The notes beneath the pieces were generated by a model. The model was not told the DNA's origin. It was given only the letters and a program-made list of their open reading frames with translations, and did no database searches. A program made the position numbers and the translations under genes. Shown here piece by piece: positions 1-40,137 of a stretch of 40,137 nucleotides of DNA (position 1 is the stretch's first letter; every line of letters starts with the position of its first letter). The stretch is from Candidatus Shapirobacteria bacterium (GTDB lineage: Bacteria > Patescibacteriota > Microgenomatia > UBA12405), in the NCBI GenBank assembly GCA_017992115.1, contig JAGOPG010000003.1, positions 1 through 40,137 of the forward strand, given 5' to 3'.

Positions 1-1557
1 GGATTGGGGGCGAGTTGGAACGCTGAGGCAATGTTGATTGGAAGTACAACGCTTGATTCTGGGTGGAAAATGACACCATTCGTGAAAAATTACGATAAAT
101 TAGTGGATACTTTTGAAGATAAGGGCTTGGTGAGAGATCAAGATTTTTTTGTATGGAATTATGATTGGAGGAAACCTCTTTCTGAGATTGTGACTGATTT
201 TAATAATTTTATTTACGGCTTAAATCTTGGTGAAAATGATAAATTATATTTAGTTGGTCATAGTTTAGGGGGAATGGTGGCTAGAATTTGGTCGCAAGAT
301 AATCCTTTAAAGGTGGAAAAGGTAATTAGTTTAGGAAGCCCGCATTATGGATCGGTTAAGGCGTATGAGGCTTGGAATGGGGTAAAGGTCAGTGATTCAG
401 TAGATTTTTCCAGTATTGCTCTTAATATTTTTCTAAGATTAAAAAGTAGTAATGGAGAAAATAGTGTTAAGGTTTTACGTGAATTTGCGCCAATAGTTTT
501 AGATTTAAATCCAACTTTTTCATTTTTAAGAAAAAATGGACAAGATTTAAAATCAACCAGTTTCAGTTATTATTTGGAATTGCAGAATCAAAATATTGCA
601 CCAATTTTAGGGAAATTAAAAACAGTTGATGGGGTGGGAGAAGAAACGAAATCTATTTTAAATTTAGGAGAGAGGTCTTTGTTTGATAAAGTATTACAAA
701 TTTGGGAGCAAGGACGTCCAATATCATCAGTAAATGATGTTGGTGATGGTACTGTCTTAAAAAAGAGTGCTTTGATCGGTGGAACTAGTGGTTCAGAATA
801 TCAATCAAAACATGGAGATTTGGTTGATAAATCGGTCGATTATATAATGAATGAATTTAATTTGGGAGTTTCCCCCACCTCAAGTATGATGAGAGCTTTT
901 AGTTTGGAGAATGAACACAATTTACTTGTATTTTATAGTGATATTAATGGTACTTTACAAGTAAATTGTAGCGGTATAGAGAAGAGTGCAGTAGATGGTT
1001 TTGTGTGGTTTGAAAATGTTGATTCGAATAGCTGTAGAGTAAAAATGTTGGCCAGTGAGACTGGAAAATATCGATTACTAGCCGAAGGAGAAAAGACGAT
1101 TGATTTAAATTTAGATCTGCAAAAAGATCAGGAACGGGAAATATCATTGAGTGGTGGTGACGGTTATTGGTTGGCTTTAGAGGAATATTCCAGTATTTTA
1201 GGTGCGAACAATATGGCCATAGGAGTGGCAAATAGAGATATATCCATGACTATCGATGAATATATACGCTTTCGTCAAGTTAATAAAAATATAAAATATG
1301 GAGAAGAGATTTTGACGGGAATGAGATATATTTTAAGCCAAAAAAGTTATTCTCAAATTGAGACAAATACGGCTATAAATAATGCTGCAAAATCAAAATC
1401 TTTAGTAGAAAGTAATTTACGACTATTTTCGAGAAGTGGGAAAACTCCAAGTATATATGCGGCTTCAACTTATGATTTAGCGGAAAATATGGTTAAATTT
1501 AAAGATTATTCTGGAGCTATTCTTGCTGACAAGTTATACAAAATAGTATGGAAATAA
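1..1557 (+). CDS. alpha/beta-hydrolase, LCAT/PGAP1-like lipase or acyltransferase (5'-partial)
   Basis: The frame is open to the 5' edge; gga precedes the TTG that the track shows as M. The nucleophile elbow GHSLGG is preceded by FFVWNYDWRKP, an arrangement I associate with LCAT/PGAP1-like lipases. I recognise no motifs in the long C-terminal part. Confidence 0.6.
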   Translation, partial: GLGASWNAEAMLIGSTTLDSGWKMTPFVKNYDKLVDTFEDKGLVRDQDFFVWNYDWRKPLSEIVTDFNNFIYGLNLGENDKLYLVGHSLGGMVARIWSQDNPLKVEKVISLGSPHYGSVKAYEAWNGVKVSDSVDFSSIALNIFLRLKSSNGENSVKVLREFAPIVLDLNPTFSFLRKNGQDLKSTSFSYYLELQNQNIAPILGKLKTVDGVGEETKSILNLGERSLFDKVLQIWEQGRPISSVNDVGDGTVLKKSALIGGTSGSEYQSKHGDLVDKSVDYIMNEFNLGVSPTSSMMRAFSLENEHNLLVFYSDINGTLQVNCSGIEKSAVDGFVWFENVDSNSCRVKMLASETGKYRLLAEGEKTIDLNLDLQKDQEREISLSGGDGYWLALEEYSSILGANNMAIGVANRDISMTIDEYIRFRQVNKNIKYGEEILTGMRYILSQKSYSQIETNTAINNAAKSKSLVESNLRLFSRSGKTPSIYAASTYDLAENMVKFKDYSGAILADKLYKIVWK

Positions 1558-1559
1558 AG

Positions 1560-1631
1560 TGGCCGTTAAAGGGATCGAACCTTTGACCTTTCCAATGTGA
1601 ATGGAATGCTCTACCACTGAGCCAAACGGCC
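1560..1631 (-). tRNA. tRNA-Val (anticodon CAC)
   Basis: The reverse complement folds as a 72-nt cloverleaf. Acceptor stem GGCCGTT/AACGGCC; D arm GCTC-AGTGGTA-GAGC; anticodon arm TTCCA-TTCACAT-TGGAA (anticodon CAC); variable loop AGGTC; T arm AAAGG-TTCGATC-CCTTT; discriminator A. CCA is not encoded. Confidence 0.85.
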
Positions 1632-1664
1632 GTAAAGCAATTATACTATGATAAACTTAACAAT

Positions 1665-2243
1665 ATGAAAACAAGACCTGCTTTTTCTTTCGGTGCGTTT
1701 ATTCTTGAATTTGTCCAATCAATCGTTTTAGCCTTATCGGTTTTTGTCTTAGTTTATTTGTTTGTGGCTCAACCAAATCAAGTTAATGGTAGTTCAATGT
1801 ACCCGAATTTTGTGGACAAAGAGTATTTATTGACTGACAAAATAAGTTATCAATTTGGCGAACCAAAACGGGGAGACGTAGTGGTTTTTAAAGCTCCTCC
1901 AACAGAACCTTGTGCAGAAGACGAGTGTGAATATATTAAAAGAATTATTGGAATGCCTGGAGATAGGGTAAAAGTAGAAGACGGCAAGGTCTATTTAAAT
2001 GGATCTTTGTTGGTACAAGATTTTTTACCTTCTGAGGTAGTAACAGACCCTGGTTCATATTGCCAGGAAGGGATTGAAGTTTCAGTACCTGAGGGACAAT
2101 ATTTGGTTTTTGGAGATAATAGATCGCATTCTCGTGATGGAAGAGAGTTTGGTCCAATAAATAGAAACTTAATTTTAGGTAAGGCTTTTTTCCGTTATTG
2201 GCCTGTAGAAAAGTTAGGCTTAATTCCCACTGTCAGGTTGTAA
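1665..2243 (+). CDS. lepB: signal peptidase I
   Basis: N-terminal TM segment; catalytic Ser box GSSMYPNF; GDVVVFK; Lys box YIKRIIGMPGD; GDNRSHSRDGREFG. Confidence 0.9.
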   Translation: MKTRPAFSFGAFILEFVQSIVLALSVFVLVYLFVAQPNQVNGSSMYPNFVDKEYLLTDKISYQFGEPKRGDVVVFKAPPTEPCAEDECEYIKRIIGMPGDRVKVEDGKVYLNGSLLVQDFLPSEVVTDPGSYCQEGIEVSVPEGQYLVFGDNRSHSRDGREFGPINRNLILGKAFFRYWPVEKLGLIPTVRL

Positions 2244-3071
2244 ATCTTTTTTGCAAACCTGTTTGTACAATTGTTGGAGTTGTTCAAAGCGTTGATCAAC
2301 CGGTCCACGAAATTGAAAAGTTACTCTAGTATAGACGTTGGTTTGGGATATTTTAACTTGGGTCGTTTTGTTTTCAAAAATATTGGCCATATCTGAACCA
2401 ATAGAATCTAAACGTGATTTTAGAAATTGAGGTAAATTTTCCTTGGTTATTGGAATTTGTCCCTCTTCAATTTTTTGACGCATACGACGACTTATTTCTT
2501 CGGTGCGTCGAACTGAGGCATTTTCTTTGAGAACTATTTTATAGGCCTCTATCATTAATCGGGTATCTAAAATGCCACTGAGGGCGCGTGCGTGTCCTTC
2601 AGTGATAAGCCCGCTCAGCAGTCCATCTTTTATAGCATCCGGAAGTTGGAGAAGCTTTAAAACATTAATTACATAGGGAACGCTCTTGCTTACCTTTTTG
2701 GCAATCTGGTGGTTGTCGAGAGCAAATTCTTCTTTTAGTCGAAGGAAAGCCTTAGCTCTTTCGATGGGGTTGAGATCTTTTCGCTGAACATTTTCAACAA
2801 TGGCCATTTCCAGCATTTGTTGTGGAGAGGTCTTTTTAACAATTGCCGGAACATAGGTTAATTTTAAAATACGGGCAGCTCGCCAACGACGTTCACCGGC
2901 AATAATTTGAAAACCGGCTGGAGTTTCAGCAACAATCAGTGGTTCAAGAATACCGTGTTCACGGATAGATTCAACCAGTTCGGAAACTGAGTCGGCACTG
3001 ATAATTCCACGAGGTTGGAGCGGGTTGGGTTCGAGCTGGTTGGTAGGAATTTGACTAACCTGTTTCATCAT
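2220..3071 (-). CDS. parB: ParB/Spo0J-family partition protein
   Basis: ParB box GERRWRAARILKL, LNPIERA, and an HTH-like NHQIAKKVSKSVPYVINVLKLL. No parA is adjacent. Its 3' end overlaps the lepB 3' end convergently by 24 nt. Confidence 0.85.
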   Translation of the reverse strand: MMKQVSQIPTNQLEPNPLQPRGIISADSVSELVESIREHGILEPLIVAETPAGFQIIAGERRWRAARILKLTYVPAIVKKTSPQQMLEMAIVENVQRKDLNPIERAKAFLRLKEEFALDNHQIAKKVSKSVPYVINVLKLLQLPDAIKDGLLSGLITEGHARALSGILDTRLMIEAYKIVLKENASVRRTEEISRRMRQKIEEGQIPITKENLPQFLKSRLDSIGSDMANIFENKTTQVKISQTNVYTRVTFQFRGPVDQRFEQLQQLYKQVCKKDLQPDSGN

Positions 3072-3182
3072 ATATATAGGATACTATGAAAATCCCCGTG
3101 AAAAAATAAGATAAACTATATCAAATAGAAAAAGAGTTTTTTAGTTTTCTGTGTCAGGTCACATTAATATTTTTTTATACCG

Positions 3183-3212
3183 AAAGTATTTGTTTATTTA
3201 GAAATATGTCAA
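3183..3212 (-). promoter_or_regulatory. candidate sigma70-type promoter upstream of parB
   Basis: On the minus strand there is a perfect -35 TTGACA (3207-3212), an 18-nt spacer and TACTTT (3183-3188). It lies in the only sizeable minus-strand intergenic gap (3072-3220). Such hexamers can arise by chance in AT-rich DNA. Confidence 0.2.
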
Positions 3213-3220
3213 ACGGAATA

Positions 3221-3472
3221 TTAGGCTTTGACGACTGATACAAATTTTTTGCCTAATTTTTGGAAAAATTTTACGATTCCGGGTCGGGTAGCATATATGG
3301 TAAAGTCTTTGCCGGTTTTAGTACCCTCTCCAGAGTGGATTTTTGAGCCAACTTGTCGAACGATGATTTGACCGACTGTTATTTTTTGACTACCGAATTT
3401 TTTAATACCCCGGCGCTGTCCGGGACGATTTGATTTTTGGTTTGTTTTACCTTGTGATTTGGTATGTGCCAT
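3221..3472 (-). CDS. rpmA: 50S ribosomal protein L27
   Basis: MAHTKSQGKT...RRGIKKFGSQ...GQIIVRQVGSKIHSGEG..GKDFTIYA..GIVKF matches the L27 pattern. There is no Prp-type N-terminal extension. Confidence 0.95.
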   Translation of the reverse strand: MAHTKSQGKTNQKSNRPGQRRGIKKFGSQKITVGQIIVRQVGSKIHSGEGTKTGKDFTIYATRPGIVKFFQKLGKKFVSVVKA

Positions 3473-3496
3473 ATATTAGATTAATAGATGATTAGA

Positions 3497-3802
3497 TTAA
3501 AAGTTAATTTTTGTAATTTTAATGTCAGTGAGTTGGGGGCGGAAACCATGGGTTTTACGGTATCGAGATTTGGCTTTAAAGGTGGAAATTCGGAGTTTTT
3601 TACCTTGATAATCTTTAACCCTTTCAAAATCGATTGAAGCGTCTTTAACAGTCGGAGTACCAACTTTTACTTTATCGTCATCAACGGTTAAAAGGACCTC
3701 GCTGGTAGATTTAATTGAAGGATCAAGTTTGTCAACTGTAATCACTTGATTTTCTTCGACTTTATATTGAGTGCCACTGAGGGCAATAACGGCATATTTC
3801 AT
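3497..3802 (-). CDS. rplU: 50S ribosomal protein L21
   Basis: MKYAVIALSGTQYKVEENQVITVDKL and a C-terminal KSRYRKTHGFRPQ, in the classic rplU-rpmA pairing. Confidence 0.95.
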   Translation of the reverse strand: MKYAVIALSGTQYKVEENQVITVDKLDPSIKSTSEVLLTVDDDKVKVGTPTVKDASIDFERVKDYQGKKLRISTFKAKSRYRKTHGFRPQLTDIKITKINF

Positions 3803-3830
3803 ACTTTTCGATTATATCACAGGCGAGATT

Positions 3831-4847
3831 TTAAGCTGAGTAGATAATTCCAAAGGAAAAAAGTAGGGACATAATAGAAGAACCACCGACAGACATAAAA
3901 GGTAGAGGTATTCCAGTGATGGGTAAAATTCCGATGTTCATTCCAATGTTGATGAAACATTGAAACCATAGTTGAAAAGCGATTCCTAGGGTAAAAAGAA
4001 ATAGAGGTAGATTGGTGGTGGTACTAAAAGCTTTTCTAAAAAGGGTATCAATAATAATGTAATAACAGGTTAAAATAATGAGAATAGCAAAAAGTCCCAA
4101 TTCTTCTGCTGTGGCGGAAAAAATAAAATCACTGTGTTTTTCGGGTAAATATAAGAGTTGACCTTGTGTACCTTTACGATAACCTTTACCAAAAAAACTA
4201 CCTGAACCAATAGCAATTTGGGCCTGAATGAGATTGTAACCTTCGTCTAGGGTGTAATTTTGGCTTTGATTGCCGGATTGGTGGCTGATAAAACTTGTAA
4301 TTCGTTCTTTTTGATAGGGTTTAAGAATAATGCCATATATAAAAGGAGCTAACAGAGTTAAGGCGATAGCGGCAAGAAGAGAAAAACGAAATAATTTTTT
4401 GTTATATAAAATGATGGGAATAATTAGGATAAAAATACTCATAGCACTACCTAAATCTGGTTGTGCCATGACAATTGCTACAGGTATTAGATGTAGTAAT
4501 GGAATTGTAGTTGTGGATAAAAAAAGCATTAGTGGGCCTTTGACAATTTCGCTAGGTTGAACCGAAAGAGGACCCAAATATAACCAACGACGAGAACCTC
4601 GGGTAAAGGAACCGACAATGATTGGAGCTAAAACTAAAAGACAAGAAAGAATAAAGAAAAAAGTTCCGGTAGAACGGTTTTGTTTGGGGTTAATTTGTGT
4701 ACCAATAAAGAATAAAGCCCCTCCTATTATCCATGATAATAGTTGTTTCCAAAAAAGAGAGGGAGCTAAAGAAGAAATCATTAAAAGGTTGAATGCAAAC
4801 AGTACTGCGAGGGAAAGAAGCAGGCGTAGGGGTATTAGACGTCTCAT
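3831..4847 (-). CDS. SEDS-family peptidoglycan polymerase (RodA/FtsW-like), second copy
   Basis: Polytopic membrane protein with SEDS motifs PSEIVKGPL, QPDLGSAMSIF, LPEKHSDFIFSATAEELG and PITGIPLPFMSVGGSS. Its start shares ATGA (4844-4847) with the ileS stop. Confidence 0.8.
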   Translation of the reverse strand: MRRLIPLRLLLSLAVLFAFNLLMISSLAPSLFWKQLLSWIIGGALFFIGTQINPKQNRSTGTFFFILSCLLVLAPIIVGSFTRGSRRWLYLGPLSVQPSEIVKGPLMLFLSTTTIPLLHLIPVAIVMAQPDLGSAMSIFILIIPIILYNKKLFRFSLLAAIALTLLAPFIYGIILKPYQKERITSFISHQSGNQSQNYTLDEGYNLIQAQIAIGSGSFFGKGYRKGTQGQLLYLPEKHSDFIFSATAEELGLFAILIILTCYYIIIDTLFRKAFSTTTNLPLFLFTLGIAFQLWFQCFINIGMNIGILPITGIPLPFMSVGGSSIMSLLFSFGIIYSA

Positions 4848-7615
4848 CGGGCTTTGTTAATGGAAAGAGAATTTCCCTTTTGGATAGAATCAGCCAATGT
4901 TTTTTCTAATATTTGTTTTTCAAAAGTGATTGGCCAATCAGGAGCGATGATGTTGATTCGATCGGTTAACTTAAGTTGTTGTTCCTTTCTTAACACTTGA
5001 ATATTTCTGATTAAATCACGGTACTCTCCTTCATCAATTAACTCAGGGGTTAATTTGGTGTCCAAAATAACGCTGGGATTTTCTTTAACGAAATTTATTT
5101 CAACATCTTTTACGTTTACTTCGGCGGCTATAATTGATAGTAAATTTTCATTTAAAGGTGAATTAAGATTGAGGGTTAACTTGGCTAAAGGTTGGCGAAT
5201 TTTGATGTTTGCAATTTGTCGTTGAGCATGACCCATTTGAGATAGAGAGCGAACTATTTCCATCTCATTTTCTAGCTGCTTATCGATAAGTTTTTCGTCA
5301 TATTCTGGCCAGTTTTGTATATGAATAGAAATGCCGGACTTTGTTAAATTCTGATAGAGATAATCGCTTAGAAATGGCATAAAAGGAGAAATCAGTAAAA
5401 ATAATTGTTCAAAAACGTAATATAGAACAGAATAATTGTCGTTTCTATCACGGGAGCGGCGGATATACCACGTAGAGAGGTCGTTGACAAAGTCTTGAAT
5501 AGCCTGAGTTGAAGGAGAAGTGGCGTATTTTTCTAACGATAAAGTTACTTTTTTAGTAGTAGTGTGGAGACGAGAAATAAGCCATTTGTCCATAGGATTG
5601 GACAAAGTATCGAGATTAATTTCTTCAACTTGCCAATTATTTAAATTAGCATGTTGAGTAAAGAAGCGATACGAATTCCATAAAATAAAGAGAAATTCAC
5701 GTTTTACCTGATCGGCAATATTGTAACCAAAATTAACATTGGCATAAGTTTTTTGTTGATAGTAAAGCCAACGCATGGGGTCGGCACCAATTTTTTCGAC
5801 CGCATCATCATAAGGAATTCCGTTTTTTTTGGTTTTGTGAATTGCTTCACCCTTTTCGTCTCGAACTGCCCCGTGAGTAACAACATTTTTGTATGGGGGA
5901 ACCTTTTCTAAAGTAACACTAAAAAACAGAAGAGAATAAAACCATAAGCGGATTTGTTCATTCATTTCCAATACAAATTCAGCGGGGAACCATTTTTCCC
6001 AGTATTCTTTATCAGTCAAATACTTAAGGGTGGAAAATGGAACCACACCAGCATCAAGCCAAACATCTCCAACATCGGGAATTCGTTTGACGTTTTGGCC
6101 ACATTTAGGGCATTTTATCTCTATTTCGTCAATCCAGGGACGATGAAGAGAAGGTAATCCTTCGACAAGCTCAGGATTAACAGCCATTTCTTTTAGCTCC
6201 TCTTTTGAACCAATGACAACAAGTTCGCCACAGCTACATTCATAAAAAGGTAGGGCTAAACCATAAAATCGTTTGCGGTTTATCATCCAATCTTCCATAG
6301 AATCTAACCAATTTAACATGCGTCGGAGGGCAAAACGAGGATGCCAAGAAACTTTTTTAGCGGCTTCGATTAAATATGGTCTGATCTCATCTGTTTTGAT
6401 GAACCAAGAATCTTCTAAACGAAAAAGACATTTAGTTTTACAACGCCAGCAATGAGGATAACGATGTGTGACGGGTTCAGTTTTGAATAATAAATTTTTT
6501 CTTTTTAGGTAGTTGATAACGATATCGTTGACTGAATGAGCATATTTACCTGAAAGTTCGCCGTAATTGTTTAAAAAATGACCGGTAGGGTCAAGAGGGG
6601 CAATCATATCTACTCCCAGCTTTTTACCCAATTCAAAGTCGGCTTGACCACATCCGGGGGCAATATGAACTACCCCTGTCCCCTCTTCAGGATTTACTTC
6701 GTCCCATGTGGTAATAAAATGGCGAACATTTTTTTGAGGGGGAATATTATAGAGGGATTCGTATTCTAAATTAACTAAATCACTGGCATCAATAACTTCA
6801 TATTCGGTTAAACCCAAGCGATCGGCAGCGATTTTAGCTAAATACAAAACATCATCTCCTTGATAATACTTAACATATTCGAATTTAGGGTTAATTGCCA
6901 ACAGAACATTAGAGGTCAAAGTCCAAGGAGTAGTGGTCCAAACAAGAAGATATTCATTATTTTTATTTTTTAATTTGAATTTTAGATAAACAGAGGTATC
7001 AGTATCCATTTGGTAACCGTCGGCTTCTTCGTGTTGCGAAAGACCAGTCTCACATCGGGGGCACCAGGTGGTAGCACTTTTTTTCTTAATAAGCCAACCT
7101 TTTTGATGAATTTTTTTGAGGAAGTACCAGATATAAAGATTGTTAGTTTCGGAATTAGTGTAATAAGAATTTTTCCAATCCATAAACATACCTAAACGGA
7201 TTGATTGTTCAGTTTGAATCTTTGAATATTTATCGACTCTGGCAATACAAGCTTTTACAAATTTTTCCACTCCAAAATCTTGAATGTCTTTTTTTGAATT
7301 AAAACCGGCTTCTTTTTCGACTTCAACCTCAACCCATAGACCCTGACAATCAAAACCATTTTGAAAACGTTGGGCAAAACCTTGGGCATTTTTAAACCGC
7401 TGAAAAAGATCTTTAAGTGCTCGACCACGAGCGTGGTGAACTCCCATGGGGTTGTTGGCGGTGATAGGACCATCAATAAAGGAAAAATTTTTGTCAGATT
7501 TGTCGTTTTTGTGTAGATATTTATCTAGTACATCATTGTCTTTCCACCACTTCAACATGTCATTTTCTAGAGCAGGAAAATCAGGTTGATTTGAAATATC
7601 TTTAAAAAAGGCCAT
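4844..7615 (-). CDS. ileS: isoleucyl-tRNA synthetase, type-2 (eukaryote-like) form
   Basis: Class Ia aaRS. DGPITANNPMGVHHARGRALKD resembles the type-2 IleRS GPPTANG.PG.HH.. region. Also GFDCQGLWVEVEVEKE, WCPRCETGLSQHE, TTTPWTL, EDWMINRKRFYGLALP and GADPMRW. IHKTK occupies the KMSKS position. Confidence 0.75.
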   Translation of the reverse strand: MAFFKDISNQPDFPALENDMLKWWKDNDVLDKYLHKNDKSDKNFSFIDGPITANNPMGVHHARGRALKDLFQRFKNAQGFAQRFQNGFDCQGLWVEVEVEKEAGFNSKKDIQDFGVEKFVKACIARVDKYSKIQTEQSIRLGMFMDWKNSYYTNSETNNLYIWYFLKKIHQKGWLIKKKSATTWCPRCETGLSQHEEADGYQMDTDTSVYLKFKLKNKNNEYLLVWTTTPWTLTSNVLLAINPKFEYVKYYQGDDVLYLAKIAADRLGLTEYEVIDASDLVNLEYESLYNIPPQKNVRHFITTWDEVNPEEGTGVVHIAPGCGQADFELGKKLGVDMIAPLDPTGHFLNNYGELSGKYAHSVNDIVINYLKRKNLLFKTEPVTHRYPHCWRCKTKCLFRLEDSWFIKTDEIRPYLIEAAKKVSWHPRFALRRMLNWLDSMEDWMINRKRFYGLALPFYECSCGELVVIGSKEELKEMAVNPELVEGLPSLHRPWIDEIEIKCPKCGQNVKRIPDVGDVWLDAGVVPFSTLKYLTDKEYWEKWFPAEFVLEMNEQIRLWFYSLLFFSVTLEKVPPYKNVVTHGAVRDEKGEAIHKTKKNGIPYDDAVEKIGADPMRWLYYQQKTYANVNFGYNIADQVKREFLFILWNSYRFFTQHANLNNWQVEEINLDTLSNPMDKWLISRLHTTTKKVTLSLEKYATSPSTQAIQDFVNDLSTWYIRRSRDRNDNYSVLYYVFEQLFLLISPFMPFLSDYLYQNLTKSGISIHIQNWPEYDEKLIDKQLENEMEIVRSLSQMGHAQRQIANIKIRQPLAKLTLNLNSPLNENLLSIIAAEVNVKDVEINFVKENPSVILDTKLTPELIDEGEYRDLIRNIQVLRKEQQLKLTDRINIIAPDWPITFEKQILEKTLADSIQKGNSLSINKAR

Positions 7616-7642
7616 AGTTGATTATACAAAATAATATCGAAA

Positions 7643-8785
7643 CTAGTTATTTTTACGTAAGAAGGCGGGAATATCAAATTCGTCTTCAATTTCGATTCCT
7701 TCAGGGAGATCTTCGTCTGGAACTAAATTTTTGAGAGCTGGGTCAATATGAGTTTTTGTTTCAGTGTCTAAACTTTCCTGTTGAGTGGGAATGGATTTTT
7801 TAAATGAAGAATAAAATTGGCTTTTATTTGGATCAAAACCTGTGGCTATTACGGTAATTTTTACTTTATCTTCAAGTTCGGGGTCAATTGAAGCTCCAAA
7901 AATAACATTTGCATCAGGAGCTACACGGCTAGTAATATTTTTTGCAGATTCTTCAATTTCGGCCATAGTTAGGTCTTTTCCTCCTGTGATATTAATTAAT
8001 ACCCCTCTGGCACCGTCAATGTTTACTTCAATTAGTGGAGAATCAGTGGCGGCATCGACAGCATCACGTGCTCTGTTGGCACCTTCACCTTCACCTACTC
8101 CCATAAGAGCAGAGCCTGCATTGCTCATAACTGATTTAATATCGGCAAAATCAAGATTAATGAGTCCGGGAACTGTAATTAAATCGGCAATTGCTTTGGT
8201 ACCCTTGGTTAAAACAGAATCGGCTATTTTAAAGGCTTCGATAAGCGTTGCTTGAGAATTAACTACCTCTATCACTTTTTGATTTGGAATAACAATTAGA
8301 GTATCGACATTTGGTCGTAAACGGGAGATACCTTCATCTGCTTTGCTCATACGACGACTGCCTTCAAAAAGAAAAGGTTTGGTTACCACTGCAATTGTCA
8401 AAATACCTAACTCTTTTTTAGCGATTTCGGCAATTATTGGAGCAGCTCCGGTACAAGTTCCACCACCCATACCTCCAGTAATAAAAAGCATATCGGTACC
8501 CTCTAAAGCTTCTTTAATTCTTTCTCGAGATTCTTCAGCTGCTTGTTGACCGATATTGGGATCACCTCCAGCTCCCAGACCTTTGGTAATTTTTTCTCCT
8601 ATTTGAATTTTGATTGGGGCTAAGGAATTTAAAAGTGCTTGAGAATCGGTATTGATAGTAATAAAGTCTACCCCCTTGATTTCTTCTTCCGAGATCATGG
8701 AATTAACAGCATTATTACCACCGCCGCCAATGCCAATGACTTTTATTTTTGCGAACTGTCCGGTTAGAGTTTTAATCAGGGCCAT
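7643..8785 (-). CDS. ftsZ: cell division GTPase FtsZ
   Basis: GGGGNNAVN, the tubulin signature GGMGGGTCTGAAP, and the C-terminal FtsA-binding peptide DIPAFLRK. Confidence 0.97.
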   Translation of the reverse strand: MALIKTLTGQFAKIKVIGIGGGGNNAVNSMISEEEIKGVDFITINTDSQALLNSLAPIKIQIGEKITKGLGAGGDPNIGQQAAEESRERIKEALEGTDMLFITGGMGGGTCTGAAPIIAEIAKKELGILTIAVVTKPFLFEGSRRMSKADEGISRLRPNVDTLIVIPNQKVIEVVNSQATLIEAFKIADSVLTKGTKAIADLITVPGLINLDFADIKSVMSNAGSALMGVGEGEGANRARDAVDAATDSPLIEVNIDGARGVLINITGGKDLTMAEIEESAKNITSRVAPDANVIFGASIDPELEDKVKITVIATGFDPNKSQFYSSFKKSIPTQQESLDTETKTHIDPALKNLVPDEDLPEGIEIEDEFDIPAFLRKNN

Positions 8786-10036
8786 TTAAGGTAGAAGAGG
8801 CTCGATAAAATTTTTAATTTTTCCAAAAATACCATTAAAAGATACTTTAATCTTTTTATTAGTACTACTTTTAGAGACAGGTTTTTGATCTTGAAAATAG
8901 AGAATAGTACCAACAGTACTGGCAAAGGCAGGATTAGTAATGTCTTCAACCAGACCGCCAAGTCGAGGGGGATTGGCGATTCTAACAGGTAGAGGTATCA
9001 TATTTGTACAAACTTCTTTGGCTAAAATAGTATCGGCTCCCCCACCAGTGAGAACGATGCCTGCGGGTATATAGTTTTCCAGACCCGCATCTTTAATTTG
9101 TGTAAAAATAAATGAGAAAATTTCTTCTAATCGGGCTTTAATAATGCCATTAACGGCGGTGGAAAAAGAAATTTTTTTGTTTTCTTCACCCAAAATACCT
9201 AGATGTTTTAATTCAATTTCATCTTCAAAACCTTTTTTATCTGCATATGCCTTGAGTTTGATTTTAATCTTTTCAGCATCTTCTAAAGGTAATCTTAGGC
9301 CAATGGCTAAATCATTAGTGATATTGTTTGCACCAATTGGGATTACTCCGGAAAAAACGGGAGAAGATTCCTGAAATACAGTTATTGATGTACTACTGTT
9401 TCCCATGTCTATCAAAGCTACTCCAAGTTCTTTTTCGGTATCGCTTAGACAAGCTTTAGCAGCAGTCAGGCCAGAATAAGCCAAGGAGTCTACTTTTATG
9501 CCTACTTCATCAAGACATTTATACAAATTTTTTAATGCTGGAGTGGAGGCTAATATTAGATGAGTTTCAACTTCCAGTCTTTGGCCACTCATACCGATAG
9601 GGTCGACTACTCCTGATTCACCATCAACGGTGTATAAACGAGGGATAATATGAACAATTTCTTTATTTACAGGCAAGGAAATGGCTTTGGCTGCCTCTAT
9701 GGCTCGATCTATGTCTGCTTGGGAAATTTCTCCATTTTGACCAGATACGGCGGTAACTCCGGTGGAATTAATTGATTCAAAATGAGGGGCAGTGAGAGAA
9801 ATAAAAGCGTGATTTATTTGAAAACCAGCCATTCTTTCGGCTGATTCTACACATTCGGTAATGGTTTTGGAGGCTTGTTCCAGATTAATAATCTGACCTT
9901 TTTTAAATCCAAGTGCAGGTTGAGACGAAACACCAATGATGTTTACTTTTGAATCGTTTTCCGGATATTGACCAATGAGAACAGTGATTTTGCCAGTACC
10001 AATGCTGAGACAATTAATATTTTTTAAATGTTGCAT
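8786..10036 (-). CDS. ftsA: cell division protein FtsA
   Basis: Actin-fold motifs (LSIGTGKITVLIG, ALIDMGNSSTSITV, GIVLTGGGA). C-terminal amphipathic helix GIFGKIKNFIE. Its stop directly abuts the ftsZ ATG. Confidence 0.9.
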   Translation of the reverse strand: MQHLKNINCLSIGTGKITVLIGQYPENDSKVNIIGVSSQPALGFKKGQIINLEQASKTITECVESAERMAGFQINHAFISLTAPHFESINSTGVTAVSGQNGEISQADIDRAIEAAKAISLPVNKEIVHIIPRLYTVDGESGVVDPIGMSGQRLEVETHLILASTPALKNLYKCLDEVGIKVDSLAYSGLTAAKACLSDTEKELGVALIDMGNSSTSITVFQESSPVFSGVIPIGANNITNDLAIGLRLPLEDAEKIKIKLKAYADKKGFEDEIELKHLGILGEENKKISFSTAVNGIIKARLEEIFSFIFTQIKDAGLENYIPAGIVLTGGGADTILAKEVCTNMIPLPVRIANPPRLGGLVEDITNPAFASTVGTILYFQDQKPVSKSSTNKKIKVSFNGIFGKIKNFIEPLLP

Positions 10037-10045
10037 GATTTCATT

Positions 10046-11122
10046 CTAGAGCTTTTTGAGTAAATTTAATAGTTTAAGGTTGATGTTAGCCTCATTTTTT
10101 GATTTTAGATTTTTAGTCTTAAGTAGTCTTTTTATATTTTTTAGTAAAATTTGGCCATTAAGATTTTTATCTAAAATAATTATGGTGTTTTTAGGGTATT
10201 TTTTGTGAAGCCAAAGAGCATTTTTAAGTTGTTCGTTTTGCTGACTGACAGGTAAAGGAATAATAATGGAATTTTTTTTGAGGGCTTCAATTTCCTGGAT
10301 AGTATTGGCACCTGCTCGACTGATGATTATTTTTGAATTATTAAATACCCAACCAATATCTTTTGCTTGGATGAATGAATAAGCAAAATATAAGGGATAT
10401 TTTTTTTCTAGTTTTTTATATTCATTAAAATCATTTGGCCCGCATTGGTGAATAATAATGGTATCCTTAAGTTGAGGTAGAATTTCTTTTATATTTTCAT
10501 TGAGATGGAAAGAACCCTGGTTTCCGGCAGTAACAAAAATTAAAGGATATTTTTTGATTTTAAACTTTAAAAAATTAAAATTTTTTGAACTACTGTCGAA
10601 GATATCCCTACGCAAAAGATTACCGGTGACGATTTCTTTTGGTGATCTTTTCTTTAAAGGAAAAGATAGAGCAATGAATTTGGAAAATGGAGCACTCAAT
10701 CGTGTAGATAAGCTTTTAGTTTTCGTCTGTTCATGGGTAATACTTTTTATTCCCAAAAGCCAAGCGGCAAAAATTACTGGGACGGAAACATACCCTCCGA
10801 AGGAAACTATTGCCCACGGCTGAATTTCCTTAAGGATTTGATAAGCACTAATGAATCCAGTAAAAATTTGAGGGATTCCCCGGATAGTATTAAAAAAAGA
10901 ACGGCGATCAAACTTACCACAGGGAATAGAATAAAATTTAACTTTTAACGATGGAATAGTCTTTGATTCGATGGACGCTTGTGTGGATGTACAAGAATTA
11001 CATCGGCGACCGATATAATATATTTTCCAGTTGAATTCAGTATCCTGCTGGAGTTGATTAATTAATTCAACGGCTGGAGTGGTGTGAGTTCCGGTGAGAA
11101 CGAGACGGCGAGTTTTGATCAT
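10046..11122 (-). CDS. murG: UDP-GlcNAc:lipid I GlcNAc transferase MurG (divergent G-loop)
   Basis: The position between ftsW and ftsA fits murG. The C-terminal ISRAGANTIQEIEA...IIIPLP...NEQLKNA matches the MurG donor-binding motif. The N-terminal loop is LTGTHTTPAVEL rather than GGTGGH. Confidence 0.8.
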   Translation of the reverse strand: MIKTRRLVLTGTHTTPAVELINQLQQDTEFNWKIYYIGRRCNSCTSTQASIESKTIPSLKVKFYSIPCGKFDRRSFFNTIRGIPQIFTGFISAYQILKEIQPWAIVSFGGYVSVPVIFAAWLLGIKSITHEQTKTKSLSTRLSAPFSKFIALSFPLKKRSPKEIVTGNLLRRDIFDSSSKNFNFLKFKIKKYPLIFVTAGNQGSFHLNENIKEILPQLKDTIIIHQCGPNDFNEYKKLEKKYPLYFAYSFIQAKDIGWVFNNSKIIISRAGANTIQEIEALKKNSIIIPLPVSQQNEQLKNALWLHKKYPKNTIIILDKNLNGQILLKNIKRLLKTKNLKSKNEANINLKLLNLLKKL

Positions 11123-12200
11123 CTTTTGAGTATAACAAGGTAGAGTATTTTTTTTCTATATTTATAGCTAATCCCATAGCTGCAAAAAGATTAATAAGCG
11201 AAGAACCTCCGTAAGCGATAAAAGGAAAAGGGATACCAGTTAGGGGGATTAGGCCGACAATGGCGGCAAAATTAATAATCCCCTGAAAGGCGATCCAGGA
11301 TGCAATTCCAAAAACCAGAAGTTTTTCATAATCATGAGCAGCTACTTGAGCTAAACGAAAAAGGCGGGAAATAAGGATTAAAAATAAATAGGTGATCAAA
11401 ATTAAACCAATGAAACCCATTTCTTCACCGATGATAGCCAATATTGAATCAGTACTAATTTTAGGAAGGAATTTATATTTATGATCAGAGTTGGCAAAAC
11501 CTTTGCCGGTAATTCCCCCAGAAGCAAGTGTTAAAACCATTTGTTGACTGTGATAACTGAGATTTTGATTTTCCTGTTGGTTTAGCAGGGTTTTTAAACG
11601 ATCAAGACGATAGGGAGAAACTAAAACTAAAATTACAGAAGTTAGTATGAAAAACAAGGAAGGAATGAGTATATCTTTTATTGAAGCTCCGGACAAAAAA
11701 TAAATGCAAAATACTATTGCGCCTATCAAAATTGCGGTGCTAAGATTTGGTTCCAAAACAACAAGAAGCAATGGTGGTAAAAGATACAGTAATAGACTAT
11801 TAAAATTTTTTTTATCTTCGAGAGTAAAAAGATATGAAAAGAAAATTACTGAGACCAGTTTAAAGAATTCTGAAGGTTGGAAATTAAAGAAAGAAAAACT
11901 AATTTGTCTTTTGGCGCCATAGGCTTCTACACCTAACCCGGGAATAAAAACTAGAATTAAAAAAATTATACCCAATAAATATAATCGAAAAGAATTTTCT
12001 TTTACTAAATTTAAATTTATTTTAGAAGTAATAAAAAGTACTATTAAGCCGATAAGCAGCCAGAGAGATTGTTTTTTGATGAAAAAATAGGGATCACCTA
12101 TATCTTTTGAAGCCTCAAAAAGTGAAGATGAAGACATAAACAAGAGTCCGATTATACTTAAGATTAAAACGTATATAAAAAGCAAGGAAAAACGTTTCAT
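11067..12200 (-). CDS. ftsW: SEDS-family lipid II polymerase FtsW
   Basis: PSEFFKL, EPNLSTAIL, DSILAIIGEEMGFIG and PLTGIPFPFIAYGGSS. The dcw context fits. The tail overlaps murG by 56 nt. The start shares ATGA with the stop of the ATP-grasp gene. Confidence 0.85.
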   Translation of the reverse strand: MKRFSLLFIYVLILSIIGLLFMSSSSLFEASKDIGDPYFFIKKQSLWLLIGLIVLFITSKINLNLVKENSFRLYLLGIIFLILVFIPGLGVEAYGAKRQISFSFFNFQPSEFFKLVSVIFFSYLFTLEDKKNFNSLLLYLLPPLLLVVLEPNLSTAILIGAIVFCIYFLSGASIKDILIPSLFFILTSVILVLVSPYRLDRLKTLLNQQENQNLSYHSQQMVLTLASGGITGKGFANSDHKYKFLPKISTDSILAIIGEEMGFIGLILITYLFLILISRLFRLAQVAAHDYEKLLVFGIASWIAFQGIINFAAIVGLIPLTGIPFPFIAYGGSSLINLFAAMGLAINIEKKYSTLLYSKDDQNSPSRSHRNSHHSSR

Positions 12201-13282
12201 TTGAATTTTTTTAGATGTTCTTCATTAATAGTTTGCACTTTATTGGTTATGATTTTAAAATCTTCTATTTTTTGGGAAATAGTTCCTGAAGGATTTCTCT
12301 TGGTTATTTGAGAGCCAATTAAATTAGGATTATCAAAACGAGACTGTTCTTTTTTGAGATTAAATTCATAATCTAATGGTATAAATTGGGCTAAATGATG
12401 GTAAAAAAGCGGGGTAAGACCAGCTTTTTGTTCTATATAAGTGTAAAAAGCAAAAGAGGCGGTTAGGCGTGGATTGCATTCAAGTAAATAAATTTTTTGA
12501 GGAGTAACTAAAAAATCAAGTCCAAAGAAACCGAGATAATTTAGGGGTTGGAGAATTTTTTTTGAAAAATTTTGAGTTATTTTTTTTATTTGACGAAGTT
12601 GTGATTTGTGGAGAAGTGAGGGCCACTGACGTCCTACGGTGGCAAAGGGATTGCTGGTTAGGGTTGGAATTCCTGTAAATTGAAGAGCGGGTGGGCTTTG
12701 CAGGAGACCTTTTTTTGTTTGGCAACAATTGTTTAAAACAGAAAAACCCTGAATATAAGGGGAAAACTTAACCAGCATATTTTTTGGAATGTGTTTTTTA
12801 GCAGAGGTGTAATTATCAAAATTGTAAGTACTATTACCTGCCCACCCAAAATGGCTTTGGATGACTAGATTTGAGCCGTAAGCTTGCTGGGCTTTTGAAA
12901 AATTTTTTTGATTAAAAGGTAAAATTAAACTATCTATCAGAGGTAATTTAGCTTTTTGGCATTGTTGATAAAATTTAATTTTATCTTCCAGTAGACGATT
13001 ATTTTTGGCACTGGGAGCTGCTAGTAACCAGTGATTTTTTTGACAAATTTTTTCTATTTTGGCGGAAGGTTTAAAGGGAACGATTACTGGATTGGCAAAT
13101 GACTTGATATTTTTTTGAATGTTTTTATCTGCCAAAAGTTTTCCACTATTTTTATAGGTTAATTTTTTTTTACTGACACTTGTAAAATTTGGTATTTCGG
13201 GAAGAGAAATATCTAAAAAATTTTCGACAACTAAAAAGAAAAAATGATACGGTGACGATTTTATAGCTTGAGTGAGGGTCAT
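12197..13282 (-). CDS. ATP-grasp carboxylate-amine ligase, specificity unknown
   Basis: LEDKIKFYQ.., LVIQSHFGWAGNS, SPYIQGFSV and GFFGLDFLVTPQKIYLLECNPRLTAS (E-x-N-P-R type Mg/ATP site). I place the start at ATG 13282, not 13360, because it forms ATGA with the stop of the upstream gene. Confidence 0.65.
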   Translation of the reverse strand: MTLTQAIKSSPYHFFFLVVENFLDISLPEIPNFTSVSKKKLTYKNSGKLLADKNIQKNIKSFANPVIVPFKPSAKIEKICQKNHWLLAAPSAKNNRLLEDKIKFYQQCQKAKLPLIDSLILPFNQKNFSKAQQAYGSNLVIQSHFGWAGNSTYNFDNYTSAKKHIPKNMLVKFSPYIQGFSVLNNCCQTKKGLLQSPPALQFTGIPTLTSNPFATVGRQWPSLLHKSQLRQIKKITQNFSKKILQPLNYLGFFGLDFLVTPQKIYLLECNPRLTASFAFYTYIEQKAGLTPLFYHHLAQFIPLDYEFNLKKEQSRFDNPNLIGSQITKRNPSGTISQKIEDFKIITNKVQTINEEHLKKFK

Positions 13283-14073
13283 TGACGTTGGGTTCCAGTA
13301 CAAACAATAACTGGATAATTTCCTGCAAGGGAAGCATTTTGTTTGTATGCTGCCAGGCAAAGAGCAGACTCGGATGAGAGAAAATGTCCTTTTAATAATT
13401 TTTGAGATTCGATAATGGCTTGGTTGTTGATAATAAAAGCTGTTGATTGGTGTTTTTTTATGATATTAATAATTTTATTTTTTAGGGGAAGAGATTTTAC
13501 TGTTAGGGCATCGGTGATGATTTTGTTTTCTGGTTTATAATTTTTGACGAAATATTTGGCAATAGTAGGATTGGCTGCACTTTGAACCCCAAAAACTTTA
13601 ATGTTTTTGGGTAAAGCTTGTGCAATTCCAAGTAATGTGGTGCCACTGCCGACGGGGATAAAAATGCTACTAACTTGTGGTAATTGTTCAAGTATTTCTT
13701 CACCAATCTGGCGGTATCCTAAAAGAGCACTTGGATCAGTAGATTGACGTAAATTATAAGCATGATTTTTTTTAGCAAATTTGATAGCGTCACTGATAGC
13801 TTTTTTAGATTTGATTACAGAAGCAGAAATTAATTTAAGTTTTTGGGGGTTAATCGAAGGAGAAATAAAAACGGTCAATTTTATATTTTGTAAGTGACAA
13901 AAGTGAGCTGCAGAGATGGCAGCATTACCAGTTGAAGAAATTACTGCTTGAGAATATTTTTGTTTTTGGAGATTTTTAAGTTGCTCTATAATGGCTCGGT
14001 CTTTAGCTGAGCCGGTAAGGTTTTTATCTTCTCTTTTTAAGTAGACTGAATTAAATTTTTCTAAAGGAGTCAT
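13279..14073 (-). CDS. PLP-dependent enzyme, fold type II (threonine synthase / cysteine synthase / racemase-like), short form
   Basis: Schiff-base lysine context YLKREDKNLTGSAKDRA (compare NPTGSFKDR); SSTGNAA; Gly loop PVGSGTT; DPSALLGYRQIGEEILEQL resembles the threonine synthase core. Only 264 aa. Confidence 0.7.
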   Translation of the reverse strand: MTPLEKFNSVYLKREDKNLTGSAKDRAIIEQLKNLQKQKYSQAVISSTGNAAISAAHFCHLQNIKLTVFISPSINPQKLKLISASVIKSKKAISDAIKFAKKNHAYNLRQSTDPSALLGYRQIGEEILEQLPQVSSIFIPVGSGTTLLGIAQALPKNIKVFGVQSAANPTIAKYFVKNYKPENKIITDALTVKSLPLKNKIINIIKKHQSTAFIINNQAIIESQKLLKGHFLSSESALCLAAYKQNASLAGNYPVIVCTGTQRQ

Positions 14074-14080
14074 ATATAAT
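14051..14080 (+). promoter_or_regulatory. candidate promoter for the plus-strand LysW-like ORF
   Basis: Perfect TATAAT at 14075-14080, 27 nt upstream of ATG 14108. A weak -35 TTAAAT lies at 14051-14056 with an 18-nt spacer. The AT-rich context makes chance occurrence likely. Confidence 0.2.
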
Positions 14081-14107
14081 AATATAGTTATATTTTAGCT
14101 AATATTT

Positions 14108-14272
14108 ATGAAAGGCGCTAAAGACAAAGTAATATGTCCTGATTGTAAATCAGTTATTAATAGTAAAGATGCAGCTGTTGGTGATATTTTGGAATGTGAG
14201 GAATGTGGCACTGAGGTAGAAGTGTTGTCTATCAAACCATTAAAATACCGGGAATTGATTGAGGAGAAGTAA
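14108..14272 (+). CDS. LysW-like zinc-ribbon protein (possible amino-group carrier protein), 54 aa, not in the ORF track
   Basis: My own translation is MKGAKDKVICPDCKSVINSKDAAVGDILECEECGTEVEVLSIKPLKYRELIEEK. CPxC...CxxCG with GDIxxC..CG.E.EV...PL follows the LysW/ArgW pattern. It is the only ORF I found by eye covering the gap between the flanking minus-strand genes (14074-14231). The tail lacks the canonical EDWGE. Confidence 0.55.
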   Translation: MKGAKDKVICPDCKSVINSKDAAVGDILECEECGTEVEVLSIKPLKYRELIEEK

Positions 14273-14801
14273 TTCGGTAAATACCATCGTATTTAAAATT
14301 TTTGTCATTGATATCAAATTGCCCGTAATGAACTTTGCGACCTGCCCGAGAGCTTTCGACATAATAAATTTTGTTTTCAACTTTTTCAATAATAAAGATA
14401 ACGTGGCCTCCTTTTTCTTGACGAATTAAGTCGGCAGTCTGAGCATCCTTTATATTTATTTTTTTAGAAAGCGGGGCAGAAGTGAGAATGTCGGCGGAAG
14501 TTTTTCGAGGGTTGAAATTAGTTTTAAGGTAGAAATTAAGTAGTTGGACAGTCAAACCAGAGCAGTCAATTCCAATTTTATGTTTTTTTTGAAAATTGTA
14601 AATTTGAGTTGGAGTCATATTGATGATTTTTTTATTATCCGTGTTTGCTAATTCTATGGTTTTCAGGGCGATTTCTTTGGCATTACCCTTGCCAACTAAA
14701 GCAATCTCAGGAAGGTATTTTTTGGTGACGTTCATGTAATAAGGAATGCCAATATATTTATCTATTTCTTTATAAAGTTCTTCTAATTTAGACCTAACCA
14801 T
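14232..14801 (-). CDS. NlpC/P60-family cysteine peptidase/amidase, no signal peptide
   Basis: Catalytic Cys context GIDCSGLTVQLL, downstream His in GGHVIFII, then YYVESS. The N-terminus MVRSKLEELYKEID is hydrophilic. I prefer ATG 14801; the track's 14867 start lies inside mraY. Confidence 0.6.
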   Translation of the reverse strand: MVRSKLEELYKEIDKYIGIPYYMNVTKKYLPEIALVGKGNAKEIALKTIELANTDNKKIINMTPTQIYNFQKKHKIGIDCSGLTVQLLNFYLKTNFNPRKTSADILTSAPLSKKINIKDAQTADLIRQEKGGHVIFIIEKVENKIYYVESSRAGRKVHYGQFDINDKNFKYDGIYRITSPQSIPGILMV

Positions 14802-15817
14802 AGACCAAAAATTGCTAAAATAATTGCGGCTAACCAAGCACGGAATACAATTTTGGGTTCTTCCCATCCAAGTTTTTGCAAAGTAAGGTGAATTGGAGCT
14901 GCTGGAAAAATTTTCTTGCCACGATACTTTTTACTGATAATCTGTATAGCACTACTGAGACCTTCTACTATAAAAGGCATGCCAACAATTATTAAGGGAA
15001 TAATTTTCCCTAAAAGAAGAGCTATAAGTGCAAAGGTGGCCCCAAAGGAAAGGGAGCCAACATCGCCCAATATTATTCGAGAAGGATATACATTAAAATA
15101 TAGAAAGGAGATGAGAGCACCAATCCAAAGAGAGAGAAAAAGAGATATTGGTGTATCCAAGGAAGTACCAGCTAAAATCCAAAAAGCAAAAAGTGCAATC
15201 AATAAAATTCCGCAAGATAGGCCGTCTAGTCCATCAGTAATATTAAAAAAATTGGCAAAGGCAACAATAATGGTGGTACTAATGGGAATAAAAAAGAGGC
15301 CAAGAGTAATGGCACCTAAAAAAGGCAGGTAAATGAAATGAATACCAAGTTTGAAGTAAAGAAAAAAAGATATAAATAAGGCAAGAATGATTTGAAGTAT
15401 CAATTTATGTTTCATTCGAAGGCCAAAAAATCCGTTTTTTTCAAAACCAAAAAACTTGTGAACATCATCATATAAACCCAGTAGACCGAAACTAATGAAA
15501 GTGAAAAAAATGATAAAAATCTCGTTTAATAGATTAAAATTACTGGAAATAAAGATTCCTGAAATCTTAAGTAGTTGAAAAAGAACAAAAAAAAGTATGG
15601 TAACAGAAAAGATAACTAATAATCCCCCACCGGAGGGAACACCAGCTTTAATGGAGTGGTATTTATCAAAAATTGGAGTGCTTTTGTTTTGAAAATCGAG
15701 TGTTTTTTGTTTTTGACGCTGAAATTTGAAGTGATAAAGAAGATTAATAAAAGGGACAACCAAGATGCTTGTAGCGATAAAAGCAAATAATAGTAGTCCA
15801 AGAAAAAGATTAATCAT
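14783..15817 (-). CDS. mraY: phospho-MurNAc-pentapeptide translocase MraY
   Basis: Polytopic membrane protein with NFFNITDGLDGL, GDVGSLSFGA and a PAAPIHL-like HHH-region remnant. dcw context fits. Confidence 0.9.
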   Translation of the reverse strand: MINLFLGLLLFAFIATSILVVPFINLLYHFKFQRQKQKTLDFQNKSTPIFDKYHSIKAGVPSGGGLLVIFSVTILFFVLFQLLKISGIFISSNFNLLNEIFIIFFTFISFGLLGLYDDVHKFFGFEKNGFFGLRMKHKLILQIILALFISFFLYFKLGIHFIYLPFLGAITLGLFFIPISTTIIVAFANFFNITDGLDGLSCGILLIALFAFWILAGTSLDTPISLFLSLWIGALISFLYFNVYPSRIILGDVGSLSFGATFALIALLLGKIIPLIIVGMPFIVEGLSSAIQIISKKYRGKKIFPAAPIHLTLQKLGWEEPKIVFRAWLAAIILAIFGLWLGLN

Positions 15818-17142
15818 GTTTTGATATATTTTATACTAGCACCTAATGAGCATAAACGTTCAGCTAGTTTTTCATAACCTCTCTCGATGTATTCAACATT
15901 ATTGATAAGACTCTCCCCTTCTGCGGTTAATGCAGCCAAGGTAATACAGGCACCAGCGCGTAAATCGTTGACATCAAAAGTTGATGCTTTTAGTTTATTT
16001 GGGCCATAAATTTTTACTCCATGAAAATATTCTGGTTTGTCGGTGTCTAGATTAAACTCATAATAAGTTTCAGGGTGTTCAACAATGGGGTTGAAAAGGG
16101 TGGTTTTAACCCCCATTTTATTCAAATAGGTAATGTGTTGGAAGCGGTAAGGATAGACTCTCTCTATAATAGTACTGACACCAACAGCTTGAGTTAACAA
16201 AACTGAAAAAACGGCTTGCCAGTCGGTCATAAAACCTGGTTCAGGACCGGTTTCTATATTAATAGCACTTAGAGGTTTTACCCAAGAGACGGTTACTTCA
16301 TCGCTTCCACGGTTGATTTTTGCCCCCATTTTCTCGATGGTATCTAAAAATGTTTTGATAATATTTGGATTTACCCGAAGGATATTTACAGAACCTTTGG
16401 TAGCGAGGGCAGCGCAAGCAAAGGTGACTGTTTCATTCCTGTCAGAAATTACTTGATGGCTGGTACCATGGAGTTGACTTACTCCATTTACAATAATAGT
16501 TTTTGGATTTTTTGGATCGCGTTTAATATCTGCCCCCATGGAATTGAGCATGACGATTAAATCATCAATTTCTGGCTCTTGAGCACAGTTTTCAAAAATA
16601 CTCTGTCCGGGTGTCATGGCGGCAGTCATTACAATGACTTCGGTTACAGTATGGCTAGGTTTATTAAAAACATAATGAGTTGTCTTTATTTTGTCTGTAG
16701 AAAATATCATCAAATCTTTTTCAAATGTTGTAGAAATTCCCATTGTTTCGAAACAATCAAAAAGACGGTCCAGGGGGCGGGCACCTAAGCGATCACCTCC
16801 TGGTGTGGGTATAATGGCTTTACCGGTTCGGACCAAAAGTGGTGCTGCAAAAATAAACGAGGTTCGGGATTTTTCTCCGGTACCATGAGGAACAGTGGAT
16901 GATTTAATTTTTTTAGTTTGAATAGTAATGCCATGTTCGCCATCGTTTGTTATTACAGATCCCAGACTTTTGGCAATACTATTTGTAATCCGAACATCAG
17001 AAATTTGAGGAACATTGAGTAAGTGACATTCTTCTTCGGTTAATAGGGTGGCTATTAATTCTTTGTATGAGGCATTTTTTGCACCTCGTATGGAGACTTC
17101 ACCGATTAAAGGATTACCTCCTTGGATGATGTATCTTGACAT
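15814..17142 (-). CDS. murA: UDP-GlcNAc 1-carboxyvinyltransferase MurA (Asp at the fosfomycin-target position)
   Basis: IQGGNPLIGEVSIRGAKNA, the active-site loop PTPGGDRLGARPLD and LRAGACITLAAL. Length and architecture are typical of MurA. Confidence 0.9.
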   Translation of the reverse strand: MSRYIIQGGNPLIGEVSIRGAKNASYKELIATLLTEEECHLLNVPQISDVRITNSIAKSLGSVITNDGEHGITIQTKKIKSSTVPHGTGEKSRTSFIFAAPLLVRTGKAIIPTPGGDRLGARPLDRLFDCFETMGISTTFEKDLMIFSTDKIKTTHYVFNKPSHTVTEVIVMTAAMTPGQSIFENCAQEPEIDDLIVMLNSMGADIKRDPKNPKTIIVNGVSQLHGTSHQVISDRNETVTFACAALATKGSVNILRVNPNIIKTFLDTIEKMGAKINRGSDEVTVSWVKPLSAINIETGPEPGFMTDWQAVFSVLLTQAVGVSTIIERVYPYRFQHITYLNKMGVKTTLFNPIVEHPETYYEFNLDTDKPEYFHGVKIYGPNKLKASTFDVNDLRAGACITLAALTAEGESLINNVEYIERGYEKLAERLCSLGASIKYIKT

Positions 17143-18429
17143 TTATTTTTTAAAATAATTAATAACTTTTTTGAAAATATTTAAACCCTCTTGTCCTCCG
17201 GAACTAAAATGAACAAGTATTTCATTTTTTTTAAGTGTTTTTTGATAATGATTGAGAACATCGATTGGTAATGGTAAATAAAAACTGTGGGGAATAATTT
17301 TTAGATAATCCTTGGCTGTTAAGCGAATTTTATATTTGTGGTTAAAGTTGAGTTTATAAATTACGGTTTCGGAAGATAGTTCTAAAGCTTTGGCGAGTTG
17401 TTTTATACTATCGGGATGTTGCATAAAGGAAGCATGACTTTCATAAAATACCTTGATTTTTTTTTGAGGATAATGTTTAATTATCGTTTTAATAGTGGCT
17501 TCAATTCTTTTTGCAGATTGAGAAAAATCATCGATAAAAATATTATTTTGATTTTGAAAAAGTATTTCAGCCCGTCTTTTGATGCCTTTAAAATCGGTTA
17601 AGGCATTTTGAGTGATTTGTGTATTTAGTAATAGTTTTTGACAAAGGGTAAAAACAGCACCTAAATTCTGGAGATTATAATCCCCAATTAACTGGCTTTT
17701 AAATTTAATTGGTTTATAGGGAATAGTAGGACATTTAGCAGATAATAATAAGGGAGGTATCTGTTTGTCTTGAGGGTTGTAAATAATTAAACCGTTTTTG
17801 GGAAGGCTATTAATTAATTTCTGAAATGCTTTTAGATTTTCAGTAGCAGAGGTATAACTTTCTTTGTGTTCCCAGTTAACACTGGTCAAAATAAGGTATT
17901 TTACTGGATAATAGAGGAATTTTGCTTTGACATCTAAACCGTTAATAGATTCGTCACCTTCTATTATCGACCAGTCTGAATTAGAAAAATTTAATGAAGG
18001 TATAGCATTTATAGCTTGACCACCAAACATGTATGCTGGATTCAGGTGGTGTTTTTTAAAACAATAAACCAAGGCAGCGGTAGTGGTTGTTTTACCAAAA
18101 GACCCGGCAACGACAATAGAATTTTTTTTGGTTAACATTTTTGCTAAATATTTAGTTGCTGATATATACGGAATATTAAGTTCTCGAGTTTTTTCATACT
18201 CTTCTCTTGTTCTAGAAAAACTTTTATAGGATGAACCTACTATTACCAAATCAATATTTCGATTAATTTGTTGGTGATTTATGGGAATTTTGGCTTTCTT
18301 TAATTGGGTACTAAAAGGAGGAAAAATGTTATCTTGATCTGAGCCAGTAATTTCATGACCTGATTTCTTTAAGGCTATAGCCAGAGGTGCGGCCATAGAA
18401 CCAGCGATTCCAATAATATGGATATGCAT
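17143..18429 (-). CDS. Mur ligase of the MurC/Mpl type
   Basis: N-terminal Rossmann IHIIGIAGSMAAPLAIALKKSGHEITGSD; IPYISATKYL; P-loop VVAGSFGKTTTTA at about residue 113. DDFSQSAKRIEAT sits where MurC/Mpl have DD[YF].HHP. Confidence 0.7.
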   Translation of the reverse strand: MHIHIIGIAGSMAAPLAIALKKSGHEITGSDQDNIFPPFSTQLKKAKIPINHQQINRNIDLVIVGSSYKSFSRTREEYEKTRELNIPYISATKYLAKMLTKKNSIVVAGSFGKTTTTAALVYCFKKHHLNPAYMFGGQAINAIPSLNFSNSDWSIIEGDESINGLDVKAKFLYYPVKYLILTSVNWEHKESYTSATENLKAFQKLINSLPKNGLIIYNPQDKQIPPLLLSAKCPTIPYKPIKFKSQLIGDYNLQNLGAVFTLCQKLLLNTQITQNALTDFKGIKRRAEILFQNQNNIFIDDFSQSAKRIEATIKTIIKHYPQKKIKVFYESHASFMQHPDSIKQLAKALELSSETVIYKLNFNHKYKIRLTAKDYLKIIPHSFYLPLPIDVLNHYQKTLKKNEILVHFSSGGQEGLNIFKKVINYFKK

Positions 18430-18431
18430 GG

Positions 18432-19034
18432 CTAATTATAAGATATCCATTGATTATTAACAAAGTATTCAAAATTGGGAAAGTTTCTTTTGTAAAAACC
18501 TAATTTATTTTTGGGGTTGAAGCGACCCAGATAACAATACTTTAATTGCTTAGCGGCGCTATCGATGGCCGTTTGAAGAGCAAGCCTGATGGGTAGATCC
18601 TGATGAGCGTATTTTGGATTATAAAAAACATAGGCAATATGGGAAAAATTCTTCTCAAAGAGGCAAAGTGAGTAGGCAACCACCTGATTTGTAATAGTGT
18701 CTGTCCAAATATAAAGATAATTAAAAATATGATTCTTAAAAACAGTTTTTATGGAAGAAGAGGGAAAATCCCAATTTAATTCCTTAACCCACGAATGGAT
18801 AGTTTTTTGTAAAGATGGAGTGTATTCGAAAGTACTTAAAGGAACTAATTGATGAGTAAAATGTTGGGTTTTTTTTAGAATACGACGATTTTCTGATGAA
18901 AGTTGAAAATTATCTAATTTTGAGCGTGAGGAAAAATTATCATCGGTATAAAATAATTTTTTTTGATTGCGTTGAGGCAACCATCCTTGTTGGTAATTTT
19001 CTTCAAGACTTAGATTATTTTGTAAATTAAACAT
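18432..19034 (-). CDS. Bpt/ATE-family (arginyl/leucyl-tRNA protein transferase-like) GNAT-fold protein
   Basis: FQLSSENRRILKK, VVAYSLCLFEKNFSHIAYVFYNP and YCYLGRFNPKNKLGFYKRNFPNFEYFVNNQW resemble the ATE_C/Bpt core (..S.S.RR.., A.Y.F..P, YLGY....M.YK..F.P.E.....W) as I recall it. The Cys-rich ATE_N motif is absent. Confidence 0.5.
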   Translation of the reverse strand: MFNLQNNLSLEENYQQGWLPQRNQKKLFYTDDNFSSRSKLDNFQLSSENRRILKKTQHFTHQLVPLSTFEYTPSLQKTIHSWVKELNWDFPSSSIKTVFKNHIFNYLYIWTDTITNQVVAYSLCLFEKNFSHIAYVFYNPKYAHQDLPIRLALQTAIDSAAKQLKYCYLGRFNPKNKLGFYKRNFPNFEYFVNNQWISYN

Positions 19035-20277
19035 TTTTTTCCTTTAATCGGAAAGCAGTGCGAAATGCTTCGGTTTCAGACCAGGGGTATTCGGTTTTAC
19101 CCAATAAAATCGATGTTTCATGACCTTTTCCACAGGCAATAATGGTGTCTCCTGATTTGGCGATTTTGACAGCTAAATTAAATGCATCCTGACGGTTTGA
19201 TAATTGAGTGTATAAAAAGCCACTTTGGTTTTCCGGGAATTTATCGGCTTCAAAATAAGTTGATTTTTTAGGGTTTATCCCGGAAATAATTTGAGCATTT
19301 ATAGTGTTGATATTTTCATTACGGGTGTCGTCGGATGTGATTATGGCAATATCAGCAATTTTTGAAACGACATCACCCATTAGAGGACGTTTGCTTTTGT
19401 CGCGGCCACCAGTAGCCCCGAAAATAACAATTAATCTTCCTTTTACACTTGGTTTTAGAGAAGATAAAACCTTGGATAAAGCGTTGGGGGTATGAGCAAA
19501 ATCAACTATACAACGAAGATGAAGGTTGTTGTCGACCAATTCTAATCGGCCTTTTATTTCCGGGAAATGGGCTATAGTTTCGGCAAAAACATTTGAGTCC
19601 AGTTTTAGTTCAGAAAAGGCTGAGAAACAGGCTAAGATATTATATATTTGATAATCGTAATTAGAGTCCGTTATAAAATTGTGGCGATTAATTCTGAAAG
19701 TCATATTTTCTGGAGTAATTTTAATTCTGTCTGCAGTGTAATCTGATTTGTTTTTAAGGCCATAAGTTTTAAATTTAACATTAAGAGATTTTTTTATATC
19801 TGAAAAATATTCATCATCATGATTGAGAATGGCTAATTCAGATTGGGTAAAAAGTTTTTCCTTGGCTTTTACATATTGATCCATGTTTTTGTAATAATCC
19901 AGGTGTTCGTGGCTAATGTTGGTAATAATGCCAATTTTAAAATTACATCCCCAATAACGAAACTGACTTAATGCGTGAGAAGTAACTTCACAAACTACAT
20001 GAGTGTAGCCAGATTTAGAAAAATCATATAAAATTTTTTGCAAAATTTTGGGTGAAGGGCTGGTTGTATGCAATCCGGGACTGTTGATAGTGCTAATGAC
20101 TCCGGCGTGTATACCACTGTTTTCTAATAATTTTTGCAATAGTGTACAGGTGGTTGTTTTTCCATCAGTACCAGTTACTCCAATCAGAGTTAATTTGCGA
20201 CTGGGAAAGGAATAGTAGAAATTCCAGAAGATGGCTTGAGGTAAATGCCAAAGCCAATTTTTTAGGGTTTTGAGCAT
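19027..20277 (-). CDS. murE: MurE-like Mur ligase lacking the N-terminal UDP-binding domain
   Basis: FYYSFPSRKLTLIGVTGTDGKTTT (P-loop Lys at residue 40), VDFAHTPNAL, FGATGGRDKSKRPLMG and TSDDTRNE (the DNPR position). Confidence 0.7.
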   Translation of the reverse strand: MLKTLKNWLWHLPQAIFWNFYYSFPSRKLTLIGVTGTDGKTTTCTLLQKLLENSGIHAGVISTINSPGLHTTSPSPKILQKILYDFSKSGYTHVVCEVTSHALSQFRYWGCNFKIGIITNISHEHLDYYKNMDQYVKAKEKLFTQSELAILNHDDEYFSDIKKSLNVKFKTYGLKNKSDYTADRIKITPENMTFRINRHNFITDSNYDYQIYNILACFSAFSELKLDSNVFAETIAHFPEIKGRLELVDNNLHLRCIVDFAHTPNALSKVLSSLKPSVKGRLIVIFGATGGRDKSKRPLMGDVVSKIADIAIITSDDTRNENINTINAQIISGINPKKSTYFEADKFPENQSGFLYTQLSNRQDAFNLAVKIAKSGDTIIACGKGHETSILLGKTEYPWSETEAFRTAFRLKEKNV

Positions 20278-20290
20278 ATGGGCTTATGAA

Positions 20291-21868
20291 TTATAGCAAG
20301 GAGTCCAAGTCTCTGGCGAGACTAAACCATAAAGGAGCAGCGGTAGATGACCCCCATTGAGATGCTTTTGGATTGTTCAAAGTAACAATCATGGTAAATT
20401 TAGGCTGGTTACAGGGATAAAAGCCTATATAAGAGCCGATAGTATTGTCTTCTTGATATTCACCTTCAACAGCTACTTGGGCGGTACCACTTTTGGCGCA
20501 AACAATCATGTCATCATCTTTTAATTTGGAAACTGGACTATTATTGACGCCATAAATTAACAACTTTTTTACAAAATCTGTTGTCTTTGTAGAAAAAACT
20601 GAAGAAGATTGGATTGGTGTGTTTTGATTTATGTGAGCTTTGACTAATTTTCCATCGTTTGCTAGTGTATTAAAAGCTTGTACCATTTGTAATTGGTTGA
20701 CAGCAATACCTTGACCAAAAGAAGCGGTGGCGAAATCTATGTCTGACCAATAGTCTTTAAGGGGTGAGATTGATTCCCCCACTAGTTCAACGCCAGTTTT
20801 TTGATTGAATTTGAGACGTTGGTAATATTCGAGGAATTTATTTAATCCCATGGCGCTGTTGATATAGCTCATACTAATATTGTCGGAATTTTTGATGGTA
20901 TCGAAAAGGTTGGTATCAGGATGAACTTGTTTGTCCCAATTATTTATAGTATATTCACCGATTTTCCGTGGTTGATTACAGTTTGGACAGTTCCAGTTTT
21001 GATTAATACTATTTGAATCCAAAGCAGAGGCAATGACTAGGGGTTTAAAAATTGATCCGGGTTCAAATAGATGACCAATGTTTTTTATGGTAAAGCTGGC
21101 ACTAGGGCTAGCTTCAACTGTCGCCATGGCCAATATTTCTCCACTTTGAGGTTCAAGAATAATTAGAGAGGCAGATTCAGCTTGATAAGTGGCAAGACCG
21201 ATTTTGAGTGTGTCTTCAGCTAATTTTTGGATTTTTCTATCAATGGTAGTGTGTAGATCCTGGCCATCTATTTCATTTTTTTGCCAATTTTTCCGTGTTA
21301 ATAATCCAATTCCGGTACCATCGACTACGTTTCTTTTAAATCCTACTTGACCACTAATTTGTTTTAAATATTTTTTTTCTAAATTTAAAACTAGATCCTT
21401 GGCCAAATCCCCTTCCGGATAATAGCGGCGTTGTTTCAGTTCAAATTCTAATCCGCTGGTTTTGGAGAGTTTATTTTTCTCAGCTGTATTAAACTCACCT
21501 TTAAATTGAAGCCATTTTTGATTAGGATTTTTAAATTTATCAATTAATTGAGCATTTTGGGTGGCAAAATCGCTTTTAATTGAAGTAATTTCTGTTAGGA
21601 TTTCATCAAGGTCATTTTTAAAATTTGGTTTATATAGGGCTAAACTATAATAACTGTAACCAAGGCTTAAGGGATATTTATCGCGGCTCAGGATTTTACC
21701 CTGACGAGGGAAAATTTTTACAATCTTATATATTTGAGATAAGGCCTGTTCGTGTAATTCCTGGCCAGAAATTACTTGGATGTAAAATAATTTTCCTAAT
21801 ATCAGGGAAAATATAATATATAAAAAAATTAAAAGGATTTTAGGGCGTGATTTGTCCATTGATAGCAA
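20291..21868 (-). CDS. ftsI: class B penicillin-binding protein (FtsI-type transpeptidase)
   Basis: N-terminal TM; SxxK in GSIFKPL; SxN in KNSDNIS; KSG in AKSGTAQ. The track start at 21868 is TTG; ATG 21859 (MDKSRP..) is an alternative. Confidence 0.85.
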   Translation of the reverse strand: MLSMDKSRPKILLIFLYIIFSLILGKLFYIQVISGQELHEQALSQIYKIVKIFPRQGKILSRDKYPLSLGYSYYSLALYKPNFKNDLDEILTEITSIKSDFATQNAQLIDKFKNPNQKWLQFKGEFNTAEKNKLSKTSGLEFELKQRRYYPEGDLAKDLVLNLEKKYLKQISGQVGFKRNVVDGTGIGLLTRKNWQKNEIDGQDLHTTIDRKIQKLAEDTLKIGLATYQAESASLIILEPQSGEILAMATVEASPSASFTIKNIGHLFEPGSIFKPLVIASALDSNSINQNWNCPNCNQPRKIGEYTINNWDKQVHPDTNLFDTIKNSDNISMSYINSAMGLNKFLEYYQRLKFNQKTGVELVGESISPLKDYWSDIDFATASFGQGIAVNQLQMVQAFNTLANDGKLVKAHINQNTPIQSSSVFSTKTTDFVKKLLIYGVNNSPVSKLKDDDMIVCAKSGTAQVAVEGEYQEDNTIGSYIGFYPCNQPKFTMIVTLNNPKASQWGSSTAAPLWFSLARDLDSLL

Positions 21869-22049
21869 ACTTGGAGGCGTATTCTATTTCCAGATTTTGA
21901 TTGTCAATATTTAACTGTTCGTATTTTTGGCTTAAATTAGCATATTGTTGATTCATATTTATTATATTTATCGAGTAATAAATAGAAAATATTATTTGAA
22001 AAATAATTAATGCCAGAGCAACAGCGACAAGACTTTTATTTAGTGTCAT
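21840..22049 (-). CDS. ftsL: FtsL/DivIC-like septation protein
   Basis: Small bitopic protein: a TM segment (LVAVALALIIFQIIFSIYY) followed by the coiled-coil-like NQQYANLSQKYEQLNIDNQNLEIEY. The position between rsmH and ftsI fits. I prefer the start at MTLNK (22049) over 22106. Confidence 0.5.
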   Translation of the reverse strand: MTLNKSLVAVALALIIFQIIFSIYYSINIINMNQQYANLSQKYEQLNIDNQNLEIEYASKFAINGQITP

Positions 22050-22911
22050 GATTGATAAAACATCTAAACATGGCAGATCGGGAGAGTGGATTCCTTTTGA
22101 TCTCACTATACGATGCGGAAAATTTGTTTGATTTTATTTTATTTTTTTGAAGAAAATTTTTTACAATTCTATCCTCTCCGGAGTGAAAAGTGATAATACC
22201 TATCTTACCATCTTTTCTAACTATTTTTTGGGACGTGTTCAATAATTTTTGAAGATTATTGAATTCGTTGTTGACGGCAATTCGAAGAGACATAAAAATT
22301 TTTGTGGAGGGATTAATTTTTGAACGATAATGTTTTTTTTGATAATAGTTTTCGATAATGGTGGCAAGTTGAATACCTGTAGTGATAGGTTTCTTTTGTC
22401 GAGCTTGAATTATCTCAAAAACTAGTGGTTTGGCTAATTTTTCCTGGGAATATTTGGTAAATAAATTATAAAGTTGAAACTTGTCCCAAGTATTAATTAT
22501 TTCTTCAGCAGTTAATTTTTGTTTTTTGGGATTAAGACGCATATCCAAAGAGTCGGTATCAGAATAAGAAAAACCACGTTTTGTGGATACTTGTTGGTTT
22601 CGACTAAGGCCGAGATCAGCAAAAAGTGCGTCAAGGGGTATCTTTATATGACGAGAATATATTTGGTTTAGATTACTAAAATTACCTGATATTGGATGAA
22701 ATCTTTTATCCAATTTTTCTTTTTTAATTCTTTTGGTAGTAATTTCTAAATTAATAGGATCGTCATCAAGACCAAAAACAGTAGCTCCCTTTTTTAAAAA
22801 TTCTAATGTATGACCACCATTACCTAAAGTGCAATCTAGAATAGCAAGACCCTCTTTGGGTTGAAAAAAATTTAGGACTTCATCAAGGAGGACAGGTTGA
22901 TGATAGGTCAT
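22036..22911 (-). CDS. rsmH: 16S rRNA (cytosine1402-N4)-methyltransferase RsmH/MraW
   Basis: HQPVLLDEVL, DCTLGNGGH, ADLGLS and FHSGEDRIVK. Confidence 0.95.
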   Translation of the reverse strand: MTYHQPVLLDEVLNFFQPKEGLAILDCTLGNGGHTLEFLKKGATVFGLDDDPINLEITTKRIKKEKLDKRFHPISGNFSNLNQIYSRHIKIPLDALFADLGLSRNQQVSTKRGFSYSDTDSLDMRLNPKKQKLTAEEIINTWDKFQLYNLFTKYSQEKLAKPLVFEIIQARQKKPITTGIQLATIIENYYQKKHYRSKINPSTKIFMSLRIAVNNEFNNLQKLLNTSQKIVRKDGKIGIITFHSGEDRIVKNFLQKNKIKSNKFSASYSEIKRNPLSRSAMFRCFINHDTK

Positions 22912-22913
22912 GG

Positions 22914-23516
22914 TTATAGAGCCGGATTGACGACAAATTCGGCAGATTTATAGTCGCGATGTACTACATAGAAAGGTGAGTTTTTAGACGGTTTTTGGGA
23001 AAAATTTTCTTCCGGCCATGTAATTTGATTGCCAGATTTTTTAATATCAGCGTTACTTTTTAGAATGAAAGGTGTTTCGAAGGTAGCTACCTGATTTTCT
23101 TTGGTAGTTAATACAAGGCTTAAATTACCGCCATTAACACCGGTATCGTATTTGTATTTGCAACCATTGGTACAACTTTCGGTACCAAGAAGAATTTTTC
23201 GCTCAACTTTACCACTTTGTAGATCGCTATTTTCGATAACGCCTCCTGCACCTTTTTCGATTTGAATATTACCGTCGGTGGCAGTATAAGTTAGCTCATA
23301 TTCCATTCCTTGGATTTGCTCTGTAATTGAACTTATTATTAGTGTTAATTCATGACCATCATTTCGGGGAAATAAAGCAATATTTGGTCGATCGGCTTCT
23401 GCAAGTTCGATTGTTCGAGGTGCCGGGGTAGGAGTAACTGTTTGGGTAACCTTTTTTTTGCCACAGGCGGATAGGGTCAGCATGGCGACGGCTAAGATTA
23501 GAAAATATTTTTTCAT
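22914..23516 (-). CDS. lipoprotein of unknown function
   Basis: Signal peptide with lipobox MKKYFLILAVAMLTLSAC, followed by a T/P-rich linker. I recognise no catalytic motif. Confidence 0.6.
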   Translation of the reverse strand: MKKYFLILAVAMLTLSACGKKKVTQTVTPTPAPRTIELAEADRPNIALFPRNDGHELTLIISSITEQIQGMEYELTYTATDGNIQIEKGAGGVIENSDLQSGKVERKILLGTESCTNGCKYKYDTGVNGGNLSLVLTTKENQVATFETPFILKSNADIKKSGNQITWPEENFSQKPSKNSPFYVVHRDYKSAEFVVNPAL

Positions 23517-23520
23517 GCTT

Positions 23521-24837
23521 TTAGTTTAACTTTAATGATAGCCAAGTGTCAATTTCATCAATTTTAAGACGAATTTGTTTCATAGTATCCCGATCGCGAA
23601 TACTGACGGTATTATCTTCCAAACTTTGATAATCTATTACGGCACACCATGGAGTACCAATTTCATCTTGGCGACGATATTTTTTACCTATATTGCTACT
23701 ATCATCATAATCAATTGAGTATTTTTGGGATAGATCCTTATAAAGTTTTTGGGATAGTTTTAACAATTCTGGTTTATTGGAAGCTAAGGGAAAAATAGCA
23801 AGTTTATAGGCTGCAAGATGAGGATTAATTTTTAGAAAAATTCTAGTTTCACCGTTTTCTAGTTTTTCTTCTTGGTAGGCGTCGAGAAGTAGGTAGAAGA
23901 AGGGTCGATCAACTCCACTTGAACATTCCACAATGTGTGGTAAATATTTTTCGTGTGTAGACGGGTCGGTATATGCCAGATCTTGACCGGAGAATTTTTG
24001 ATGTTGGGTAAGGTCATAGTCGCCACGCCAATGGATTCCCTCCATCTCTGCCCATCCCCAAGGGGCTTGATATTCAATATCAAAAGCTTTTTTGGCATAG
24101 AAAACTAGTTCGTCTGCTTGGTGTTGGCGAAGACGGAGACTGTCTTTTTGATTGAATATTTTTTTATACCAATCCATTCTTTCTTTTTTCCAATAATCAA
24201 AATATTTGTCCATATCTTTTGGGTGGCAAAAGAATTGAATATCGGCCTGTTCAAATTCGCGTGTACGGTAAAGAAAATTTTTGGGAGTAACTTCATTTCT
24301 AAATGCTTTGCCAATTTGAGCGATACCAAAGGGAATTTTTATTCGACTTGAATCGACAATATTTTTGAAATCAAGATAAATATTTTGACATGCTTCGCCA
24401 CGAAGATATGCATGGATTTTTTCACCCTCAATCACGCCAATTTCAGTTTCAAACAGAATATTATATTTTTTACCTTCAGTTAATTTTTTACCACATTCAG
24501 GACAAACATTTTTGTTTTCGAGTAGATCGGTGCGGAATCTTTGGTGGCAATTTTTACATTCGACTATAGTATCGGTAAAATTTTTGACATGACCCGAGGC
24601 TTCCCAAACTTTTGGGTGAGAAATAATTGAACCGTCGATGAGGAGAACATCATTGCGACGCTGTATGTTGTCCCTTATCCACAAATCTTTAAAATTTTTT
24701 TTCATTAGGGAACCAATTGGACCAAAATCATAGAATCCCTGCAGACCACCGTAAATTTCGCTATTTTGAAAGACAATTCCCCTCCGTTTGCATAGTGCGA
24801 CTATTTTTGAAACTTTATCATCTTGTTTTGATGTCAT
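23521..24837 (-). CDS. glyQS: glycyl-tRNA synthetase (alpha2 type)
   Basis: IVFQNSEIYGGLQGFYDFGPIG; the Zn-ribbon-like insert CKNCHQRFR...CPECG; class II motifs FRNE and GVDRP. Confidence 0.93.
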   Translation of the reverse strand: MTSKQDDKVSKIVALCKRRGIVFQNSEIYGGLQGFYDFGPIGSLMKKNFKDLWIRDNIQRRNDVLLIDGSIISHPKVWEASGHVKNFTDTIVECKNCHQRFRTDLLENKNVCPECGKKLTEGKKYNILFETEIGVIEGEKIHAYLRGEACQNIYLDFKNIVDSSRIKIPFGIAQIGKAFRNEVTPKNFLYRTREFEQADIQFFCHPKDMDKYFDYWKKERMDWYKKIFNQKDSLRLRQHQADELVFYAKKAFDIEYQAPWGWAEMEGIHWRGDYDLTQHQKFSGQDLAYTDPSTHEKYLPHIVECSSGVDRPFFYLLLDAYQEEKLENGETRIFLKINPHLAAYKLAIFPLASNKPELLKLSQKLYKDLSQKYSIDYDDSSNIGKKYRRQDEIGTPWCAVIDYQSLEDNTVSIRDRDTMKQIRLKIDEIDTWLSLKLN

Positions 24838-24852
24838 AGGATATTATAACTG

Positions 24853-25416
24853 TTACTTAAAAGATTGGGGGCTATTAAGCGGTTTTTCGAGGATGGATTC
24901 AAAATATTTGCGGAGAAGAATTTGGGTTTGTTGATATTTTTTTTGTTTGTAAATTAAATCTATTTCTGACGGTAGACCATAACCCAGTTGTTCAATTAGA
25001 TTGATTTCGCTATCAATAAATTGAGAATAATTATTTTGAGAAATTGCTCTAGTGGCAACAGTTATTAGCCCATAAACTGTGGTCGAAGGTTCCGATAAAG
25101 GTAATAGTTGGTTAATTACTTCGTAAAAGAAAAATAAAAGGCCGTACTGTGATAATTTTTTGGGGTTATTTAAAAATACTTCAACTGCTTCTGATTCAGA
25201 CAACCAATAAAAATTATTTTTTTGATAAAGATGGCAGTTTATGAGATTTCCAATTTCCAGATGGCCCAAGCGACGGCTTTTAATCGATTGGGCGCCTTTA
25301 GCAATACAGTTTATTTTACCCAAAGATTTGGTGAAAAGTGTTACTAACAAATCCCCTTCCCGTCTCTTTCTTCGGTTTAGTACCAAAGCTTGAGTATTTA
25401 TAAAAGAAGAATTCAT
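24853..25416 (-). CDS. recO: DNA repair protein RecO (short form)
   Basis: The N-terminal OB-fold pattern ALVLNRRKRREGDLLVTLFTKSLGKINCIAKGAQSIKSRR is typical of RecO. The protein is only 187 aa. Confidence 0.7.
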   Translation of the reverse strand: MNSSFINTQALVLNRRKRREGDLLVTLFTKSLGKINCIAKGAQSIKSRRLGHLEIGNLINCHLYQKNNFYWLSESEAVEVFLNNPKKLSQYGLLFFFYEVINQLLPLSEPSTTVYGLITVATRAISQNNYSQFIDSEINLIEQLGYGLPSEIDLIYKQKKYQQTQILLRKYFESILEKPLNSPQSFK

Positions 25417-27365
25417 TAAAGGGAAAGGCGTATAGTTTTGTCTCCTGACCAGGAAAAATCTTGGTATTTTTGACCATTGACTGTCAGTTCATAGTCAACG
25501 GGCTTGGTACCAGGTTGTTTTTGCAAAAGAAGGATGTAATTTTTATCAGGTTTTACTGAAGATGTGTATTCTATGGTAACTTTATTACTTGATTCAGCGT
25601 AAAGAGGATATTTATTTCCATAGAAACCTTCGAAAACTTGTTTACCCAGTTCCTCATATTTTATAGGCTCAATTTCTGAACCTGTCATTTTAGTTAAATC
25701 ACTGCCTATAGGCACATAGAATCTAAATAGGTTTCGGTAGGCAGAAGCGTTAAGGCATAAGCCACTAGTTCTTTCTAAATTACAATTAGAGGCTTTGGTA
25801 GGATTGGTGTAAGTAATGGTAAATTTGTGTTTCACTTGACCATTTTTGGAATCGAGTTCGTGTTTAATTTTTTGAGTAACAAAAATATTGCTTTTTGCGG
25901 AATCAAAGCTAGCGTCATTGAGATGAAAATAATCGGTTTTTGCATCGCTTTGAGTGATTTGGCCAGCGATATTGGTAGCTATAGCGGCTTGTTGCAAGTC
26001 TTCGTCGGTGAAATAAAAAAGGATGTGTTTTTGGTAAACGTTGTCAAAGAAAGCTTGTGCTAAACCGGGCATTTTTTCTTTTCCTGAACCCATAGCATTG
26101 GCCAGAAGTGACTGCATAACTGGTCCTAAAAAGCCCTTTCTATCAGCTTCAATATAATTGCGGGGGCGGCCGGCAATCCACTGGAGGTCATAAATGACTT
26201 TAGGGCAACCATCACAACGGGGGTCCGGGTCAGCGGTGAATGTTCCAACTCGGGTATCTAGTTTTCCCAAGACTTTGACAACATCAACTAAAACTTTGGT
26301 GTCGATAGCAATTACGGCATCAAATTTGTTTTTGTTCCCCATAGCTTTATAGTATTGTTCTAAAAATATTTTGGCATCGGTTGGAAAATCCGGGGATAGG
26401 TTGGAGTCACGTAAAAATAGATATGATGGTTTGAGTTGGTATGATTTTAGAATTCTGGGTGCGGGGGTGGTGCTGGAAAGTCGGTCGTCTAAATCATAAA
26501 TATTGCTGGCTGTACCCGGAGTTACCTTTCCGTCTTTCATGGTTATCGTGGCATATGCTGTCCAAAAACCACCACTAGGGCGGAGTTCTCCGTCATTTTG
26601 GAAAATTATTAAATAATTTCTGGCTTTATCTTTTCCTAATAGCCAAGAAGTTTTGTTGAGAAGAGGACGGCCTTCGTAAAGATATTTTTTGATTTCCGAA
26701 AGACCATCTTGAAGCTGGTTGTAGCTTTGGTGAAGGGCAATACCCTGGTATGTTTCAGGATAGCGTTGGATATCGATTTCACCAACTAATTTGCTGATTT
26801 GATTCAGTTTTTCGTTAATTAAATCGAAGTGCGGTATTAGACCTTCAATTGACTGGGTAAGAAAAGTAATCCTGTCTTCGGTGGTTTCGGCACTGCTAGT
26901 ACCTGATCCCTTTAGGCCAAGAAAATCCTGATAAGGTTCTACCGCTTTTATAAGTATGTCTCCAGTGTCGAGTGAGTCTTTACCAATTTGAACCACATTT
27001 TTGGCATCGTGGTAATAGTTGTTGGCCACGGGAAGAACTTTTAGATAAGACATATGATTGAGTTTATTACCAATTTCATTGACTTGAGTATGAATTTGCC
27101 CCAAAATTTCCTTACTTTGGTTTAAATCTTTATCGGAAATAGCACTACGGAGATTGGTGGCTAAAACTTTGGTTTGATTTACATTGGCCATGAGTTTTTT
27201 ACCGGGAAGATAGAGAAAAAAGAAAAAAAGTAGTGATAGTCCAAGAATAATAGCGCCAAAAATAATTAAAAGGCGTACCAGTGTTTTATTCGTTTTTTTA
27301 GGTGTTTTTTTTTCGATATCTACTTTGGTGTTTTTAGCCGTTGTAAATTTGGCAGGAAGTTGCAT
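25416..27365 (-). CDS. DUF4012-domain membrane-anchored protein
   Basis: Single N-terminal TM. NYLIIFQNDGELRPSGGFWTAYATITMKDGKV matches the DUF4012 core (QN.AE.R..GG). It sits next to a sugar transferase, as is common for this family. Confidence 0.65.
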   Translation of the reverse strand: MQLPAKFTTAKNTKVDIEKKTPKKTNKTLVRLLIIFGAIILGLSLLFFFFLYLPGKKLMANVNQTKVLATNLRSAISDKDLNQSKEILGQIHTQVNEIGNKLNHMSYLKVLPVANNYYHDAKNVVQIGKDSLDTGDILIKAVEPYQDFLGLKGSGTSSAETTEDRITFLTQSIEGLIPHFDLINEKLNQISKLVGEIDIQRYPETYQGIALHQSYNQLQDGLSEIKKYLYEGRPLLNKTSWLLGKDKARNYLIIFQNDGELRPSGGFWTAYATITMKDGKVTPGTASNIYDLDDRLSSTTPAPRILKSYQLKPSYLFLRDSNLSPDFPTDAKIFLEQYYKAMGNKNKFDAVIAIDTKVLVDVVKVLGKLDTRVGTFTADPDPRCDGCPKVIYDLQWIAGRPRNYIEADRKGFLGPVMQSLLANAMGSGKEKMPGLAQAFFDNVYQKHILFYFTDEDLQQAAIATNIAGQITQSDAKTDYFHLNDASFDSAKSNIFVTQKIKHELDSKNGQVKHKFTITYTNPTKASNCNLERTSGLCLNASAYRNLFRFYVPIGSDLTKMTGSEIEPIKYEELGKQVFEGFYGNKYPLYAESSNKVTIEYTSSVKPDKNYILLLQKQPGTKPVDYELTVNGQKYQDFSWSGDKTIRLSL

Positions 27366-27384
27366 AGATAAATTTTATCATATG

Positions 27385-28053
27385 TCACCATCTGGAAATC
27401 ATGGCGAAGGGAGTCTTGAGAATGATGAGAATTTCCTGACGAATGGAACGGCGTTTGATGTACTCCGAATCCATTTGGGAACGTTTTTCAAAGGGTAATT
27501 CATTTCGACCGGATACCTGCCAGGGGCCGGTGATACCGGGTTTTACAGAGCGAATATCGTTTATATATTTTTTAGTATGTGGATATTTTTTGGAATATTC
27601 ATCGAGTTCAGCGTCGCGATAAGCTCTGGGACCAACTAAACTCATTTCCCCTTTTAATACATTTATAAATTGGGGCATTTCATCGATAGACGTATTGCGG
27701 ATAAATTTGCCAATGGGAGTAACTCGAGGATCTTCACTGGTAGAAAGCTTCCAATCATTAGCTTTATATTTTTCCCAAAGTTTGGGGTAATTCTCCTTAA
27801 GATATTTATCATTATCACCAATTCTCATGGAGCGAAATTTATACATAAAAAATTCCCGGTTTTGACCGACACGTTTTTGTTTGAAAATCACCGGTCCGGG
27901 TGAGGTTAGTTTGATAATCAGGGAAACGATTAACATTATTGGTGAAAAAATAATCAGGAGTATCAGGGAACTAAAAATATCAATGGTTCTTTTGATAGGC
28001 TTAAATAGGAAAACCCGGAGTTTGTATAAAGGAACCTTTTGATTATTACCCAT
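27385..28053 (-). CDS. polyprenyl-phosphate sugar-1-phosphate transferase (small bacterial sugar transferase / PGT)
   Basis: PGPVIFKQKRVGQN..FFMYKFRSM, DEMPQFINVLKGEMSLVGPRA and PGITGPWQVSGRN. Confidence 0.88.
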   Translation of the reverse strand: MGNNQKVPLYKLRVFLFKPIKRTIDIFSSLILLIIFSPIMLIVSLIIKLTSPGPVIFKQKRVGQNREFFMYKFRSMRIGDNDKYLKENYPKLWEKYKANDWKLSTSEDPRVTPIGKFIRNTSIDEMPQFINVLKGEMSLVGPRAYRDAELDEYSKKYPHTKKYINDIRSVKPGITGPWQVSGRNELPFEKRSQMDSEYIKRRSIRQEILIILKTPFAMISRW

Positions 28054-29137
28054 ATTTTCCAGTAAAAAACTTTTTTAATTCAGGATCGGCTACCATTTTG
28101 GTGATCAGGTCTCTGACCTGATATGAGCCTCCATTTTTTAAATTACATACGAGTAGGGCATCTGGAGTATCGATAATGGCGGTATCTTCCATGTTGACTA
28201 AACCAATTATTTTTTTTGCCGGAGTATGAACTAAACAATTTTTAGAATCAACAAAGACAACTTTTTGGTTTTTGTTTAAAGCAGTTATAGGTTGTTTTTT
28301 GGTGGTAAGAAGTTGAAGAATTGCTGACCATTGGCCAACATCATTCCACGAAAAAGAAACTGGTATGGAAATTAATTCTTTTGATTTTTCTGAAATAGCT
28401 GTATCAATGGCCAGGTTTCTGGATAAAGAATAAATTTTGGCCAATACTTTGGGATTATTTGGATGCTGGTAAATTTGATCAAAGAGTGGCAAATAATCTT
28501 TGGCATATTTCTTAAATTCGCCCAAGAGTGTGGTAATTTTGTAGGTATATATACCACTATTCCAATAACAATTTTGTTGAGAGATAAGTTTTAATGCTTG
28601 GGGAATAGAGGGTTTTTCAATAAACTTTGTAATCAGAAAATTTTTTCCGGTTAAAAAATAGCCATAGGCAGGGTTTGGAGAGGTGGGATTAATCCCAAAA
28701 AGGATAATTTTTGACTGTTTGGCTAATTGAAATGATTTGTTGATATCTTTTATGAAGTTATCAATTTTGCCGATGTAATGGTCAGAGGGGAAACTGGTAA
28801 TGATTGCTTCGGGGTTGAGGCGGCTAATAACAGCAGAGGCAAAAATCAGAGCCATAGCAGTGTTTTTTTTGTCCGGCTCACATAAAATTTGAGAAAGAGG
28901 AAAATTTTTGCCTAAATCTTTGCGGATAAGAGAAAGATACTTTTGATTGGTGACGATATAGATATTTTTTTGAGGGACTATTTTTTTGGCACGGAGAAAA
29001 GTTTCTTTTAGGATTGAGTTATTGGAAAATATTTTAAGAAATTGCTTCGGAAAAGCAACTCGTGATAAGGGCCAAAGTCGTGGACCGGTACCACCGCAAA
29101 GGATGACTATGTAGTGGTTTTTATTTTTTGTTGCCAT
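28046..29137 (-). CDS. manC: mannose-1-phosphate guanylyltransferase (ManC/CpsB-like, no cupin isomerase domain)
   Basis: VILCGGTGPRLWPLSR..FPKQFL nucleotidyltransferase signature. 363 aa. Confidence 0.8.
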   Translation of the reverse strand: MATKNKNHYIVILCGGTGPRLWPLSRVAFPKQFLKIFSNNSILKETFLRAKKIVPQKNIYIVTNQKYLSLIRKDLGKNFPLSQILCEPDKKNTAMALIFASAVISRLNPEAIITSFPSDHYIGKIDNFIKDINKSFQLAKQSKIILFGINPTSPNPAYGYFLTGKNFLITKFIEKPSIPQALKLISQQNCYWNSGIYTYKITTLLGEFKKYAKDYLPLFDQIYQHPNNPKVLAKIYSLSRNLAIDTAISEKSKELISIPVSFSWNDVGQWSAILQLLTTKKQPITALNKNQKVVFVDSKNCLVHTPAKKIIGLVNMEDTAIIDTPDALLVCNLKNGGSYQVRDLITKMVADPELKKFFTGKYG

Positions 29138-30246
29138 AGGTGATCGACGGTTTGTTTAAAGTGTAGCATAAAGAGATGATGGTCAAAACGAAGTGCGTGG
29201 GTTCGACAGCTTTGGCTGTTTATATCTAAACTCAGGTATTTTTCGACTGCTTTTCGAAGAGATTCGGGGGTTGCTTGATTAAAAAAAACTCCGGTTTGGT
29301 TTTTGATTACAGTTTCAGTGGCGCCTCCCTTTTGATAAGCGATTACTCCCCTACCACAGGCCTGAACTTCAAGAGCGGTCAATCCAAAATCTTCTTCCTG
29401 GGGATGTATCAGGGCTTGGCAGTTTTGATATAGAGATAATAGTTTCTTTTCACCAACAGAATCTAAGAAAATTATATTTGAATATGGAGAAGCTATTTTT
29501 TTTAAGTAATTTTGATTGCGACCAATGCCGACAATTTTGAGTTTATAGGGCAATTTAGAAAAAGCCTGGATGGCTAAATCAATATTTTTGTGGGATACAA
29601 GACGAGATACAATTAAAAAATATTTTTTAGGTTTCAGTTTATTGGGAATAAATTTTTTGGTATCAATTCCGGGATAAATTACTTTTGCGCTTCTTCCATA
29701 TGCGCGCTTAATTCTTGAAGCTACAGTTCTGGAGTTACACAACAGATAATCGGGGCGTTGTCCGTATATGTAATCAGATTTGCGATATTTTTTCAGAGGT
29801 CCTTTTAAAAGTGGTGGTGAATGTTGGTAAAGATAACGATTAACATTGTGAAAATAACAAATAAAAAGAGTGGATGGTAGAGTTAAAAAAGAATGGCCGA
29901 CATGAGAGGTGGTAGAAATTAGGATATCGTAATTGGAAAAATCAATTTTTTCCAGGGCAAACGAATAAAATGGAGTATAAAGTAATTTATTTTTTAAATT
30001 TAAGGAATATACAACTCTATTTTTTGGAAGCCAAGGAGTTTTTTGGGGGTCATAATCCAAAGTAAATATGTCGGCATGGGGATAAAGCTTGAGAATATCT
30101 AATAAAACTCTTTCAGCGCCACCCCACTGGTTGAGCCAGTCGTAATAAATTGCAATCTTTAAATTTTCAGTCTTCAAATTTAGATTTTCAATTAATAATC
30201 TGTTTATAAAAATCGAGGGTTTTTTGAGCGGTGAAACTCCAGTCAT
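29107..30246 (-). CDS. glycosyltransferase family 4
   Basis: KIAIYYDWLNQWGGAERVL N-terminus and HPQEEDFGLTALEVQACGRGVIA (E-x7-E). The real start may be TTG 30177, just after the upstream stop, rather than 30246. Confidence 0.75.
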   Translation of the reverse strand: MTGVSPLKKPSIFINRLLIENLNLKTENLKIAIYYDWLNQWGGAERVLLDILKLYPHADIFTLDYDPQKTPWLPKNRVVYSLNLKNKLLYTPFYSFALEKIDFSNYDILISTTSHVGHSFLTLPSTLFICYFHNVNRYLYQHSPPLLKGPLKKYRKSDYIYGQRPDYLLCNSRTVASRIKRAYGRSAKVIYPGIDTKKFIPNKLKPKKYFLIVSRLVSHKNIDLAIQAFSKLPYKLKIVGIGRNQNYLKKIASPYSNIIFLDSVGEKKLLSLYQNCQALIHPQEEDFGLTALEVQACGRGVIAYQKGGATETVIKNQTGVFFNQATPESLRKAVEKYLSLDINSQSCRTHALRFDHHLFMLHFKQTVDHLWQQKIKTTT

Positions 30247-31315
30247 ATTTTTGATATTGTTTTTGACCGAGTTTAATTAAGCGATTTCGAAGAGGTAAAT
30301 TATTTTTAAGTTTGCTGATAGTTTTAACCAGAGATTGAGTACTGTATGGATTAAAATACAGTGCAGCTGGACCATAAATTTCCGGTAAGCAACTTGCCTT
30401 GGCTGCAATTACCGGACAATTGAGAGCCATTGCTTCTAAACCAGTGAGACTGAAACCTTCCATTAATGAAGGGTGAACTAAAGCCAAAGCGTGAGAGTAT
30501 AATTTTGAAAAATCAGAATCGGGAACAAAGCCAAGAAATTCGACTTGGGAAGTAAGTTTCTCTCTTTTAATTTGAGCTTCAATTTTTTGGGTAAAAACAC
30601 TTCTGGCGCAAATAATTTTCAGTTTTATTTTAGGTAATTTTTTTAAGGCCTTAAAAACAATAGTGATGTTTTTGTGAGGATAAAGATTGCCTGTATATAA
30701 AAGATAATTTTCAGTTTTCAATTTACAATTATCAATATGTGGGCGATTTTTTTTGATAAAAATGGGATCGACGGCTTCGTGAGTAGTAATAATTTTATGT
30801 GGGTTGAAAGAATATTTTTTTATAATGAAATCACGCCAAAAATCGCTGGGGACAATGACAAAACTCGTCCACAAAATAATCCGGGTCATTAGAAGATATC
30901 CAAAATATTTTGGCCAATAAAGAAATGGGCTTTTGGTGGTGGTTTCCCCTCCTTTGGAAAAATGTCGAATAAGATCATGGATGGTAACTGCTGATTTACC
31001 AAAATATAAAATGGGTTTATCTAAATGAGTAAAATGGGTTAAATCCGGTTTTAATTGTCTGATAAAAAAGGGTAAAAATAATTGTTCTTTTAGAGAATAA
31101 TGTCGGTATTTGCAAACGCGATAATTAAAAGAGTTCCCTAAATCACTTTTTATTTCATTTAGTAATTCTGGATAAACTAAAAGGGTAAAATTAAACTTAT
31201 TAAATTCAGGTAAATCTTTTAAAGCAATCAGTAAATTTTTTGTATAACGACCTAAACCGGTATGTTTTGGACCATAAAGTCGGGCGTCAATGACAATATG
31301 TTTTTTTTGTTTCAT
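30188..31315 (-). CDS. glycosyltransferase family 4
   Basis: HPSLMEGFSLTGLEAMALNCPVIAA (E-x7-E) and the N-terminal IVIDARLYGPKHTGLGRY. Confidence 0.8.
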   Translation of the reverse strand: MKQKKHIVIDARLYGPKHTGLGRYTKNLLIALKDLPEFNKFNFTLLVYPELLNEIKSDLGNSFNYRVCKYRHYSLKEQLFLPFFIRQLKPDLTHFTHLDKPILYFGKSAVTIHDLIRHFSKGGETTTKSPFLYWPKYFGYLLMTRIILWTSFVIVPSDFWRDFIIKKYSFNPHKIITTHEAVDPIFIKKNRPHIDNCKLKTENYLLYTGNLYPHKNITIVFKALKKLPKIKLKIICARSVFTQKIEAQIKREKLTSQVEFLGFVPDSDFSKLYSHALALVHPSLMEGFSLTGLEAMALNCPVIAAKASCLPEIYGPAALYFNPYSTQSLVKTISKLKNNLPLRNRLIKLGQKQYQKYDWSFTAQKTLDFYKQIIN

Positions 31316-32268
31316 AAATATTTTGCTTTAAAAATACGGTATTTTTCGAGTAAATTTATACCAGCCCAAACAAAAGGGCGGATAATTTCTGGGTAATTGT
31401 CGATTAAGTTATTTTGATAAAAAATGCGCATGGCTTGGGTGCTTGCCAAAGCAGTTTTAAGTTTGGTGTTTCGTTTTGCAGGTGATAATTTTCTAGAGTG
31501 GGAAACGATGCCTGACGATATTCCCTGATAGTGATAGGCTTTAGCAGCGGGATAAAAGTATAGGCTAAAACCATGTTTTTTTAGTTGCCAGCAAAGATCG
31601 AGATCTTCACCGTAAAAGAAATAGTTTTCGTTCCACCAGCCAATTTCTTCACCAACGGAGCGTTTAAGCATAATAAAAGCACCGACACAGGCATCAATTT
31701 TTTGAGTTTTAGAAAAATCTAAATGGCCAGAAAAATAACCATTAAAAAATTTACTTTTGGGAAATAATTTTGGCAGACCAAAGCCAAAGAAATGCCAAAA
31801 AGAATTTAGAGGGGTGGGAAAAGAACGGTGGGATTCCGGTTGGGTTTTACCAGATGTAACTAGTATAAGGTCACAGGTGGCGGCGTCAACATGTGGGTTT
31901 TTTTTAAAAAAATCGAGCATTTTTTTGAAAGTATCTGGTTCTACTGTGGTATCTGGATTGAGAAACAAGACGTGGCTAGACATGGGATTGGTACTTTTTA
32001 ATGCCCGATTATTCCCGGTAGAAAAACCATAATTTCTGGGTAATTTTTTATAAATTAAGTTAAATTTTGAAGAGGTAGGGTTTTGTTTTTTGGCTAAGGA
32101 AAAACTATTGTCGGTTGATGCATTGTCGGCAACAATGACCTCGATGTGATATTGACCTAATTTAGATTTTAAAATACTGTCGACACATTTTGCCAAAAAA
32201 TTTTTTGAGTTGTAGTTTAAAATAATTACTGAAAGGTCGATATTATTTTTTTCTAGTAATGCTGTCAT
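31312..32268 (-). CDS. glycosyltransferase family 2
   Basis: LSVIILNYNSKNFLAKCVDS, VADNASTDNS, FLNPDT and a YGEDLDLC-type motif. Confidence 0.8.
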   Translation of the reverse strand: MTALLEKNNIDLSVIILNYNSKNFLAKCVDSILKSKLGQYHIEVIVADNASTDNSFSLAKKQNPTSSKFNLIYKKLPRNYGFSTGNNRALKSTNPMSSHVLFLNPDTTVEPDTFKKMLDFFKKNPHVDAATCDLILVTSGKTQPESHRSFPTPLNSFWHFFGFGLPKLFPKSKFFNGYFSGHLDFSKTQKIDACVGAFIMLKRSVGEEIGWWNENYFFYGEDLDLCWQLKKHGFSLYFYPAAKAYHYQGISSGIVSHSRKLSPAKRNTKLKTALASTQAMRIFYQNNLIDNYPEIIRPFVWAGINLLEKYRIFKAKYL

Positions 32269-33466
32269 AAATTTCGTTAAGCCCTTCTACGCATTTGGCA
32301 AAAGAATAATTGTTTTTTATTAATTTGCGGGCATTATTACCTATTTTTAGGCGTAATTTTTTGTCTTTAAAAAGTTTGAGGACATTTTTATGAATATCTT
32401 TTCCCGGGCAGACAATGGCGTCTTGGTAATTTTTAAATTTAATACTACCCATACCTCCCTCGGGAGTAGTGATTACCGGCAGACCAAAAGTCATACCTTC
32501 TAAAAATTTGTTACGGGTACCTCCTCCACTTCCCATAGGGGCCAAAAGCAACCAACAATGTTCATAATAATATTGTGGATCATGTGCTTGGCCGTCGGTG
32601 TCAGCTTCGGTGATGATGATGTCTTTAGAGGCGTATTTACCAAAGAAATCTGGAGCAAAACGACCAACAATATATAGTTTACAGTCGGGAACATCCTTTT
32701 TAATTTTTTGCCAATATTTATCGAGAATTAACTCGGCGGATTCCCGGTTTTGCATCCATTTCATATTGGAAACACCAAAGAGAATGCTAGGAAATTTCGA
32801 TTTTTTGGTTTTAAGAGGAGCGTCGATGTATTTTTGATCGACACCATTTTCAAAATAGCGAATGTCTTTTCGCCCGGTAGTTTGAGAGATAATTTTTTGA
32901 TCTTCAATTCCGAAGGCAACTACAGTATGTGTGTTTTTCCAATAATAGGTTTCCCAGTGTTTCATTTTGGCGACATCAAATTTAAGAAGTGGAGTTAAAA
33001 GCTTTTTGAAACCAGTAAGACTATTGACATAATGTTGATAAACGGCGTATTCGATGGTTAAATCGACTAATACTACTGGAACATCAGTTTTGGGAATATT
33101 GGGAATGGGATAAAAACAGTCGCAATGGATGAGGTCAAATTTTTGAGAATCTAATTCTTTTTGAATTTCTCTTTTAAAGTCATCTGAAATATAGTTGATA
33201 ACCAAAAAAGGGTAAGGGCTGATGGCTGATTTGAGAACTTTTTTAAGGTCCCAGGTTTTACCCCTTTTGACAACCACAACTTTTTGACAATATTGGCGAA
33301 TATCTTCTACCCCTTCTTCGTCACGGCTAAAACAAATAAGAGTTATGTCGTTTTTTGGAGCTAGGTATTTAATAGAATAAAAGGAACTTCTTTGTCCACC
33401 AGATTGAGAGAGCCGGGGAATATATGGGGTAATCATTAATATTTTTCTCTTATGAGTTTTGGTCAT
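32243..33466 (-). CDS. GT-B fold glycosyltransferase (GT4/GT1-like)
   Basis: KILMITPYIPRLSQSGGQRS N-terminus and LLAPMGSGGGTRNKFLEGMTFGLPVITT. Confidence 0.7.
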   Translation of the reverse strand: MTKTHKRKILMITPYIPRLSQSGGQRSSFYSIKYLAPKNDITLICFSRDEEGVEDIRQYCQKVVVVKRGKTWDLKKVLKSAISPYPFLVINYISDDFKREIQKELDSQKFDLIHCDCFYPIPNIPKTDVPVVLVDLTIEYAVYQHYVNSLTGFKKLLTPLLKFDVAKMKHWETYYWKNTHTVVAFGIEDQKIISQTTGRKDIRYFENGVDQKYIDAPLKTKKSKFPSILFGVSNMKWMQNRESAELILDKYWQKIKKDVPDCKLYIVGRFAPDFFGKYASKDIIITEADTDGQAHDPQYYYEHCWLLLAPMGSGGGTRNKFLEGMTFGLPVITTPEGGMGSIKFKNYQDAIVCPGKDIHKNVLKLFKDKKLRLKIGNNARKLIKNNYSFAKCVEGLNEIYDSITRKK

Positions 33467-34851
33467 GATTTGATTTCTAAATTTTGATAATAAAGGCCCA
33501 TGATTATCCAGATAGTATAGGCTACTTTGGACGCTTCAAAAATATCGATAAAGACGGCATTTGCCCAAATGCAGGCTGTGGCAGAAAGGAAAATTAAGGC
33601 CAATTGTGATTGAAGAGAGGAATTTTTTTTGCCGATATAGGGTATAGTACAAATGAAAAAATAAACAAAAATAAGGCTAAAGGTAACAAATCCGAATATC
33701 CCAGATTCTCCCAAGAATCGGAGATAATCGTTGTCGGTGGCTAAGGTGATTGAACCTAGGCCAGTGCCAGTAAGAGGATTTTTGCGAAAGGCGGAAATGG
33801 CGCGTGGCCATTCGACATTAAAACGAATTTCGCCAGATCGGGCAACACCAATATCAGCATCAACAGGAATAAATTCTTCTTCTGGAGGATGACGGAATAC
33901 TGTTGGTGTAATTTTTGTCTGTTTAATGGGGATTGTGGTAATAACTGGAGTGGGGGTGGTTTCGACAGGTATGGTGGGAACCGAACTTGTACCAGGTTTT
34001 GAAATAGTGCTTTTAAATGCGGGAATGGTGGCTATAAGTCGTTGGCGAAGGTCTTTGGAGTTGACAATACTAAATATAACCAAAAGTGAAACTGGAATAA
34101 TCCATAAATATTTTCTTAGTAATATCAAGGCAAAAATGACGGCTCCCCAAAAGGCAAAAATAGAAATTCGGGAAGCGGTTAATGTCAAAATATGAAAACC
34201 TAAAAGAAATATAAGAAGAGAGGCAATTTTGAGCCACTTATTTTTGATGATTAGACCGACGCAAAAAACGATGACTAAAACAACGCTAAGGTAGGCTGCT
34301 AAATCATAATGGCCGGCAAAGGTGGAACTGATTCTGGTCCAGACATTCATTTGAAGTAATTGCCCCTTTGAAAATTCCTCATTCATGGTGGAAATGACCG
34401 GAAAATTGAAATATCTTTGCCCATAACCATAAAAAATGACTCCCAACATGGTAAAAAGCAAAAAAATGTAGGGGAATAGAAAATCACGGCGTTTTTTGAC
34501 GGCTTCTATAGCTATGAAAAAGACAGACATATATTCAAAACGACGAAAAGCATTTAAAAGTAGCATTTCGGTCGATGTCGTTTGATATATTAAAATCGCA
34601 TTGAGGGTACTGATAAGAATAGCGATAAAATAGGCAATAAACAAAGGTGTAATTTTCTTTTTTAAAACGGGAAAGCGGTTTTTAATCTGATAAAGAAGCC
34701 AAATAAATAGAAAAAGAGCCAATACAATATCATCTAAGCGGATGGCTACATAAGTTGACTGGACACTGAAAAGTGGAAATTTAGGATAGAGCGGAATAAA
34801 GCAAATGAGTACCGCTAATATTATCCGGAAAATATTTATATTTTTGAACAT
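33463..34851 (-). CDS. O-antigen ligase/polymerase-like (Wzy_C) membrane protein
   Basis: About 10 predicted TM segments. It has an LTLTASRISIFAFWG-type Wzy_C core and a large loop before the last TM segments. It lies inside a GT cluster. Confidence 0.6.
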   Translation of the reverse strand: MFKNINIFRIILAVLICFIPLYPKFPLFSVQSTYVAIRLDDIVLALFLFIWLLYQIKNRFPVLKKKITPLFIAYFIAILISTLNAILIYQTTSTEMLLLNAFRRFEYMSVFFIAIEAVKKRRDFLFPYIFLLFTMLGVIFYGYGQRYFNFPVISTMNEEFSKGQLLQMNVWTRISSTFAGHYDLAAYLSVVLVIVFCVGLIIKNKWLKIASLLIFLLGFHILTLTASRISIFAFWGAVIFALILLRKYLWIIPVSLLVIFSIVNSKDLRQRLIATIPAFKSTISKPGTSSVPTIPVETTPTPVITTIPIKQTKITPTVFRHPPEEEFIPVDADIGVARSGEIRFNVEWPRAISAFRKNPLTGTGLGSITLATDNDYLRFLGESGIFGFVTFSLIFVYFFICTIPYIGKKNSSLQSQLALIFLSATACIWANAVFIDIFEASKVAYTIWIIMGLYYQNLEIKS

Positions 34852-35738
34852 AGTTTTTGATAGCCGGGTATAATCAGGCTTCTTAGAGCGGCATTTATTT
34901 TTAACATATTTCTGACTAATTTATATTGATATTTGGGTTTGTGTTTTTTGAAAAAAGCCAACACTCCCTGGTACTCACGCAAAATAGGATCGCTCTTTCT
35001 TTTTGCGGAGGCGCCTCCTAAATGTACAATTTGTGGACCGATTAAATACCATAATTGTGAATGAGGTAAAGCTTGCTTCATTCGGTATTGCCATTCCATT
35101 TCTTCGCCATACATGAAAAAATTTTCATCAAATCCATGAGTTTTTTTTACAATAGAAGCTCTGACTAGGAAAAAAGCACCGGTGAGCCAATCCTGTGGAT
35201 GGTCTGTTTTATAATATTTTTCACGAAGATAAAATTGGGGTGGATGAGGGTGAAAAGGTTTGATAATTTTGTTGACAAAAGGGAGATCGTCGAGGCCAAG
35301 TGACCAAGTAAAAACATTGGCTAAATTGGGAAAATAACCACCACTTGGCTGGATGCTTTTATCTTTGTTTAGAAGCTGTGCAGTGCAACCATGAGCTTCC
35401 GGATGGGAAGAAAGCCAATTAAGACTTTGAGAAATGGCAGAGTGAAGAATAATGGTGTCGGAATTTAAAAATAAAAGGTAATTACCTTGAGCAATTTTGA
35501 TAGCTTGATTATTTGCTTTGGCAAAACCAAGATTGGAAGAATTTTTGACTAGATGAGTAGTAAGTAGTGAAGTAGTAAGTAGCGGAATAGTGCCATCGGT
35601 GGAGTTGTTGTCAACAACAATTATTTCGTAGGGAATATCTTTTAAACCCTTGTCAGTCTCTATAGATTTTAGGCAATTTAGGGTGATATCTTTGGTGTTG
35701 TAGGTAACAATAATGATGGAAAGTAAGGGTTTAGACAC
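34836..35738 (-). CDS. glycosyltransferase family 2
   Basis: LSIIIVTYNTKDITLNCLKSI, VVDNNSTDGT, FLNSDT and MYGEEMEW. Confidence 0.8.
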   Translation of the reverse strand: MSKPLLSIIIVTYNTKDITLNCLKSIETDKGLKDIPYEIIVVDNNSTDGTIPLLTTSLLTTHLVKNSSNLGFAKANNQAIKIAQGNYLLFLNSDTIILHSAISQSLNWLSSHPEAHGCTAQLLNKDKSIQPSGGYFPNLANVFTWSLGLDDLPFVNKIIKPFHPHPPQFYLREKYYKTDHPQDWLTGAFFLVRASIVKKTHGFDENFFMYGEEMEWQYRMKQALPHSQLWYLIGPQIVHLGGASAKRKSDPILREYQGVLAFFKKHKPKYQYKLVRNMLKINAALRSLIIPGYQKLCSKI

Positions 35739-36273
35739 GTTTCTTTTTAAAAAATTTCAAATATAAAACAATTACTCCGATTATGGAAAGCTCAGTAATA
35801 AAAAAAGCCAATAGACGAAGAGGAATTGGAGTGGGAATTATTTTAATATTGATTTTGGAGAGGTATTCCCTACCCTCATAAAGTAATTTGTTTTTATTTC
35901 TATTTTCTGGTTTAGTAAAAACATCGTTTTGCCACTCGTAACCATTGATATAGATTGATTCTTTAAAAGGAAGATGGAATTCTTCCAGATAATAGCTTTT
36001 CATAGTGTCGCGAAAAATAGTTTTGGCTAATTCAGGTGGATGGTTAAGGCGAATTAAAAAGGGGCCATAATAAATGGAACGATAAAAATTGATTACTTCA
36101 GTTCGGGAAAGGTTGGTGTAGTAGCCGGAAACATTTTTCATTTGAACAGTGTCGCCGGGCTCTTGAGATCGAATTGAATCAGGCAAATCTTTTAGTTTAG
36201 GAGTTGGATATAAAAGGTATATTAGGGCAAAAATATTGAAAACTAGTAGGAATATCTTTATTTTTTTGTTCAT
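35731..36273 (-). CDS. hypothetical bitopic membrane protein
   Basis: N-terminal and C-terminal hydrophobic segments with no recognisable motif. It overlaps both neighbours tightly, which suggests it is expressed with the GT operon. Confidence 0.4.
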   Translation of the reverse strand: MNKKIKIFLLVFNIFALIYLLYPTPKLKDLPDSIRSQEPGDTVQMKNVSGYYTNLSRTEVINFYRSIYYGPFLIRLNHPPELAKTIFRDTMKSYYLEEFHLPFKESIYINGYEWQNDVFTKPENRNKNKLLYEGREYLSKINIKIIPTPIPLRLLAFFITELSIIGVIVLYLKFFKKKRV

Positions 36274-36866
36274 TATTGAAAAAGCATAGGTCGGCCTAAG
36301 CGATAATTAGGATTTTTAAGCTGTCTCTCTGAGATTTTTTTGGCAGGTACTCCTCCCCAAATTTCAAAATCCGGAATATCTTTGGTAACAACGGCACCAG
36401 CAGCAACCACAGCTCCGTTACCGATTTTTACGCCTGGCAATATAATGGCTCTGGGACCGATAAAAACATGATTGCCGACAATAACAGGAGCAAAGGAATT
36501 GCCAAAATCAGGGTCGTTTAAATTGTGTTCATCGGTGTAAATCATAACATCGCTGGCAATATCAACATGATCGCCAATAGTTAATTTTCCCCTACCATCC
36601 AAAAAAGCGCCATAGCCAATGATAGTGTTGTGGCCGATTTTAATTCCCGATGGTTTAAAAAAATTAGCGTTTAGATGTATGGTACTGTCAAGTGGCATTT
36701 TAATACCAGAGAGCCAATAAAAAAATTTGCGGATGAGGTGGCTTGGAATAAAACCGACTATTCTCAGGACTAGTAGCCAAAATTCTGAGAAAATTGTTTG
36801 TAAGCGGTTAAGTATTTTTGGAAAAATATTTTGTGGGGTTACTTTTTGACCAATATAATCATTCAT
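36273..36866 (-). CDS. hexapeptide-repeat (LbH) O-acetyltransferase
   Basis: The left-handed beta-helix repeats [15 protein letters not shown]..., [38 protein letters not shown] resemble WcaF/maltose acetyltransferase. There is an N-terminal hydrophobic segment. Confidence 0.8.
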
Positions 36867-36873
36867 AAGCAGA

Positions 36874-37983
36874 TTATACTTGATTAAAGACGGAAATTAA
36901 TTGTTTGGCTGAATTATCCCAGGTGAATCTGGAAGCATTGACAAGGCCAGACTTTATTAATTTTTCGCGAATTGCCTTTTGAGTAATTTTTTTAAATGCG
37001 TCTGTTAAAGTTTTTGTTTTTTTAGGATCTATAAAAAGAGCACTATCGCCCAACACTTCACTTAGGGGAGGGATATTGCTGGCAATGACCGGACAATGTC
37101 TAATTTGGGCTTCAATAGCGGGTATGCCAAAGCCTTCATAGGTGCTGGGAATAATCAGGGAAATAGCCTGTGAATAGAGGCAATCTTTTTCTTTTTCGCT
37201 AATATAGTCAGTAAAAATTACCTCATTTTTTATTTTTAATTTTTTAAGCACTTTTTGAATATCATCAAATAGCCAGCCTTTTTTTCCGGCGATAACGAGC
37301 TGATATGATAGAGCTTTAGTGTTTGAGAGCTTTAGAAAATTAGAAAAAGATTCGATTAAAAAGGGATAATTTTTGTTTGGTTTGAGGGTGCCAAGTGCGA
37401 GAAAATATGGATGGTTAATTTTAAATTTTCTTAAAGTTTGTTGTATATCTGTGTTAGTAATTTTTTGGGGAGAATTAATGCCGTTGTAGACAATAGAAAT
37501 TTTTTGGGGAGGGATTTTGTATTCTTTCTGGAGTTCTTTTTTAGTAAATTCGGAAACGGCTATAATATGAGAGGCTTGTTTTAATGAGCTTTGAGTCCAG
37601 TTGATTAATTGATAGAGATCTTTTTTGGTAAACTGATCTTGATATTGAAGATAACCGATATCATGGATAGTAGGGATTAATTTAATTTTAGAAAAGGCTG
37701 GTAAATAATGACCAGGAGAATAAAATAAATCTAGTTTCTGGGGGTTAAATAAAAGACGAAGAGGAAGAGCAATTTTGGTCCAAAGTTTTTGGGGTTTGAG
37801 GACAACATAATGCCATGATTGATTTTGGGGAGGAAGATCGAAAAGTGGAGCTGATTTGAGATAAATATAAAAAATATGTTCTCGATTGATTTTGGCAAGG
37901 CTATGAAGGAGATTAAAAGCGTATTGACCACTGCCTGTACGACGGGAAACATTGGCCTCATTGCCGTCAATGCCGATTATCAT
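36874..37983 (-). CDS. glycosyltransferase family 4
   Basis: [12 protein letters not shown]-terminus and [25 protein letters not shown]. Confidence 0.8.
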
Positions 37984-39119
37984 GCTATTAGTTTACTATA
38001 TAGATCTAAAGTTTCAGAAGCACATTTTGACCAGGAAAATAATTTGGCCTGTTCTATTGCTTTGGAGGCAATTTTTTGGCGATATTTTTTATTCGATAGT
38101 AGTTTTTCAATGCCCTTGTAGATACTTTGAATGGAATTGGGTTTGACTATAATTCCTCCTTCTCCTGCAATTTCGGGAAGTGAGGAAGTATTACTCGTCA
38201 ACACTGGAACTCCGACAGCCATTGATTTGACTAGTGGTAAACCAAAGCCTTCATAAAAGGAAGGGTAAGCCATAAAAAGGGCAGCAGCATGTAGAGCTAC
38301 CATATCTTTTTCTGGGATATATCCAAGTATTTTGATTTGAGGATGCTGGACAGTCGAGACGTCTTGACCCCAGCCGTACTTGCCGCTGATGGCCAGTTCG
38401 ACTTTACTTTTTGGATGTTTTTTTAGATAGCGGTTAAATGCAAGGATAAGATTTTTTAAATTTTTTCTAGGTTCACGGGTACCTTGGGAAAGGATGTAAT
38501 TTCTCAGGCCGTATTGCTTTTCGATGGTATTGATTTTCTTTTGCTGTTCCTGTGGAGAAAGTTTATTGAATTGGAAATATTTGTCTTCAGCGGCTTCATA
38601 GATAAGTTGACATTTGGATTTATCAATCTGAGGAAACACTTTTAGCAGATCGTCCAGAGTGTTTTGGGAAACACAAATGAATTTATGACACTTTCGTGCG
38701 GCCCAATACATTTTTTGTTTATGGGTTTCGACAATTTTTTTGGGTAGCCAATGGGGGTATAAAAAGGGTGTTAGGTCATGGATAGTAGTTACCAACTTGG
38801 CATGGATAGAAGGTGGTTGTGTCCAATCAGAGCAATGAAAAATGTCGCATTTGCCAATAAAAAATTCTATATTGACCAAGTGGAGGCGATTCCACAGAAA
38901 ACTCAATATAGTTAGGGGTATTTTGAATTGATATAGTTTAACGTTTGCTTGCTTACTTAGTTTTTTGATTTCCTCAGGGACTGGCAAACGCATTGAGGTA
39001 AAAAAAAGTTTATAAGTATTTATCTTGTCTTTTTTGAGAAGAGAGCGAACCAAATTTAGAGTGTAGTTGCTAACGCCGGTGCCATAAACGACCGAAGATA
39101 CATCAATACCGATAATCAT
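37980..39119 (-). CDS. glycosyltransferase family 4 (tandem paralog of the previous one)
   Basis: MIIGIDVSSVVYG N-terminus and YPSFYEGFGLPLVKSMAVGVPVLTS. Confidence 0.8.
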   Translation of the reverse strand: MIIGIDVSSVVYGTGVSNYTLNLVRSLLKKDKINTYKLFFTSMRLPVPEEIKKLSKQANVKLYQFKIPLTILSFLWNRLHLVNIEFFIGKCDIFHCSDWTQPPSIHAKLVTTIHDLTPFLYPHWLPKKIVETHKQKMYWAARKCHKFICVSQNTLDDLLKVFPQIDKSKCQLIYEAAEDKYFQFNKLSPQEQQKKINTIEKQYGLRNYILSQGTREPRKNLKNLILAFNRYLKKHPKSKVELAISGKYGWGQDVSTVQHPQIKILGYIPEKDMVALHAAALFMAYPSFYEGFGLPLVKSMAVGVPVLTSNTSSLPEIAGEGGIIVKPNSIQSIYKGIEKLLSNKKYRQKIASKAIEQAKLFSWSKCASETLDLYSKLIA

Positions 39120-39334
39120 TCATTGCTTGGACCAACTATTTCTGAAGCTGGAATCCATTTTTCACTGCCAATTTTTCTAATTTCTATACCATTGGGAGAA
39201 GCTCTGACTTCGACAACCGGTTTGATTGACATACGCTGTTTATTTTTTTTTAGACGGGCAATCCATTCCCCACTTCTGGTATTAAAATACCAATTATAAT
39301 TATTCTCACTTTCTGGATCGTAAGGATTTGGCAT
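39116..39334 (-). CDS. hypothetical 72-aa protein
   Basis: The ORF has a 4-nt stop/start overlap with the downstream GT4 gene. It is hydrophilic and has no motif I recognise. Confidence 0.35.
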   Translation of the reverse strand: MPNPYDPESENNYNWYFNTRSGEWIARLKKNKQRMSIKPVVEVRASPNGIEIRKIGSEKWIPASEIVGPSNE

Positions 39335-39371
39335 ATGTTATTTTAACATATATGCTAATATTAGGGTAATT

Positions 39372-39842
39372 TTAATTGTTAGGAGAATTTATTTTAAGAT
39401 AATCGCCACTGTTTAAATTTAATTTTTTGGCACTTCCGGCGTTGAGTTCGATGACGTAGAGGCTGGGACGGGAAGAGGTGTATTTTTTCAAATTACTATC
39501 GTTTACTCCGATTTCTGGCTGAGCGGTATAAATATCTGATATTTGTTTATTTTGATCAATAAAAATTATGTCTAAGGGAATAAGAGTATCTTTCATCCAA
39601 AAAGTTTGGACGGAAAGTATTGGGAATTTAAAAAGCATGCCGCAATTTTGACACAGTTCTTGGCGGTTACCTAAGCCTTTGGCCAATAGATAGGGAGTAT
39701 CGGCGATTTCAAGCGTAAAATCCTGATCTTTTATTTTTTGGGTTATAGTTTTGAGATTAGACTTGGAGGTGAATAGACGAAGAGATGAGAAGATTAGAAG
39801 TAGAACAACAACAAAAATAATTATATATGTAGTTTTTGACAT
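39372..39842 (-). CDS. DUF192-domain protein with N-terminal membrane anchor/signal
   Basis: GMLFKFP...FWMKDTLIPLDIIFID matches the DUF192 core (GM.F....FWMKNT.IPLD..F.D). Confidence 0.7.
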   Translation of the reverse strand: MSKTTYIIIFVVVLLLIFSSLRLFTSKSNLKTITQKIKDQDFTLEIADTPYLLAKGLGNRQELCQNCGMLFKFPILSVQTFWMKDTLIPLDIIFIDQNKQISDIYTAQPEIGVNDSNLKKYTSSRPSLYVIELNAGSAKKLNLNSGDYLKINSPNN

Positions 39843-40137
39843 AGCATTTCCCCTATTTTATCCCAAGTGTAATTACTTGATAGATAAGAAGATGAGTAGT
39901 GGAGAAGATTAGAAGTAATACTAGATGGTAATTTGAGGATTTTGGAAGCGAGGTCTTGAGGGTCGTTTTGTTTAAAAATCAGGCCACCTTTGGTTTTGTT
40001 GATAATTTCTATTGAAGCGGGGATATTGGCGGCGATAACAGGACGAGAGCGGGCTAGGGCTTCGATGAGGACAAGACCAAAAGATTCCTGAGTTGAGGGA
40101 GAAATGAGGATAGAAGAACGGTCCAATAAAGCAGATA
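39821..40137 (-). CDS. glycosyltransferase family 4, C-terminal part only (continues past the 3' edge of the window)
   Basis: ISPSTQESFGLVLIEALARSRPVIAANIP (E-x7-E). The frame stays open to position 40137. Confidence 0.7.
   Translation of the reverse strand, partial: SALLDRSSILISPSTQESFGLVLIEALARSRPVIAANIPASIEIINKTKGGLIFKQNDPQDLASKILKLPSSITSNLLHYSSSYLSSNYTWDKIGEMLCQKLHI

Follow-up and report, generated by a model that had tools for sequence, protein, structure and literature searches.

The window (the whole stretch of 40,137 nucleotides that was analysed) belongs to the genome of an ultra-small bacterium, Candidatus Shapirobacteria (Microgenomatia, Patescibacteria/CPR), and the dcw cluster that it carries is best explained as native to that genome and vertically conserved. 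Family scans identified 16 closely packed genes at the positions given in the original prediction, all on the minus strand except for a LysW-like ORF on the plus strand. The predicted intergenic distances were also upheld, with 13 nt between ftsI and murE, 9 nt between murG and ftsA, and 0-2 nt or an overlap elsewhere; the LysW-like ORF, however, does not lie within the 158-nt gap to which it had been assigned, but overlaps the 3' end of the 211-aa gene by 41 nt in convergent orientation. The cluster genes and their two neighbours are as follows:

22914-23516: lipoprotein-like ORF of 200 aa, upstream neighbour of rsmH
22036..22911, minus strand: rsmH (mraW), first gene of the cluster (TIGR00006, 223 bits; cut-off 154)
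21840..22106, minus strand: FtsL/DivIC-like small membrane protein, a weak assignment (TIGR02209, E 0.0024; DivIC, E 0.0057; both below cut-off)
20291..21868, minus strand: ftsI, class B penicillin-binding protein (PF00905, E 1.6e-53)
19027..20277, minus strand: murE, short form (TIGR01085, 334 bits; over the cut-off of 257)
18432..19034, minus strand: ATE/Bpt-fold transferase ("Bpt-like"), 200 aa (ATE_C of Pfam, E 1e-4; NCBIfam arginyltransferase, E 1e-7; below cut-off)
17143..18429, minus strand: MurC*, divergent MurC/Mpl-like Mur ligase (murC, 191.6 bits, cut-off 335.1; mpl, 154)
15814..17142, minus strand: murA (TIGR01072, 401 bits; over the cut-off of 393)
14783..15817, minus strand: mraY (TIGR00445, 171 bits, slightly below the cut-off of 192; PF00953)
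14232..14867, minus strand: X211, NlpC/P60-like cysteine peptidase, 211-aa ORF (by motifs; no Pfam family match)
14108..14272, plus strand: LysW-like zinc-ribbon mini-protein, 54 aa, putative carrier (TIGR01206, E 8e-9, below cut-off)
13279..14073, minus strand: PALP, fold-type II PLP enzyme, 264 aa (PF00291, E 7.8e-41)
12197..13282 (ORF to 13360), minus strand: ATP-grasp ligase, 361 aa from its likely start (PF02655, E 1e-8)
11067..12200, minus strand: ftsW (TIGR02614, 301 bits, just below the cut-off of 337.5; PF01098, E 6e-86)
10046..11122, minus strand: murG (TIGR01133, 178 bits, below the cut-off of 250; PF04101, PF03033)
8786..10036, minus strand: ftsA (TIGR01174, 372 bits)
7643..8785, minus strand: ftsZ, last gene of the cluster (TIGR00065, 420 bits)
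4844-7615: ileS, next after ftsZ

The relative order of rsmH, the ftsL-like gene, ftsI, murE, mraY, ftsW, murG, ftsA and ftsZ is that of a canonical dcw cluster, from which this one differs by five non-canonical genes that are fixed within it. The presence of murA inside the cluster stands, but is not the oddity it had been taken for: the longest dcw form described in PMC8871954 comprises 17 genes, murA and murB included. A scan of the 17 other ORFs of at least 110 aa in the window found no mraZ, murF, murD, murB, ddl or ftsQ; there is no mraZ upstream of rsmH, and no ftsQ in the 9 nt between murG and ftsA.

The genome assembly consists of 44 contigs and is 90.67% complete. Outside the cluster, on contigs C30 and C3, it contains murF, alr, ddl and murB, so that, of the six genes called missing, MurD alone leaves a biosynthetic gap. 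The genome has just three genes for Mur ligases: murE, MurC* and, on C30, murF. These are the only matches to the MurD model (TIGR01087), all below cut-off, and no murD was found; genome-wide searches for mraZ (PF02381) and ftsQ (PF03799) likewise returned nothing. Searches of the genome for MurI and for a D-amino-acid transaminase were also negative. Since a sister family that does have MurD (f2) also lacks MurI, Aminotran_4 (0/4) and this PALP family (0/4), the missing known source of D-Glu is not peculiar to genomes bearing the LysW-like, PLP and ATP-grasp genes, and D-Glu may just be scavenged. A gene of the Asp/Glu-racemase family occurs in 7 of 41 relatives, all from the window genome's own family.

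Comparing dcw synteny across the lineage, we found the gene order to be identical in 13 of 13 fetched loci, representing six families of the order, and to recur in 80 Shapirobacteria-type loci as far as their contigs reach; it is retained across classes. The substitutions are therefore a conserved unit and not random insertions, as had been proposed. Among the 80 loci, the ATP-grasp gene is present in 80, PALP in 76, the LysW-like gene in 71, X211 in 70 and the Bpt-like gene in 55, and, where a gene is missing from a locus, the gene strings suggest that the locus mostly ends before its place; X211 was undetected in 3 of the 12 loci that span its place. Of the two signs of a mere shuffle named in the original prediction, missing genes residing elsewhere in the genome applies to half of them, and inserted genes varying among relatives was not seen. 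The five unusual genes do not, however, form the single group in which they had been placed, but fall into two sets of differing phyletic behaviour: the Bpt-like gene, which goes with MurC* (set 1), and the LysW-like, PALP and ATP-grasp genes, usually with X211 (set 2). In f2, X211 is found unaccompanied by the other members of its set.

Set 2 exists in Patescibacteria in two forms. In one it is accompanied by a canonical MurC and a MurD with a diverged N-domain, and stands directly after murD; in the other, that of the window genome, it is accompanied by the ATE/Bpt-fold transferase and the sub-threshold, Mpl-like MurC*, in a genome without MurD. Full clusters house the set in the mraY-ftsW interval. 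The two forms were never found together in the Patescibacteria loci compared. At the level of the order, 37 of 41 genomes have the ATP-grasp gene and the four without it are family f2, to which all three genomes with a MurD over cut-off belong. At the level of the class, the Bpt-like gene is present in 34 of 301 genomes; each of these carries a strong ATP-grasp ortholog and no MurD match at E <= 1e-45. Completeness is 95-99% for many of them, and one consists of a single contig. The remaining 18 genomes with a strong or partial ATP-grasp match are all from family f42. In each of the four f42 genomes checked, a MurD-like ligase (118-188 bits) lies 1.1-2.2 kb from the ATP-grasp gene, and in three fetched loci the set adjoins this ligase and the Bpt-like gene is absent. 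MurD scores over cut-off in 208 of the 301 genomes, and, when the lists were cross-read, none of these was among the 52 ATP-grasp genomes. Outside the class, set 2 is found with MurD in five loci, with the Bpt-like/MurC* pair in five and with both in none; genome-wide, MurD is present in 5/5 MurD-type genomes, its sole copy being the one beside the set (5/5), vs 0/6 genomes of two Bpt-type families (E <= 1e-35; five with a Bpt-type locus and one of undetermined locus type). The Bpt-like/MurC* pair and MurD are mutually exclusive, a pattern that represents few independent lineages (about eight Bpt-like families in the class sample and two outside it), as close kin are not independent; set 2 accompanies MurD in other lineages.

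Whereas the canonical pathway proceeds through MurC, MurD, MurE and MurF, here a sub-threshold MurC/Mpl-like ligase replaces MurC. This MurC* is the sole candidate to attach anything to UDP-MurNAc, and Pfam recognises only its N and middle domains. Bpt-linked MurC* proteins score 170-288 bits, below the MurC cut-off of 335 in 10/10, with the mpl score 20-52 bits lower than the murC score for nine of them and 0.7 bits higher for the tenth; in contrast, scores for the MurC of MurD-bearing relatives are 358-425 bits, over cut-off in 5/5. Mpl is the UDP-MurNAc:L-Ala-gamma-D-Glu-meso-DAP ligase, and MurC* scores close to its model but, being below both the MurC and Mpl cut-offs, is a member of neither equivalog.

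The AlphaFold2 (AF2) model of the Bpt-like protein (pLDDT 96.6) has human ATE1 as its best fold match (Z 16.0, rmsd 3.0 over 196 of 200 residues; Foldseek E 5.8e-9), followed by MprF (Z 14.3), FemX (11.9) and FemA. A GNAT-type fold shared with ATE1/Bpt and Fem/MprF transferases extends across all 200 residues, and ATE_C matches, weak as they are (best E 2.9e-6), were obtained for 10 of 12 family members. ATE1, MprF, FemX and FemA are all aminoacyl-tRNA users, and on this modelled fold the Bpt-like protein is probably an aminoacyl-tRNA-dependent transferase. It differs from these transferases in its length (members of this family have about 200 aa, those of the others about 250-290 aa), in having no ATE_N match, in scoring under the curated cut-offs and in the position of its gene, which sits between murE and a Mur ligase. 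In one relative (G030) the transferase and MurC* are naturally fused, joined by their own Pro/Ser-rich linker.

Set 2 resembles the carrier systems built on LysW and ArgW, which, with LysX/ArgX, serve lysine and arginine synthesis in Thermus, Sulfolobus and Thermococcus. The LysW-like protein is a small zinc-ribbon protein encoded beside an ATP-grasp ligase, and a profile of 12 sequences matches solved LysW chains (3wwl, E 3.9e-9; 5k2m, E 5.5e-9). Its C-x-x-C...C-x-x-C pattern is invariant, and the window protein ends in E-E-K; the C-terminal lysine is invariant in 68/68 sequences, and in 13/13 across classes, whereas the LysW tail is acidic and ends in Glu, and the alignment stops about six residues short of the end of the solved LysW chain. 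Alignment places the most likely start of the ATP-grasp gene at 13282, where it overlaps the stop codon of PALP as ATGA. The enzyme does not belong to the RimK/LysX type: its AF2 model (pLDDT 96.3) is nearest to PurK (Z 25.7), BesA (23.7), PylC (21.8) and peptide/L-amino-acid ligases (20-23), with Ddl at 16-19 and LysX/ArgX at 17.5, behind about 30 other ATP-grasp enzymes, and the fold comparison revealed no close relative among solved structures. A further difference from LysW/ArgW systems lies in the partners, a PLP enzyme and an NlpC/P60 peptidase in a cell-wall synthesis context. The PLP enzyme, with an invariant S-A-K-D-R lysine motif, is its own subfamily of fold-type II; the solved structures that it matches include threonine synthase (79-95 bits), Ser/Thr dehydratases (82-93) and Ser/Asp racemases (67-76).

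We call X211 NlpC/P60-like because G-x-D-C-S-G, His155 and "HSS" are invariant across 30 sequences, because PDB profile matches to Spr/MepS were obtained, if marginal (E 0.05-0.09), and because the ESM Atlas cluster closest to it is named "NlpC/P60 family" (score 0.98; 26% of members carry PF00877); Pfam itself gives no match for the window protein. Bona fide PF00877 proteins occupy the equivalent place beside MurD in 4/4 loci tested. The most likely start of the gene is 14801; the Atlas has an entry identical to the 189-aa form in every letter. The protein has no apparent N-terminal signal sequence.

From these observations, we hypothesize, giving the idea an even chance, that the MurD step has been rebuilt as a non-canonical route for stem-peptide residues 1 and 2 that uses both gene sets. 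Since a transferase of this type requires an amine acceptor, and a single remaining Mur ligase would have to account for two residues, these residues would be joined before they reach the nucleotide, and the dipeptide is probably pre-assembled with the aid of the carrier and its invariant terminal lysine. The transferase would take residue 1, probably L-Ala, from its tRNA and attach it to the alpha-amine of a Glu-like residue 2; MurC* would then ligate the two-residue unit to UDP-MurNAc, as Mpl does with a ready-made peptide and Ddl/MurF with D-Ala-D-Ala, so that set 1 would stand in for canonical MurC and MurD, and MurE and MurF would complete the pentapeptide. Set 2, in the usual murD slot, would prepare or hand over the residue-2 building block. 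More speculatively, the ATP-grasp enzyme may attach glutamate to the terminal lysine of the carrier, the PLP enzyme may set the D-configuration, the transferase/MurC* pair (MurD in other lineages) may act on the carrier-bound residue and the NlpC/P60 peptidase may release the product. The cluster thus points to a way of beginning the peptidoglycan peptide of which we found no description in the literature. The suggestion that the cluster encodes a variant stem-peptide pathway as a unit is supported in part: the unit is conserved, and across the phylum the occurrence of the inserted genes varies with whether MurD is present, but the data are just as well compatible with a variant way of reaching the usual L-Ala-D-Glu start. 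A precedent is MurD2/MurL, an alternative route for D-Glu in Xanthomonas and some Actinobacteria, in which, as described in PMC8788868, the second stem-peptide step is likewise altered without a D-Glu source. In that route a Mur ligase of the MurD type (MurD2) is retained and is joined by an ATP-dependent epimerase (PMC8788868), whereas in the window genome no MurD-type ligase was detected and the extra genes are from other families.

It is unlikely, by comparison, that the genes serve side-chain or cross-bridge tailoring as in Gram-positives, with something else performing the D-Glu step. The Bpt-like protein would then act as FemX does, attaching a residue carried by a tRNA to residue 3 at its epsilon-amine, and the PLP enzyme and ATP-grasp ligase would resemble the enterococcal aspartate racemase and D-aspartate ligase in adding a D-amino-acid branch. 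A racemase paired with an ATP-grasp enzyme does make D-Asp branches, and fold-II Ser/Asp racemases are among the sequence neighbours of PALP. The Bpt-like model counts FemX and FemA (Z 11-12) among its fold neighbours, and Fem transferases use aminoacyl-tRNA on peptidoglycan precursors (PMC2655667, PMC2175331). Tailoring, however, leaves D-Glu ligation unaccounted for in genomes with only three Mur ligases, offers no reason why the pair and MurD exclude each other among set-bearing genomes or why MurC diverges only alongside the Bpt-like gene, and gives the LysW-like protein no role.

Salvage ranks next, and we consider it improbable. Here these bacteria, as episymbionts, would scavenge peptidoglycan fragments, and NlpC/P60 would trim the imported peptides to L-Ala-D-Glu for MurC* to ligate to UDP-MurNAc, which would make MurD and a D-Glu source dispensable and leave the transferase and carrier set for other ends or for peptide repair. 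Mpl and cytoplasmic gamma-D-Glu-diamino-acid peptidases have such recycling roles. The scores of MurC*, between MurC and Mpl, are consistent with this, as are the D-Glu source not found in the window genome or f2 and a MurC*-NlpC/P60 fusion in one relative (L156). That fusion and a PALP-ATP-grasp fusion are, however, linkerless, with one at a contig end, and may be artefacts of a sequencing frameshift or a lost stop. Salvage explains neither the strict pairing and fusion of a tRNA-type transferase with MurC*, nor a carrier/PLP/ATP-grasp set that also accompanies MurD.

There is still less to recommend simple non-homologous displacement, in which the PLP enzyme would be a glutamate racemase replacing MurI, MurC* a merely fast-evolving MurC and the Bpt-like protein unrelated N-end-rule machinery. 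An ATP-grasp gene does occupy the murD slot, no MurI was found, and ATP-grasp enzymes and Mur ligases both form amide bonds via acyl-phosphates (PMC8788868). Nevertheless, in f42, as in three families from other classes, the ATP-grasp, PLP and LysW-like genes are found with a MurD next to them, so set 2 is not a MurD substitute in those lineages; it is the Bpt-like/MurC* pair that varies with MurD loss, and the carrier and the fusions are left aside. Finally, that nothing functional is involved, murD being missing merely from an incomplete assembly in many contigs after a lineage-specific shuffle, is scarcely credible, as it is contradicted by the MurD counts of 0/34 and, in a second, separate sample, 0/6, and by a gene order preserved across classes.

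Two smaller observations concern canonical genes of the cluster. The short murE is without its N-domain, the TIGR01085 profile being matched only from position ~76-93 on, and a short murE (401-454 aa) is also present in MurD-bearing f2. The FtsL-like ORF keeps its position unchanged among relatives.

The row of genes on the minus strand from rsmH (22911) to ftsZ (7643), as given in the original prediction, was borne out by ORF listing and by Pfam and NCBIfam scans, and the distances between the genes in the ORF listing match those reported there. The order along this strand is rsmH, a weak FtsL-like ORF, ftsI, murE, an ATE_C/arginyltransferase-like gene, a murC/mpl-like gene, murA, mraY, an ORF of 211 aa, a PLP enzyme, an ATP-grasp gene, ftsW, murG, ftsA and ftsZ. 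The less usual genes, with the names used here, are:

18432-19034, minus strand, ATE/Bpt-fold transferase (Bpt-like)
17143-18429, minus strand, divergent MurC/Mpl-like Mur ligase (MurC-div)
14232-14867, minus strand, 211-aa NlpC/P60-like peptidase ORF (X211)
14108-14272, plus strand, LysW-like ORF of 54 codons, sharing 41 nt with the 3' end of the 211-aa gene
13279-14073, minus strand, fold-type II PLP enzyme (PALP)

Nine canonical dcw genes, together with the weak ftsL-like ORF, stand in their usual relative order; six are not in their slots, so that the core order is present and the full collinear order is not. MurC-div lies outside the canonical murC position, and the placement of murA within the cluster is inside known variation. 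Family scans found none of the absent dcw genes among the 17 other ORFs of at least 110 aa in the window, whose G+C content is approximately 35%.

The genome comprises 582,552 bases in 44 contigs, of which the window is contig C23, with a completeness of 90.67%. Across it, the six genes described as missing fall into two groups: murF, murB and ddl lie elsewhere, while murD, ftsQ and mraZ were not found in the assembly. There are three Mur-ligase genes in all, murE and the murC-like gene in the window and murF on contig C30, which also carries murB and an alr gene adjoining murF; pieces of ddl are at the ends of contigs C30 and C3. The MurD profile (TIGR01087, cut-off 211.95 bits) matched only these three other ligases, all below the cut-off, the best match in this 90.67%-complete genome being murE at 101.6 bits. 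Neither the MurI family nor Aminotran_4 was found in the genome. From this inventory, we conclude that the true biosynthetic gap consists of MurD and any known source of D-glutamate. The two ddl pieces (C30:31574-31957 and C3:3-395 of this genome, G000) are both cut by contig ends and overlap at profile positions 70-146, and the two contigs therefore probably abut or overlap.

We followed MurD and the unusual genes through samples of 41 genomes from the order, 301 from the class (one of which, G108, carries an unpublished flag and enters the tallies only) and 401 from the phylum. Within the order, MurD scored over its cut-off in three of 41 genomes, all belonging to a sister family (f2) of the window's family (f1). 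The ATP-grasp gene is present in 37 of the 41, and f2 is the sole family without it (0/4). The f2 loci carry canonical murC-murD, murE, murA, mraY and X211; none of the Bpt-like, LysW-like, PALP and ATP-grasp genes was found near them.

In the class sample, MurD was above the cut-off in 208 of 301 genomes. The ATP-grasp profile matched 62, which we read as 51 strong orthologs (E < 1e-80), one truncated ortholog and 10 weak matches. The Bpt-like profile matched 34, all within the genomes with strong ATP-grasp orthologs, and no MurD match at E <= 1e-45 was seen in any of these 34. The remaining 18 ortholog-bearing genomes all belong to one family (f42), four of whose genomes were checked and have a MurD-like ligase 1.1-2.2 kb from the ATP-grasp gene, scoring a sub-cut-off 118-188 bits and matching the profile mostly from about position 80. 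Three loci fetched from this family read X211, MurD, (LysW), PALP, ATP-grasp and stand apart from the dcw genes; the MurC of its dcw cluster is over the cut-off in two genomes (402 and 412 bits). Some 28 of the 301 genomes, G042 (one contig, 100% complete) among them, lack both a MurD match at E <= 1e-45 and the ATP-grasp module.

Not every ATP-grasp match can be taken as an ortholog, as the 10 weak class matches (E 1e-25 to 1e-59) include paralogs: three inspected loci hold paralogs in 7TM_transglut/ATPgrasp_ST/RimK systems, and canonical MurD is present in eight of the 10 genomes. These three loci (L144, L145 and L146) are conserved sets with a 7TM_transglut protein and an ATPgrasp_ST-aspartyl-protease fusion, joined by a RimK-type ligase or a GNAT in one locus each; they represent a putative separate, uncharacterised peptide-modification system in MurD-bearing Microgenomatia.

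In the phylum sample, the ATP-grasp gene (E <= 1e-60) was found in 20 of 401 genomes, 19 of them outside the class, and 17 loci were fetched. Five have the four-gene set (X211, LysW-like, PALP and ATP-grasp) beside MurD, in the order NlpC/P60, MurD, (LysW), PALP, ATP-grasp, ftsW, murG, with canonical murC next in the two that extend far enough. Another five read murE, Bpt-like, MurC-div, X211, mraY, (LysW), PALP, ATP-grasp, ftsW. The two arrangements were never found together among the 17 loci, the remainder of which are too short or hold paralogs. Genome-wide, no MurD (E <= 1e-35) was found in any of six genomes from the two families with the Bpt-like arrangement; five of these have such a locus, and the one fetched from the sixth genome (G481) has neither a Bpt-like gene nor MurD. 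MurD is present in all five genomes of the other type, each time with its only copy beside the set. These five set-linked MurDs score 235-259 bits, over the cut-off, and in four of them the profile is matched only from about position 77-94; in the class sample, canonical MurDs cover profile positions 1-440, at 320-420 bits. In many Patescibacteria the MurD step thus goes together with the set of carrier, PLP enzyme and ATP-grasp ligase, usually with an NlpC/P60 peptidase, and the Bpt-like and MurC-div genes occur precisely in the absence of MurD and canonical MurC, patterns to which few independent lineages contribute.

In lineages with the set beside MurD, a Cu-oxidase_4 (YfiH/PgeF-type) gene lies either in the murE-murC interval or immediately ahead of the NlpC/P60-MurD pair:

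10916-11578 in locus L147, Cu-oxidase_4 gene
14075-14743 in locus L148, Cu-oxidase_4 gene
5391-6098 in locus L164, Cu-oxidase_4 gene

In f42 this gene holds the position that the Bpt-like gene has in the other clusters; the ORF between murE and murC was considered as a hidden Bpt and ruled out, its protein being of this Cu-oxidase_4 type.

Gene order is conserved among the relatives. In all 13 loci fetched within the order, from six families, the LysW-like gene (on the opposite strand), PALP and ATP-grasp follow one another in the same order, with ftsW next wherever the stretch extends that far and with murE, Bpt-like, MurC-div, murA and mraY upstream wherever the contig is long enough; X211 was seen in nine of the 12 loci spanning its position. 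The same gene strings recur in 80 loci that came from scanning species genomes for the pattern (ATP-grasp in 80, PALP in 76, LysW-like in 71, X211 in 70, MurC-div in 58, murE in 56 and Bpt-like in 55), and those missing a given gene mostly end before its position, as judged from the gene strings rather than contig coordinates. Two families of the same class (f26 and f20) have a fuller cluster: ftsI, murE, Bpt-like, MurC-div, murB, murA, ddl, murF, mraY, X211, (LysW), PALP, ATP-grasp, ftsW, murG and, further on, ftsA and ftsZ. With mraY on one side and ftsW on the other, the four-gene set therefore occupies exactly the place of murD in the canonical order. At one locus (L141, genome G254) the Bpt-like, MurC-div, X211, LysW-like and PALP genes are contiguous at a distance from mraY, with ATP-grasp 5 kb on, and this contiguity ties the two gene sets physically. 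Three loci from families f5 and f6 (L034, L035 and L036) have an extra Mur ligase between murA and mraY, murF-like by its position and by side hits to TIGR01087, and X211 was not detected in them. Many records with a cluster of the Shapirobacteria type (e.g. L054, L056, L057, L105) bear the title 'uncultured Gammaproteobacteria bacterium', and one is entered as 'Candidatus Methanoperedens sp.'; their assemblies appear to be mislabelled or wrongly binned.

The ligase that accompanies the transferase differs from canonical MurC. In the window, MurC-div scores 191.6 bits on the MurC profile TIGR01082, below the cut-off of 335.1 and chiefly through residues 2-228, and 154 bits on the Mpl profile TIGR01081, below the cut-off of 388.7; Pfam recognises its N and middle domains only. 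Nine more Bpt-linked examples score 170-288 bits on MurC, with Mpl 20-52 bits lower but 0.7 higher in one, whereas five MurCs from MurD-bearing relatives score 358-425 bits, with Mpl 127-221 bits lower. From this split, we conclude that divergence of the ligase goes with presence of the transferase. The divergence falls mostly in the half of the protein with which Mur ligases bind the incoming amino acid.

The transferase reaches 23.4 bits on ATE_C, short of the Pfam cut-off of 25, and the Pfam scan gave no match to ATE_N; ATE_C matches in 10 of 12 members of the family. Its profile has no sequence match at E <= 1 among solved structures in the PDB. The predicted model (pLDDT 96.6) aligns with human ATE1 over 196 residues (Z 16.0, rmsd 3.0; Foldseek E 5.8e-9), and the next fold matches are MprF aminoacyl-phosphatidylglycerol synthases, FemX, FemA and an aminoacyl-tRNA-dependent peptide synthase. 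The model thus has the predicted fold of an ATE1-type GNAT; the link to ATE1 consists of weak family matches together with this fold.

The LysW-like protein is, by profile, a true LysW relative and a putative carrier. Its profile matches 3wwl (E 3.9e-9) and 5k2m (E 5.5e-9), the single sequence scores 35.2 bits on TIGR01206 (below the cut-off of 53.2), and the four cysteines of the zinc ribbon are invariant. LysW has an acidic C-terminal tail whose terminal glutamate is the attachment site; the tail here ends instead in a lysine, invariant in 68/68 and 13/13 sequences and preceded by E or Q at position -1 and by E, I or V at position -2. No longer protein with a fused LysW-like domain was found, which counts as weak evidence.

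The ATP-grasp ligase gave no RimK match in Pfam. Its predicted model (pLDDT 96.3; top match Z 25.7) is nearer in fold to PurK, BesA, peptide and L-amino-acid ligases and PylC than to Ddl or LysX (LysX/ArgX Z 17.4-17.6); a substrate assignment from these neighbours was dropped, since they are generic ATP-grasp proteins of 8-15% identity. In PALP, the domain is recognised at 140.8 bits (PF00291, cut-off 35) and the Schiff-base lysine K24, in S-A-K-D-R, is invariant; against solved structures, threonine synthases score 79-95 bits, Ser/Thr dehydratases 82-93 and Ser/Asp racemases 67-76. X211 of the window has no Pfam (PF00877) or NCBIfam match, its counterparts beside MurD in other classes pass PF00877 in four of four cases, and its nearest Atlas cluster is labelled NlpC/P60. 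C102, in D-C-S-G, and H155 are invariant in 30 sequences and fit the catalytic Cys and downstream His of the NlpC/P60 motif.

We considered that the PLP enzyme replaces MurI, and rejected this because the complementary pattern that was looked for was not found. The Asp/Glu-racemase family is present in seven of 41 relatives, all module-bearing members of f1, with none in f2; indeed MurI, Aminotran_4 and this PALP family were all absent from f2. As f2 has MurD yet none of the three, the argument from D-glutamate supply is weakened.

Because the transferase fold requires an amine acceptor, which UDP-MurNAc does not offer, and because two residues have to be served by a single remaining Mur ligase, residues 1 and 2 of the stem peptide are probably joined first, and the unit then ligated to UDP-MurNAc by MurC-div. 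We infer that the carrier set delivers residue 2 and, from the ligase sequence, that MurC-div may work like Mpl. A stepwise route can be imagined, in which three elements are speculative: the reactions at the terminal lysine, the epimerisation and a release by the peptidase. The ATP-grasp ligase would join the gamma-carboxyl of L-glutamate to the epsilon-amine of the carrier's invariant C-terminal lysine; the fold-II PLP enzyme would epimerise the still-free alpha centre to D; the ATE-fold transferase would put L-alanine from Ala-tRNA on the alpha-amine, where in the lineages that keep MurD the N-domain-divergent MurD would instead add UDP-MurNAc-L-Ala; and the Mpl-like MurC-div would join the product to UDP-MurNAc. 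That residues 1-2 are built on a protein carrier rather than on UDP-MurNAc by this entire route seems to us rather unlikely.

To our knowledge, the MurC-D-E-F series is regarded as a universal part of peptidoglycan synthesis; the series is an antibiotic target. In 34 of the 301 Microgenomatia genomes sampled and in two more Patescibacteria families MurD was not found, and a tRNA-type transferase with an altered ligase consistently takes its place. Roughly 17% of the class sample and 5% of the phylum sample have a LysW-type carrier set linked to the MurD step. Among published alternatives the nearest is MurD2/MurL (PMC8788868), which retains a MurD-type ligase, specific for L-Glu, together with the MurL epimerase, whereas no MurD-type ligase was found in the window's genome. 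CPR were not included in a dcw survey (PMC8871954). A published description of the gene set was not found in the full-text literature searched, which leaves subscription journals largely outside. If the route were true, it would be a new cell-wall biosynthetic logic, in which a protein carrier and a charged tRNA serve the stem peptide backbone, and the first carrier-protein-dependent, tRNA-dependent synthesis of that backbone; amino-group carrier proteins would gain a second role, and the handling of the D-glutamate position in reduced genomes would be accounted for.

Three fusions were seen: Bpt-like with MurC-div through a Pro/Ser-rich linker (G030), MurC-div with X211 (L156, 695 aa, no linker), and the C-terminal part of PALP with ATP-grasp (L152, 649 aa, no linker, near a contig end); the latter two could be artefacts. 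MurE of the window (19027-20277, minus strand), like that of loci L047, L048 and L049, is without the N-terminal (UDP-binding) domain (401-454 aa), a form that occurs in the window's order with or without MurD alike; short MurE as a companion of the module was ruled out, as MurE of f2 is equally short in three of four genomes. The gene directly after ileS, at 3831-4847 on the minus strand, encodes another SEDS protein (FtsW/RodA family; PF01098 E 7e-69), and the ileS-SEDS pair also follows ftsZ in most relatives' loci. A surface-polysaccharide cluster of 12 genes occupies 27385-39119 on the minus strand, its content including a sugar transferase, a nucleotidyl transferase, seven GT1/GT2 glycosyltransferases, a Wzy-like polymerase and a hexapeptide acyltransferase, and a DUF4012 protein is encoded at 25416-27365, at coordinates just below it.

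Follow-up and report, generated by a model that had tools for sequence, protein, structure and literature searches.

A LysW-like carrier, PLP enzyme and ATP-grasp ligase module in the murD position of the Shapirobacteria dcw cluster, with a probable role in peptidoglycan precursor synthesis

The dcw cluster of Candidatus Shapirobacteria carries, in the slot of murD, a conserved set of four genes that probably makes or delivers an unusual cell-wall amino acid at the step normally handled by MurD. A preliminary description of this DNA had drawn attention to two of these genes, encoding a pyridoxal phosphate (PLP) enzyme and an ATP-grasp ligase, and what it observed of both was correct; a LysW-like carrier and an NlpC/P60-like gene had been missed, and their presence shifts the likely mechanism from ligation of a free amino acid to the stem peptide towards carrier-protein chemistry. 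As part of the best explanation, the PLP and ATP-grasp proteins would form the enzymatic core of a conserved peptidoglycan-precursor module of Microgenomates (CPR) built around a LysW-type carrier. We found no literature on the module.

Results

The window, by which we mean the whole analysed stretch of 40,137 nucleotides, comes from an ultra-small (CPR) bacterium. The upstream boundary of the module is mraY (14783..15817, minus strand; PF00953; TIGR00445, 170.9 bits), whose stop is overlapped by 19 nt by the gene for a cytoplasmic NlpC/P60-like cysteine peptidase (14232..14801, minus strand; ~189 aa counted from MVRSKL; extended to 14867 in the mechanical ORF list). A LysW-type zinc-ribbon small protein of 54 aa with the tail ...YRELIEEK is encoded on the opposite strand (14108..14272, plus strand), divergently from the PLP gene and with a 41-nt overlap with the 3′ end of the P60-like gene. 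The PLP ORF (13279-14073, minus strand) encodes a minimal threonine-synthase-like fold-type-II enzyme of 264 aa, and the ATP-grasp ORF (12197..13282, minus strand) a 361-aa amidoligase of the biotin-carboxylase/CPS type (E-C-N-P-R) that starts with the ATG at 13282; the mechanical ORF list prolongs this start to a TTG at 13360. Downstream lies the SEDS gene ftsW (11067..12200, minus strand; PF01098, 289 bits; TIGR02614, 301 bits). On the minus strand, the tetranucleotide ATGA joins the PLP stop to the ATP-grasp start at 13282-13279 and the ATP-grasp stop to the ftsW start at 12200-12197, and the ATP-grasp gene is translationally coupled to both neighbors through these overlaps. The ORFs, motifs and overlaps were all found as they had been described.

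The gene order mraY, P60-like, LysW-like (opposite strand), PLP enzyme, ATP-grasp and ftsW was kept in 66 of 80 Shapirobacteria species genomes; the remaining 14 are accounted for by contig ends, except for one (L060) with no detected LysW-like ORF. The suggestion that the pair belongs to the dcw cluster is thereby borne out for the lineage as a whole: adjacency to mraY and ftsW is conserved in relatives, a chance arrangement is ruled out, and the pair is a dedicated component of the cluster. LysW-like genes were located within ~1 kb of the ATP-grasp gene in 71/80 loci and in all loci of module types B and C, and the P60-like gene was present in 70/80 Shapirobacteria loci and in L089, L090, L091 and L095. 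A paralogous module with a longer ATP-grasp protein (416-451 aa) was found in other Microgenomates (L089-L091, L093 and L095). In another Patescibacteria lineage the PLP and ATP-grasp enzymes are fused into a single 782-aa protein, seen in ENA, NCBI and JGI assemblies, and this natural fusion supports the functional coupling that had been proposed for the two enzymes.

Neither the window nor any of 86 Shapirobacteria-type loci, screened over ~10 kb or as far as the contig reached, contained a MurD homologue, and the P60-like gene occupies the place that murD holds in sister lineages. Some relatives' clusters contained murA, murB, murC, murE, murF, ddl, mraY and murG, with murD the sole absentee and the module in its slot. 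The earlier statement that the pair stands in place of murD holds for the cluster. In three other lineages (L092/L096, L098 and L100), however, a genuine murD (TIGR01087, 258 and 237 bits; cut-off 212) is followed immediately by the module, with the PLP and ATP-grasp genes fused in one of the three. The P60-like gene is missing from all of these murD-bearing versions and from L093. LysW-like genes adjoin murD even where PLP and ATP-grasp genes are not nearby, and these copies end in Glu. Neither ddl nor murF was found in the window or in the 86 Shapirobacteria-type neighborhoods; in type-B relatives, the cluster that holds the module also includes murF and a canonical ddl (353.8 bits; cut-off 262).

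The PLP enzyme matched PF00291 (E=7.8e-41), in agreement with the original domain call, and its catalytic motifs are intact, with YLKREDKNLTGSAKDRA at residue 11, SSTGNAA at 46 and PVGSGTT at 140. K24, S46, G49-N50-A51, S111, S143-G144 and E235 are invariant in all module types, and invariance also holds for D25 and R26, which follow K24 in the TGSAKDR segment; this segment conforms to the lysine motif G-S-x-K-D-R. Together with the S-[ST]-G-N loop, this motif is shared with the threonine synthase/cysteate synthase branch, and the family form S-[AVIL]-K-D-R differs from the S-F-K-[IL]-R-G of racemases. The position of the si-face residue S84 of human serine racemase is taken by Thr48 here and by Ser in types B and C, and threonine synthase and O-acetylserine sulfhydrylase (OASS) likewise have Ser or Thr. 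The best NCBIfam matches were archaeal-type threonine synthases, led by PRK08329 at 88.7 bits against a cut-off of 358, and the longer type-B protein reached 144.8 bits against the same threonine synthase cut-off. In the AF2 model (pLDDT 92.5), Foldseek placed threonine deaminase, threonine synthase, serine racemase and OASS at equal distances (TM ~0.85, 18-22% identity), and in a profile search, too, racemases, dehydratases, threonine synthase and OASS were all equally distant from the family.

The ATP-grasp enzyme matched PF02655 (ATP-grasp_3; 36.1 bits against a gathering score of 23.2, E=8.5e-9), so that this domain call was upheld as well. It carries LEDKIKF at residue 98, LVIQSHFGWAGNS at 139, GFFGLDFLV at 251 and IYLLECNPRLTAS at 264, and ECNPR is invariant. 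Among named families, every member of the superfamily scored highest with the "biotin carboxylase-like" family PRK06524 (NCBIfam NF005096), which has E-x-N-P-R in common with the module enzymes; superfamily members scored 82-194 bits (82.4 bits for the window protein) against its cut-off of 684, and neighborhoods examined held no BCCP or carboxyltransferase genes. No match was found to accC models, to the LysX/RimK models PF08443, TIGR00768 and TIGR02144 in Pfam and NCBIfam, to Mur ligase domains (Mur_ligase_M/C; TIGR01087) or, in a search against PDB sequences, to any protein of known structure. Profile alignment with hhalign gave E=8.6e-4 over 181 columns against AccC and E=0.83 against RimK. 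The top 50 Foldseek matches of the AF2 model (pLDDT 94.2) were biotin carboxylase, pyruvate carboxylase, PurK and PurT (TM 0.55-0.64), with 12-16% identity to biotin carboxylase, PurK and PurT. Judged from these predicted structures, both enzymes have fold-level matches only; both lie far under every curated family cut-off, and neither is an ordinary member of a named family. One distant relative of the ATP-grasp enzyme is encoded among MATCAP, 7TM-transglutaminase and GNAT genes, in the kind of cluster that serves peptide-tail modification.

The LysW-like protein passed the Pfam model PF21344 (Zn_ribbon_LysW; 39.4 bits against a gathering score of 27). The four cysteines of its zinc ribbon (CPDC...CEECG) are conserved, and CPDC...C.ECG and the terminal Lys were kept in 77/77 loci. 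Its tail is Y-x-E-L-[IV]-E-E-K rather than EDWGE, and E-E-K ends every module-linked copy, those of types B and C included. In an alignment of 25 orthologues of the P60-like protein, Cys80 (GIDCSGL) and His133, the catalytic pair of papain-like enzymes, are invariant, and type-B members also have the third His (AHSS). Weak matches to NLPC_P60 (PF00877) were obtained for 23 of the 25 members (best E=8.6e-6), the window copy scoring 15.8 bits, under the gathering score of 23, and a profile search against PDB sequences found nothing.

Discussion

Our preferred reading, which we hold tentatively, is that position 2 of the stem peptide receives its D-Glu-type residue by way of a carrier protein. 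The PLP enzyme would turn a common amino acid into a non-proteinogenic one by stereo-inversion or beta/gamma-replacement, most likely yielding a D-Glu-type residue, and the ATP-grasp enzyme would use ATP to amide-link this residue to the invariant C-terminal ...E-E-K of the carrier, the job that LysX/ArgX performs on LysW, here done by a different ATP-grasp lineage. The NlpC/P60-like peptidase would then remove or transfer the amino acid, and the product would be used at the MurD step, that is, at stem-peptide position 2.

The closest known parallels are the LysW/LysX amino-group carrier protein (AmCP) systems of the Thermus lysine, Sulfolobus arginine/lysine and Streptomyces DADH pathways, in which the terminal Glu of the EDWGE tail of LysW is the attachment site and the partners known to load LysW are ATP-grasp enzymes that act on Glu or alpha-aminoadipate. 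As in the module, a PF21344 zinc ribbon of ~54 aa with an acidic, conserved C-terminal tail is encoded beside an ATP-grasp enzyme and a hydrolase, and the presumed common logic is to load, modify and release. Arguing for the carrier route are the four-gene synteny, the Pfam match of the LysW-like protein, the constraint on its tail, the coupling and fusion of the two enzymes, the link to the murD step, the known roles of LysW and of NlpC/P60 enzymes, which typically cut gamma-D-glutamyl bonds, and the tail-modification-type cluster around the distant ATP-grasp relative.

Some differences from the AmCP systems weigh against the carrier route. The tail ends in ...E-E-K and lacks EDWGE and its terminal Glu; the ATP-grasp enzyme is of the biotin-carboxylase/CPS type and is no homologue of LysX/RimK beyond the fold; and no LysZ-, LysY-, LysJ- or LysK-type genes occur in the window or in the neighborhoods examined. 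The module also differs in its modifier, which belongs to the fold-type-II PLP enzymes, in its hydrolase, NlpC/P60-like here and M20 in AmCP systems, and in its context, the dcw cluster here and amino-acid biosynthesis in AmCP systems. Because PLP enzymes require a free alpha-amino group, LysW-style N-linkage is incompatible with PLP chemistry on a tethered amino acid; either the sequence of reactions or the site of attachment must therefore be a different one here. The distribution of the P60-like gene, missing from L093 and the murD-bearing versions, means that release by this enzyme is not universal, and the PLP enzyme, with S-x-K-D-R, is closer to threonine synthase than to the known fold-type-II racemases.

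Doubtful, in our estimation, is a direct, non-orthologous replacement of MurI and MurD, in which a PLP racemase makes D-Glu, the ATP-grasp enzyme ligates it to UDP-MurNAc-L-Ala and the LysW-like protein has an accessory or regulatory role. The absence of murD alone from otherwise complete clusters, with the module in its slot, is consistent with such a replacement, as are the fusion, which is expected of enzymes catalyzing consecutive steps, and the Ser or Thr at the serine racemase si-face position in all members. An alternative D-Glu route at the MurD step is known in the MurD2/MurL of Xanthomonas, where MurL is an ATP-dependent epimerase acting on UDP-MurNAc-L-Ala-L-Glu; there too, extra genes adjoin murD and D-Glu is supplied without MurI, but MurL works without a PLP enzyme, ATP-grasp enzyme or carrier protein. 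However, the module adjoins a genuine murD in L092, L098 and L100, and hence did not originate as a stand-in for MurD, and direct replacement accounts neither for the invariant E-E-K tail nor for the P60-like enzyme.

It is unlikely that the module instead makes or attaches a position-3 or cross-bridge residue, either a lanthionine/DAP analogue formed by beta-replacement or a D-Asp/D-Glu-type branch on the Lys epsilon-amine, with the ...Glu-Lys-COOH tail as a mimic of the UDP-MurNAc-tripeptide terminus. A PLP enzyme of this kind would fit the threonine synthase matches and S-x-K-D-R, which is the motif of beta-replacement enzymes, and the carrier tail does end in Glu-Lys with a free carboxylate. 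The DNPR-equivalent motif in the MurE of the window is DDTR, and an Arg in this motif is read as a sign that the enzyme prefers a diamino acid bearing a distal carboxylate; the cluster further includes an aminoacyl-tRNA-transferase-like gene. A pair of comparable arrangement is the aspartate racemase and ATP-grasp D-aspartate ligase of Enterococcus faecium and Lactococcus, in which a gene for making a D-amino acid likewise adjoins that of an ATP-grasp ligase dedicated to the peptidoglycan peptide and a Lys epsilon-amine adjacent to D-Glu serves as acceptor; in contrast to the module, that system has a racemase independent of PLP and works without a carrier protein. Against a position-3 or cross-bridge role, the positional link is to murD and not to murE, there is no sign of a supply of sulfur or serine phosphate, and we know of no precedent for a protein mimic of the stem peptide.

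We regard as quite unlikely a reversible post-translational mark, in which amino acids are added by the ATP-grasp enzyme to the zinc-ribbon protein's own tail and removed by the P60-like enzyme, so that the modified protein would regulate MurD, FtsW or division instead of carrying a metabolite. RimK acting on S6 and tubulin tyrosination are parallels, and the invariance of the tail, the MATCAP-like, transglutaminase-like and GNAT genes beside the distant ATP-grasp relative, and the LysW-like genes that adjoin murD on their own would all accord with such a mark. The PLP enzyme, which is coupled to the ligase and in one lineage fused to it, would however be left without a function, and several module versions have no P60-like gene.

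That the pair replaces alanine racemase and D-Ala-D-Ala ligase, an option raised in the preliminary description, now appears very improbable. Alr and Ddl are likewise a PLP and an ATP-grasp enzyme inside the dcw cluster, and ddl and murF are absent from the Shapirobacteria-type neighborhoods; however, the PLP folds differ (type II here, type III in Alr), as do the ATP-grasp subfamilies, and the ligase has no Dala_Dala_lig match in Pfam or NCBIfam, has E-C-N-P-R instead of E-x-N-x-x-P-G, and aligned to E. coli DdlB in hhalign with E=0.011 over 29 columns only. Since canonical ddl and murF co-occur with the module in the clusters of type-B relatives, the ATP-grasp enzyme is no Ddl replacement, and Alr/Ddl replacement is largely refuted.

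Scarcely credible is an ordinary threonine or cysteine synthase placed here by chance with an unrelated ATP-grasp enzyme of amino-acid metabolism: threonine synthases are the top named PLP matches, and some databases label relatives "threonine synthase" or "threonine dehydratase", but scores fall 4- to 8-fold under the equivalog cut-offs, the protein has 264 aa in this lineage (274-362 aa in others) and lacks the N-terminal region of threonine synthase, Ala replaces Thr after G-N, and in the module-bearing loci examined the gene always lies in the dcw cluster beside the ATP-grasp gene and never in thr or cys operons, with hom/thrB or with other amino-acid biosynthesis genes.

The carrier-protein route can be taken further, to a version that we put forward with considerable doubt, in which MurD, and perhaps MurI as well, is entirely gone from Shapirobacteria and Woesebacteria, and position 2 is installed by way of the LysW-like, ATP-grasp, PLP and P60-like proteins, with the P60-like enzyme as the transfer or release catalyst. 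If true, this route would be the first to make peptidoglycan without MurD, and also the first case of a protein of the amino-group-carrier type being used in cell-wall synthesis.

Organization of the cell-wall operon

The window is low in GC content (33-39%), and its minus strand carries all genes except a few at the left end. A single, tightly packed division and cell-wall (dcw) operon spans 21.9 kb down to 7.6 kb in the order ftsI, murE, an ATE_C-like gene, a murC-like gene, murA, mraY, a P60-like gene, the genes of the PLP enzyme (PALP; 264 aa, 13279-14073, minus strand) and the ATP-grasp enzyme (361 aa, 12197-13282, minus strand), ftsW, murG, ftsA, and ftsZ, with intergenic distances of -56 to +13 nt and a sole exception of 158 nt upstream of the PLP gene. 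This apparent gap is occupied by an opposite-strand 54-aa ORF (14108-14272, plus strand; MKGAKDKVICPDCKSVINSKDAAVGDILECEECGTEVEVLSIKPLKYRELIEEK) that scores above the Pfam gathering threshold for Zn_ribbon_LysW (39.4 bits vs 27), and the ORF between this LysW-like carrier and mraY (14232-14801, minus strand) encodes a distant NlpC/P60-like protein, the true start of which is MVRSKL at 14801. The preliminary description was exact on the ORFs, their motifs, and the two ATGA stop/start overlaps; it overlooked the LysW-like and P60-like genes. The P60-like, LysW-like, PALP, and ATP-grasp genes are here called the module.

Promoter and terminator signal between 10.5 and 16 kb was no higher than the shuffled expectation, and the sole find of the Rfam and tRNA scans was a tRNA-Val (1559-1631). 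The LysW-like and P60-like genes are convergent and overlap by 41 nt (14232-14272), the carrier gene lying antisense within an otherwise unidirectional operon, an orientation that is the same in all loci examined. The called ftsW and murG genes share 56 nt (11067-11122), as they do in L001 (homologous loci are denoted by L numbers), and the start annotated for murG may lie too far upstream. A 200-aa ORF without a Pfam match (22914-23516, minus strand) sits directly upstream of rsmH (mraW), the usual place of mraZ, and L001 and L002 have a homologous 202-aa ORF there as well. A long polysaccharide-synthesis cluster (25416-39119, minus strand) lies upstream of the dcw operon and includes a DUF4012 protein (649 aa), a Bac_transf sugar transferase, a nucleotidyl transferase, eight glycosyltransferases, a Wzy_C/O-antigen-ligase-like membrane protein, and a hexapeptide acyltransferase. 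Directly after ftsZ come ileS and then a second SEDS gene, rodA-like (3831-4847, minus strand; PF01098, 233 bits), the stop of which overlaps ileS by 4 nt, and the order ftsZ, ileS, rodA, rplU, rpmA, parB is also kept in L001 and L005.

Conservation of the module in Shapirobacteria

Close homologues of the ATP-grasp enzyme (57-62% identity) are labelled Candidatus Shapirobacteria, which places the source organism in the Microgenomates of the CPR/Patescibacteria. Scanning one genome per species gave 83 occurrences of the ATP-grasp gene, of which 80 loci were retained, nearly all of them from Shapirobacteria. By tblastn mapping, PALP and ATP-grasp are adjacent in 76 of the 80, the LysW-like gene joins them in 71, and the P60-like gene completes the module in 70. 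The placement of the pair beside ftsW, reported earlier for the window, is conserved in these relatives, the full order of mraY, P60-like, LysW-like (opposite strand), PALP, ATP-grasp, and ftsW being found in 66/80; the exceptions are contig ends throughout, save L060, where the LysW-like ORF was not detected. Many public MAG records with this cluster (L007, L009, L011, L018, and others) are titled 'uncultured Gammaproteobacteria' and one (L071) 'Candidatus Methanoperedens', titles that probably reflect mislabelled taxa or contaminated bins.

Linkage of the module to the MurD step

The neighbourhoods of the wider ATP-grasp family sort into three types. In type A, to which the window belongs, the cluster is without murB, murD, murF, and ddl; E. 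coli MurD, MurF, DdlB, MurB, MurI, and FtsQ queries had no match in any ORF of the window or of 86 Shapirobacteria-type neighbourhoods, which reach about 10 kb to either side. Type B (L089 from Woesebacteria, L090, L091, L093, and L095) combines the module with murF and mostly murB, L095 having neither and L093 lacking the P60-like gene. A canonical ddl is also present within the L089 and L090 clusters (353.8 bits vs a cut-off of 262 in L090); the murF-like genes reach 234-288 bits on the MurF model, slightly below its cut-off of 288.6, and among the cytoplasmic mur genes of L090 murD alone is missing, with the module occupying its position. The L089 module (7103-13886) is split, a methyltransferase gene and a reversed murB lying between PALP and ATP-grasp, and an 81-aa ORF, ddl, murF, mraY, and ftsW follow downstream of ATP-grasp. 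In type C (L092/L096, L098, and L100), the LysW-like gene (opposite strand), PALP, and ATP-grasp come immediately after a genuine murD (258 and 237 bits vs a cut-off of 212), and there is no P60-like gene; ftsW, murG, murC, and murB come next in L098 and L100. In L092, the PLP and ATP-grasp domains form a single 782-aa protein that is present in the ENA, NCBI, and JGI assemblies.

The module is thus tied to the MurD step, standing either beside murD or in its place. A strict role as a murD replacement was ruled out by the coexistence of the two in L092, L098, and L100, and because both coexist in type C, the module did not originate as such a replacement. Between mraY and the carrier gene, P60-like and murD are mutually exclusive in the data gathered, a pattern that is compatible with the P60-like protein having taken over something once murD left the cluster and equally compatible with murD having merely moved elsewhere.

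A further lineage has the order polA, murD, LysW-like (opposite strand), holA (L140 8198-9782, L154 5500-7057, and L159 7468-9025). Its murD is genuine (342 bits), PALP and ATP-grasp are both missing from the surroundings, and the LysW-like proteins have Glu-terminal tails (...TEETEE, ...EEKIDE) in place of E-E-K.

Protein families of the module

The most striking conserved feature is the tail of the carrier, which has a terminal Lys in 77/77 loci and the consensus Y-x-E-L-[IV]-E-E-K; E-E-K ends every module-linked carrier (as E-E-K-G in the L091 variant). In the P60-like family, Cys80 (GIDCSGL) and His133 are invariant, and 23 of 25 orthologues give weak NLPC_P60 matches; its profile found nothing significant among PDB sequences. 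An N-terminal hydrophobic segment was not seen in the sequence, and the protein is therefore probably cytoplasmic.

The PLP enzyme belongs to PF00291 (E=7.8e-41), and its relatives are all 261-288 aa long. Its best curated match is the archaeal-type threonine synthase (88.7 bits vs a cut-off of 358). The confident AF2 model (pLDDT 92.5) is equidistant in Foldseek from threonine deaminase, threonine synthase, serine racemase, and O-acetylserine sulfhydrylase (OASS; TM about 0.85, 18-22% identity), and the family profile is equidistant from the same four reaction classes among PDB sequences. The motifs of the enzyme are closer to threonine synthase/OASS (S-x-K-D-R) than to racemases and dehydratases. 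K24-D25-R26, S46, G49-N50-A51, S111, S143-G144, and E235 are invariant in all module versions, and the enzyme is likely active given this invariance of its catalytic residues.

The ATP-grasp enzyme falls in PF02655, with PRK06524 'biotin carboxylase' as its top curated match (82.4 bits vs a cut-off of 684), and a sequence search against PDB gave no match. Its AF2 model (pLDDT 94.2) resembles biotin carboxylase, PurK, and PurT at the fold level only (Foldseek TM 0.55-0.64, 12-16% identity), and hhalign ranked AccC first (E=8.6e-4), then DdlB (E=0.011 over 29 columns) and RimK (E=0.83). Judged by this ranking and the likeness at fold level only, the enzyme is by descent neither a Ddl nor of the LysX/RimK type. 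At E<=1e-3 an exhaustive profile search returned 2008 cluster representatives, with 234 of them at E<=1e-30, among which a large clade of 416-480-aa relatives outside the Shapirobacteria clade is likewise from Patescibacteria. The 493-aa relative with the best PRK06524 score lies in another kind of cluster (L094 4075-12930), with a PKD/7TM-transglutaminase protein, a second ATP-grasp (ATPgrasp_ST), a MATCAP-like peptidase, an FGase-family amidohydrolase, a Ddl_C-like protein, and a GNAT as neighbours; it looks like a peptide-modification system.

Other Mur genes of the cluster

The ORF between murE and murC (18432-19034, minus strand, 200 aa) is similar to the arginyl-tRNA-protein transferase C-terminal domain, which has a Fem-like GNAT fold (PF04377, E=1e-4; NCBIfam arginyltransferase, about 31 bits), and was found by tblastn in all loci reaching that far but one (L072, not detected). 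In L095 (3331-5268), this domain is fused to a MurC-like ligase via a Pro/Ser linker (645 aa), which suggests an aminoacyl-tRNA-dependent step coupled to MurC. The MurC-like ligase of the window (17143-18429, minus strand) scores 191.6 bits against a MurC cut-off of 335 and nearly as high on the Mpl model (154 bits), its C-terminal domain is unrecognised by Pfam, and it could accept something besides L-Ala. MurE (19027-20277, minus strand, 416 aa) begins at about positions 76-93 of the MurE models and so is without the N-terminal UDP-binding domain, its spacing from ftsI being only 13 nt; the MurF of relatives (403-420 aa; L090 5854-7086, L104 2531-3757) is equally truncated. Assembly of the peptide on the carrier and its addition by an Mpl-like MurC would explain MurE and MurF without these domains, and was dropped as the lead model because L104, with murD in the canonical slot, has an equally truncated MurF (408 aa).

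Proposed role of the module

Amino-group carriage is the only role of LysW-family proteins known to us. LysW is loaded with glutamate or alpha-aminoadipate by the ATP-grasp enzymes LysX/ArgX and unloaded by a hydrolase; NlpC/P60 enzymes typically cleave gamma-D-glutamyl bonds, and D-Glu is the residue added by MurD. The most economical reading, which we propose tentatively and at less than even odds, is a carrier-assisted route that would make the position-2 (D-Glu-type) residue of the stem peptide and then hand it over. Four observations fit it: the invariant tail of the carrier, the fusion and translational coupling of the PLP enzyme to the ligase, the linkage of the module to murD, and the presence of a distant ligase relative within a peptide-tail-modification cluster. 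The logic would be similar to that of amino-group carrier protein systems, and the folds of all components are known. Against it, the ligase does not descend from LysX-like enzymes; Lys is the last residue of the tail, leaving the Lys epsilon-amine, the Glu gamma-carboxyl, or the terminal carboxylate as possible attachment points; the PLP enzyme looks more suited to beta/gamma-replacement than to racemization; and P60 is not in every module version. PLP chemistry also requires a free alpha-amine, and the order of steps therefore cannot simply copy the LysW pathway.

The same coupled pair might instead work directly, as a MurI/MurD-like racemase plus ligase, which we regard as rather unlikely. 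If the conserved tail were a stem-peptide mimic, the module could serve position-3 or cross-bridge chemistry, a less probable reading, and less probable again is that the carrier is a small regulatory protein that is reversibly tailed. Replacement of Alr/Ddl, an option raised in the preliminary description, is highly improbable; the ATP-grasp enzyme is no Ddl substitute, because canonical ddl and murF co-occur with it. Ordinary amino-acid biosynthesis is the least credible of these alternatives. That the module constitutes a MurD-independent pathway would be a much bigger finding, and we think it doubtful.

Significance

Peptidoglycan synthesis is, to our knowledge, considered near-universal in its cytoplasmic steps (MurA-F, Ddl, MurI, and Alr), and these are antibiotic targets. 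Our search of the literature on LysW or amino-group carriers with murD, PLP, ATP-grasp, or peptidoglycan, and on murD or peptidoglycan in CPR, Microgenomates, or Shapirobacteria, found nothing pertinent, and the names that databases give them are uninformative or misleading ('threonine dehydratase', 'threonine synthase', 'PLP-dependent lyase/thiolase', 'ATP-grasp domain-containing protein', and 'biotin carboxylase'). The module proteins are small, soluble, confidently modelled, and directly testable. In a large uncultured radiation, the MurD position of the division and cell-wall operon is taken by a conserved module of carrier, ATP-grasp, and PLP enzyme, to which some versions add a cysteine peptidase. 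Even the conservative outcome, an accessory supply of D-Glu for MurD, would give functions to three families of proteins that now go under 'threonine synthase/dehydratase', 'ATP-grasp domain protein' or 'biotin carboxylase', and 'hypothetical'. Should the module supply or install the residue at position 2, a D-amino acid or some other unusual amino acid would reach the cell wall by a new route, LysW-type carriers would have a use other than the synthesis of lysine, arginine, and secondary metabolites, and the finding would help to explain how genome-reduced episymbionts build their walls.

Follow-up and report, generated by a model that had tools for sequence, protein, structure and literature searches.

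A LysW-fold zinc ribbon with an E-x-K tail in a conserved gene module at the MurD position: a putative carrier in peptidoglycan precursor synthesis

Main finding

We analysed a stretch of 40,137 nt from Candidatus Shapirobacteria bacterium, an ultra-small member of the CPR (the window), and focused on a 54-codon ORF on its plus strand. The ORF at 14108-14272 is a genuine gene whose plus frame is preserved far beyond chance. Its product is a small cytoplasmic protein, a LysW-fold zinc ribbon but no canonical LysW, i.e., it ends in an invariant E-x-K tail and is obligately linked to a PLP enzyme and an ATP-grasp ligase with intact catalytic motifs, at a position normally taken by MurD. These observations suggest a so far undescribed route by which a carrier protein takes part in the synthesis of peptidoglycan precursors. 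We assign a probability of roughly 45% to our best explanation as a whole, namely that the small protein is the carrier (or an obligate small subunit) of a conserved module acting at the D-Glu step.

The cytoplasmic part of peptidoglycan synthesis, a major target of antibiotics, is considered completely known and almost universal. To our knowledge, MurD2/MurL is the only alternative that has been described for the D-Glu step. If the proposed scheme were true, it would be a third, carrier-dependent and ATP-driven route to D-Glu, found in Microgenomates (CPR), Candidatus Dormibacterota and other uncultured lineages, in which glutamate racemase would be replaced and, in the murD-less CPR clusters, possibly MurD itself. 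LysW-type carriers would then be used for the first time beyond lysine/arginine synthesis and secondary metabolism. Organisms of minimal metabolism would have a new way of obtaining D-amino acids, and this would concern the MurD slot throughout a whole CPR class.

Results

The small gene is real

Re-translation from ATG 14108 to TAA 14270-14272 yields MKGAKDKVICPDCKSVINSKDAAVGDILECEECGTEVEVLSIKPLKYRELIEEK (54 aa), exactly the frame and product given in a preliminary description of this DNA. The two distances reported there are reproduced as well, i.e., a gap of 34 nt to the start of the divergent PLP gene (14073) and a convergent overlap of 41 nt with the NlpC/P60 ORF (14232-14867 as listed). 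The gene had been called the sole plus-strand gene of its surroundings, and all ORFs of at least 100 aa over 2220-40126 are indeed on the minus strand, save overlapping shadow ORFs. It had further been taken for the only ORF covering the gap between its neighbours. This has to be corrected: a 46-codon TTG ORF is also present antisense (14095-14235), which, unlike the plus-strand frame, found no support.

Conservation in related genomes had been proposed as a check, and the ORF is kept in all loci with enough sequence. Of the reference-genome loci whose upstream DNA suffices, 72/72 have it, as do another 27 loci from metagenomes (about 100 related loci in total). In locus L062, where the small ORF is apparently absent, a masked run of 100 N lies inside the gene; the same holds for the apparently absent PLP gene of locus L067.

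The antisense frame is open over at least 40 codons in 63/74 orthologs and its openness is thus uninformative as a discriminator. In its place, we judged the coding frame by codon-position entropy and dN/dS. The plus frame shows entropies of 0.69/0.46/1.35 at positions 1/2/3 (74 orthologs) and a median dN/dS of 0.19 (744 unsaturated pairs from 74 orthologs). That is, the small gene is under purifying selection.

Since an ATP-grasp adjoins a small peptide with Glu and Lys near its C-terminus, one might think of a RiPP, i.e., a graspetide precursor cyclised by the ATP-grasp (Glu-Lys lactam), or, given the widely open antisense frame, of a chance or antisense ORF. Both readings are extremely improbable. 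Third-position variability and dN/dS mark the plus frame as coding and, together with its conservation, effectively refute a chance ORF. A RiPP is rejected given a folded zinc ribbon with LysW homology that is strongly conserved across phyla and sits in essential-gene dcw clusters; the ATP-grasp is also far from peptide-ligase structures (E = 2.2 against the ATP-grasp peptide ligase 8ynd). Graspetide precursors, by comparison, are leader and core peptides of variable sequence that are modified by an MdnB/C-type ATP-grasp in a secondary-metabolite context.

Upstream of the gene, the divergent intergenic region holds a TATAAT that, judged from its conservation, is the probable -10 element of the small gene (Table 1). 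TATAAT is found at most 60 nt upstream in 61/74 loci (shuffles: 12.9 +/- 3.4); in 48/74 loci, CATATAAT runs directly into the start codon of the PLP gene. A scan with the full sigma-70 consensus returned no plus-strand promoter; conservation is confined to the -10 element. The leader of the small gene is short or absent and a Shine-Dalgarno sequence is not obvious.

Table 1. Coordinates of the small gene, its elements and its neighbours within the window.
Feature	Position	Strand	Remarks
LysW-fold zinc-ribbon gene, 'E-x-K tail' subfamily	14108..14272	+	54 codons; supported by homology, fold and conservation
Cys ligand codons 10, 13, 30, 33	14135-14137, 14144-14146, 14195-14197, 14204-14206	+	within the small gene
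Codons of Glu52-Glu53-Lys54	14261..14269	+	presumed functional/attachment tail
Divergent intergenic region, 34 nt	14074..14107	.	TATAAT at 14075-14080, beside the PLP start codon
Fold-type II PLP enzyme, 264 aa	13279..14073	-	threonine-synthase-like, without the ThrC N-terminal domain
ATP-grasp ligase (ATP-grasp_3, PRK06524-like), 361 aa	12197..13282	-	translationally coupled to the PLP gene
NlpC/P60-like cysteine peptidase, ~189 aa	14232..14801	-	GIDCSGL and G-x-H motifs; overlaps the small gene by 41 nt at its 3' end
MraY	14783..15817	-	upstream boundary of the slot normally holding MurD
FtsW (SEDS protein)	11067..12200	-	downstream boundary of the MurD slot

A LysW fold without LysW identity

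The preliminary description had claimed LysW homology, which HMM, PDB sequence profile and fold confirm for the globular domain. Pfam PF21344 (Zn_ribbon_LysW) matches residues 9-49 with 39.4 bits (cut-off 27, E = 4.7e-10) and is carried by all 19 close homologs. The best PDB sequence-profile matches are LysW (5k2m_E with 6e-9, 3wwl_A with 2e-7). When the AF2 model (pLDDT 81.5) is compared with the PDB by Foldseek, the top six hits are LysW chains (TM 0.65-0.71, rmsd 1.6-2.7 A, 29-42% identity), followed by generic zinc ribbons with TM <= 0.5. Both sequence score and fold thus place the protein in the PF21344 superfamily.

The search with LysW HMMs that had been suggested came out divided: PF21344 is above its cut-off, while the LysW/ArgW equivalog models stay below theirs, i.e., TIGR01206 with 35.2 vs 53.2 bits and NF041070 with 25.7 vs 75. 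Two further hallmarks of functional LysW/ArgW are a C-terminal Glu and a RimK-type partner ligase (LysX/ArgX). Here, Lys is the last residue in 74/74 orthologs and the partner ligase is not of this type, so that the differences already pointed out (a tail without EDWGE, a ligase that is not LysX-like) are both correct. Neither the scanned ORFs of the window nor the flanks of about 150 loci contain LysX or the kinase, reductase, aminotransferase and M20 hydrolase of the LysW pathway (LysZ, LysY, LysJ, LysK).

Some automated annotations imply an ordinary LysW/ArgW for lysine or arginine biosynthesis; four homologs are named 'LysW' by JGI, and the Pfam match backs the domain assignment. As a functional assignment we consider this hardly credible and reject a canonical LysW identity, given the failed equivalog cut-offs, the EEK tail without terminal Glu, the lack of lysine genes at any locus, a partner ligase unrelated to LysX and a context that always consists of peptidoglycan genes.

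In true LysW, AAA or Glu is attached to the C-terminal Glu (PMC12998189). Since this attachment uses the gamma-carboxylate of the terminal Glu and the small protein ends in E-x-K-COOH, it is impossible here, and any attachment would have to use a different chemistry.

The E-x-K tail

Lys(-1) and Glu(-3) are invariant in 74/74 orthologs. Position -2 is Glu in 71/74 and tolerates Q and T among the orthologs as well as V, I and S in the wider family. As -2 varies and -3 and -1 do not, it is the side chains at -3 and -1 that matter. All module-linked copies have the E-x-K ending. In the wider family, 47 of about 116 small representatives (~40%) share it, and classical DWGE tails are present too among these representatives. 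The E-x-K proteins, with their flexible C-terminus, form a distinct, large and widespread LysW-like subfamily that extends beyond CPR. Our analysis defines this large, uncharacterised 'E-x-K tail' subfamily. The preliminary description had missed the invariant ending, the size of the family and its reach beyond CPR, and the link to the MurD position. Annotation pipelines either mislabel E-x-K proteins as LysW of lysine biosynthesis or do not call them.

Partner enzymes

The neighbours had been described as a PLP enzyme, an ATP-grasp that is not obviously RimK/LysX-like and an NlpC/P60 protein. All three assignments stand, the last one as a divergent member of NlpC/P60. The PLP enzyme has its motifs intact (PLP-lysine motif GSAKDR, SSTGNA loop), and these are conserved, including the PLP-Lys, in 108/108 full-length orthologs. 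Its closest relatives are threonine synthases, which catalyse phosphate elimination and replacement. Fold-type II serine and aspartate racemases and CysM are also among its PDB relatives. For an enzyme of this fold, racemase activity is one possibility only.

The ATP-grasp likely starts at ATG 13282 (the listed ORF begins at TTG 13360). Its AF2 model reaches a pLDDT of 94.5, and the nearest folds are biotin carboxylase, PurK and PurT (10-16% identity). Among NCBIfam models PRK06524 matches best and none of the RimK/LysX models matches; a PDB profile search with the ATP-grasp returned no LysX, ArgX or RimK chain at E <= 10. The distance to RimK/LysX is thus seen by profile, PDB and fold comparison, and the LysW-LysX analogy is therefore not transferable by homology. 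The Mg/ATP residues K101, D256, E268, N270 and R272 are invariant.

The NlpC/P60-like peptidase has no signal peptide and is cytoplasmic, with a conserved start MVRSKL at 14801 and intact catalytic Cys and His. Orthologs occur in the standalone modules L085, L160 and L161, and a different PF00877 protein is found in L158. Peptidases of NlpC/P60 type recur in four different module arrangements.

A conserved module in the MurD slot

The core of the module consists of the LysW-like protein, the ThrC-like PLP enzyme and the ATP-grasp_3 ligase; the cytoplasmic NlpC/P60-like peptidase is usual. The small gene is always divergent from the PLP and ATP-grasp pair and co-occurs with it without exception, in 72/72 genome loci and in 27 loci from metagenomes. 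Both the LysW-like and the PLP gene are missing beside the more remote ATP-grasp relatives (L122-L157).

More than 90 dcw clusters show the order MraY, module, FtsW. These clusters encode MurC, MurE and sometimes MurF but never MurD. In CPR Microgenomates, the module thus stands where MurD would be expected, in dcw clusters without MurD, and it does so whether MurF is present or absent. Standalone modules directly adjoin a MurD-like ligase in Ca. Dormibacterota (L087, L088, L090) and likewise in low-GC lineages (L085, L100, L101) and in L158. These ligases score 176-198 bits with TIGR01087 (cut-off 212) and about 60 bits with murF. They carry Lys at the position of E. coli K348, as does D-Glu-specific MurD (residue roles in PMC8788868), and Asn at the D182 position. 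The latter is Thr in a genuine Gram-positive MurD and is thus not diagnostic of D-/L-Glu specificity. For Shapirobacteria, with no MurD in the cluster, either MurD is encoded elsewhere or the module does not feed MurD.

The carrier or adaptor role in cell-wall precursor synthesis, as proposed in the preliminary description, gains strong support from this conserved neighbourhood; the role itself is still what we infer. Our literature search found no description of the gene set or of a peptidoglycan-linked LysW.

These dcw clusters show neither ddl nor alr. Since Ddl belongs to the ATP-grasp enzymes and Alr depends on PLP, the module might replace the D-Ala branch instead, with the ATP-grasp as D-Ala-D-X ligase for Ddl, the PLP enzyme as racemase for Alr and the small protein as an accessory. 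The fold-type II serine/aspartate racemases among the PDB relatives of the PLP enzyme would fit. We nevertheless consider this highly unlikely: modules outside dcw clusters are tied to a MurD-like and not a MurF-like ligase (176-198 vs ~60 bits), within clusters it is the MurD slot that is taken, with MurF present or not, the ATP-grasp shows no specific similarity to Ddl, and both carrier and peptidase would be left unexplained.

Proposed mechanism and its alternatives

It is rather probable that the small protein is a tail-loaded carrier that serves the residue-2 step of the stem peptide. The specific chemistry of a D-Glu shuttle is doubtful by comparison; here, we infer that loading is covalent, at which atom attachment takes place, which amino acid is carried and that the PLP enzyme and NlpC/P60 act as epimerase and peptidase. 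In this scheme, the ATP-grasp would, at the expense of ATP, couple an amino acid to the epsilon-amine of the terminal Lys, most likely L-Glu via its gamma-carboxyl, in analogy to the gamma-glutamyl ligases MfnD and BtrJ (same broad ATP-grasp group). The PLP enzyme would then epimerise the tethered Glu at its free alpha-amino-acid end to D-Glu, comparable with isopenicillin N epimerase and with BtrK, whose substrate is gamma-Glu-carrier. A gamma-D-glutamyl-specific NlpC/P60 peptidase may free D-Glu and regenerate the carrier, or may act after MurD has used the tethered D-Glu. The net result would be a one-way, ATP-driven, carrier-tethered supply of peptidoglycan D-Glu. Taken as a full sequence of loading on the terminal Lys by the ATP-grasp, inversion of Glu by the PLP enzyme and unloading by NlpC/P60 and/or MurD, the scheme is tentative and less likely than not.

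Obligate co-occurrence and the shared promoter region suit a subunit equally well as a carrier. The zinc ribbon could thus act non-covalently, as an adaptor or regulatory subunit by which a complex of PLP enzyme, ATP-grasp and MurD is assembled or gated, with the Glu-preceded N-acyl-Lys-COOH tail as an unmodified pseudo-substrate mimicking the ...Glu-Lys end of UDP-MurNAc-tripeptide. A terminal N-acyl-L-Lys with free alpha-carboxylate and epsilon-amine would indeed equal the end of the stem tripeptide chemically, and conservation is high across the whole globular domain, not in the tail alone. On the other hand, the characterised relatives of this fold are all covalent carriers via their C-terminal residue, and two tail side chains that are invariant across phyla, together with a dedicated ATP-dependent ligase and a peptidase, are more typical of a load-and-release system. 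We therefore regard an adaptor as unlikely.

A different covalent use of the tail would be a C-terminal extension scaffold, i.e., the ATP-grasp, possibly with a truncated MurE/MurF, would extend the terminal Lys at its alpha-carboxylate by further residues. A section of the stem peptide, or else a modified amino acid, would be pre-built on the protein, in a RimK- or pearlin-like manner, and NlpC/P60 would then cleave the product for ligation to UDP-MurNAc-L-Ala. The MurE of the window lacks the UDP-binding N-terminal domain, the MurF of locus L004 is N-terminally short as well, and the CPR clusters are without MurD. RimK and other ATP-grasps that extend C-termini typically act on acidic tails (PMC10375531), and scaffold peptides have a precedent (PMC9303977). 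However, the PLP enzyme cannot act on an amino acid with an amide-bonded alpha-amine, and a scaffold would therefore limit it to the supply of free substrate. Since, in addition, standalone modules hold a MurD-like ligase only and no MurE/MurF, and nothing indicates a substrate change in the truncated MurE, we rate a scaffold as improbable.

Comparison with known systems

The small protein shares with the LysW/ArgW amino-group carriers a homologous Cys4 zinc-ribbon domain (about 45 aa) that leads into a short acidic tail at the C-terminus, a total length of about 54 aa, a genetically coupled ATP-grasp ligase and a hydrolase for release (LysK in the LysW system, putatively NlpC/P60 in the module). 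It differs in its end (E-x-K-COOH instead of EDWGE-COOH) and in a ligase from another ATP-grasp clade. The module is also without kinase, reductase and aminotransferase, its partner being a fold-type II PLP enzyme, and its context is peptidoglycan (the MurD step) and not lysine/arginine synthesis.

That the installation of D-Glu can be rerouted is known from MurD2/MurL (PMC8788868), which shares with the proposed role of the module a non-canonical, ATP-consuming installation of D-Glu in the stem peptide, encoded beside a MurD-family ligase. MurD2 is recognised by Glu and Arg at the E. coli D182 and K348 positions, respectively, plus a MurL epimerase gene (PMC8788868). The MurD-like proteins of the module have Asn and Lys instead, the latter as in D-Glu-specific MurD, and no extra conserved unknown gene that could be a MurL candidate is found within the modules. 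The two systems differ completely in their proteins: the module has no apparent MurL, and MurD2/MurL has no carrier, PLP enzyme, ATP-grasp or peptidase.

Common to the CysO/CysM/Mec+ system of M. tuberculosis and the proposed scheme for the module are the C-terminus of a small carrier in a fold-type II PLP reaction and the subsequent release by a protease. CysO is, in contrast, a ThiS-like beta-grasp protein with a GG-thiocarboxylate, no ATP-grasp takes part and the product is cysteine.

The proposed logic of carrier, ATP-grasp and PLP enzyme is also that of butirosin BtrI/BtrJ/BtrK. There, the ATP-grasp loads Glu via its gamma-carboxyl onto the small carrier, the still tethered unit is then modified at its free alpha-amino-acid end by the PLP enzyme, and the gamma-glutamyl unit is finally taken off by a dedicated enzyme. 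The differences are that BtrI is a phosphopantetheinyl ACP with thioester linkage, that BtrK is a decarboxylase of another PLP fold and that the pathway belongs to secondary metabolism.

Conservation of the small gene

A spacer of 34 nt separates the start of the small gene from that of the divergent PLP gene (14073), and the last 41 nt of the small gene also belong to the 3' end of the 14232-14867 ORF. These distances, the coordinates and the translation agree with the preliminary description and were confirmed from the sequence. That description also took the ORF for the only one in this gap, which does not hold, since a second, antisense ORF of 46 codons spans it too. We found no evidence supporting the antisense ORF. 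In 63/74 orthologs, the antisense frame remains open over 40 codons or more, probably as a by-product of Glu/Asp/Ile-rich codon usage in the sense frame rather than as a second gene.

Features of the window
Feature	Position	Strand	Remarks
Signal peptidase I	1665-2243		flanks region
ParB/Noc-like	2220-3071		flanks region
RodA-like SEDS paralog	3831-4847	-	beside ileS, outside dcw cluster
dcw cluster	7643-22911
FtsW (SEDS paralog)	11067-12200	-	inside dcw cluster
ATP-grasp	12197-13282	-	ATP-grasp_3/PRK06524-like
PLP enzyme	13279-14073	-	264 aa, fold-type II, closest to short threonine synthases
Antisense ORF	14095-14235	-	46 codons
Small gene	14108-14272	+	ATG 14108 to TAA 14272; 54-aa product MKGAKDKVICPDCKSVINSKDAAVGDILECEECGTEVEVLSIKPLKYRELIEEK
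NlpC/P60-like protein	conserved start 14801	-	divergent, no signal peptide, GIDCSGL and G-x-H motifs
ATE_C/arginyltransferase-like	18432-19034	-	200 aa; Fem/GNAT-type aminoacyl-tRNA transferase-like
MurE	19027-20277	-	TIGR01085 334 bits, above cut-off; alignment from model position 76, without the ~75-aa N-terminal UDP-binding domain; upstream PBP gene only 13 nt away
ORF	22914-23516		no family match
Surface-polysaccharide cluster, non-GT genes	25416-39119	-	DUF4012, Bac_transf priming transferase, NTP_transferase, Wzy_C polymerase/ligase-like, hexapeptide acyltransferase
Surface-polysaccharide cluster, glycosyltransferases	25416-39119	-	six GT1/GT4, two GT2
ORF	35731-36273		no family match

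A word-indexed search with the small protein retrieved 19 homologs (55-98% identity), while the ATP-grasp query, using one genome per species, yielded 80 loci, nearly all from Candidatus Shapirobacteria or other Microgenomates. The small-protein profile identifies an opposite-strand ORF upstream of PLP and ATP-grasp wherever a locus includes enough DNA on that side, i.e., in 71 loci by direct match plus locus L062, where the gene opens with MPDTNNKVICPDCG before a masked N block. The two apparent exceptions to the co-occurrence of the module, L062 and L067, are N-masked stretches. For the 74 orthologs, we observe codon-position entropies of 0.69/0.46/1.35 and a median dN/dS of 0.19 (744 unsaturated pairs). 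Judged by dN/dS and synteny, as the preliminary description had suggested, the gene thus shows a purifying-range value and a kept position. TATAAT occurs at most 60 nt upstream in 61/74 loci (12.9 +/- 3.4 in shuffles); in many cases it merges with the PLP start codon to give CATATAAT. From these sequence comparisons, we consider the small gene a real gene under selection; a RiPP precursor or a chance ORF is barely credible.

Between 2220 and 40126, no plus-strand ORF other than the small gene is credible as a gene. The plus strand is G-rich throughout the window (1-40137; GC skew +0.01 to +0.32, cumulative skew rising monotonically), yet the minus strand encodes ~38 kb of genes, among them the essential dcw cluster. 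The dcw cluster would thus seem to be encoded by the strand with C > G, and only the small gene shares the orientation of the G-rich strand. The upstream neighbor of the dcw region is the large surface-polysaccharide cluster, which adjoins it directly. The SEDS duplication is likewise found in the related locus L004.

Fold, family and tail of the small protein

Pfam Zn_ribbon_LysW (PF21344) matches residues 9-49 with 39.4 bits (gathering cut-off 27, E = 4.7e-10). When searching the PDB with the family profile, LysW chains come first (T. kodakarensis 5k2m_E, 6e-9; T. thermophilus 3wwl_A, 2e-7). The best six Foldseek matches of the AF2 model (pLDDT 81.5) are all LysW (TM 0.65-0.71, rmsd 1.6-2.7 A, 29-42% identity), below which scores fall clearly to generic zinc ribbons. 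Since LysW chains lead both searches, homology to LysW is established at the level of sequence profile and predicted fold. Functional membership is not, i.e., the LysW equivalog models stay below cut-off (TIGR01206 35.2 vs 53.2; NF041070 25.7 vs 75). The LysW-like assignment made at first reading therefore stands for fold and homology but is wrong as to function.

In true LysW, the substrate sits on the gamma-carboxylate of the C-terminal Glu (PMC12998189). The tail of the small protein differs in kind: as the missing DWGE had indicated, all 74 orthologs end in E-x-K-COOH (EEK 71, ETK 2, EQK 1) with invariant Lys(-1) and Glu(-3). Q, T, V, I and S are tolerated at position -2, in contrast to the constant -3 and -1; this pattern fits an enzyme that reads the two side chains projecting from the same side of an extended tail. 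It is unlikely that such a protein acts as a non-covalent adaptor or pseudo-substrate subunit.

We searched 1.84 billion representatives exhaustively with a profile and obtained 479 matches; tails were classified among the best 150. Among these, 47 small proteins end in E-x-K (mostly hydrophobic-EEEK) and 9 in the DWGE of classical LysW, such that the E-x-K form constitutes a large, distinct subfamily; the remainder have long acidic tails or tandem ribbons. About 30 representatives of 100-180 aa (P0143, P0147, P0153, P0157, P0167 and others) have a tandem pair of LysW-like ribbons; the tail of P0143 is EEEK, while that of most others is basic. Seven ribbon repeats are found in two very long proteins (807 and 1126 aa). 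Both groups represent additional, uncharacterised branches within the LysW-ribbon superfamily.

Partner enzymes

The PLP enzyme has an intact PLP-lysine motif (GSAKDR) and SSTGNA loop, both kept in 108/108 full-length orthologs. The ATP-grasp gene is translationally coupled to the PLP gene. Its product, with invariant Mg/ATP-binding residues and a very confident AF2 model (pLDDT 94.5), resembles biotin carboxylase, PurK and PurT in fold at only 10-16% identity. In accordance with the initial impression that it is not obviously RimK/LysX-like, LysX, ArgX and RimK chains are all missing from the PDB matches of its family profile even at E <= 10. The NlpC/P60 neighbor could likewise be corroborated, by its two motifs and a PF00877 match in 11/14 orthologs; MepS/Spr are its nearest PDB sequences.

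Gene neighborhood

In the window and >90 CPR loci (type I), the order is PBP, MurE, Fem-like, MurC, (MurA), (MurF), MraY, NlpC/P60-like, [LysW-like, reverse], PLP, ATP-grasp, FtsW, MurG, FtsA, FtsZ. The canonical order is mraY-murD-ftsW-murG. Being located between MraY and FtsW, the module is therefore placed exactly where murD lies canonically, and MurD is absent from every one of these type I clusters. Microgenomates dcw clusters (the window and >90 loci, L005-L119) contain MurC, MurE, MurA, MraY, MurG and sometimes MurF. No MurD, MurB or Ddl was found within those >90 clusters, nor MurF within Shapirobacteria clusters. A replacement of Ddl/Alr by the module is nevertheless improbable, given its link to MurD, not MurF.

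For distantly related E-x-K members that are not part of a dcw cluster (type II), the small gene is divergent from PLP and ATP-grasp and convergent with a Mur ligase, which scores best, and near cut-off, as MurD (TIGR01087 176-198 bits vs 212). Such MurD-like ligases are found in L085, L087/L088, L090, L100 and L101; high-GC examples belong to Candidatus Dormibacterota. The module's MurD-like proteins have Lys, the D-Glu-type residue, at the E. coli K348 position, where the L-Glu-ligating MurD2 has Arg (PMC8788868). Orthologs of the window's NlpC/P60-like protein occur in L085, L160 and L161. In L158, an EEEEK-tailed LysW-like gene, a bona fide PF00877 NlpC/P60 and a MurD-like gene are co-directional. 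In L158 and L159 (122-1934), 4 nt separate the first gene from the 301-aa peptidase, which belongs to another family than that of the window; this layout suggests independent recruitment of an NlpC/P60 peptidase. L094 joins the minimal core (LysW-like, PLP, ATP-grasp) directly to FtsW, and more distant ATP-grasp relatives have neither a LysW-like nor a PLP gene as neighbor.

In nearly every type I locus, the gene conserved between MurE and MurC is the ATE_C/arginyltransferase-like one (L004: 15249-16025); L161 (431-2663), which adds MraY, has two FemAB genes next to it instead. These genes suggest possible tRNA-dependent additions to the stem peptide. Shapirobacteria-type dcw clusters with the module also occur in many MAG records titled 'uncultured Gammaproteobacteria bacterium' (L005, L007, L009, others) and one 'Candidatus Methanoperedens sp.' record (L074), and Dormibacterota-type proteins are labeled 'Micrarchaeaceae archaeon' or 'Verrucomicrobiae'; these labels look like placeholders or contamination.

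Proposed mechanism

The preliminary description proposed a carrier or adaptor in cell-wall precursor synthesis. Comparative genomics adds that the module is consistently linked with MurD or the MurD slot, and strongly supports a putative carrier role sharpened to the MurD/D-Glu step; the carrier role itself we infer. NlpC/P60 papain-fold peptidases typically cleave gamma-D-glutamyl bonds. Taking together the invariant tail, the dedicated ATP-dependent ligase, the PLP enzyme, the NlpC/P60 peptidase and the tie to MurD, we infer a cycle of loading, modification and release on the carrier's tail that would serve the residue-2 (D-Glu) step. We assign a probability of about 0.6 to such a covalently loaded carrier.

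The exact chemistry is tentative and less likely than not. The ATP-grasp would join the gamma-carboxyl of L-Glu to the terminal Lys at its epsilon-amine, the PLP enzyme would epimerise the free alpha-amino-acid end, and a D-specific NlpC/P60 and/or MurD would unload the product, resulting in a one-way, ATP-driven supply of D-Glu. This version employs every module component. It is rather unlikely that the small protein is instead a scaffold whose C-terminal carboxylate is the site of extension, perhaps with the N-terminally truncated MurE and MurF taking part. Like the window's MurE, the MurF of L004 (11249-12505) is short at its N-terminus, starting from model position 61; both could reflect altered substrate recognition in these CPR lineages.

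Comparison with known systems

A canonical LysW is highly improbable: the small protein differs from that functional family in equivalog score, terminal Glu, LysX-type ligase and LysZ/Y/J/K neighbors, none of which it has. The name 'lysine biosynthesis protein LysW', given to homologs by some pipelines, is probably wrong for these proteins. In our literature searches, neither the module's genes as a set nor a LysW-type carrier linked to peptidoglycan was found described. MurD2/MurL (PMC8788868) act, by unrelated proteins, on the step that the module would serve. In its proposed way of working, the small protein would be closest to carrier-tethered amino-acid chemistry such as that of LysW itself, BtrI/J/K or CysO/CysM.

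Follow-up and report, generated by a model that had tools for sequence, protein, structure and literature searches.

What is a relative of the arginyl-tRNA-protein transferases doing between two Mur ligase genes? The question is raised by a stretch of 40,137 nucleotides from a Candidatus Shapirobacteria bacterium (the window), in which a 200-codon open reading frame of this kind sits inside a cell-wall gene cluster. MurC, MurD, MurE and MurF act in order on UDP-MurNAc, a pathway that is near-universal in walled bacteria and a major target of antibiotics. To our knowledge, tRNA-dependent steps of wall synthesis occur only as Fem-type side-chain additions, and ATE/Bpt enzymes only as taggers of protein N-ends. 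Neither the gene nor the module around it is described in the literature searched, which covered arginyltransferases in CPR/Patescibacteria, peptidoglycan in Shapirobacteria, tRNA-dependent Mur-ligase neighbourhoods, and LysW in connection with peptidoglycan; a study of dcw evolution explicitly excluded CPR. An earlier note on this DNA had offered two readings, a Fem-like, tRNA-dependent addition to the stem peptide and N-end-rule tagging by an enzyme oddly embedded among wall genes, and both are considered below.

Gene order and junctions

The genes of the cluster are collected in Table 1. The murE-like frame ends with TAA at 19027-19029, within the first codons of the ATE-like frame, whose ATG occupies 19032-19034 and whose stop codon, TAG, occupies 18432-18434. 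The two frames thus share 8 nt, which read 'ATGTTTAA' on the coding strand, and 2 nt separate the ATE-like stop codon from the ATG of the next ligase gene (18427-18429). The tight packing described in the earlier note is confirmed to the nucleotide, and the three motifs quoted there are present exactly, as FQLSSENRRILKK (residues 44-56), VVAYSLCLFEKNFSHIAYVFYNP (residues 118-140) and YCYLGRFNPKNKLGFYKRNFPNFEYFVNNQW (residues 166-196). The reported absence of a Cys-rich N-terminal motif likewise holds, the first Cys being residue 124.

Table 1. Features of the cell-wall cluster in the window.
Feature	Position	Strand	Remarks
ATP-grasp ligase	12197..13360	minus	Pfam ATP-grasp_3 E=1e-8; NCBIfam PRK06524-like E=2e-23
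Fold-type II PLP enzyme	13279..14073	minus	Pfam PALP E=8e-41; under all NCBIfam cutoffs
LysW-type zinc-ribbon carrier-protein homolog, 54 aa	14108..14272	plus	antisense to operon; C-terminus ...EEK
Cytoplasmic NlpC/P60 (CHAP)-like cysteine peptidase homolog	14232..14867	minus	Pfam NLPC_P60 E=0.017
MraY	14783..15817	minus	Pfam Glycos_transf_4 E=5e-27; E. coli MraY tblastn match
MurA	15814..17142	minus	Pfam EPSP_synthase E=4e-72
Mpl-like UDP-MurNAc-binding ligase, MurC/Mpl family, 428 aa	17143..18429	minus	constant downstream partner
ATE/Bpt-like aminoacyl-tRNA transferase homolog, 200 aa	18432..19034	minus	ATG start
MurE-like ligase, 416 aa, without N-terminal (UDP-binding) domain	19027..20277	minus	TIGR01085 334 bits

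A scan for promoters and terminators found none above shuffled expectation, and the gene junctions are without a terminator. Across loci the junctions are commonly short gaps or overlaps, although the exact intergenic distances are unreliable given that frames called from the first start codon have over-extended N-termini; the ATP-grasp frame of the window, which probably begins too early and therefore runs into the PLP gene, is one such case. A chance or spurious frame was considered for the ATE-like gene and is ruled out by its strong conservation, as 517 database proteins match it at E<=1e-3 (the best 120 at 59-99% identity) and an alignment of 37 family members has 56 invariant columns.

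A shortened member of the ATE/Bpt superfamily

The frame encodes a divergent, N-terminally shortened member of the ATE/Bpt superfamily, the resemblance of the single sequence being weak. Pfam ATE_C (PF04377) scores 23.4 bits (E=1e-4), under its gathering cutoff of 25 bits, which is exceeded by some relatives (P0128, 30.5 bits; P0162, 40.6; P0171, 27.4); the same search at E<=1 returned no match to ATE_N (PF04376), FemAB (PF02388) or Leu_Phe_trans (PF03588). Seven NCBIfam arginyltransferase models match at E-values of 1e-7 to 2e-3, far under their cutoffs, with a best equivalog score of 31.5 bits (PRK01305 models) against a cutoff of 205. Profile comparison is much stronger, hhalign aligning profile A1 with canonical Bpt over residues 34-200 at a probability of 99.6% and E=8.7e-25. 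The AlphaFold (AF2) model forms a single domain (pLDDT 94.4, pTM 0.90), and its best Foldseek matches in the PDB are the human, yeast and K. lactis ATE1 enzymes (E 1.5e-9 to 1e-5; TM 0.65-0.71, normalised to the query), followed by the aminoacyl-tRNA transferase domains of MprF; FemX is absent from the top 50. The link to ATE1 in the PDB came through the fold search only, since sequence searches of the PDB with the single sequence and with the family profile gave nothing meaningful (Cas4, neurofibromin, spike). The homology proposed in the earlier note is thus borne out by profile and fold.

The differences from the canonical enzymes are equally plain. The protein is 200 residues long, against approximately 240-280 for Bpt and 500 for ATE1, having lost some 35-40 N-terminal residues together with the zinc-finger Cys of ATE_N. 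The four Cys that bind zinc or an Fe-S cluster in ATE1/Bpt (C23, C26, C95 and C96 of klAte1) are without counterparts, and the first 90 residues hold 4-5 Cys in canonical Bpt but 0-2 in the CPR groups. The family forms a separate CPR clade, in searches with which canonical Bpt appears only at E ~1e-7; relatives are annotated by JGI as arginyl- or leucyl-tRNA-protein transferases.

Predicted catalytic and substrate-binding residues

What the shortened protein retains looks like the working parts of an aminoacyl-tRNA transferase, judging from its fold, a Tyr-Lys pair and a basic helix, which together with the YLG motif it shares with Bpt and ATE1. G17, R22, R37, Y168, G170, Y181, K182 and W196 are invariant in all subfamilies and in Bpt. 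The Y181-K182 pair corresponds to Y303-K304 of klAte1, in which the K304A mutant is inactive, and to F304-K305 of FemX. The segment 'SSENRRILKK' matches the basic, tRNA-binding α3 helix, a prediction made from sequence only; within the helix (residues 47-55, 'SENRRILKK') conservation across the superfamily reaches at least 90% at R50, R51 and I52.

The acceptor pocket of Bpt/ATE1 contributes an Arg and a Tyr that are probably present here as well. In a sequence alignment that includes a 3-residue insertion, R22 falls on the first Arg of GFRRSG (probably R80 of klAte1) and Y29 on klAte1 Y87; the region of klAte1 Y25 is missing. The ancestral acceptor of ATE/Bpt enzymes is the α-amine of an N-terminal Asp or Glu, with which a D-Glu acceptor would be consistent. 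We know of no D-configured acceptor for the family. On the donor side, the predicted pocket positions map to I133/H132, L151, T155 and C167, which suggests a pocket bulkier than that of Leu-specific Bpt. Because none of these residues is acidic, Arg is an unlikely donor and was discarded as a candidate.

The ligase partner

The constant neighbour of the ATE-like gene was called murC/mpl-like in the earlier note, alongside a murE-like gene on the other side; the latter assignment stands, and the former can be narrowed to Mpl-like as opposed to MurC-like. The ligase of the window scores slightly higher with the NCBIfam murC model (191.6 bits) than with mpl (154), and the ATE-adjacent ligases scored reach 191-271 bits against the murC cutoff of 335 and 154-233 bits against the 388.7 of TIGR01081 (Mpl), all under cutoff. 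A loop peculiar to Mpl, where it reads (S/T)AFFDKRSK, is present with 10-11 residues in all 91 ATE-adjacent ligases (11 in E. coli Mpl, 4 in E. coli MurC), and the Y/FPP motif of the Mpl Tyr35 type in 90 of 91. The L-Ala site of MurC (His376/Arg377/Arg380, H. influenzae numbering) is found as H-R-R in none of the 91, these positions being occupied by H-S-Q, N-G-R and similar combinations. The best E. coli match is Mpl, never MurC, in 93 of 93 sequences, and the closest solved relative of the window ligase is PaMpl (3hn7). The Mpl residues of the C-terminal domain are only partly kept.

A plain MurC was rejected on the loop, the missing H-R-R and the E. coli matches. The ligase might nevertheless act simply as MurC, because the murC model slightly outscores mpl and because overexpressed Mpl also accepts L-Ala. 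Mpl enzymes, which serve in recycling, join preformed peptides and accept L-Ala-D-Glu.

Distribution of the gene pair

Relatives of the ATE-like protein were found in 191 species-representative genomes. The gene occupies the same slot in 80 of 80 species-level Shapirobacteria loci, and relatives in other CPR lineages, at 23-39% identity, adjoin the same ligase. In group (b) loci the protein is 31-34% identical and adjacency to the ligase is kept; a metagenome scan with one group (b) protein yielded 8 loci. Adjacency also holds in five of six Parcubacteria contexts, where mraY replaces murE as the upstream neighbour. In one lineage, represented by three assemblies, the two proteins are fused through a Pro/Ser linker (P0121). 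Thus the functional partner of the ATE-like enzyme is the downstream ligase, and their adjacency is ancient. The linkage to cell-wall genes that the earlier note had seen in the window recurs in all 80 loci and in two distant CPR subfamilies, and includes the one fusion; synteny with wall genes is the rule among relatives, although L093 and L101, two members of the family, are located away from such genes. This setting in wall operons, with one fusion to a Mur ligase, distinguishes the CPR gene from canonical Bpt and ATE1. Further upstream, glyS is conserved at a distance of five genes in Microgenomates clusters.

An apparently rearranged Mur pathway

The rest of the Mur pathway looks rearranged in these clusters. 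Among 100 sequences (neighbourhoods of ~20 kb) no MurD, canonical MurC or Ddl was best-assigned, and MurF was best-assigned in only two; murC and murD could lie elsewhere in the genomes, beyond these neighbourhoods. One group (b) cluster comprises murA, murB, the Mpl-like gene, murE, murF and mraY, without murD, and the Parcubacteria modules include neither murE nor murF. MurA follows the Mpl-like ligase in the dcw cluster, a slot shared by most, not all, related loci.

The ligases that remain are themselves unusual. The alignment of TIGR01085 to the MurE-like protein begins at model position 76, residues ~10-100 of E. coli MurE are missing from the pairwise alignment, and tblastn alignments begin at E. 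coli residue 85-101; the MurF-like proteins likewise have no N-terminal domain. In Mur ligases this domain binds UDP, and the Mur-type ligases MurT, FolC and CapB, whose substrates are not nucleotides, are missing it. The MurE-like ligase may still bind UDP-MurNAc-dipeptide. Its specificity motif, DDTR, has the Arg of the DAP type in 75 of 77 loci.

A carrier-protein homolog and its neighbours

Opposite the operon lies a small protein that matches Pfam Zn_ribbon_LysW at 39.4 bits (gathering cutoff 27), as do all 14 members searched, and retrieves LysW chains from the PDB at E ~1e-9. LysW shields the α-amine of its substrate, Glu or aminoadipate, during activation of the side-chain carboxylate, and its acidic tail, of the ...EDWGE type, ends in Glu. 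That terminal Glu, the attachment site, is not found here: in 68 loci the protein ends in EEK (59), EGK (7) or ETK (2), so the chemistry may differ from that of LysW. The E-x-K end is invariant, the N-termini are not conserved, and the side chain of the C-terminal Lys is the sole invariant amine on the carrier. Activation of free D-Glu at its γ-carboxylate would need amine protection of the LysW type.

All lineages have both the carrier homolog and the ATP-grasp ligase, the latter being kept in the module of all three subfamilies; in one locus (L083) a RimK-type ATP-grasp replaces it. A PDB sequence search with the ligase gave no match. The PLP enzyme, also conserved in the module, resembles threonine synthase, cysteine synthase and serine racemase, and its PDB relatives are threonine deaminase, cysteine synthase and serine racemase. 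The position of the peptidase gene is conserved as well; its DCSG and His motifs align with a ~267-aa protein of the Parcubacteria module (BLASTP E=0.002), a protein with weak matches of its own to CHAP and NlpC.

A proposed route to the stem peptide

The reading that we favour, tentatively and at somewhat less than an even chance, is that an active ATE/Bpt-type transferase has been recruited to the synthesis of peptidoglycan precursors in CPR, one step ahead of the Mpl-like ligase. With the same reserve, we suggest that the enzyme supplies residue 1 of a peptide that is otherwise assembled off the nucleotide, after which the ligase attaches the product to UDP-MurNAc. The enzyme would take a small neutral amino acid, of the Ala or Gly type, from its charged tRNA and place it on the free α-amino group of D-Glu or of an off-nucleotide γ-D-Glu peptide, where it would become the first residue of the stem; the Mpl-like ligase would join the finished peptide to UDP-MurNAc, and the two enzymes together would replace MurC and MurD. 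Which amino acid is donated, what accepts it, in which order the steps run and what the carrier does are all inferences.

A likely extension of this scheme would have the LysW-type carrier bear the growing γ-Glu peptide on its C-terminal tail, which the ATP-grasp ligase would load. The MurE- and MurF-like ligases, having no N-terminal domain, would lengthen the carrier-bound peptide, and the NlpC/P60-like peptidase would free it. In its full form, in which many CPR anchor D-Glu by its amino group to the carrier, extend it through MurE/MurF, release it by the peptidase, cap it through the ATE-like enzyme and attach it en bloc through the Mpl-like ligase, the scheme is a speculative one, with perhaps one chance in a few of being right.

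Alternative explanations

A Fem-like reaction, in which Gly or an L-amino acid would pass from aminoacyl-tRNA to the ε-amine of residue 3 in UDP-MurNAc-pentapeptide or lipid II and so begin a bridge or branch, is possible, not favoured, and on present evidence doubtful. The enzyme belongs to the same transferase clan as FemX and has the same catalytic Lys; its gene is conserved in cell-wall clusters, directly after mraY in Parcubacteria, and glyS is a conserved near neighbour in Microgenomates. CPR are believed to have Gram-positive-like envelopes, and the ATP-grasp ligase and PLP enzyme could add a D-amino acid to such a bridge, a reaction known from ATP-grasp ligases of some Gram-positives. 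A carboxylate-binding Arg, moreover, would also suit the D-centre of DAP. However, the constant and once fused partner is a first-step UDP-MurNAc ligase and neither MurF nor MraY, which a bridge leaves unexplained, as it does the Mpl-type features of that ligase, the missing MurD and the missing N-terminal domains; there is no FemAB match in Pfam, and FemX is not among the leading fold matches. The DAP-type Arg of the MurE-like ligase also weighs against it; DAP-type walls are usually cross-linked directly, Fem bridges being typical of Lys-type walls. Of the earlier note's first reading, the link to the cell wall therefore stands, and the specific branching of the stem peptide is not established. 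Salvage is distinctly improbable, although it would couple the ATE-like enzyme to the Mpl-like ligase just as the favoured explanation does: the peptidase would trim muropeptides from a host, the ATE-like enzyme would restore L-Ala on γ-D-Glu-DAP and the ligase would re-attach the product. NlpC/P60 enzymes do cleave γ-D-Glu-DAP bonds, Mpl is a recycling ligase and the metabolism of Shapirobacteria is very sparse. Nonetheless, salvage accounts for neither the LysW-like carrier, nor the ATP-grasp ligase, nor the retained MurE-like ligase, the module has no conserved transporter, and in the enzyme's own reaction this explanation overlaps the favoured one.

The remaining alternatives have the enzyme act on a protein, as ATE/Bpt enzymes do. 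Its target might be the LysW-type protein, for example the ε-amine of the C-terminal Lys, or else an intermediate attached to that protein, and aminoacylation there would start or lengthen a peptide or amino-acid derivative that the carrier bears for cell-wall synthesis; we consider both the transfer and this use of it unlikely. In each of the three subfamilies the enzyme is accompanied by the carrier, whose invariant E-x-K end presents the only invariant amine. Against this, the two genes are not adjacent and lie on opposite strands, adjacency and fusion implicate the ligase, not the carrier, the N-termini of the carrier are not conserved, and we know of no precedent for a LysW ending in Lys. 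Finally, an ordinary N-degron transferase of the Bpt type, tagging proteins with N-terminal Asp or Glu, may lie in the dcw operon by chance, a reading which would draw on the closest named families and their JGI annotations, the probable retention of the pocket Arg and Tyr, and the two relatives outside cell-wall contexts. It is very improbable, because the ATE_N zinc-finger region is lost and the gene keeps company with cell-wall genes, its linkage to the Mpl-like ligase being ancient and conserved and including a fusion; scores far under every equivalog cutoff (31 vs 205 bits) and the separateness of the clade argue in the same direction. The N-end-rule role raised in the earlier note is accordingly the one that we are readiest to set aside.

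Relation to known systems

With FemX, FemABX and MurM the enzyme shares a GNAT-derived transferase clan, the logic of a catalytic Lys and a tie to peptidoglycan precursors, which in the present case is genomic, the function being presumed. FemX-type enzymes have twin GNAT domains with a coiled coil, whereas the ATE-like protein is one small domain without a FemAB match and has an Mpl-like ligase as its partner. The Mpl pathway, in which L-Ala-γ-D-Glu-DAP is joined to UDP-MurNAc, supplies the very reaction proposed here, the attachment of a preformed peptide. In the cluster, however, no second UDP-MurNAc ligase appears to stand beside the partner ligase, whose role would then be biosynthetic rather than that of a recycling accessory, and we know of no Mpl paired with an aminoacyl-tRNA transferase.

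The LysW/ArgW systems likewise combine a zinc-ribbon protein with an ATP-grasp ligase (LysX/ArgX are RimK-type, as is the ligase of L083). The module differs in its tail (E-E-K or E-G-K), in its context of cell-wall synthesis and in having no homologs of LysZ, LysY or LysJ. For the proposed acceptor, the clan offers a precedent in VlmA, which aminoacylates the amine of a small molecule and neither a protein nor lipid II. DhpH-C/DhpK (dehydrophos) and PacB are further enzymes of the clan that act on small-molecule amines. All of these belong to secondary metabolism and to the Fem/MprF-like branch, and they are not linked to Mur ligases.

Implications

In light of this distribution, an enzyme of the ATE family emerges as a fixed and ancient member of the cell-wall cluster across large parts of CPR, which is new, and the module as a whole suggests that the CPR possessing it make their wall peptide by a route not yet described. 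Should the favoured explanation be true, it would give the ATE/Bpt family a new function and amino-group carrier proteins a new use, and it would establish an alternative route to wall precursors in a group that holds a large share of bacterial diversity. If the carrier route is true, MurC and MurD would be dispensable. More broadly, wall synthesis in minimal, mostly uncultured cells becomes testable with a handful of recombinant proteins.

The ATE-like gene and its family

The window has a GC content of about 35% and carries almost every gene on the minus strand. The junctions that the earlier note had described for the ATE-like gene hold: its start codon lies within the final codons of the murE-like gene (19027-20277, minus strand; TAA 19027-19029), giving an 8-nt overlap, and a spacer of 2 nt separates its stop codon from the ATG of the next ligase gene. 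Likewise, the three motifs quoted there each occur exactly in the ORF, and the absence of the Cys-rich N-terminal motif is borne out, no Cys occurring ahead of residue 124. Given 517 matching proteins (the best 120 at 59-99% identity) and 56 invariant columns among 37 aligned members, the gene is real; named records among the matches are mainly Candidatus Shapirobacteria (CPR, Microgenomates). When 1.84 billion representative proteins were searched exhaustively with a profile, only 213 matched, in four groups: group (a), the Shapirobacteria type of ~200 aa; group (b), of ~250-265 aa; group (c), of ~215-235 aa, with >2,000 members in Parcubacteria, for example Magasanikbacteria; and canonical Bpt, surfacing only near E 1e-7. 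One protein (P0171, 809 aa) has a group (b)-like domain fused to PPDK_N ATP-binding and PEP-utiliser mobile domains.

Features of the window discussed in the text
Feature	Position	Strand	Remarks
dcw cluster	7643-24837		murD, murF, canonical murC, murB, ddl and ftsQ absent from their usual places
PLP enzyme	13279-14073	-	nearest to short archaeal-type threonine synthases
LysW-family zinc-ribbon ORF	14108-14272	+	54 aa; antisense to dcw genes
ATE-like ORF	18432-19034	-	200 aa; ATG 19032-19034; TAG 18432-18434
Lipoprotein-like protein	22914-23516	-	200 aa; N-terminal signal with Cys; no Pfam match
Glycyl-tRNA synthetase gene (glyS)	23521-24837	-	head of cluster (glyS, lipoprotein-like, rsmH...)
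Surface-polysaccharide gene run	25416-39119	-	upstream of dcw cluster

Taken as a single sequence, the protein gives weak evidence for ATE/Bpt membership. Its Pfam ATE_C score of 23.4 bits falls below the 25-bit cutoff; the Pfam search gave no match to ATE_N, FemAB or Leu_Phe_trans; it matches seven arginyltransferase models of NCBIfam (E 1e-7 to 2e-3), but with scores far below equivalog cutoffs; and PDB sequence searches returned nothing meaningful. Profile and fold comparison settle the assignment. The family profile matches canonical Bpt over residues 34-200 (99.6% probability, E 9e-25), and the confident AlphaFold model (pLDDT 94.4, pTM 0.90) has human, yeast and K. lactis ATE1 as its top PDB fold matches (TM 0.65-0.71 on query), followed by aminoacyl-tRNA-dependent MprF synthase domains. 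The kinship first suspected from motifs thus stands.

In the Ate1 structure the catalytic residue is Lys304, preceded by Tyr303 (FemX counterpart, Lys305), tRNA is bound by a basic helix, the acidic-acceptor pocket comprises R80, Y87 and Y25, and four Cys form the zinc site (PMC9351520). Alignment finds G17, R22, R37, Y168, G170, Y181, K182 and W196 invariant across all subfamilies and canonical Bpt, so that Tyr-Lys and the basic helix ('SSENRRILKK') are both retained. In the alignment R22 falls on the leading Arg of GFRRSG and Y29 on a Tyr, which probably correspond to Ate1 R80 and Y87. In contrast to Bpt/ATE1, the zinc Cys residues and ~35-40 N-terminal residues have been lost. Given these retained catalytic and tRNA-binding features and these losses, it is not an ordinary Bpt, though very likely still active as an aminoacyl-tRNA transferase.

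A constant, Mpl-like partner

The linkage to Mur ligases seen in the window extends to relatives. Across 80 species-representative loci of Shapirobacteria type (49-89% identity), the order glyS, lipoprotein-like, rsmH, (ftsL), PBP, murE, ATE-like, ligase, (murA), mraY, NlpC/P60-like, PLP enzyme, ATP-grasp, ftsW, murG, ftsA is kept, and the ligase adjoins the ATE-like gene in 80/80. Many of the MAGs with such a locus (L001, L003, L004, L006, others) bear the title 'uncultured Gammaproteobacteria bacterium', and a single one that of 'Candidatus Methanoperedens sp.'; these bins are probably mislabelled or contaminated. The group (b) protein is merely 31-34% identical, yet occupies the same murE / ATE-like / ligase slot, followed by murB, murA, murF, mraY, NlpC-like, PLP enzyme and ATP-grasp. 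In 5 of 6 Parcubacteria contexts the order is murB (opposite strand), ATP-grasp, NlpC/CHAP-like, mraY, ATE-like, ligase, then a 54-aa gene (opposite strand) and the PLP enzyme. The ligase partner is constant between lineages, the upstream neighbour varies, and in one lineage the two proteins are fused through a Pro/Ser linker (same gene in three assemblies, same dcw context).

Two Parcubacteria loci have insertions between gene and ligase: a RimK-type ATP-grasp and a SAM methyltransferase (L083:8696-10284) and a DUF2238 protein (L100:10663-11277). The family is not exclusively bound to the wall module, since two members lie outside cell-wall contexts, one beside MutS, Mfd and M3 peptidase genes (L093:9956-10627), the other close to an MFS transporter and peptidyl-tRNA hydrolase (L101:10001-10747). 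The lipoprotein-like gene between glyS and rsmH is kept in ~70 related loci. The polysaccharide run holds DUF4012, a Bac_transf sugar transferase, a nucleotidyl transferase, several GT1/GT2/GT4 glycosyltransferases, a Wzy_C ligase-like protein and a hexapeptide acyltransferase.

Mpl is distinguished by Tyr35, by a loop exclusive to it, (S/T)AFFDKRSK, and by a residue other than Gly in GI(C/G)GTFM; the L-Ala site of MurC is His376/Arg377/Arg380, and overexpressed Mpl can also use L-Ala (PMC3060825). In an alignment that includes Mpl and MurC of E. coli, the loop is 10-11 residues long in all 91 ligases adjacent to an ATE-like gene (Mpl 11, MurC 4), 90 of them have Y/FPP, and none has the MurC H-R-R triad. 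The top E. coli match is Mpl, never MurC, in 93/93 sequences. Among solved structures, the window ligase is most closely related to PaMpl (3hn7), and for one Parcubacteria ligase PaMpl ties with MurC; the NCBIfam murC model scores somewhat above the mpl model, both below cutoff. By these sequence diagnostics, the partner ligase is Mpl-like.

An apparently rearranged pathway

E. coli queries against 100 sequences gave no gene for which MurD, MurC or Ddl was the best assignment, and MurF was found in just two group (b) loci. Missing from the MurE-like proteins is the stretch equivalent to about residues 10-100 in E. coli MurE, and from the group (b) MurF-like protein (L087:15034-16275) that equivalent to about residues 12-92 in E. 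coli MurF, in both cases the entire N-terminal domain; a separate ORF for the missing MurE domain is excluded by the gap of only 13 nt between the PBP gene and murE. UDP binding is the normal task of this domain, and the Mur-type ligases that lack it (MurT, FolC, CapB) use non-nucleotide substrates. The MurE-like motif is DDTR in 75/77 loci (E. coli DNPR), not DNPR or DNPA, and so retains the DAP-type Arg. In the window, murA lies within the dcw cluster, and NlpC/P60-like, LysW-like, PLP-enzyme and ATP-grasp genes take the place of murD between mraY and ftsW.

The LysW-type ORF occupies the 158-nt gap between the NlpC/P60-like and PLP genes and is kept, always antisense, in 68/68 loci covering the region. 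Pfam LysW scores 39.4 bits (cutoff 27; 14/14 members match), and solved LysW chains match at E ~1e-9. Its C-terminus is EEK, EGK or ETK, an invariant E-x-K end, whereas the tail of LysW itself ends in Glu. An ATP-grasp ligase is near in every case, RimK-type in L083; the LysW-loading ligases LysX and ArgX belong to the RimK-type ATP-grasp family. The PLP enzyme has further similarity to serine racemase and to beta-replacement enzymes of the cysteine synthase/SbnA type. Speculatively, it might be the source of a D-amino acid for the wall peptide, or of a DAP analogue, for instance lanthionine.

Possible roles

In general terms, the ATE-like protein probably acts in wall-peptide synthesis, at a step that depends on tRNA and is coupled to the Mpl-like ligase. 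An aminoacyl-tRNA transferase can acylate free amines only, and two kinds are relevant here. One is the side chain of residue 3, as in the Fem-like branching raised by the earlier note; this is rather unlikely. The other is an alpha-amine on an amino acid or peptide still unattached to MurNAc, with the enzyme capping residue 1 upstream of the Mpl-like ligase. An alpha-amine acceptor would best explain the constant pairing and fusion with a UDP-MurNAc ligase, the Mpl character of that ligase, the absence of MurD, and the N-domain-less MurE and MurF, and it also agrees with the ancestral ATE/Bpt preference for N-terminal Glu or Asp. Capping of residue 1 at this point is a tentative reading, falling somewhat short of an even chance. 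Smaller shares of the probability go to carrier-directed, salvage and plain N-degron roles.

A LysW-type carrier would shield the Glu alpha-amine during gamma-carboxylate activation, solving a chemical problem of off-nucleotide assembly, and release would fall to the NlpC/P60-like peptidase. The mapped donor pocket (I133/H132, L151, T155, C167) is bulky and without an acidic residue, which suggests a small neutral donor and argues against Arg. The position of glyS at the cluster head, kept in groups (a) and (b) and not in Parcubacteria, could hint at Gly-tRNA as donor or merely be inherited synteny.

In the literature searched there was no description of the ATE-like gene, of a LysW-like protein within a cell-wall cluster, or of the missing Mur ligases in these CPR lineages. 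Aminoacyl-tRNA transferases in wall synthesis are already known; what would be new here is the ATE/Bpt branch and its partner set. If confirmed, the pathway as a whole would be categorically new.
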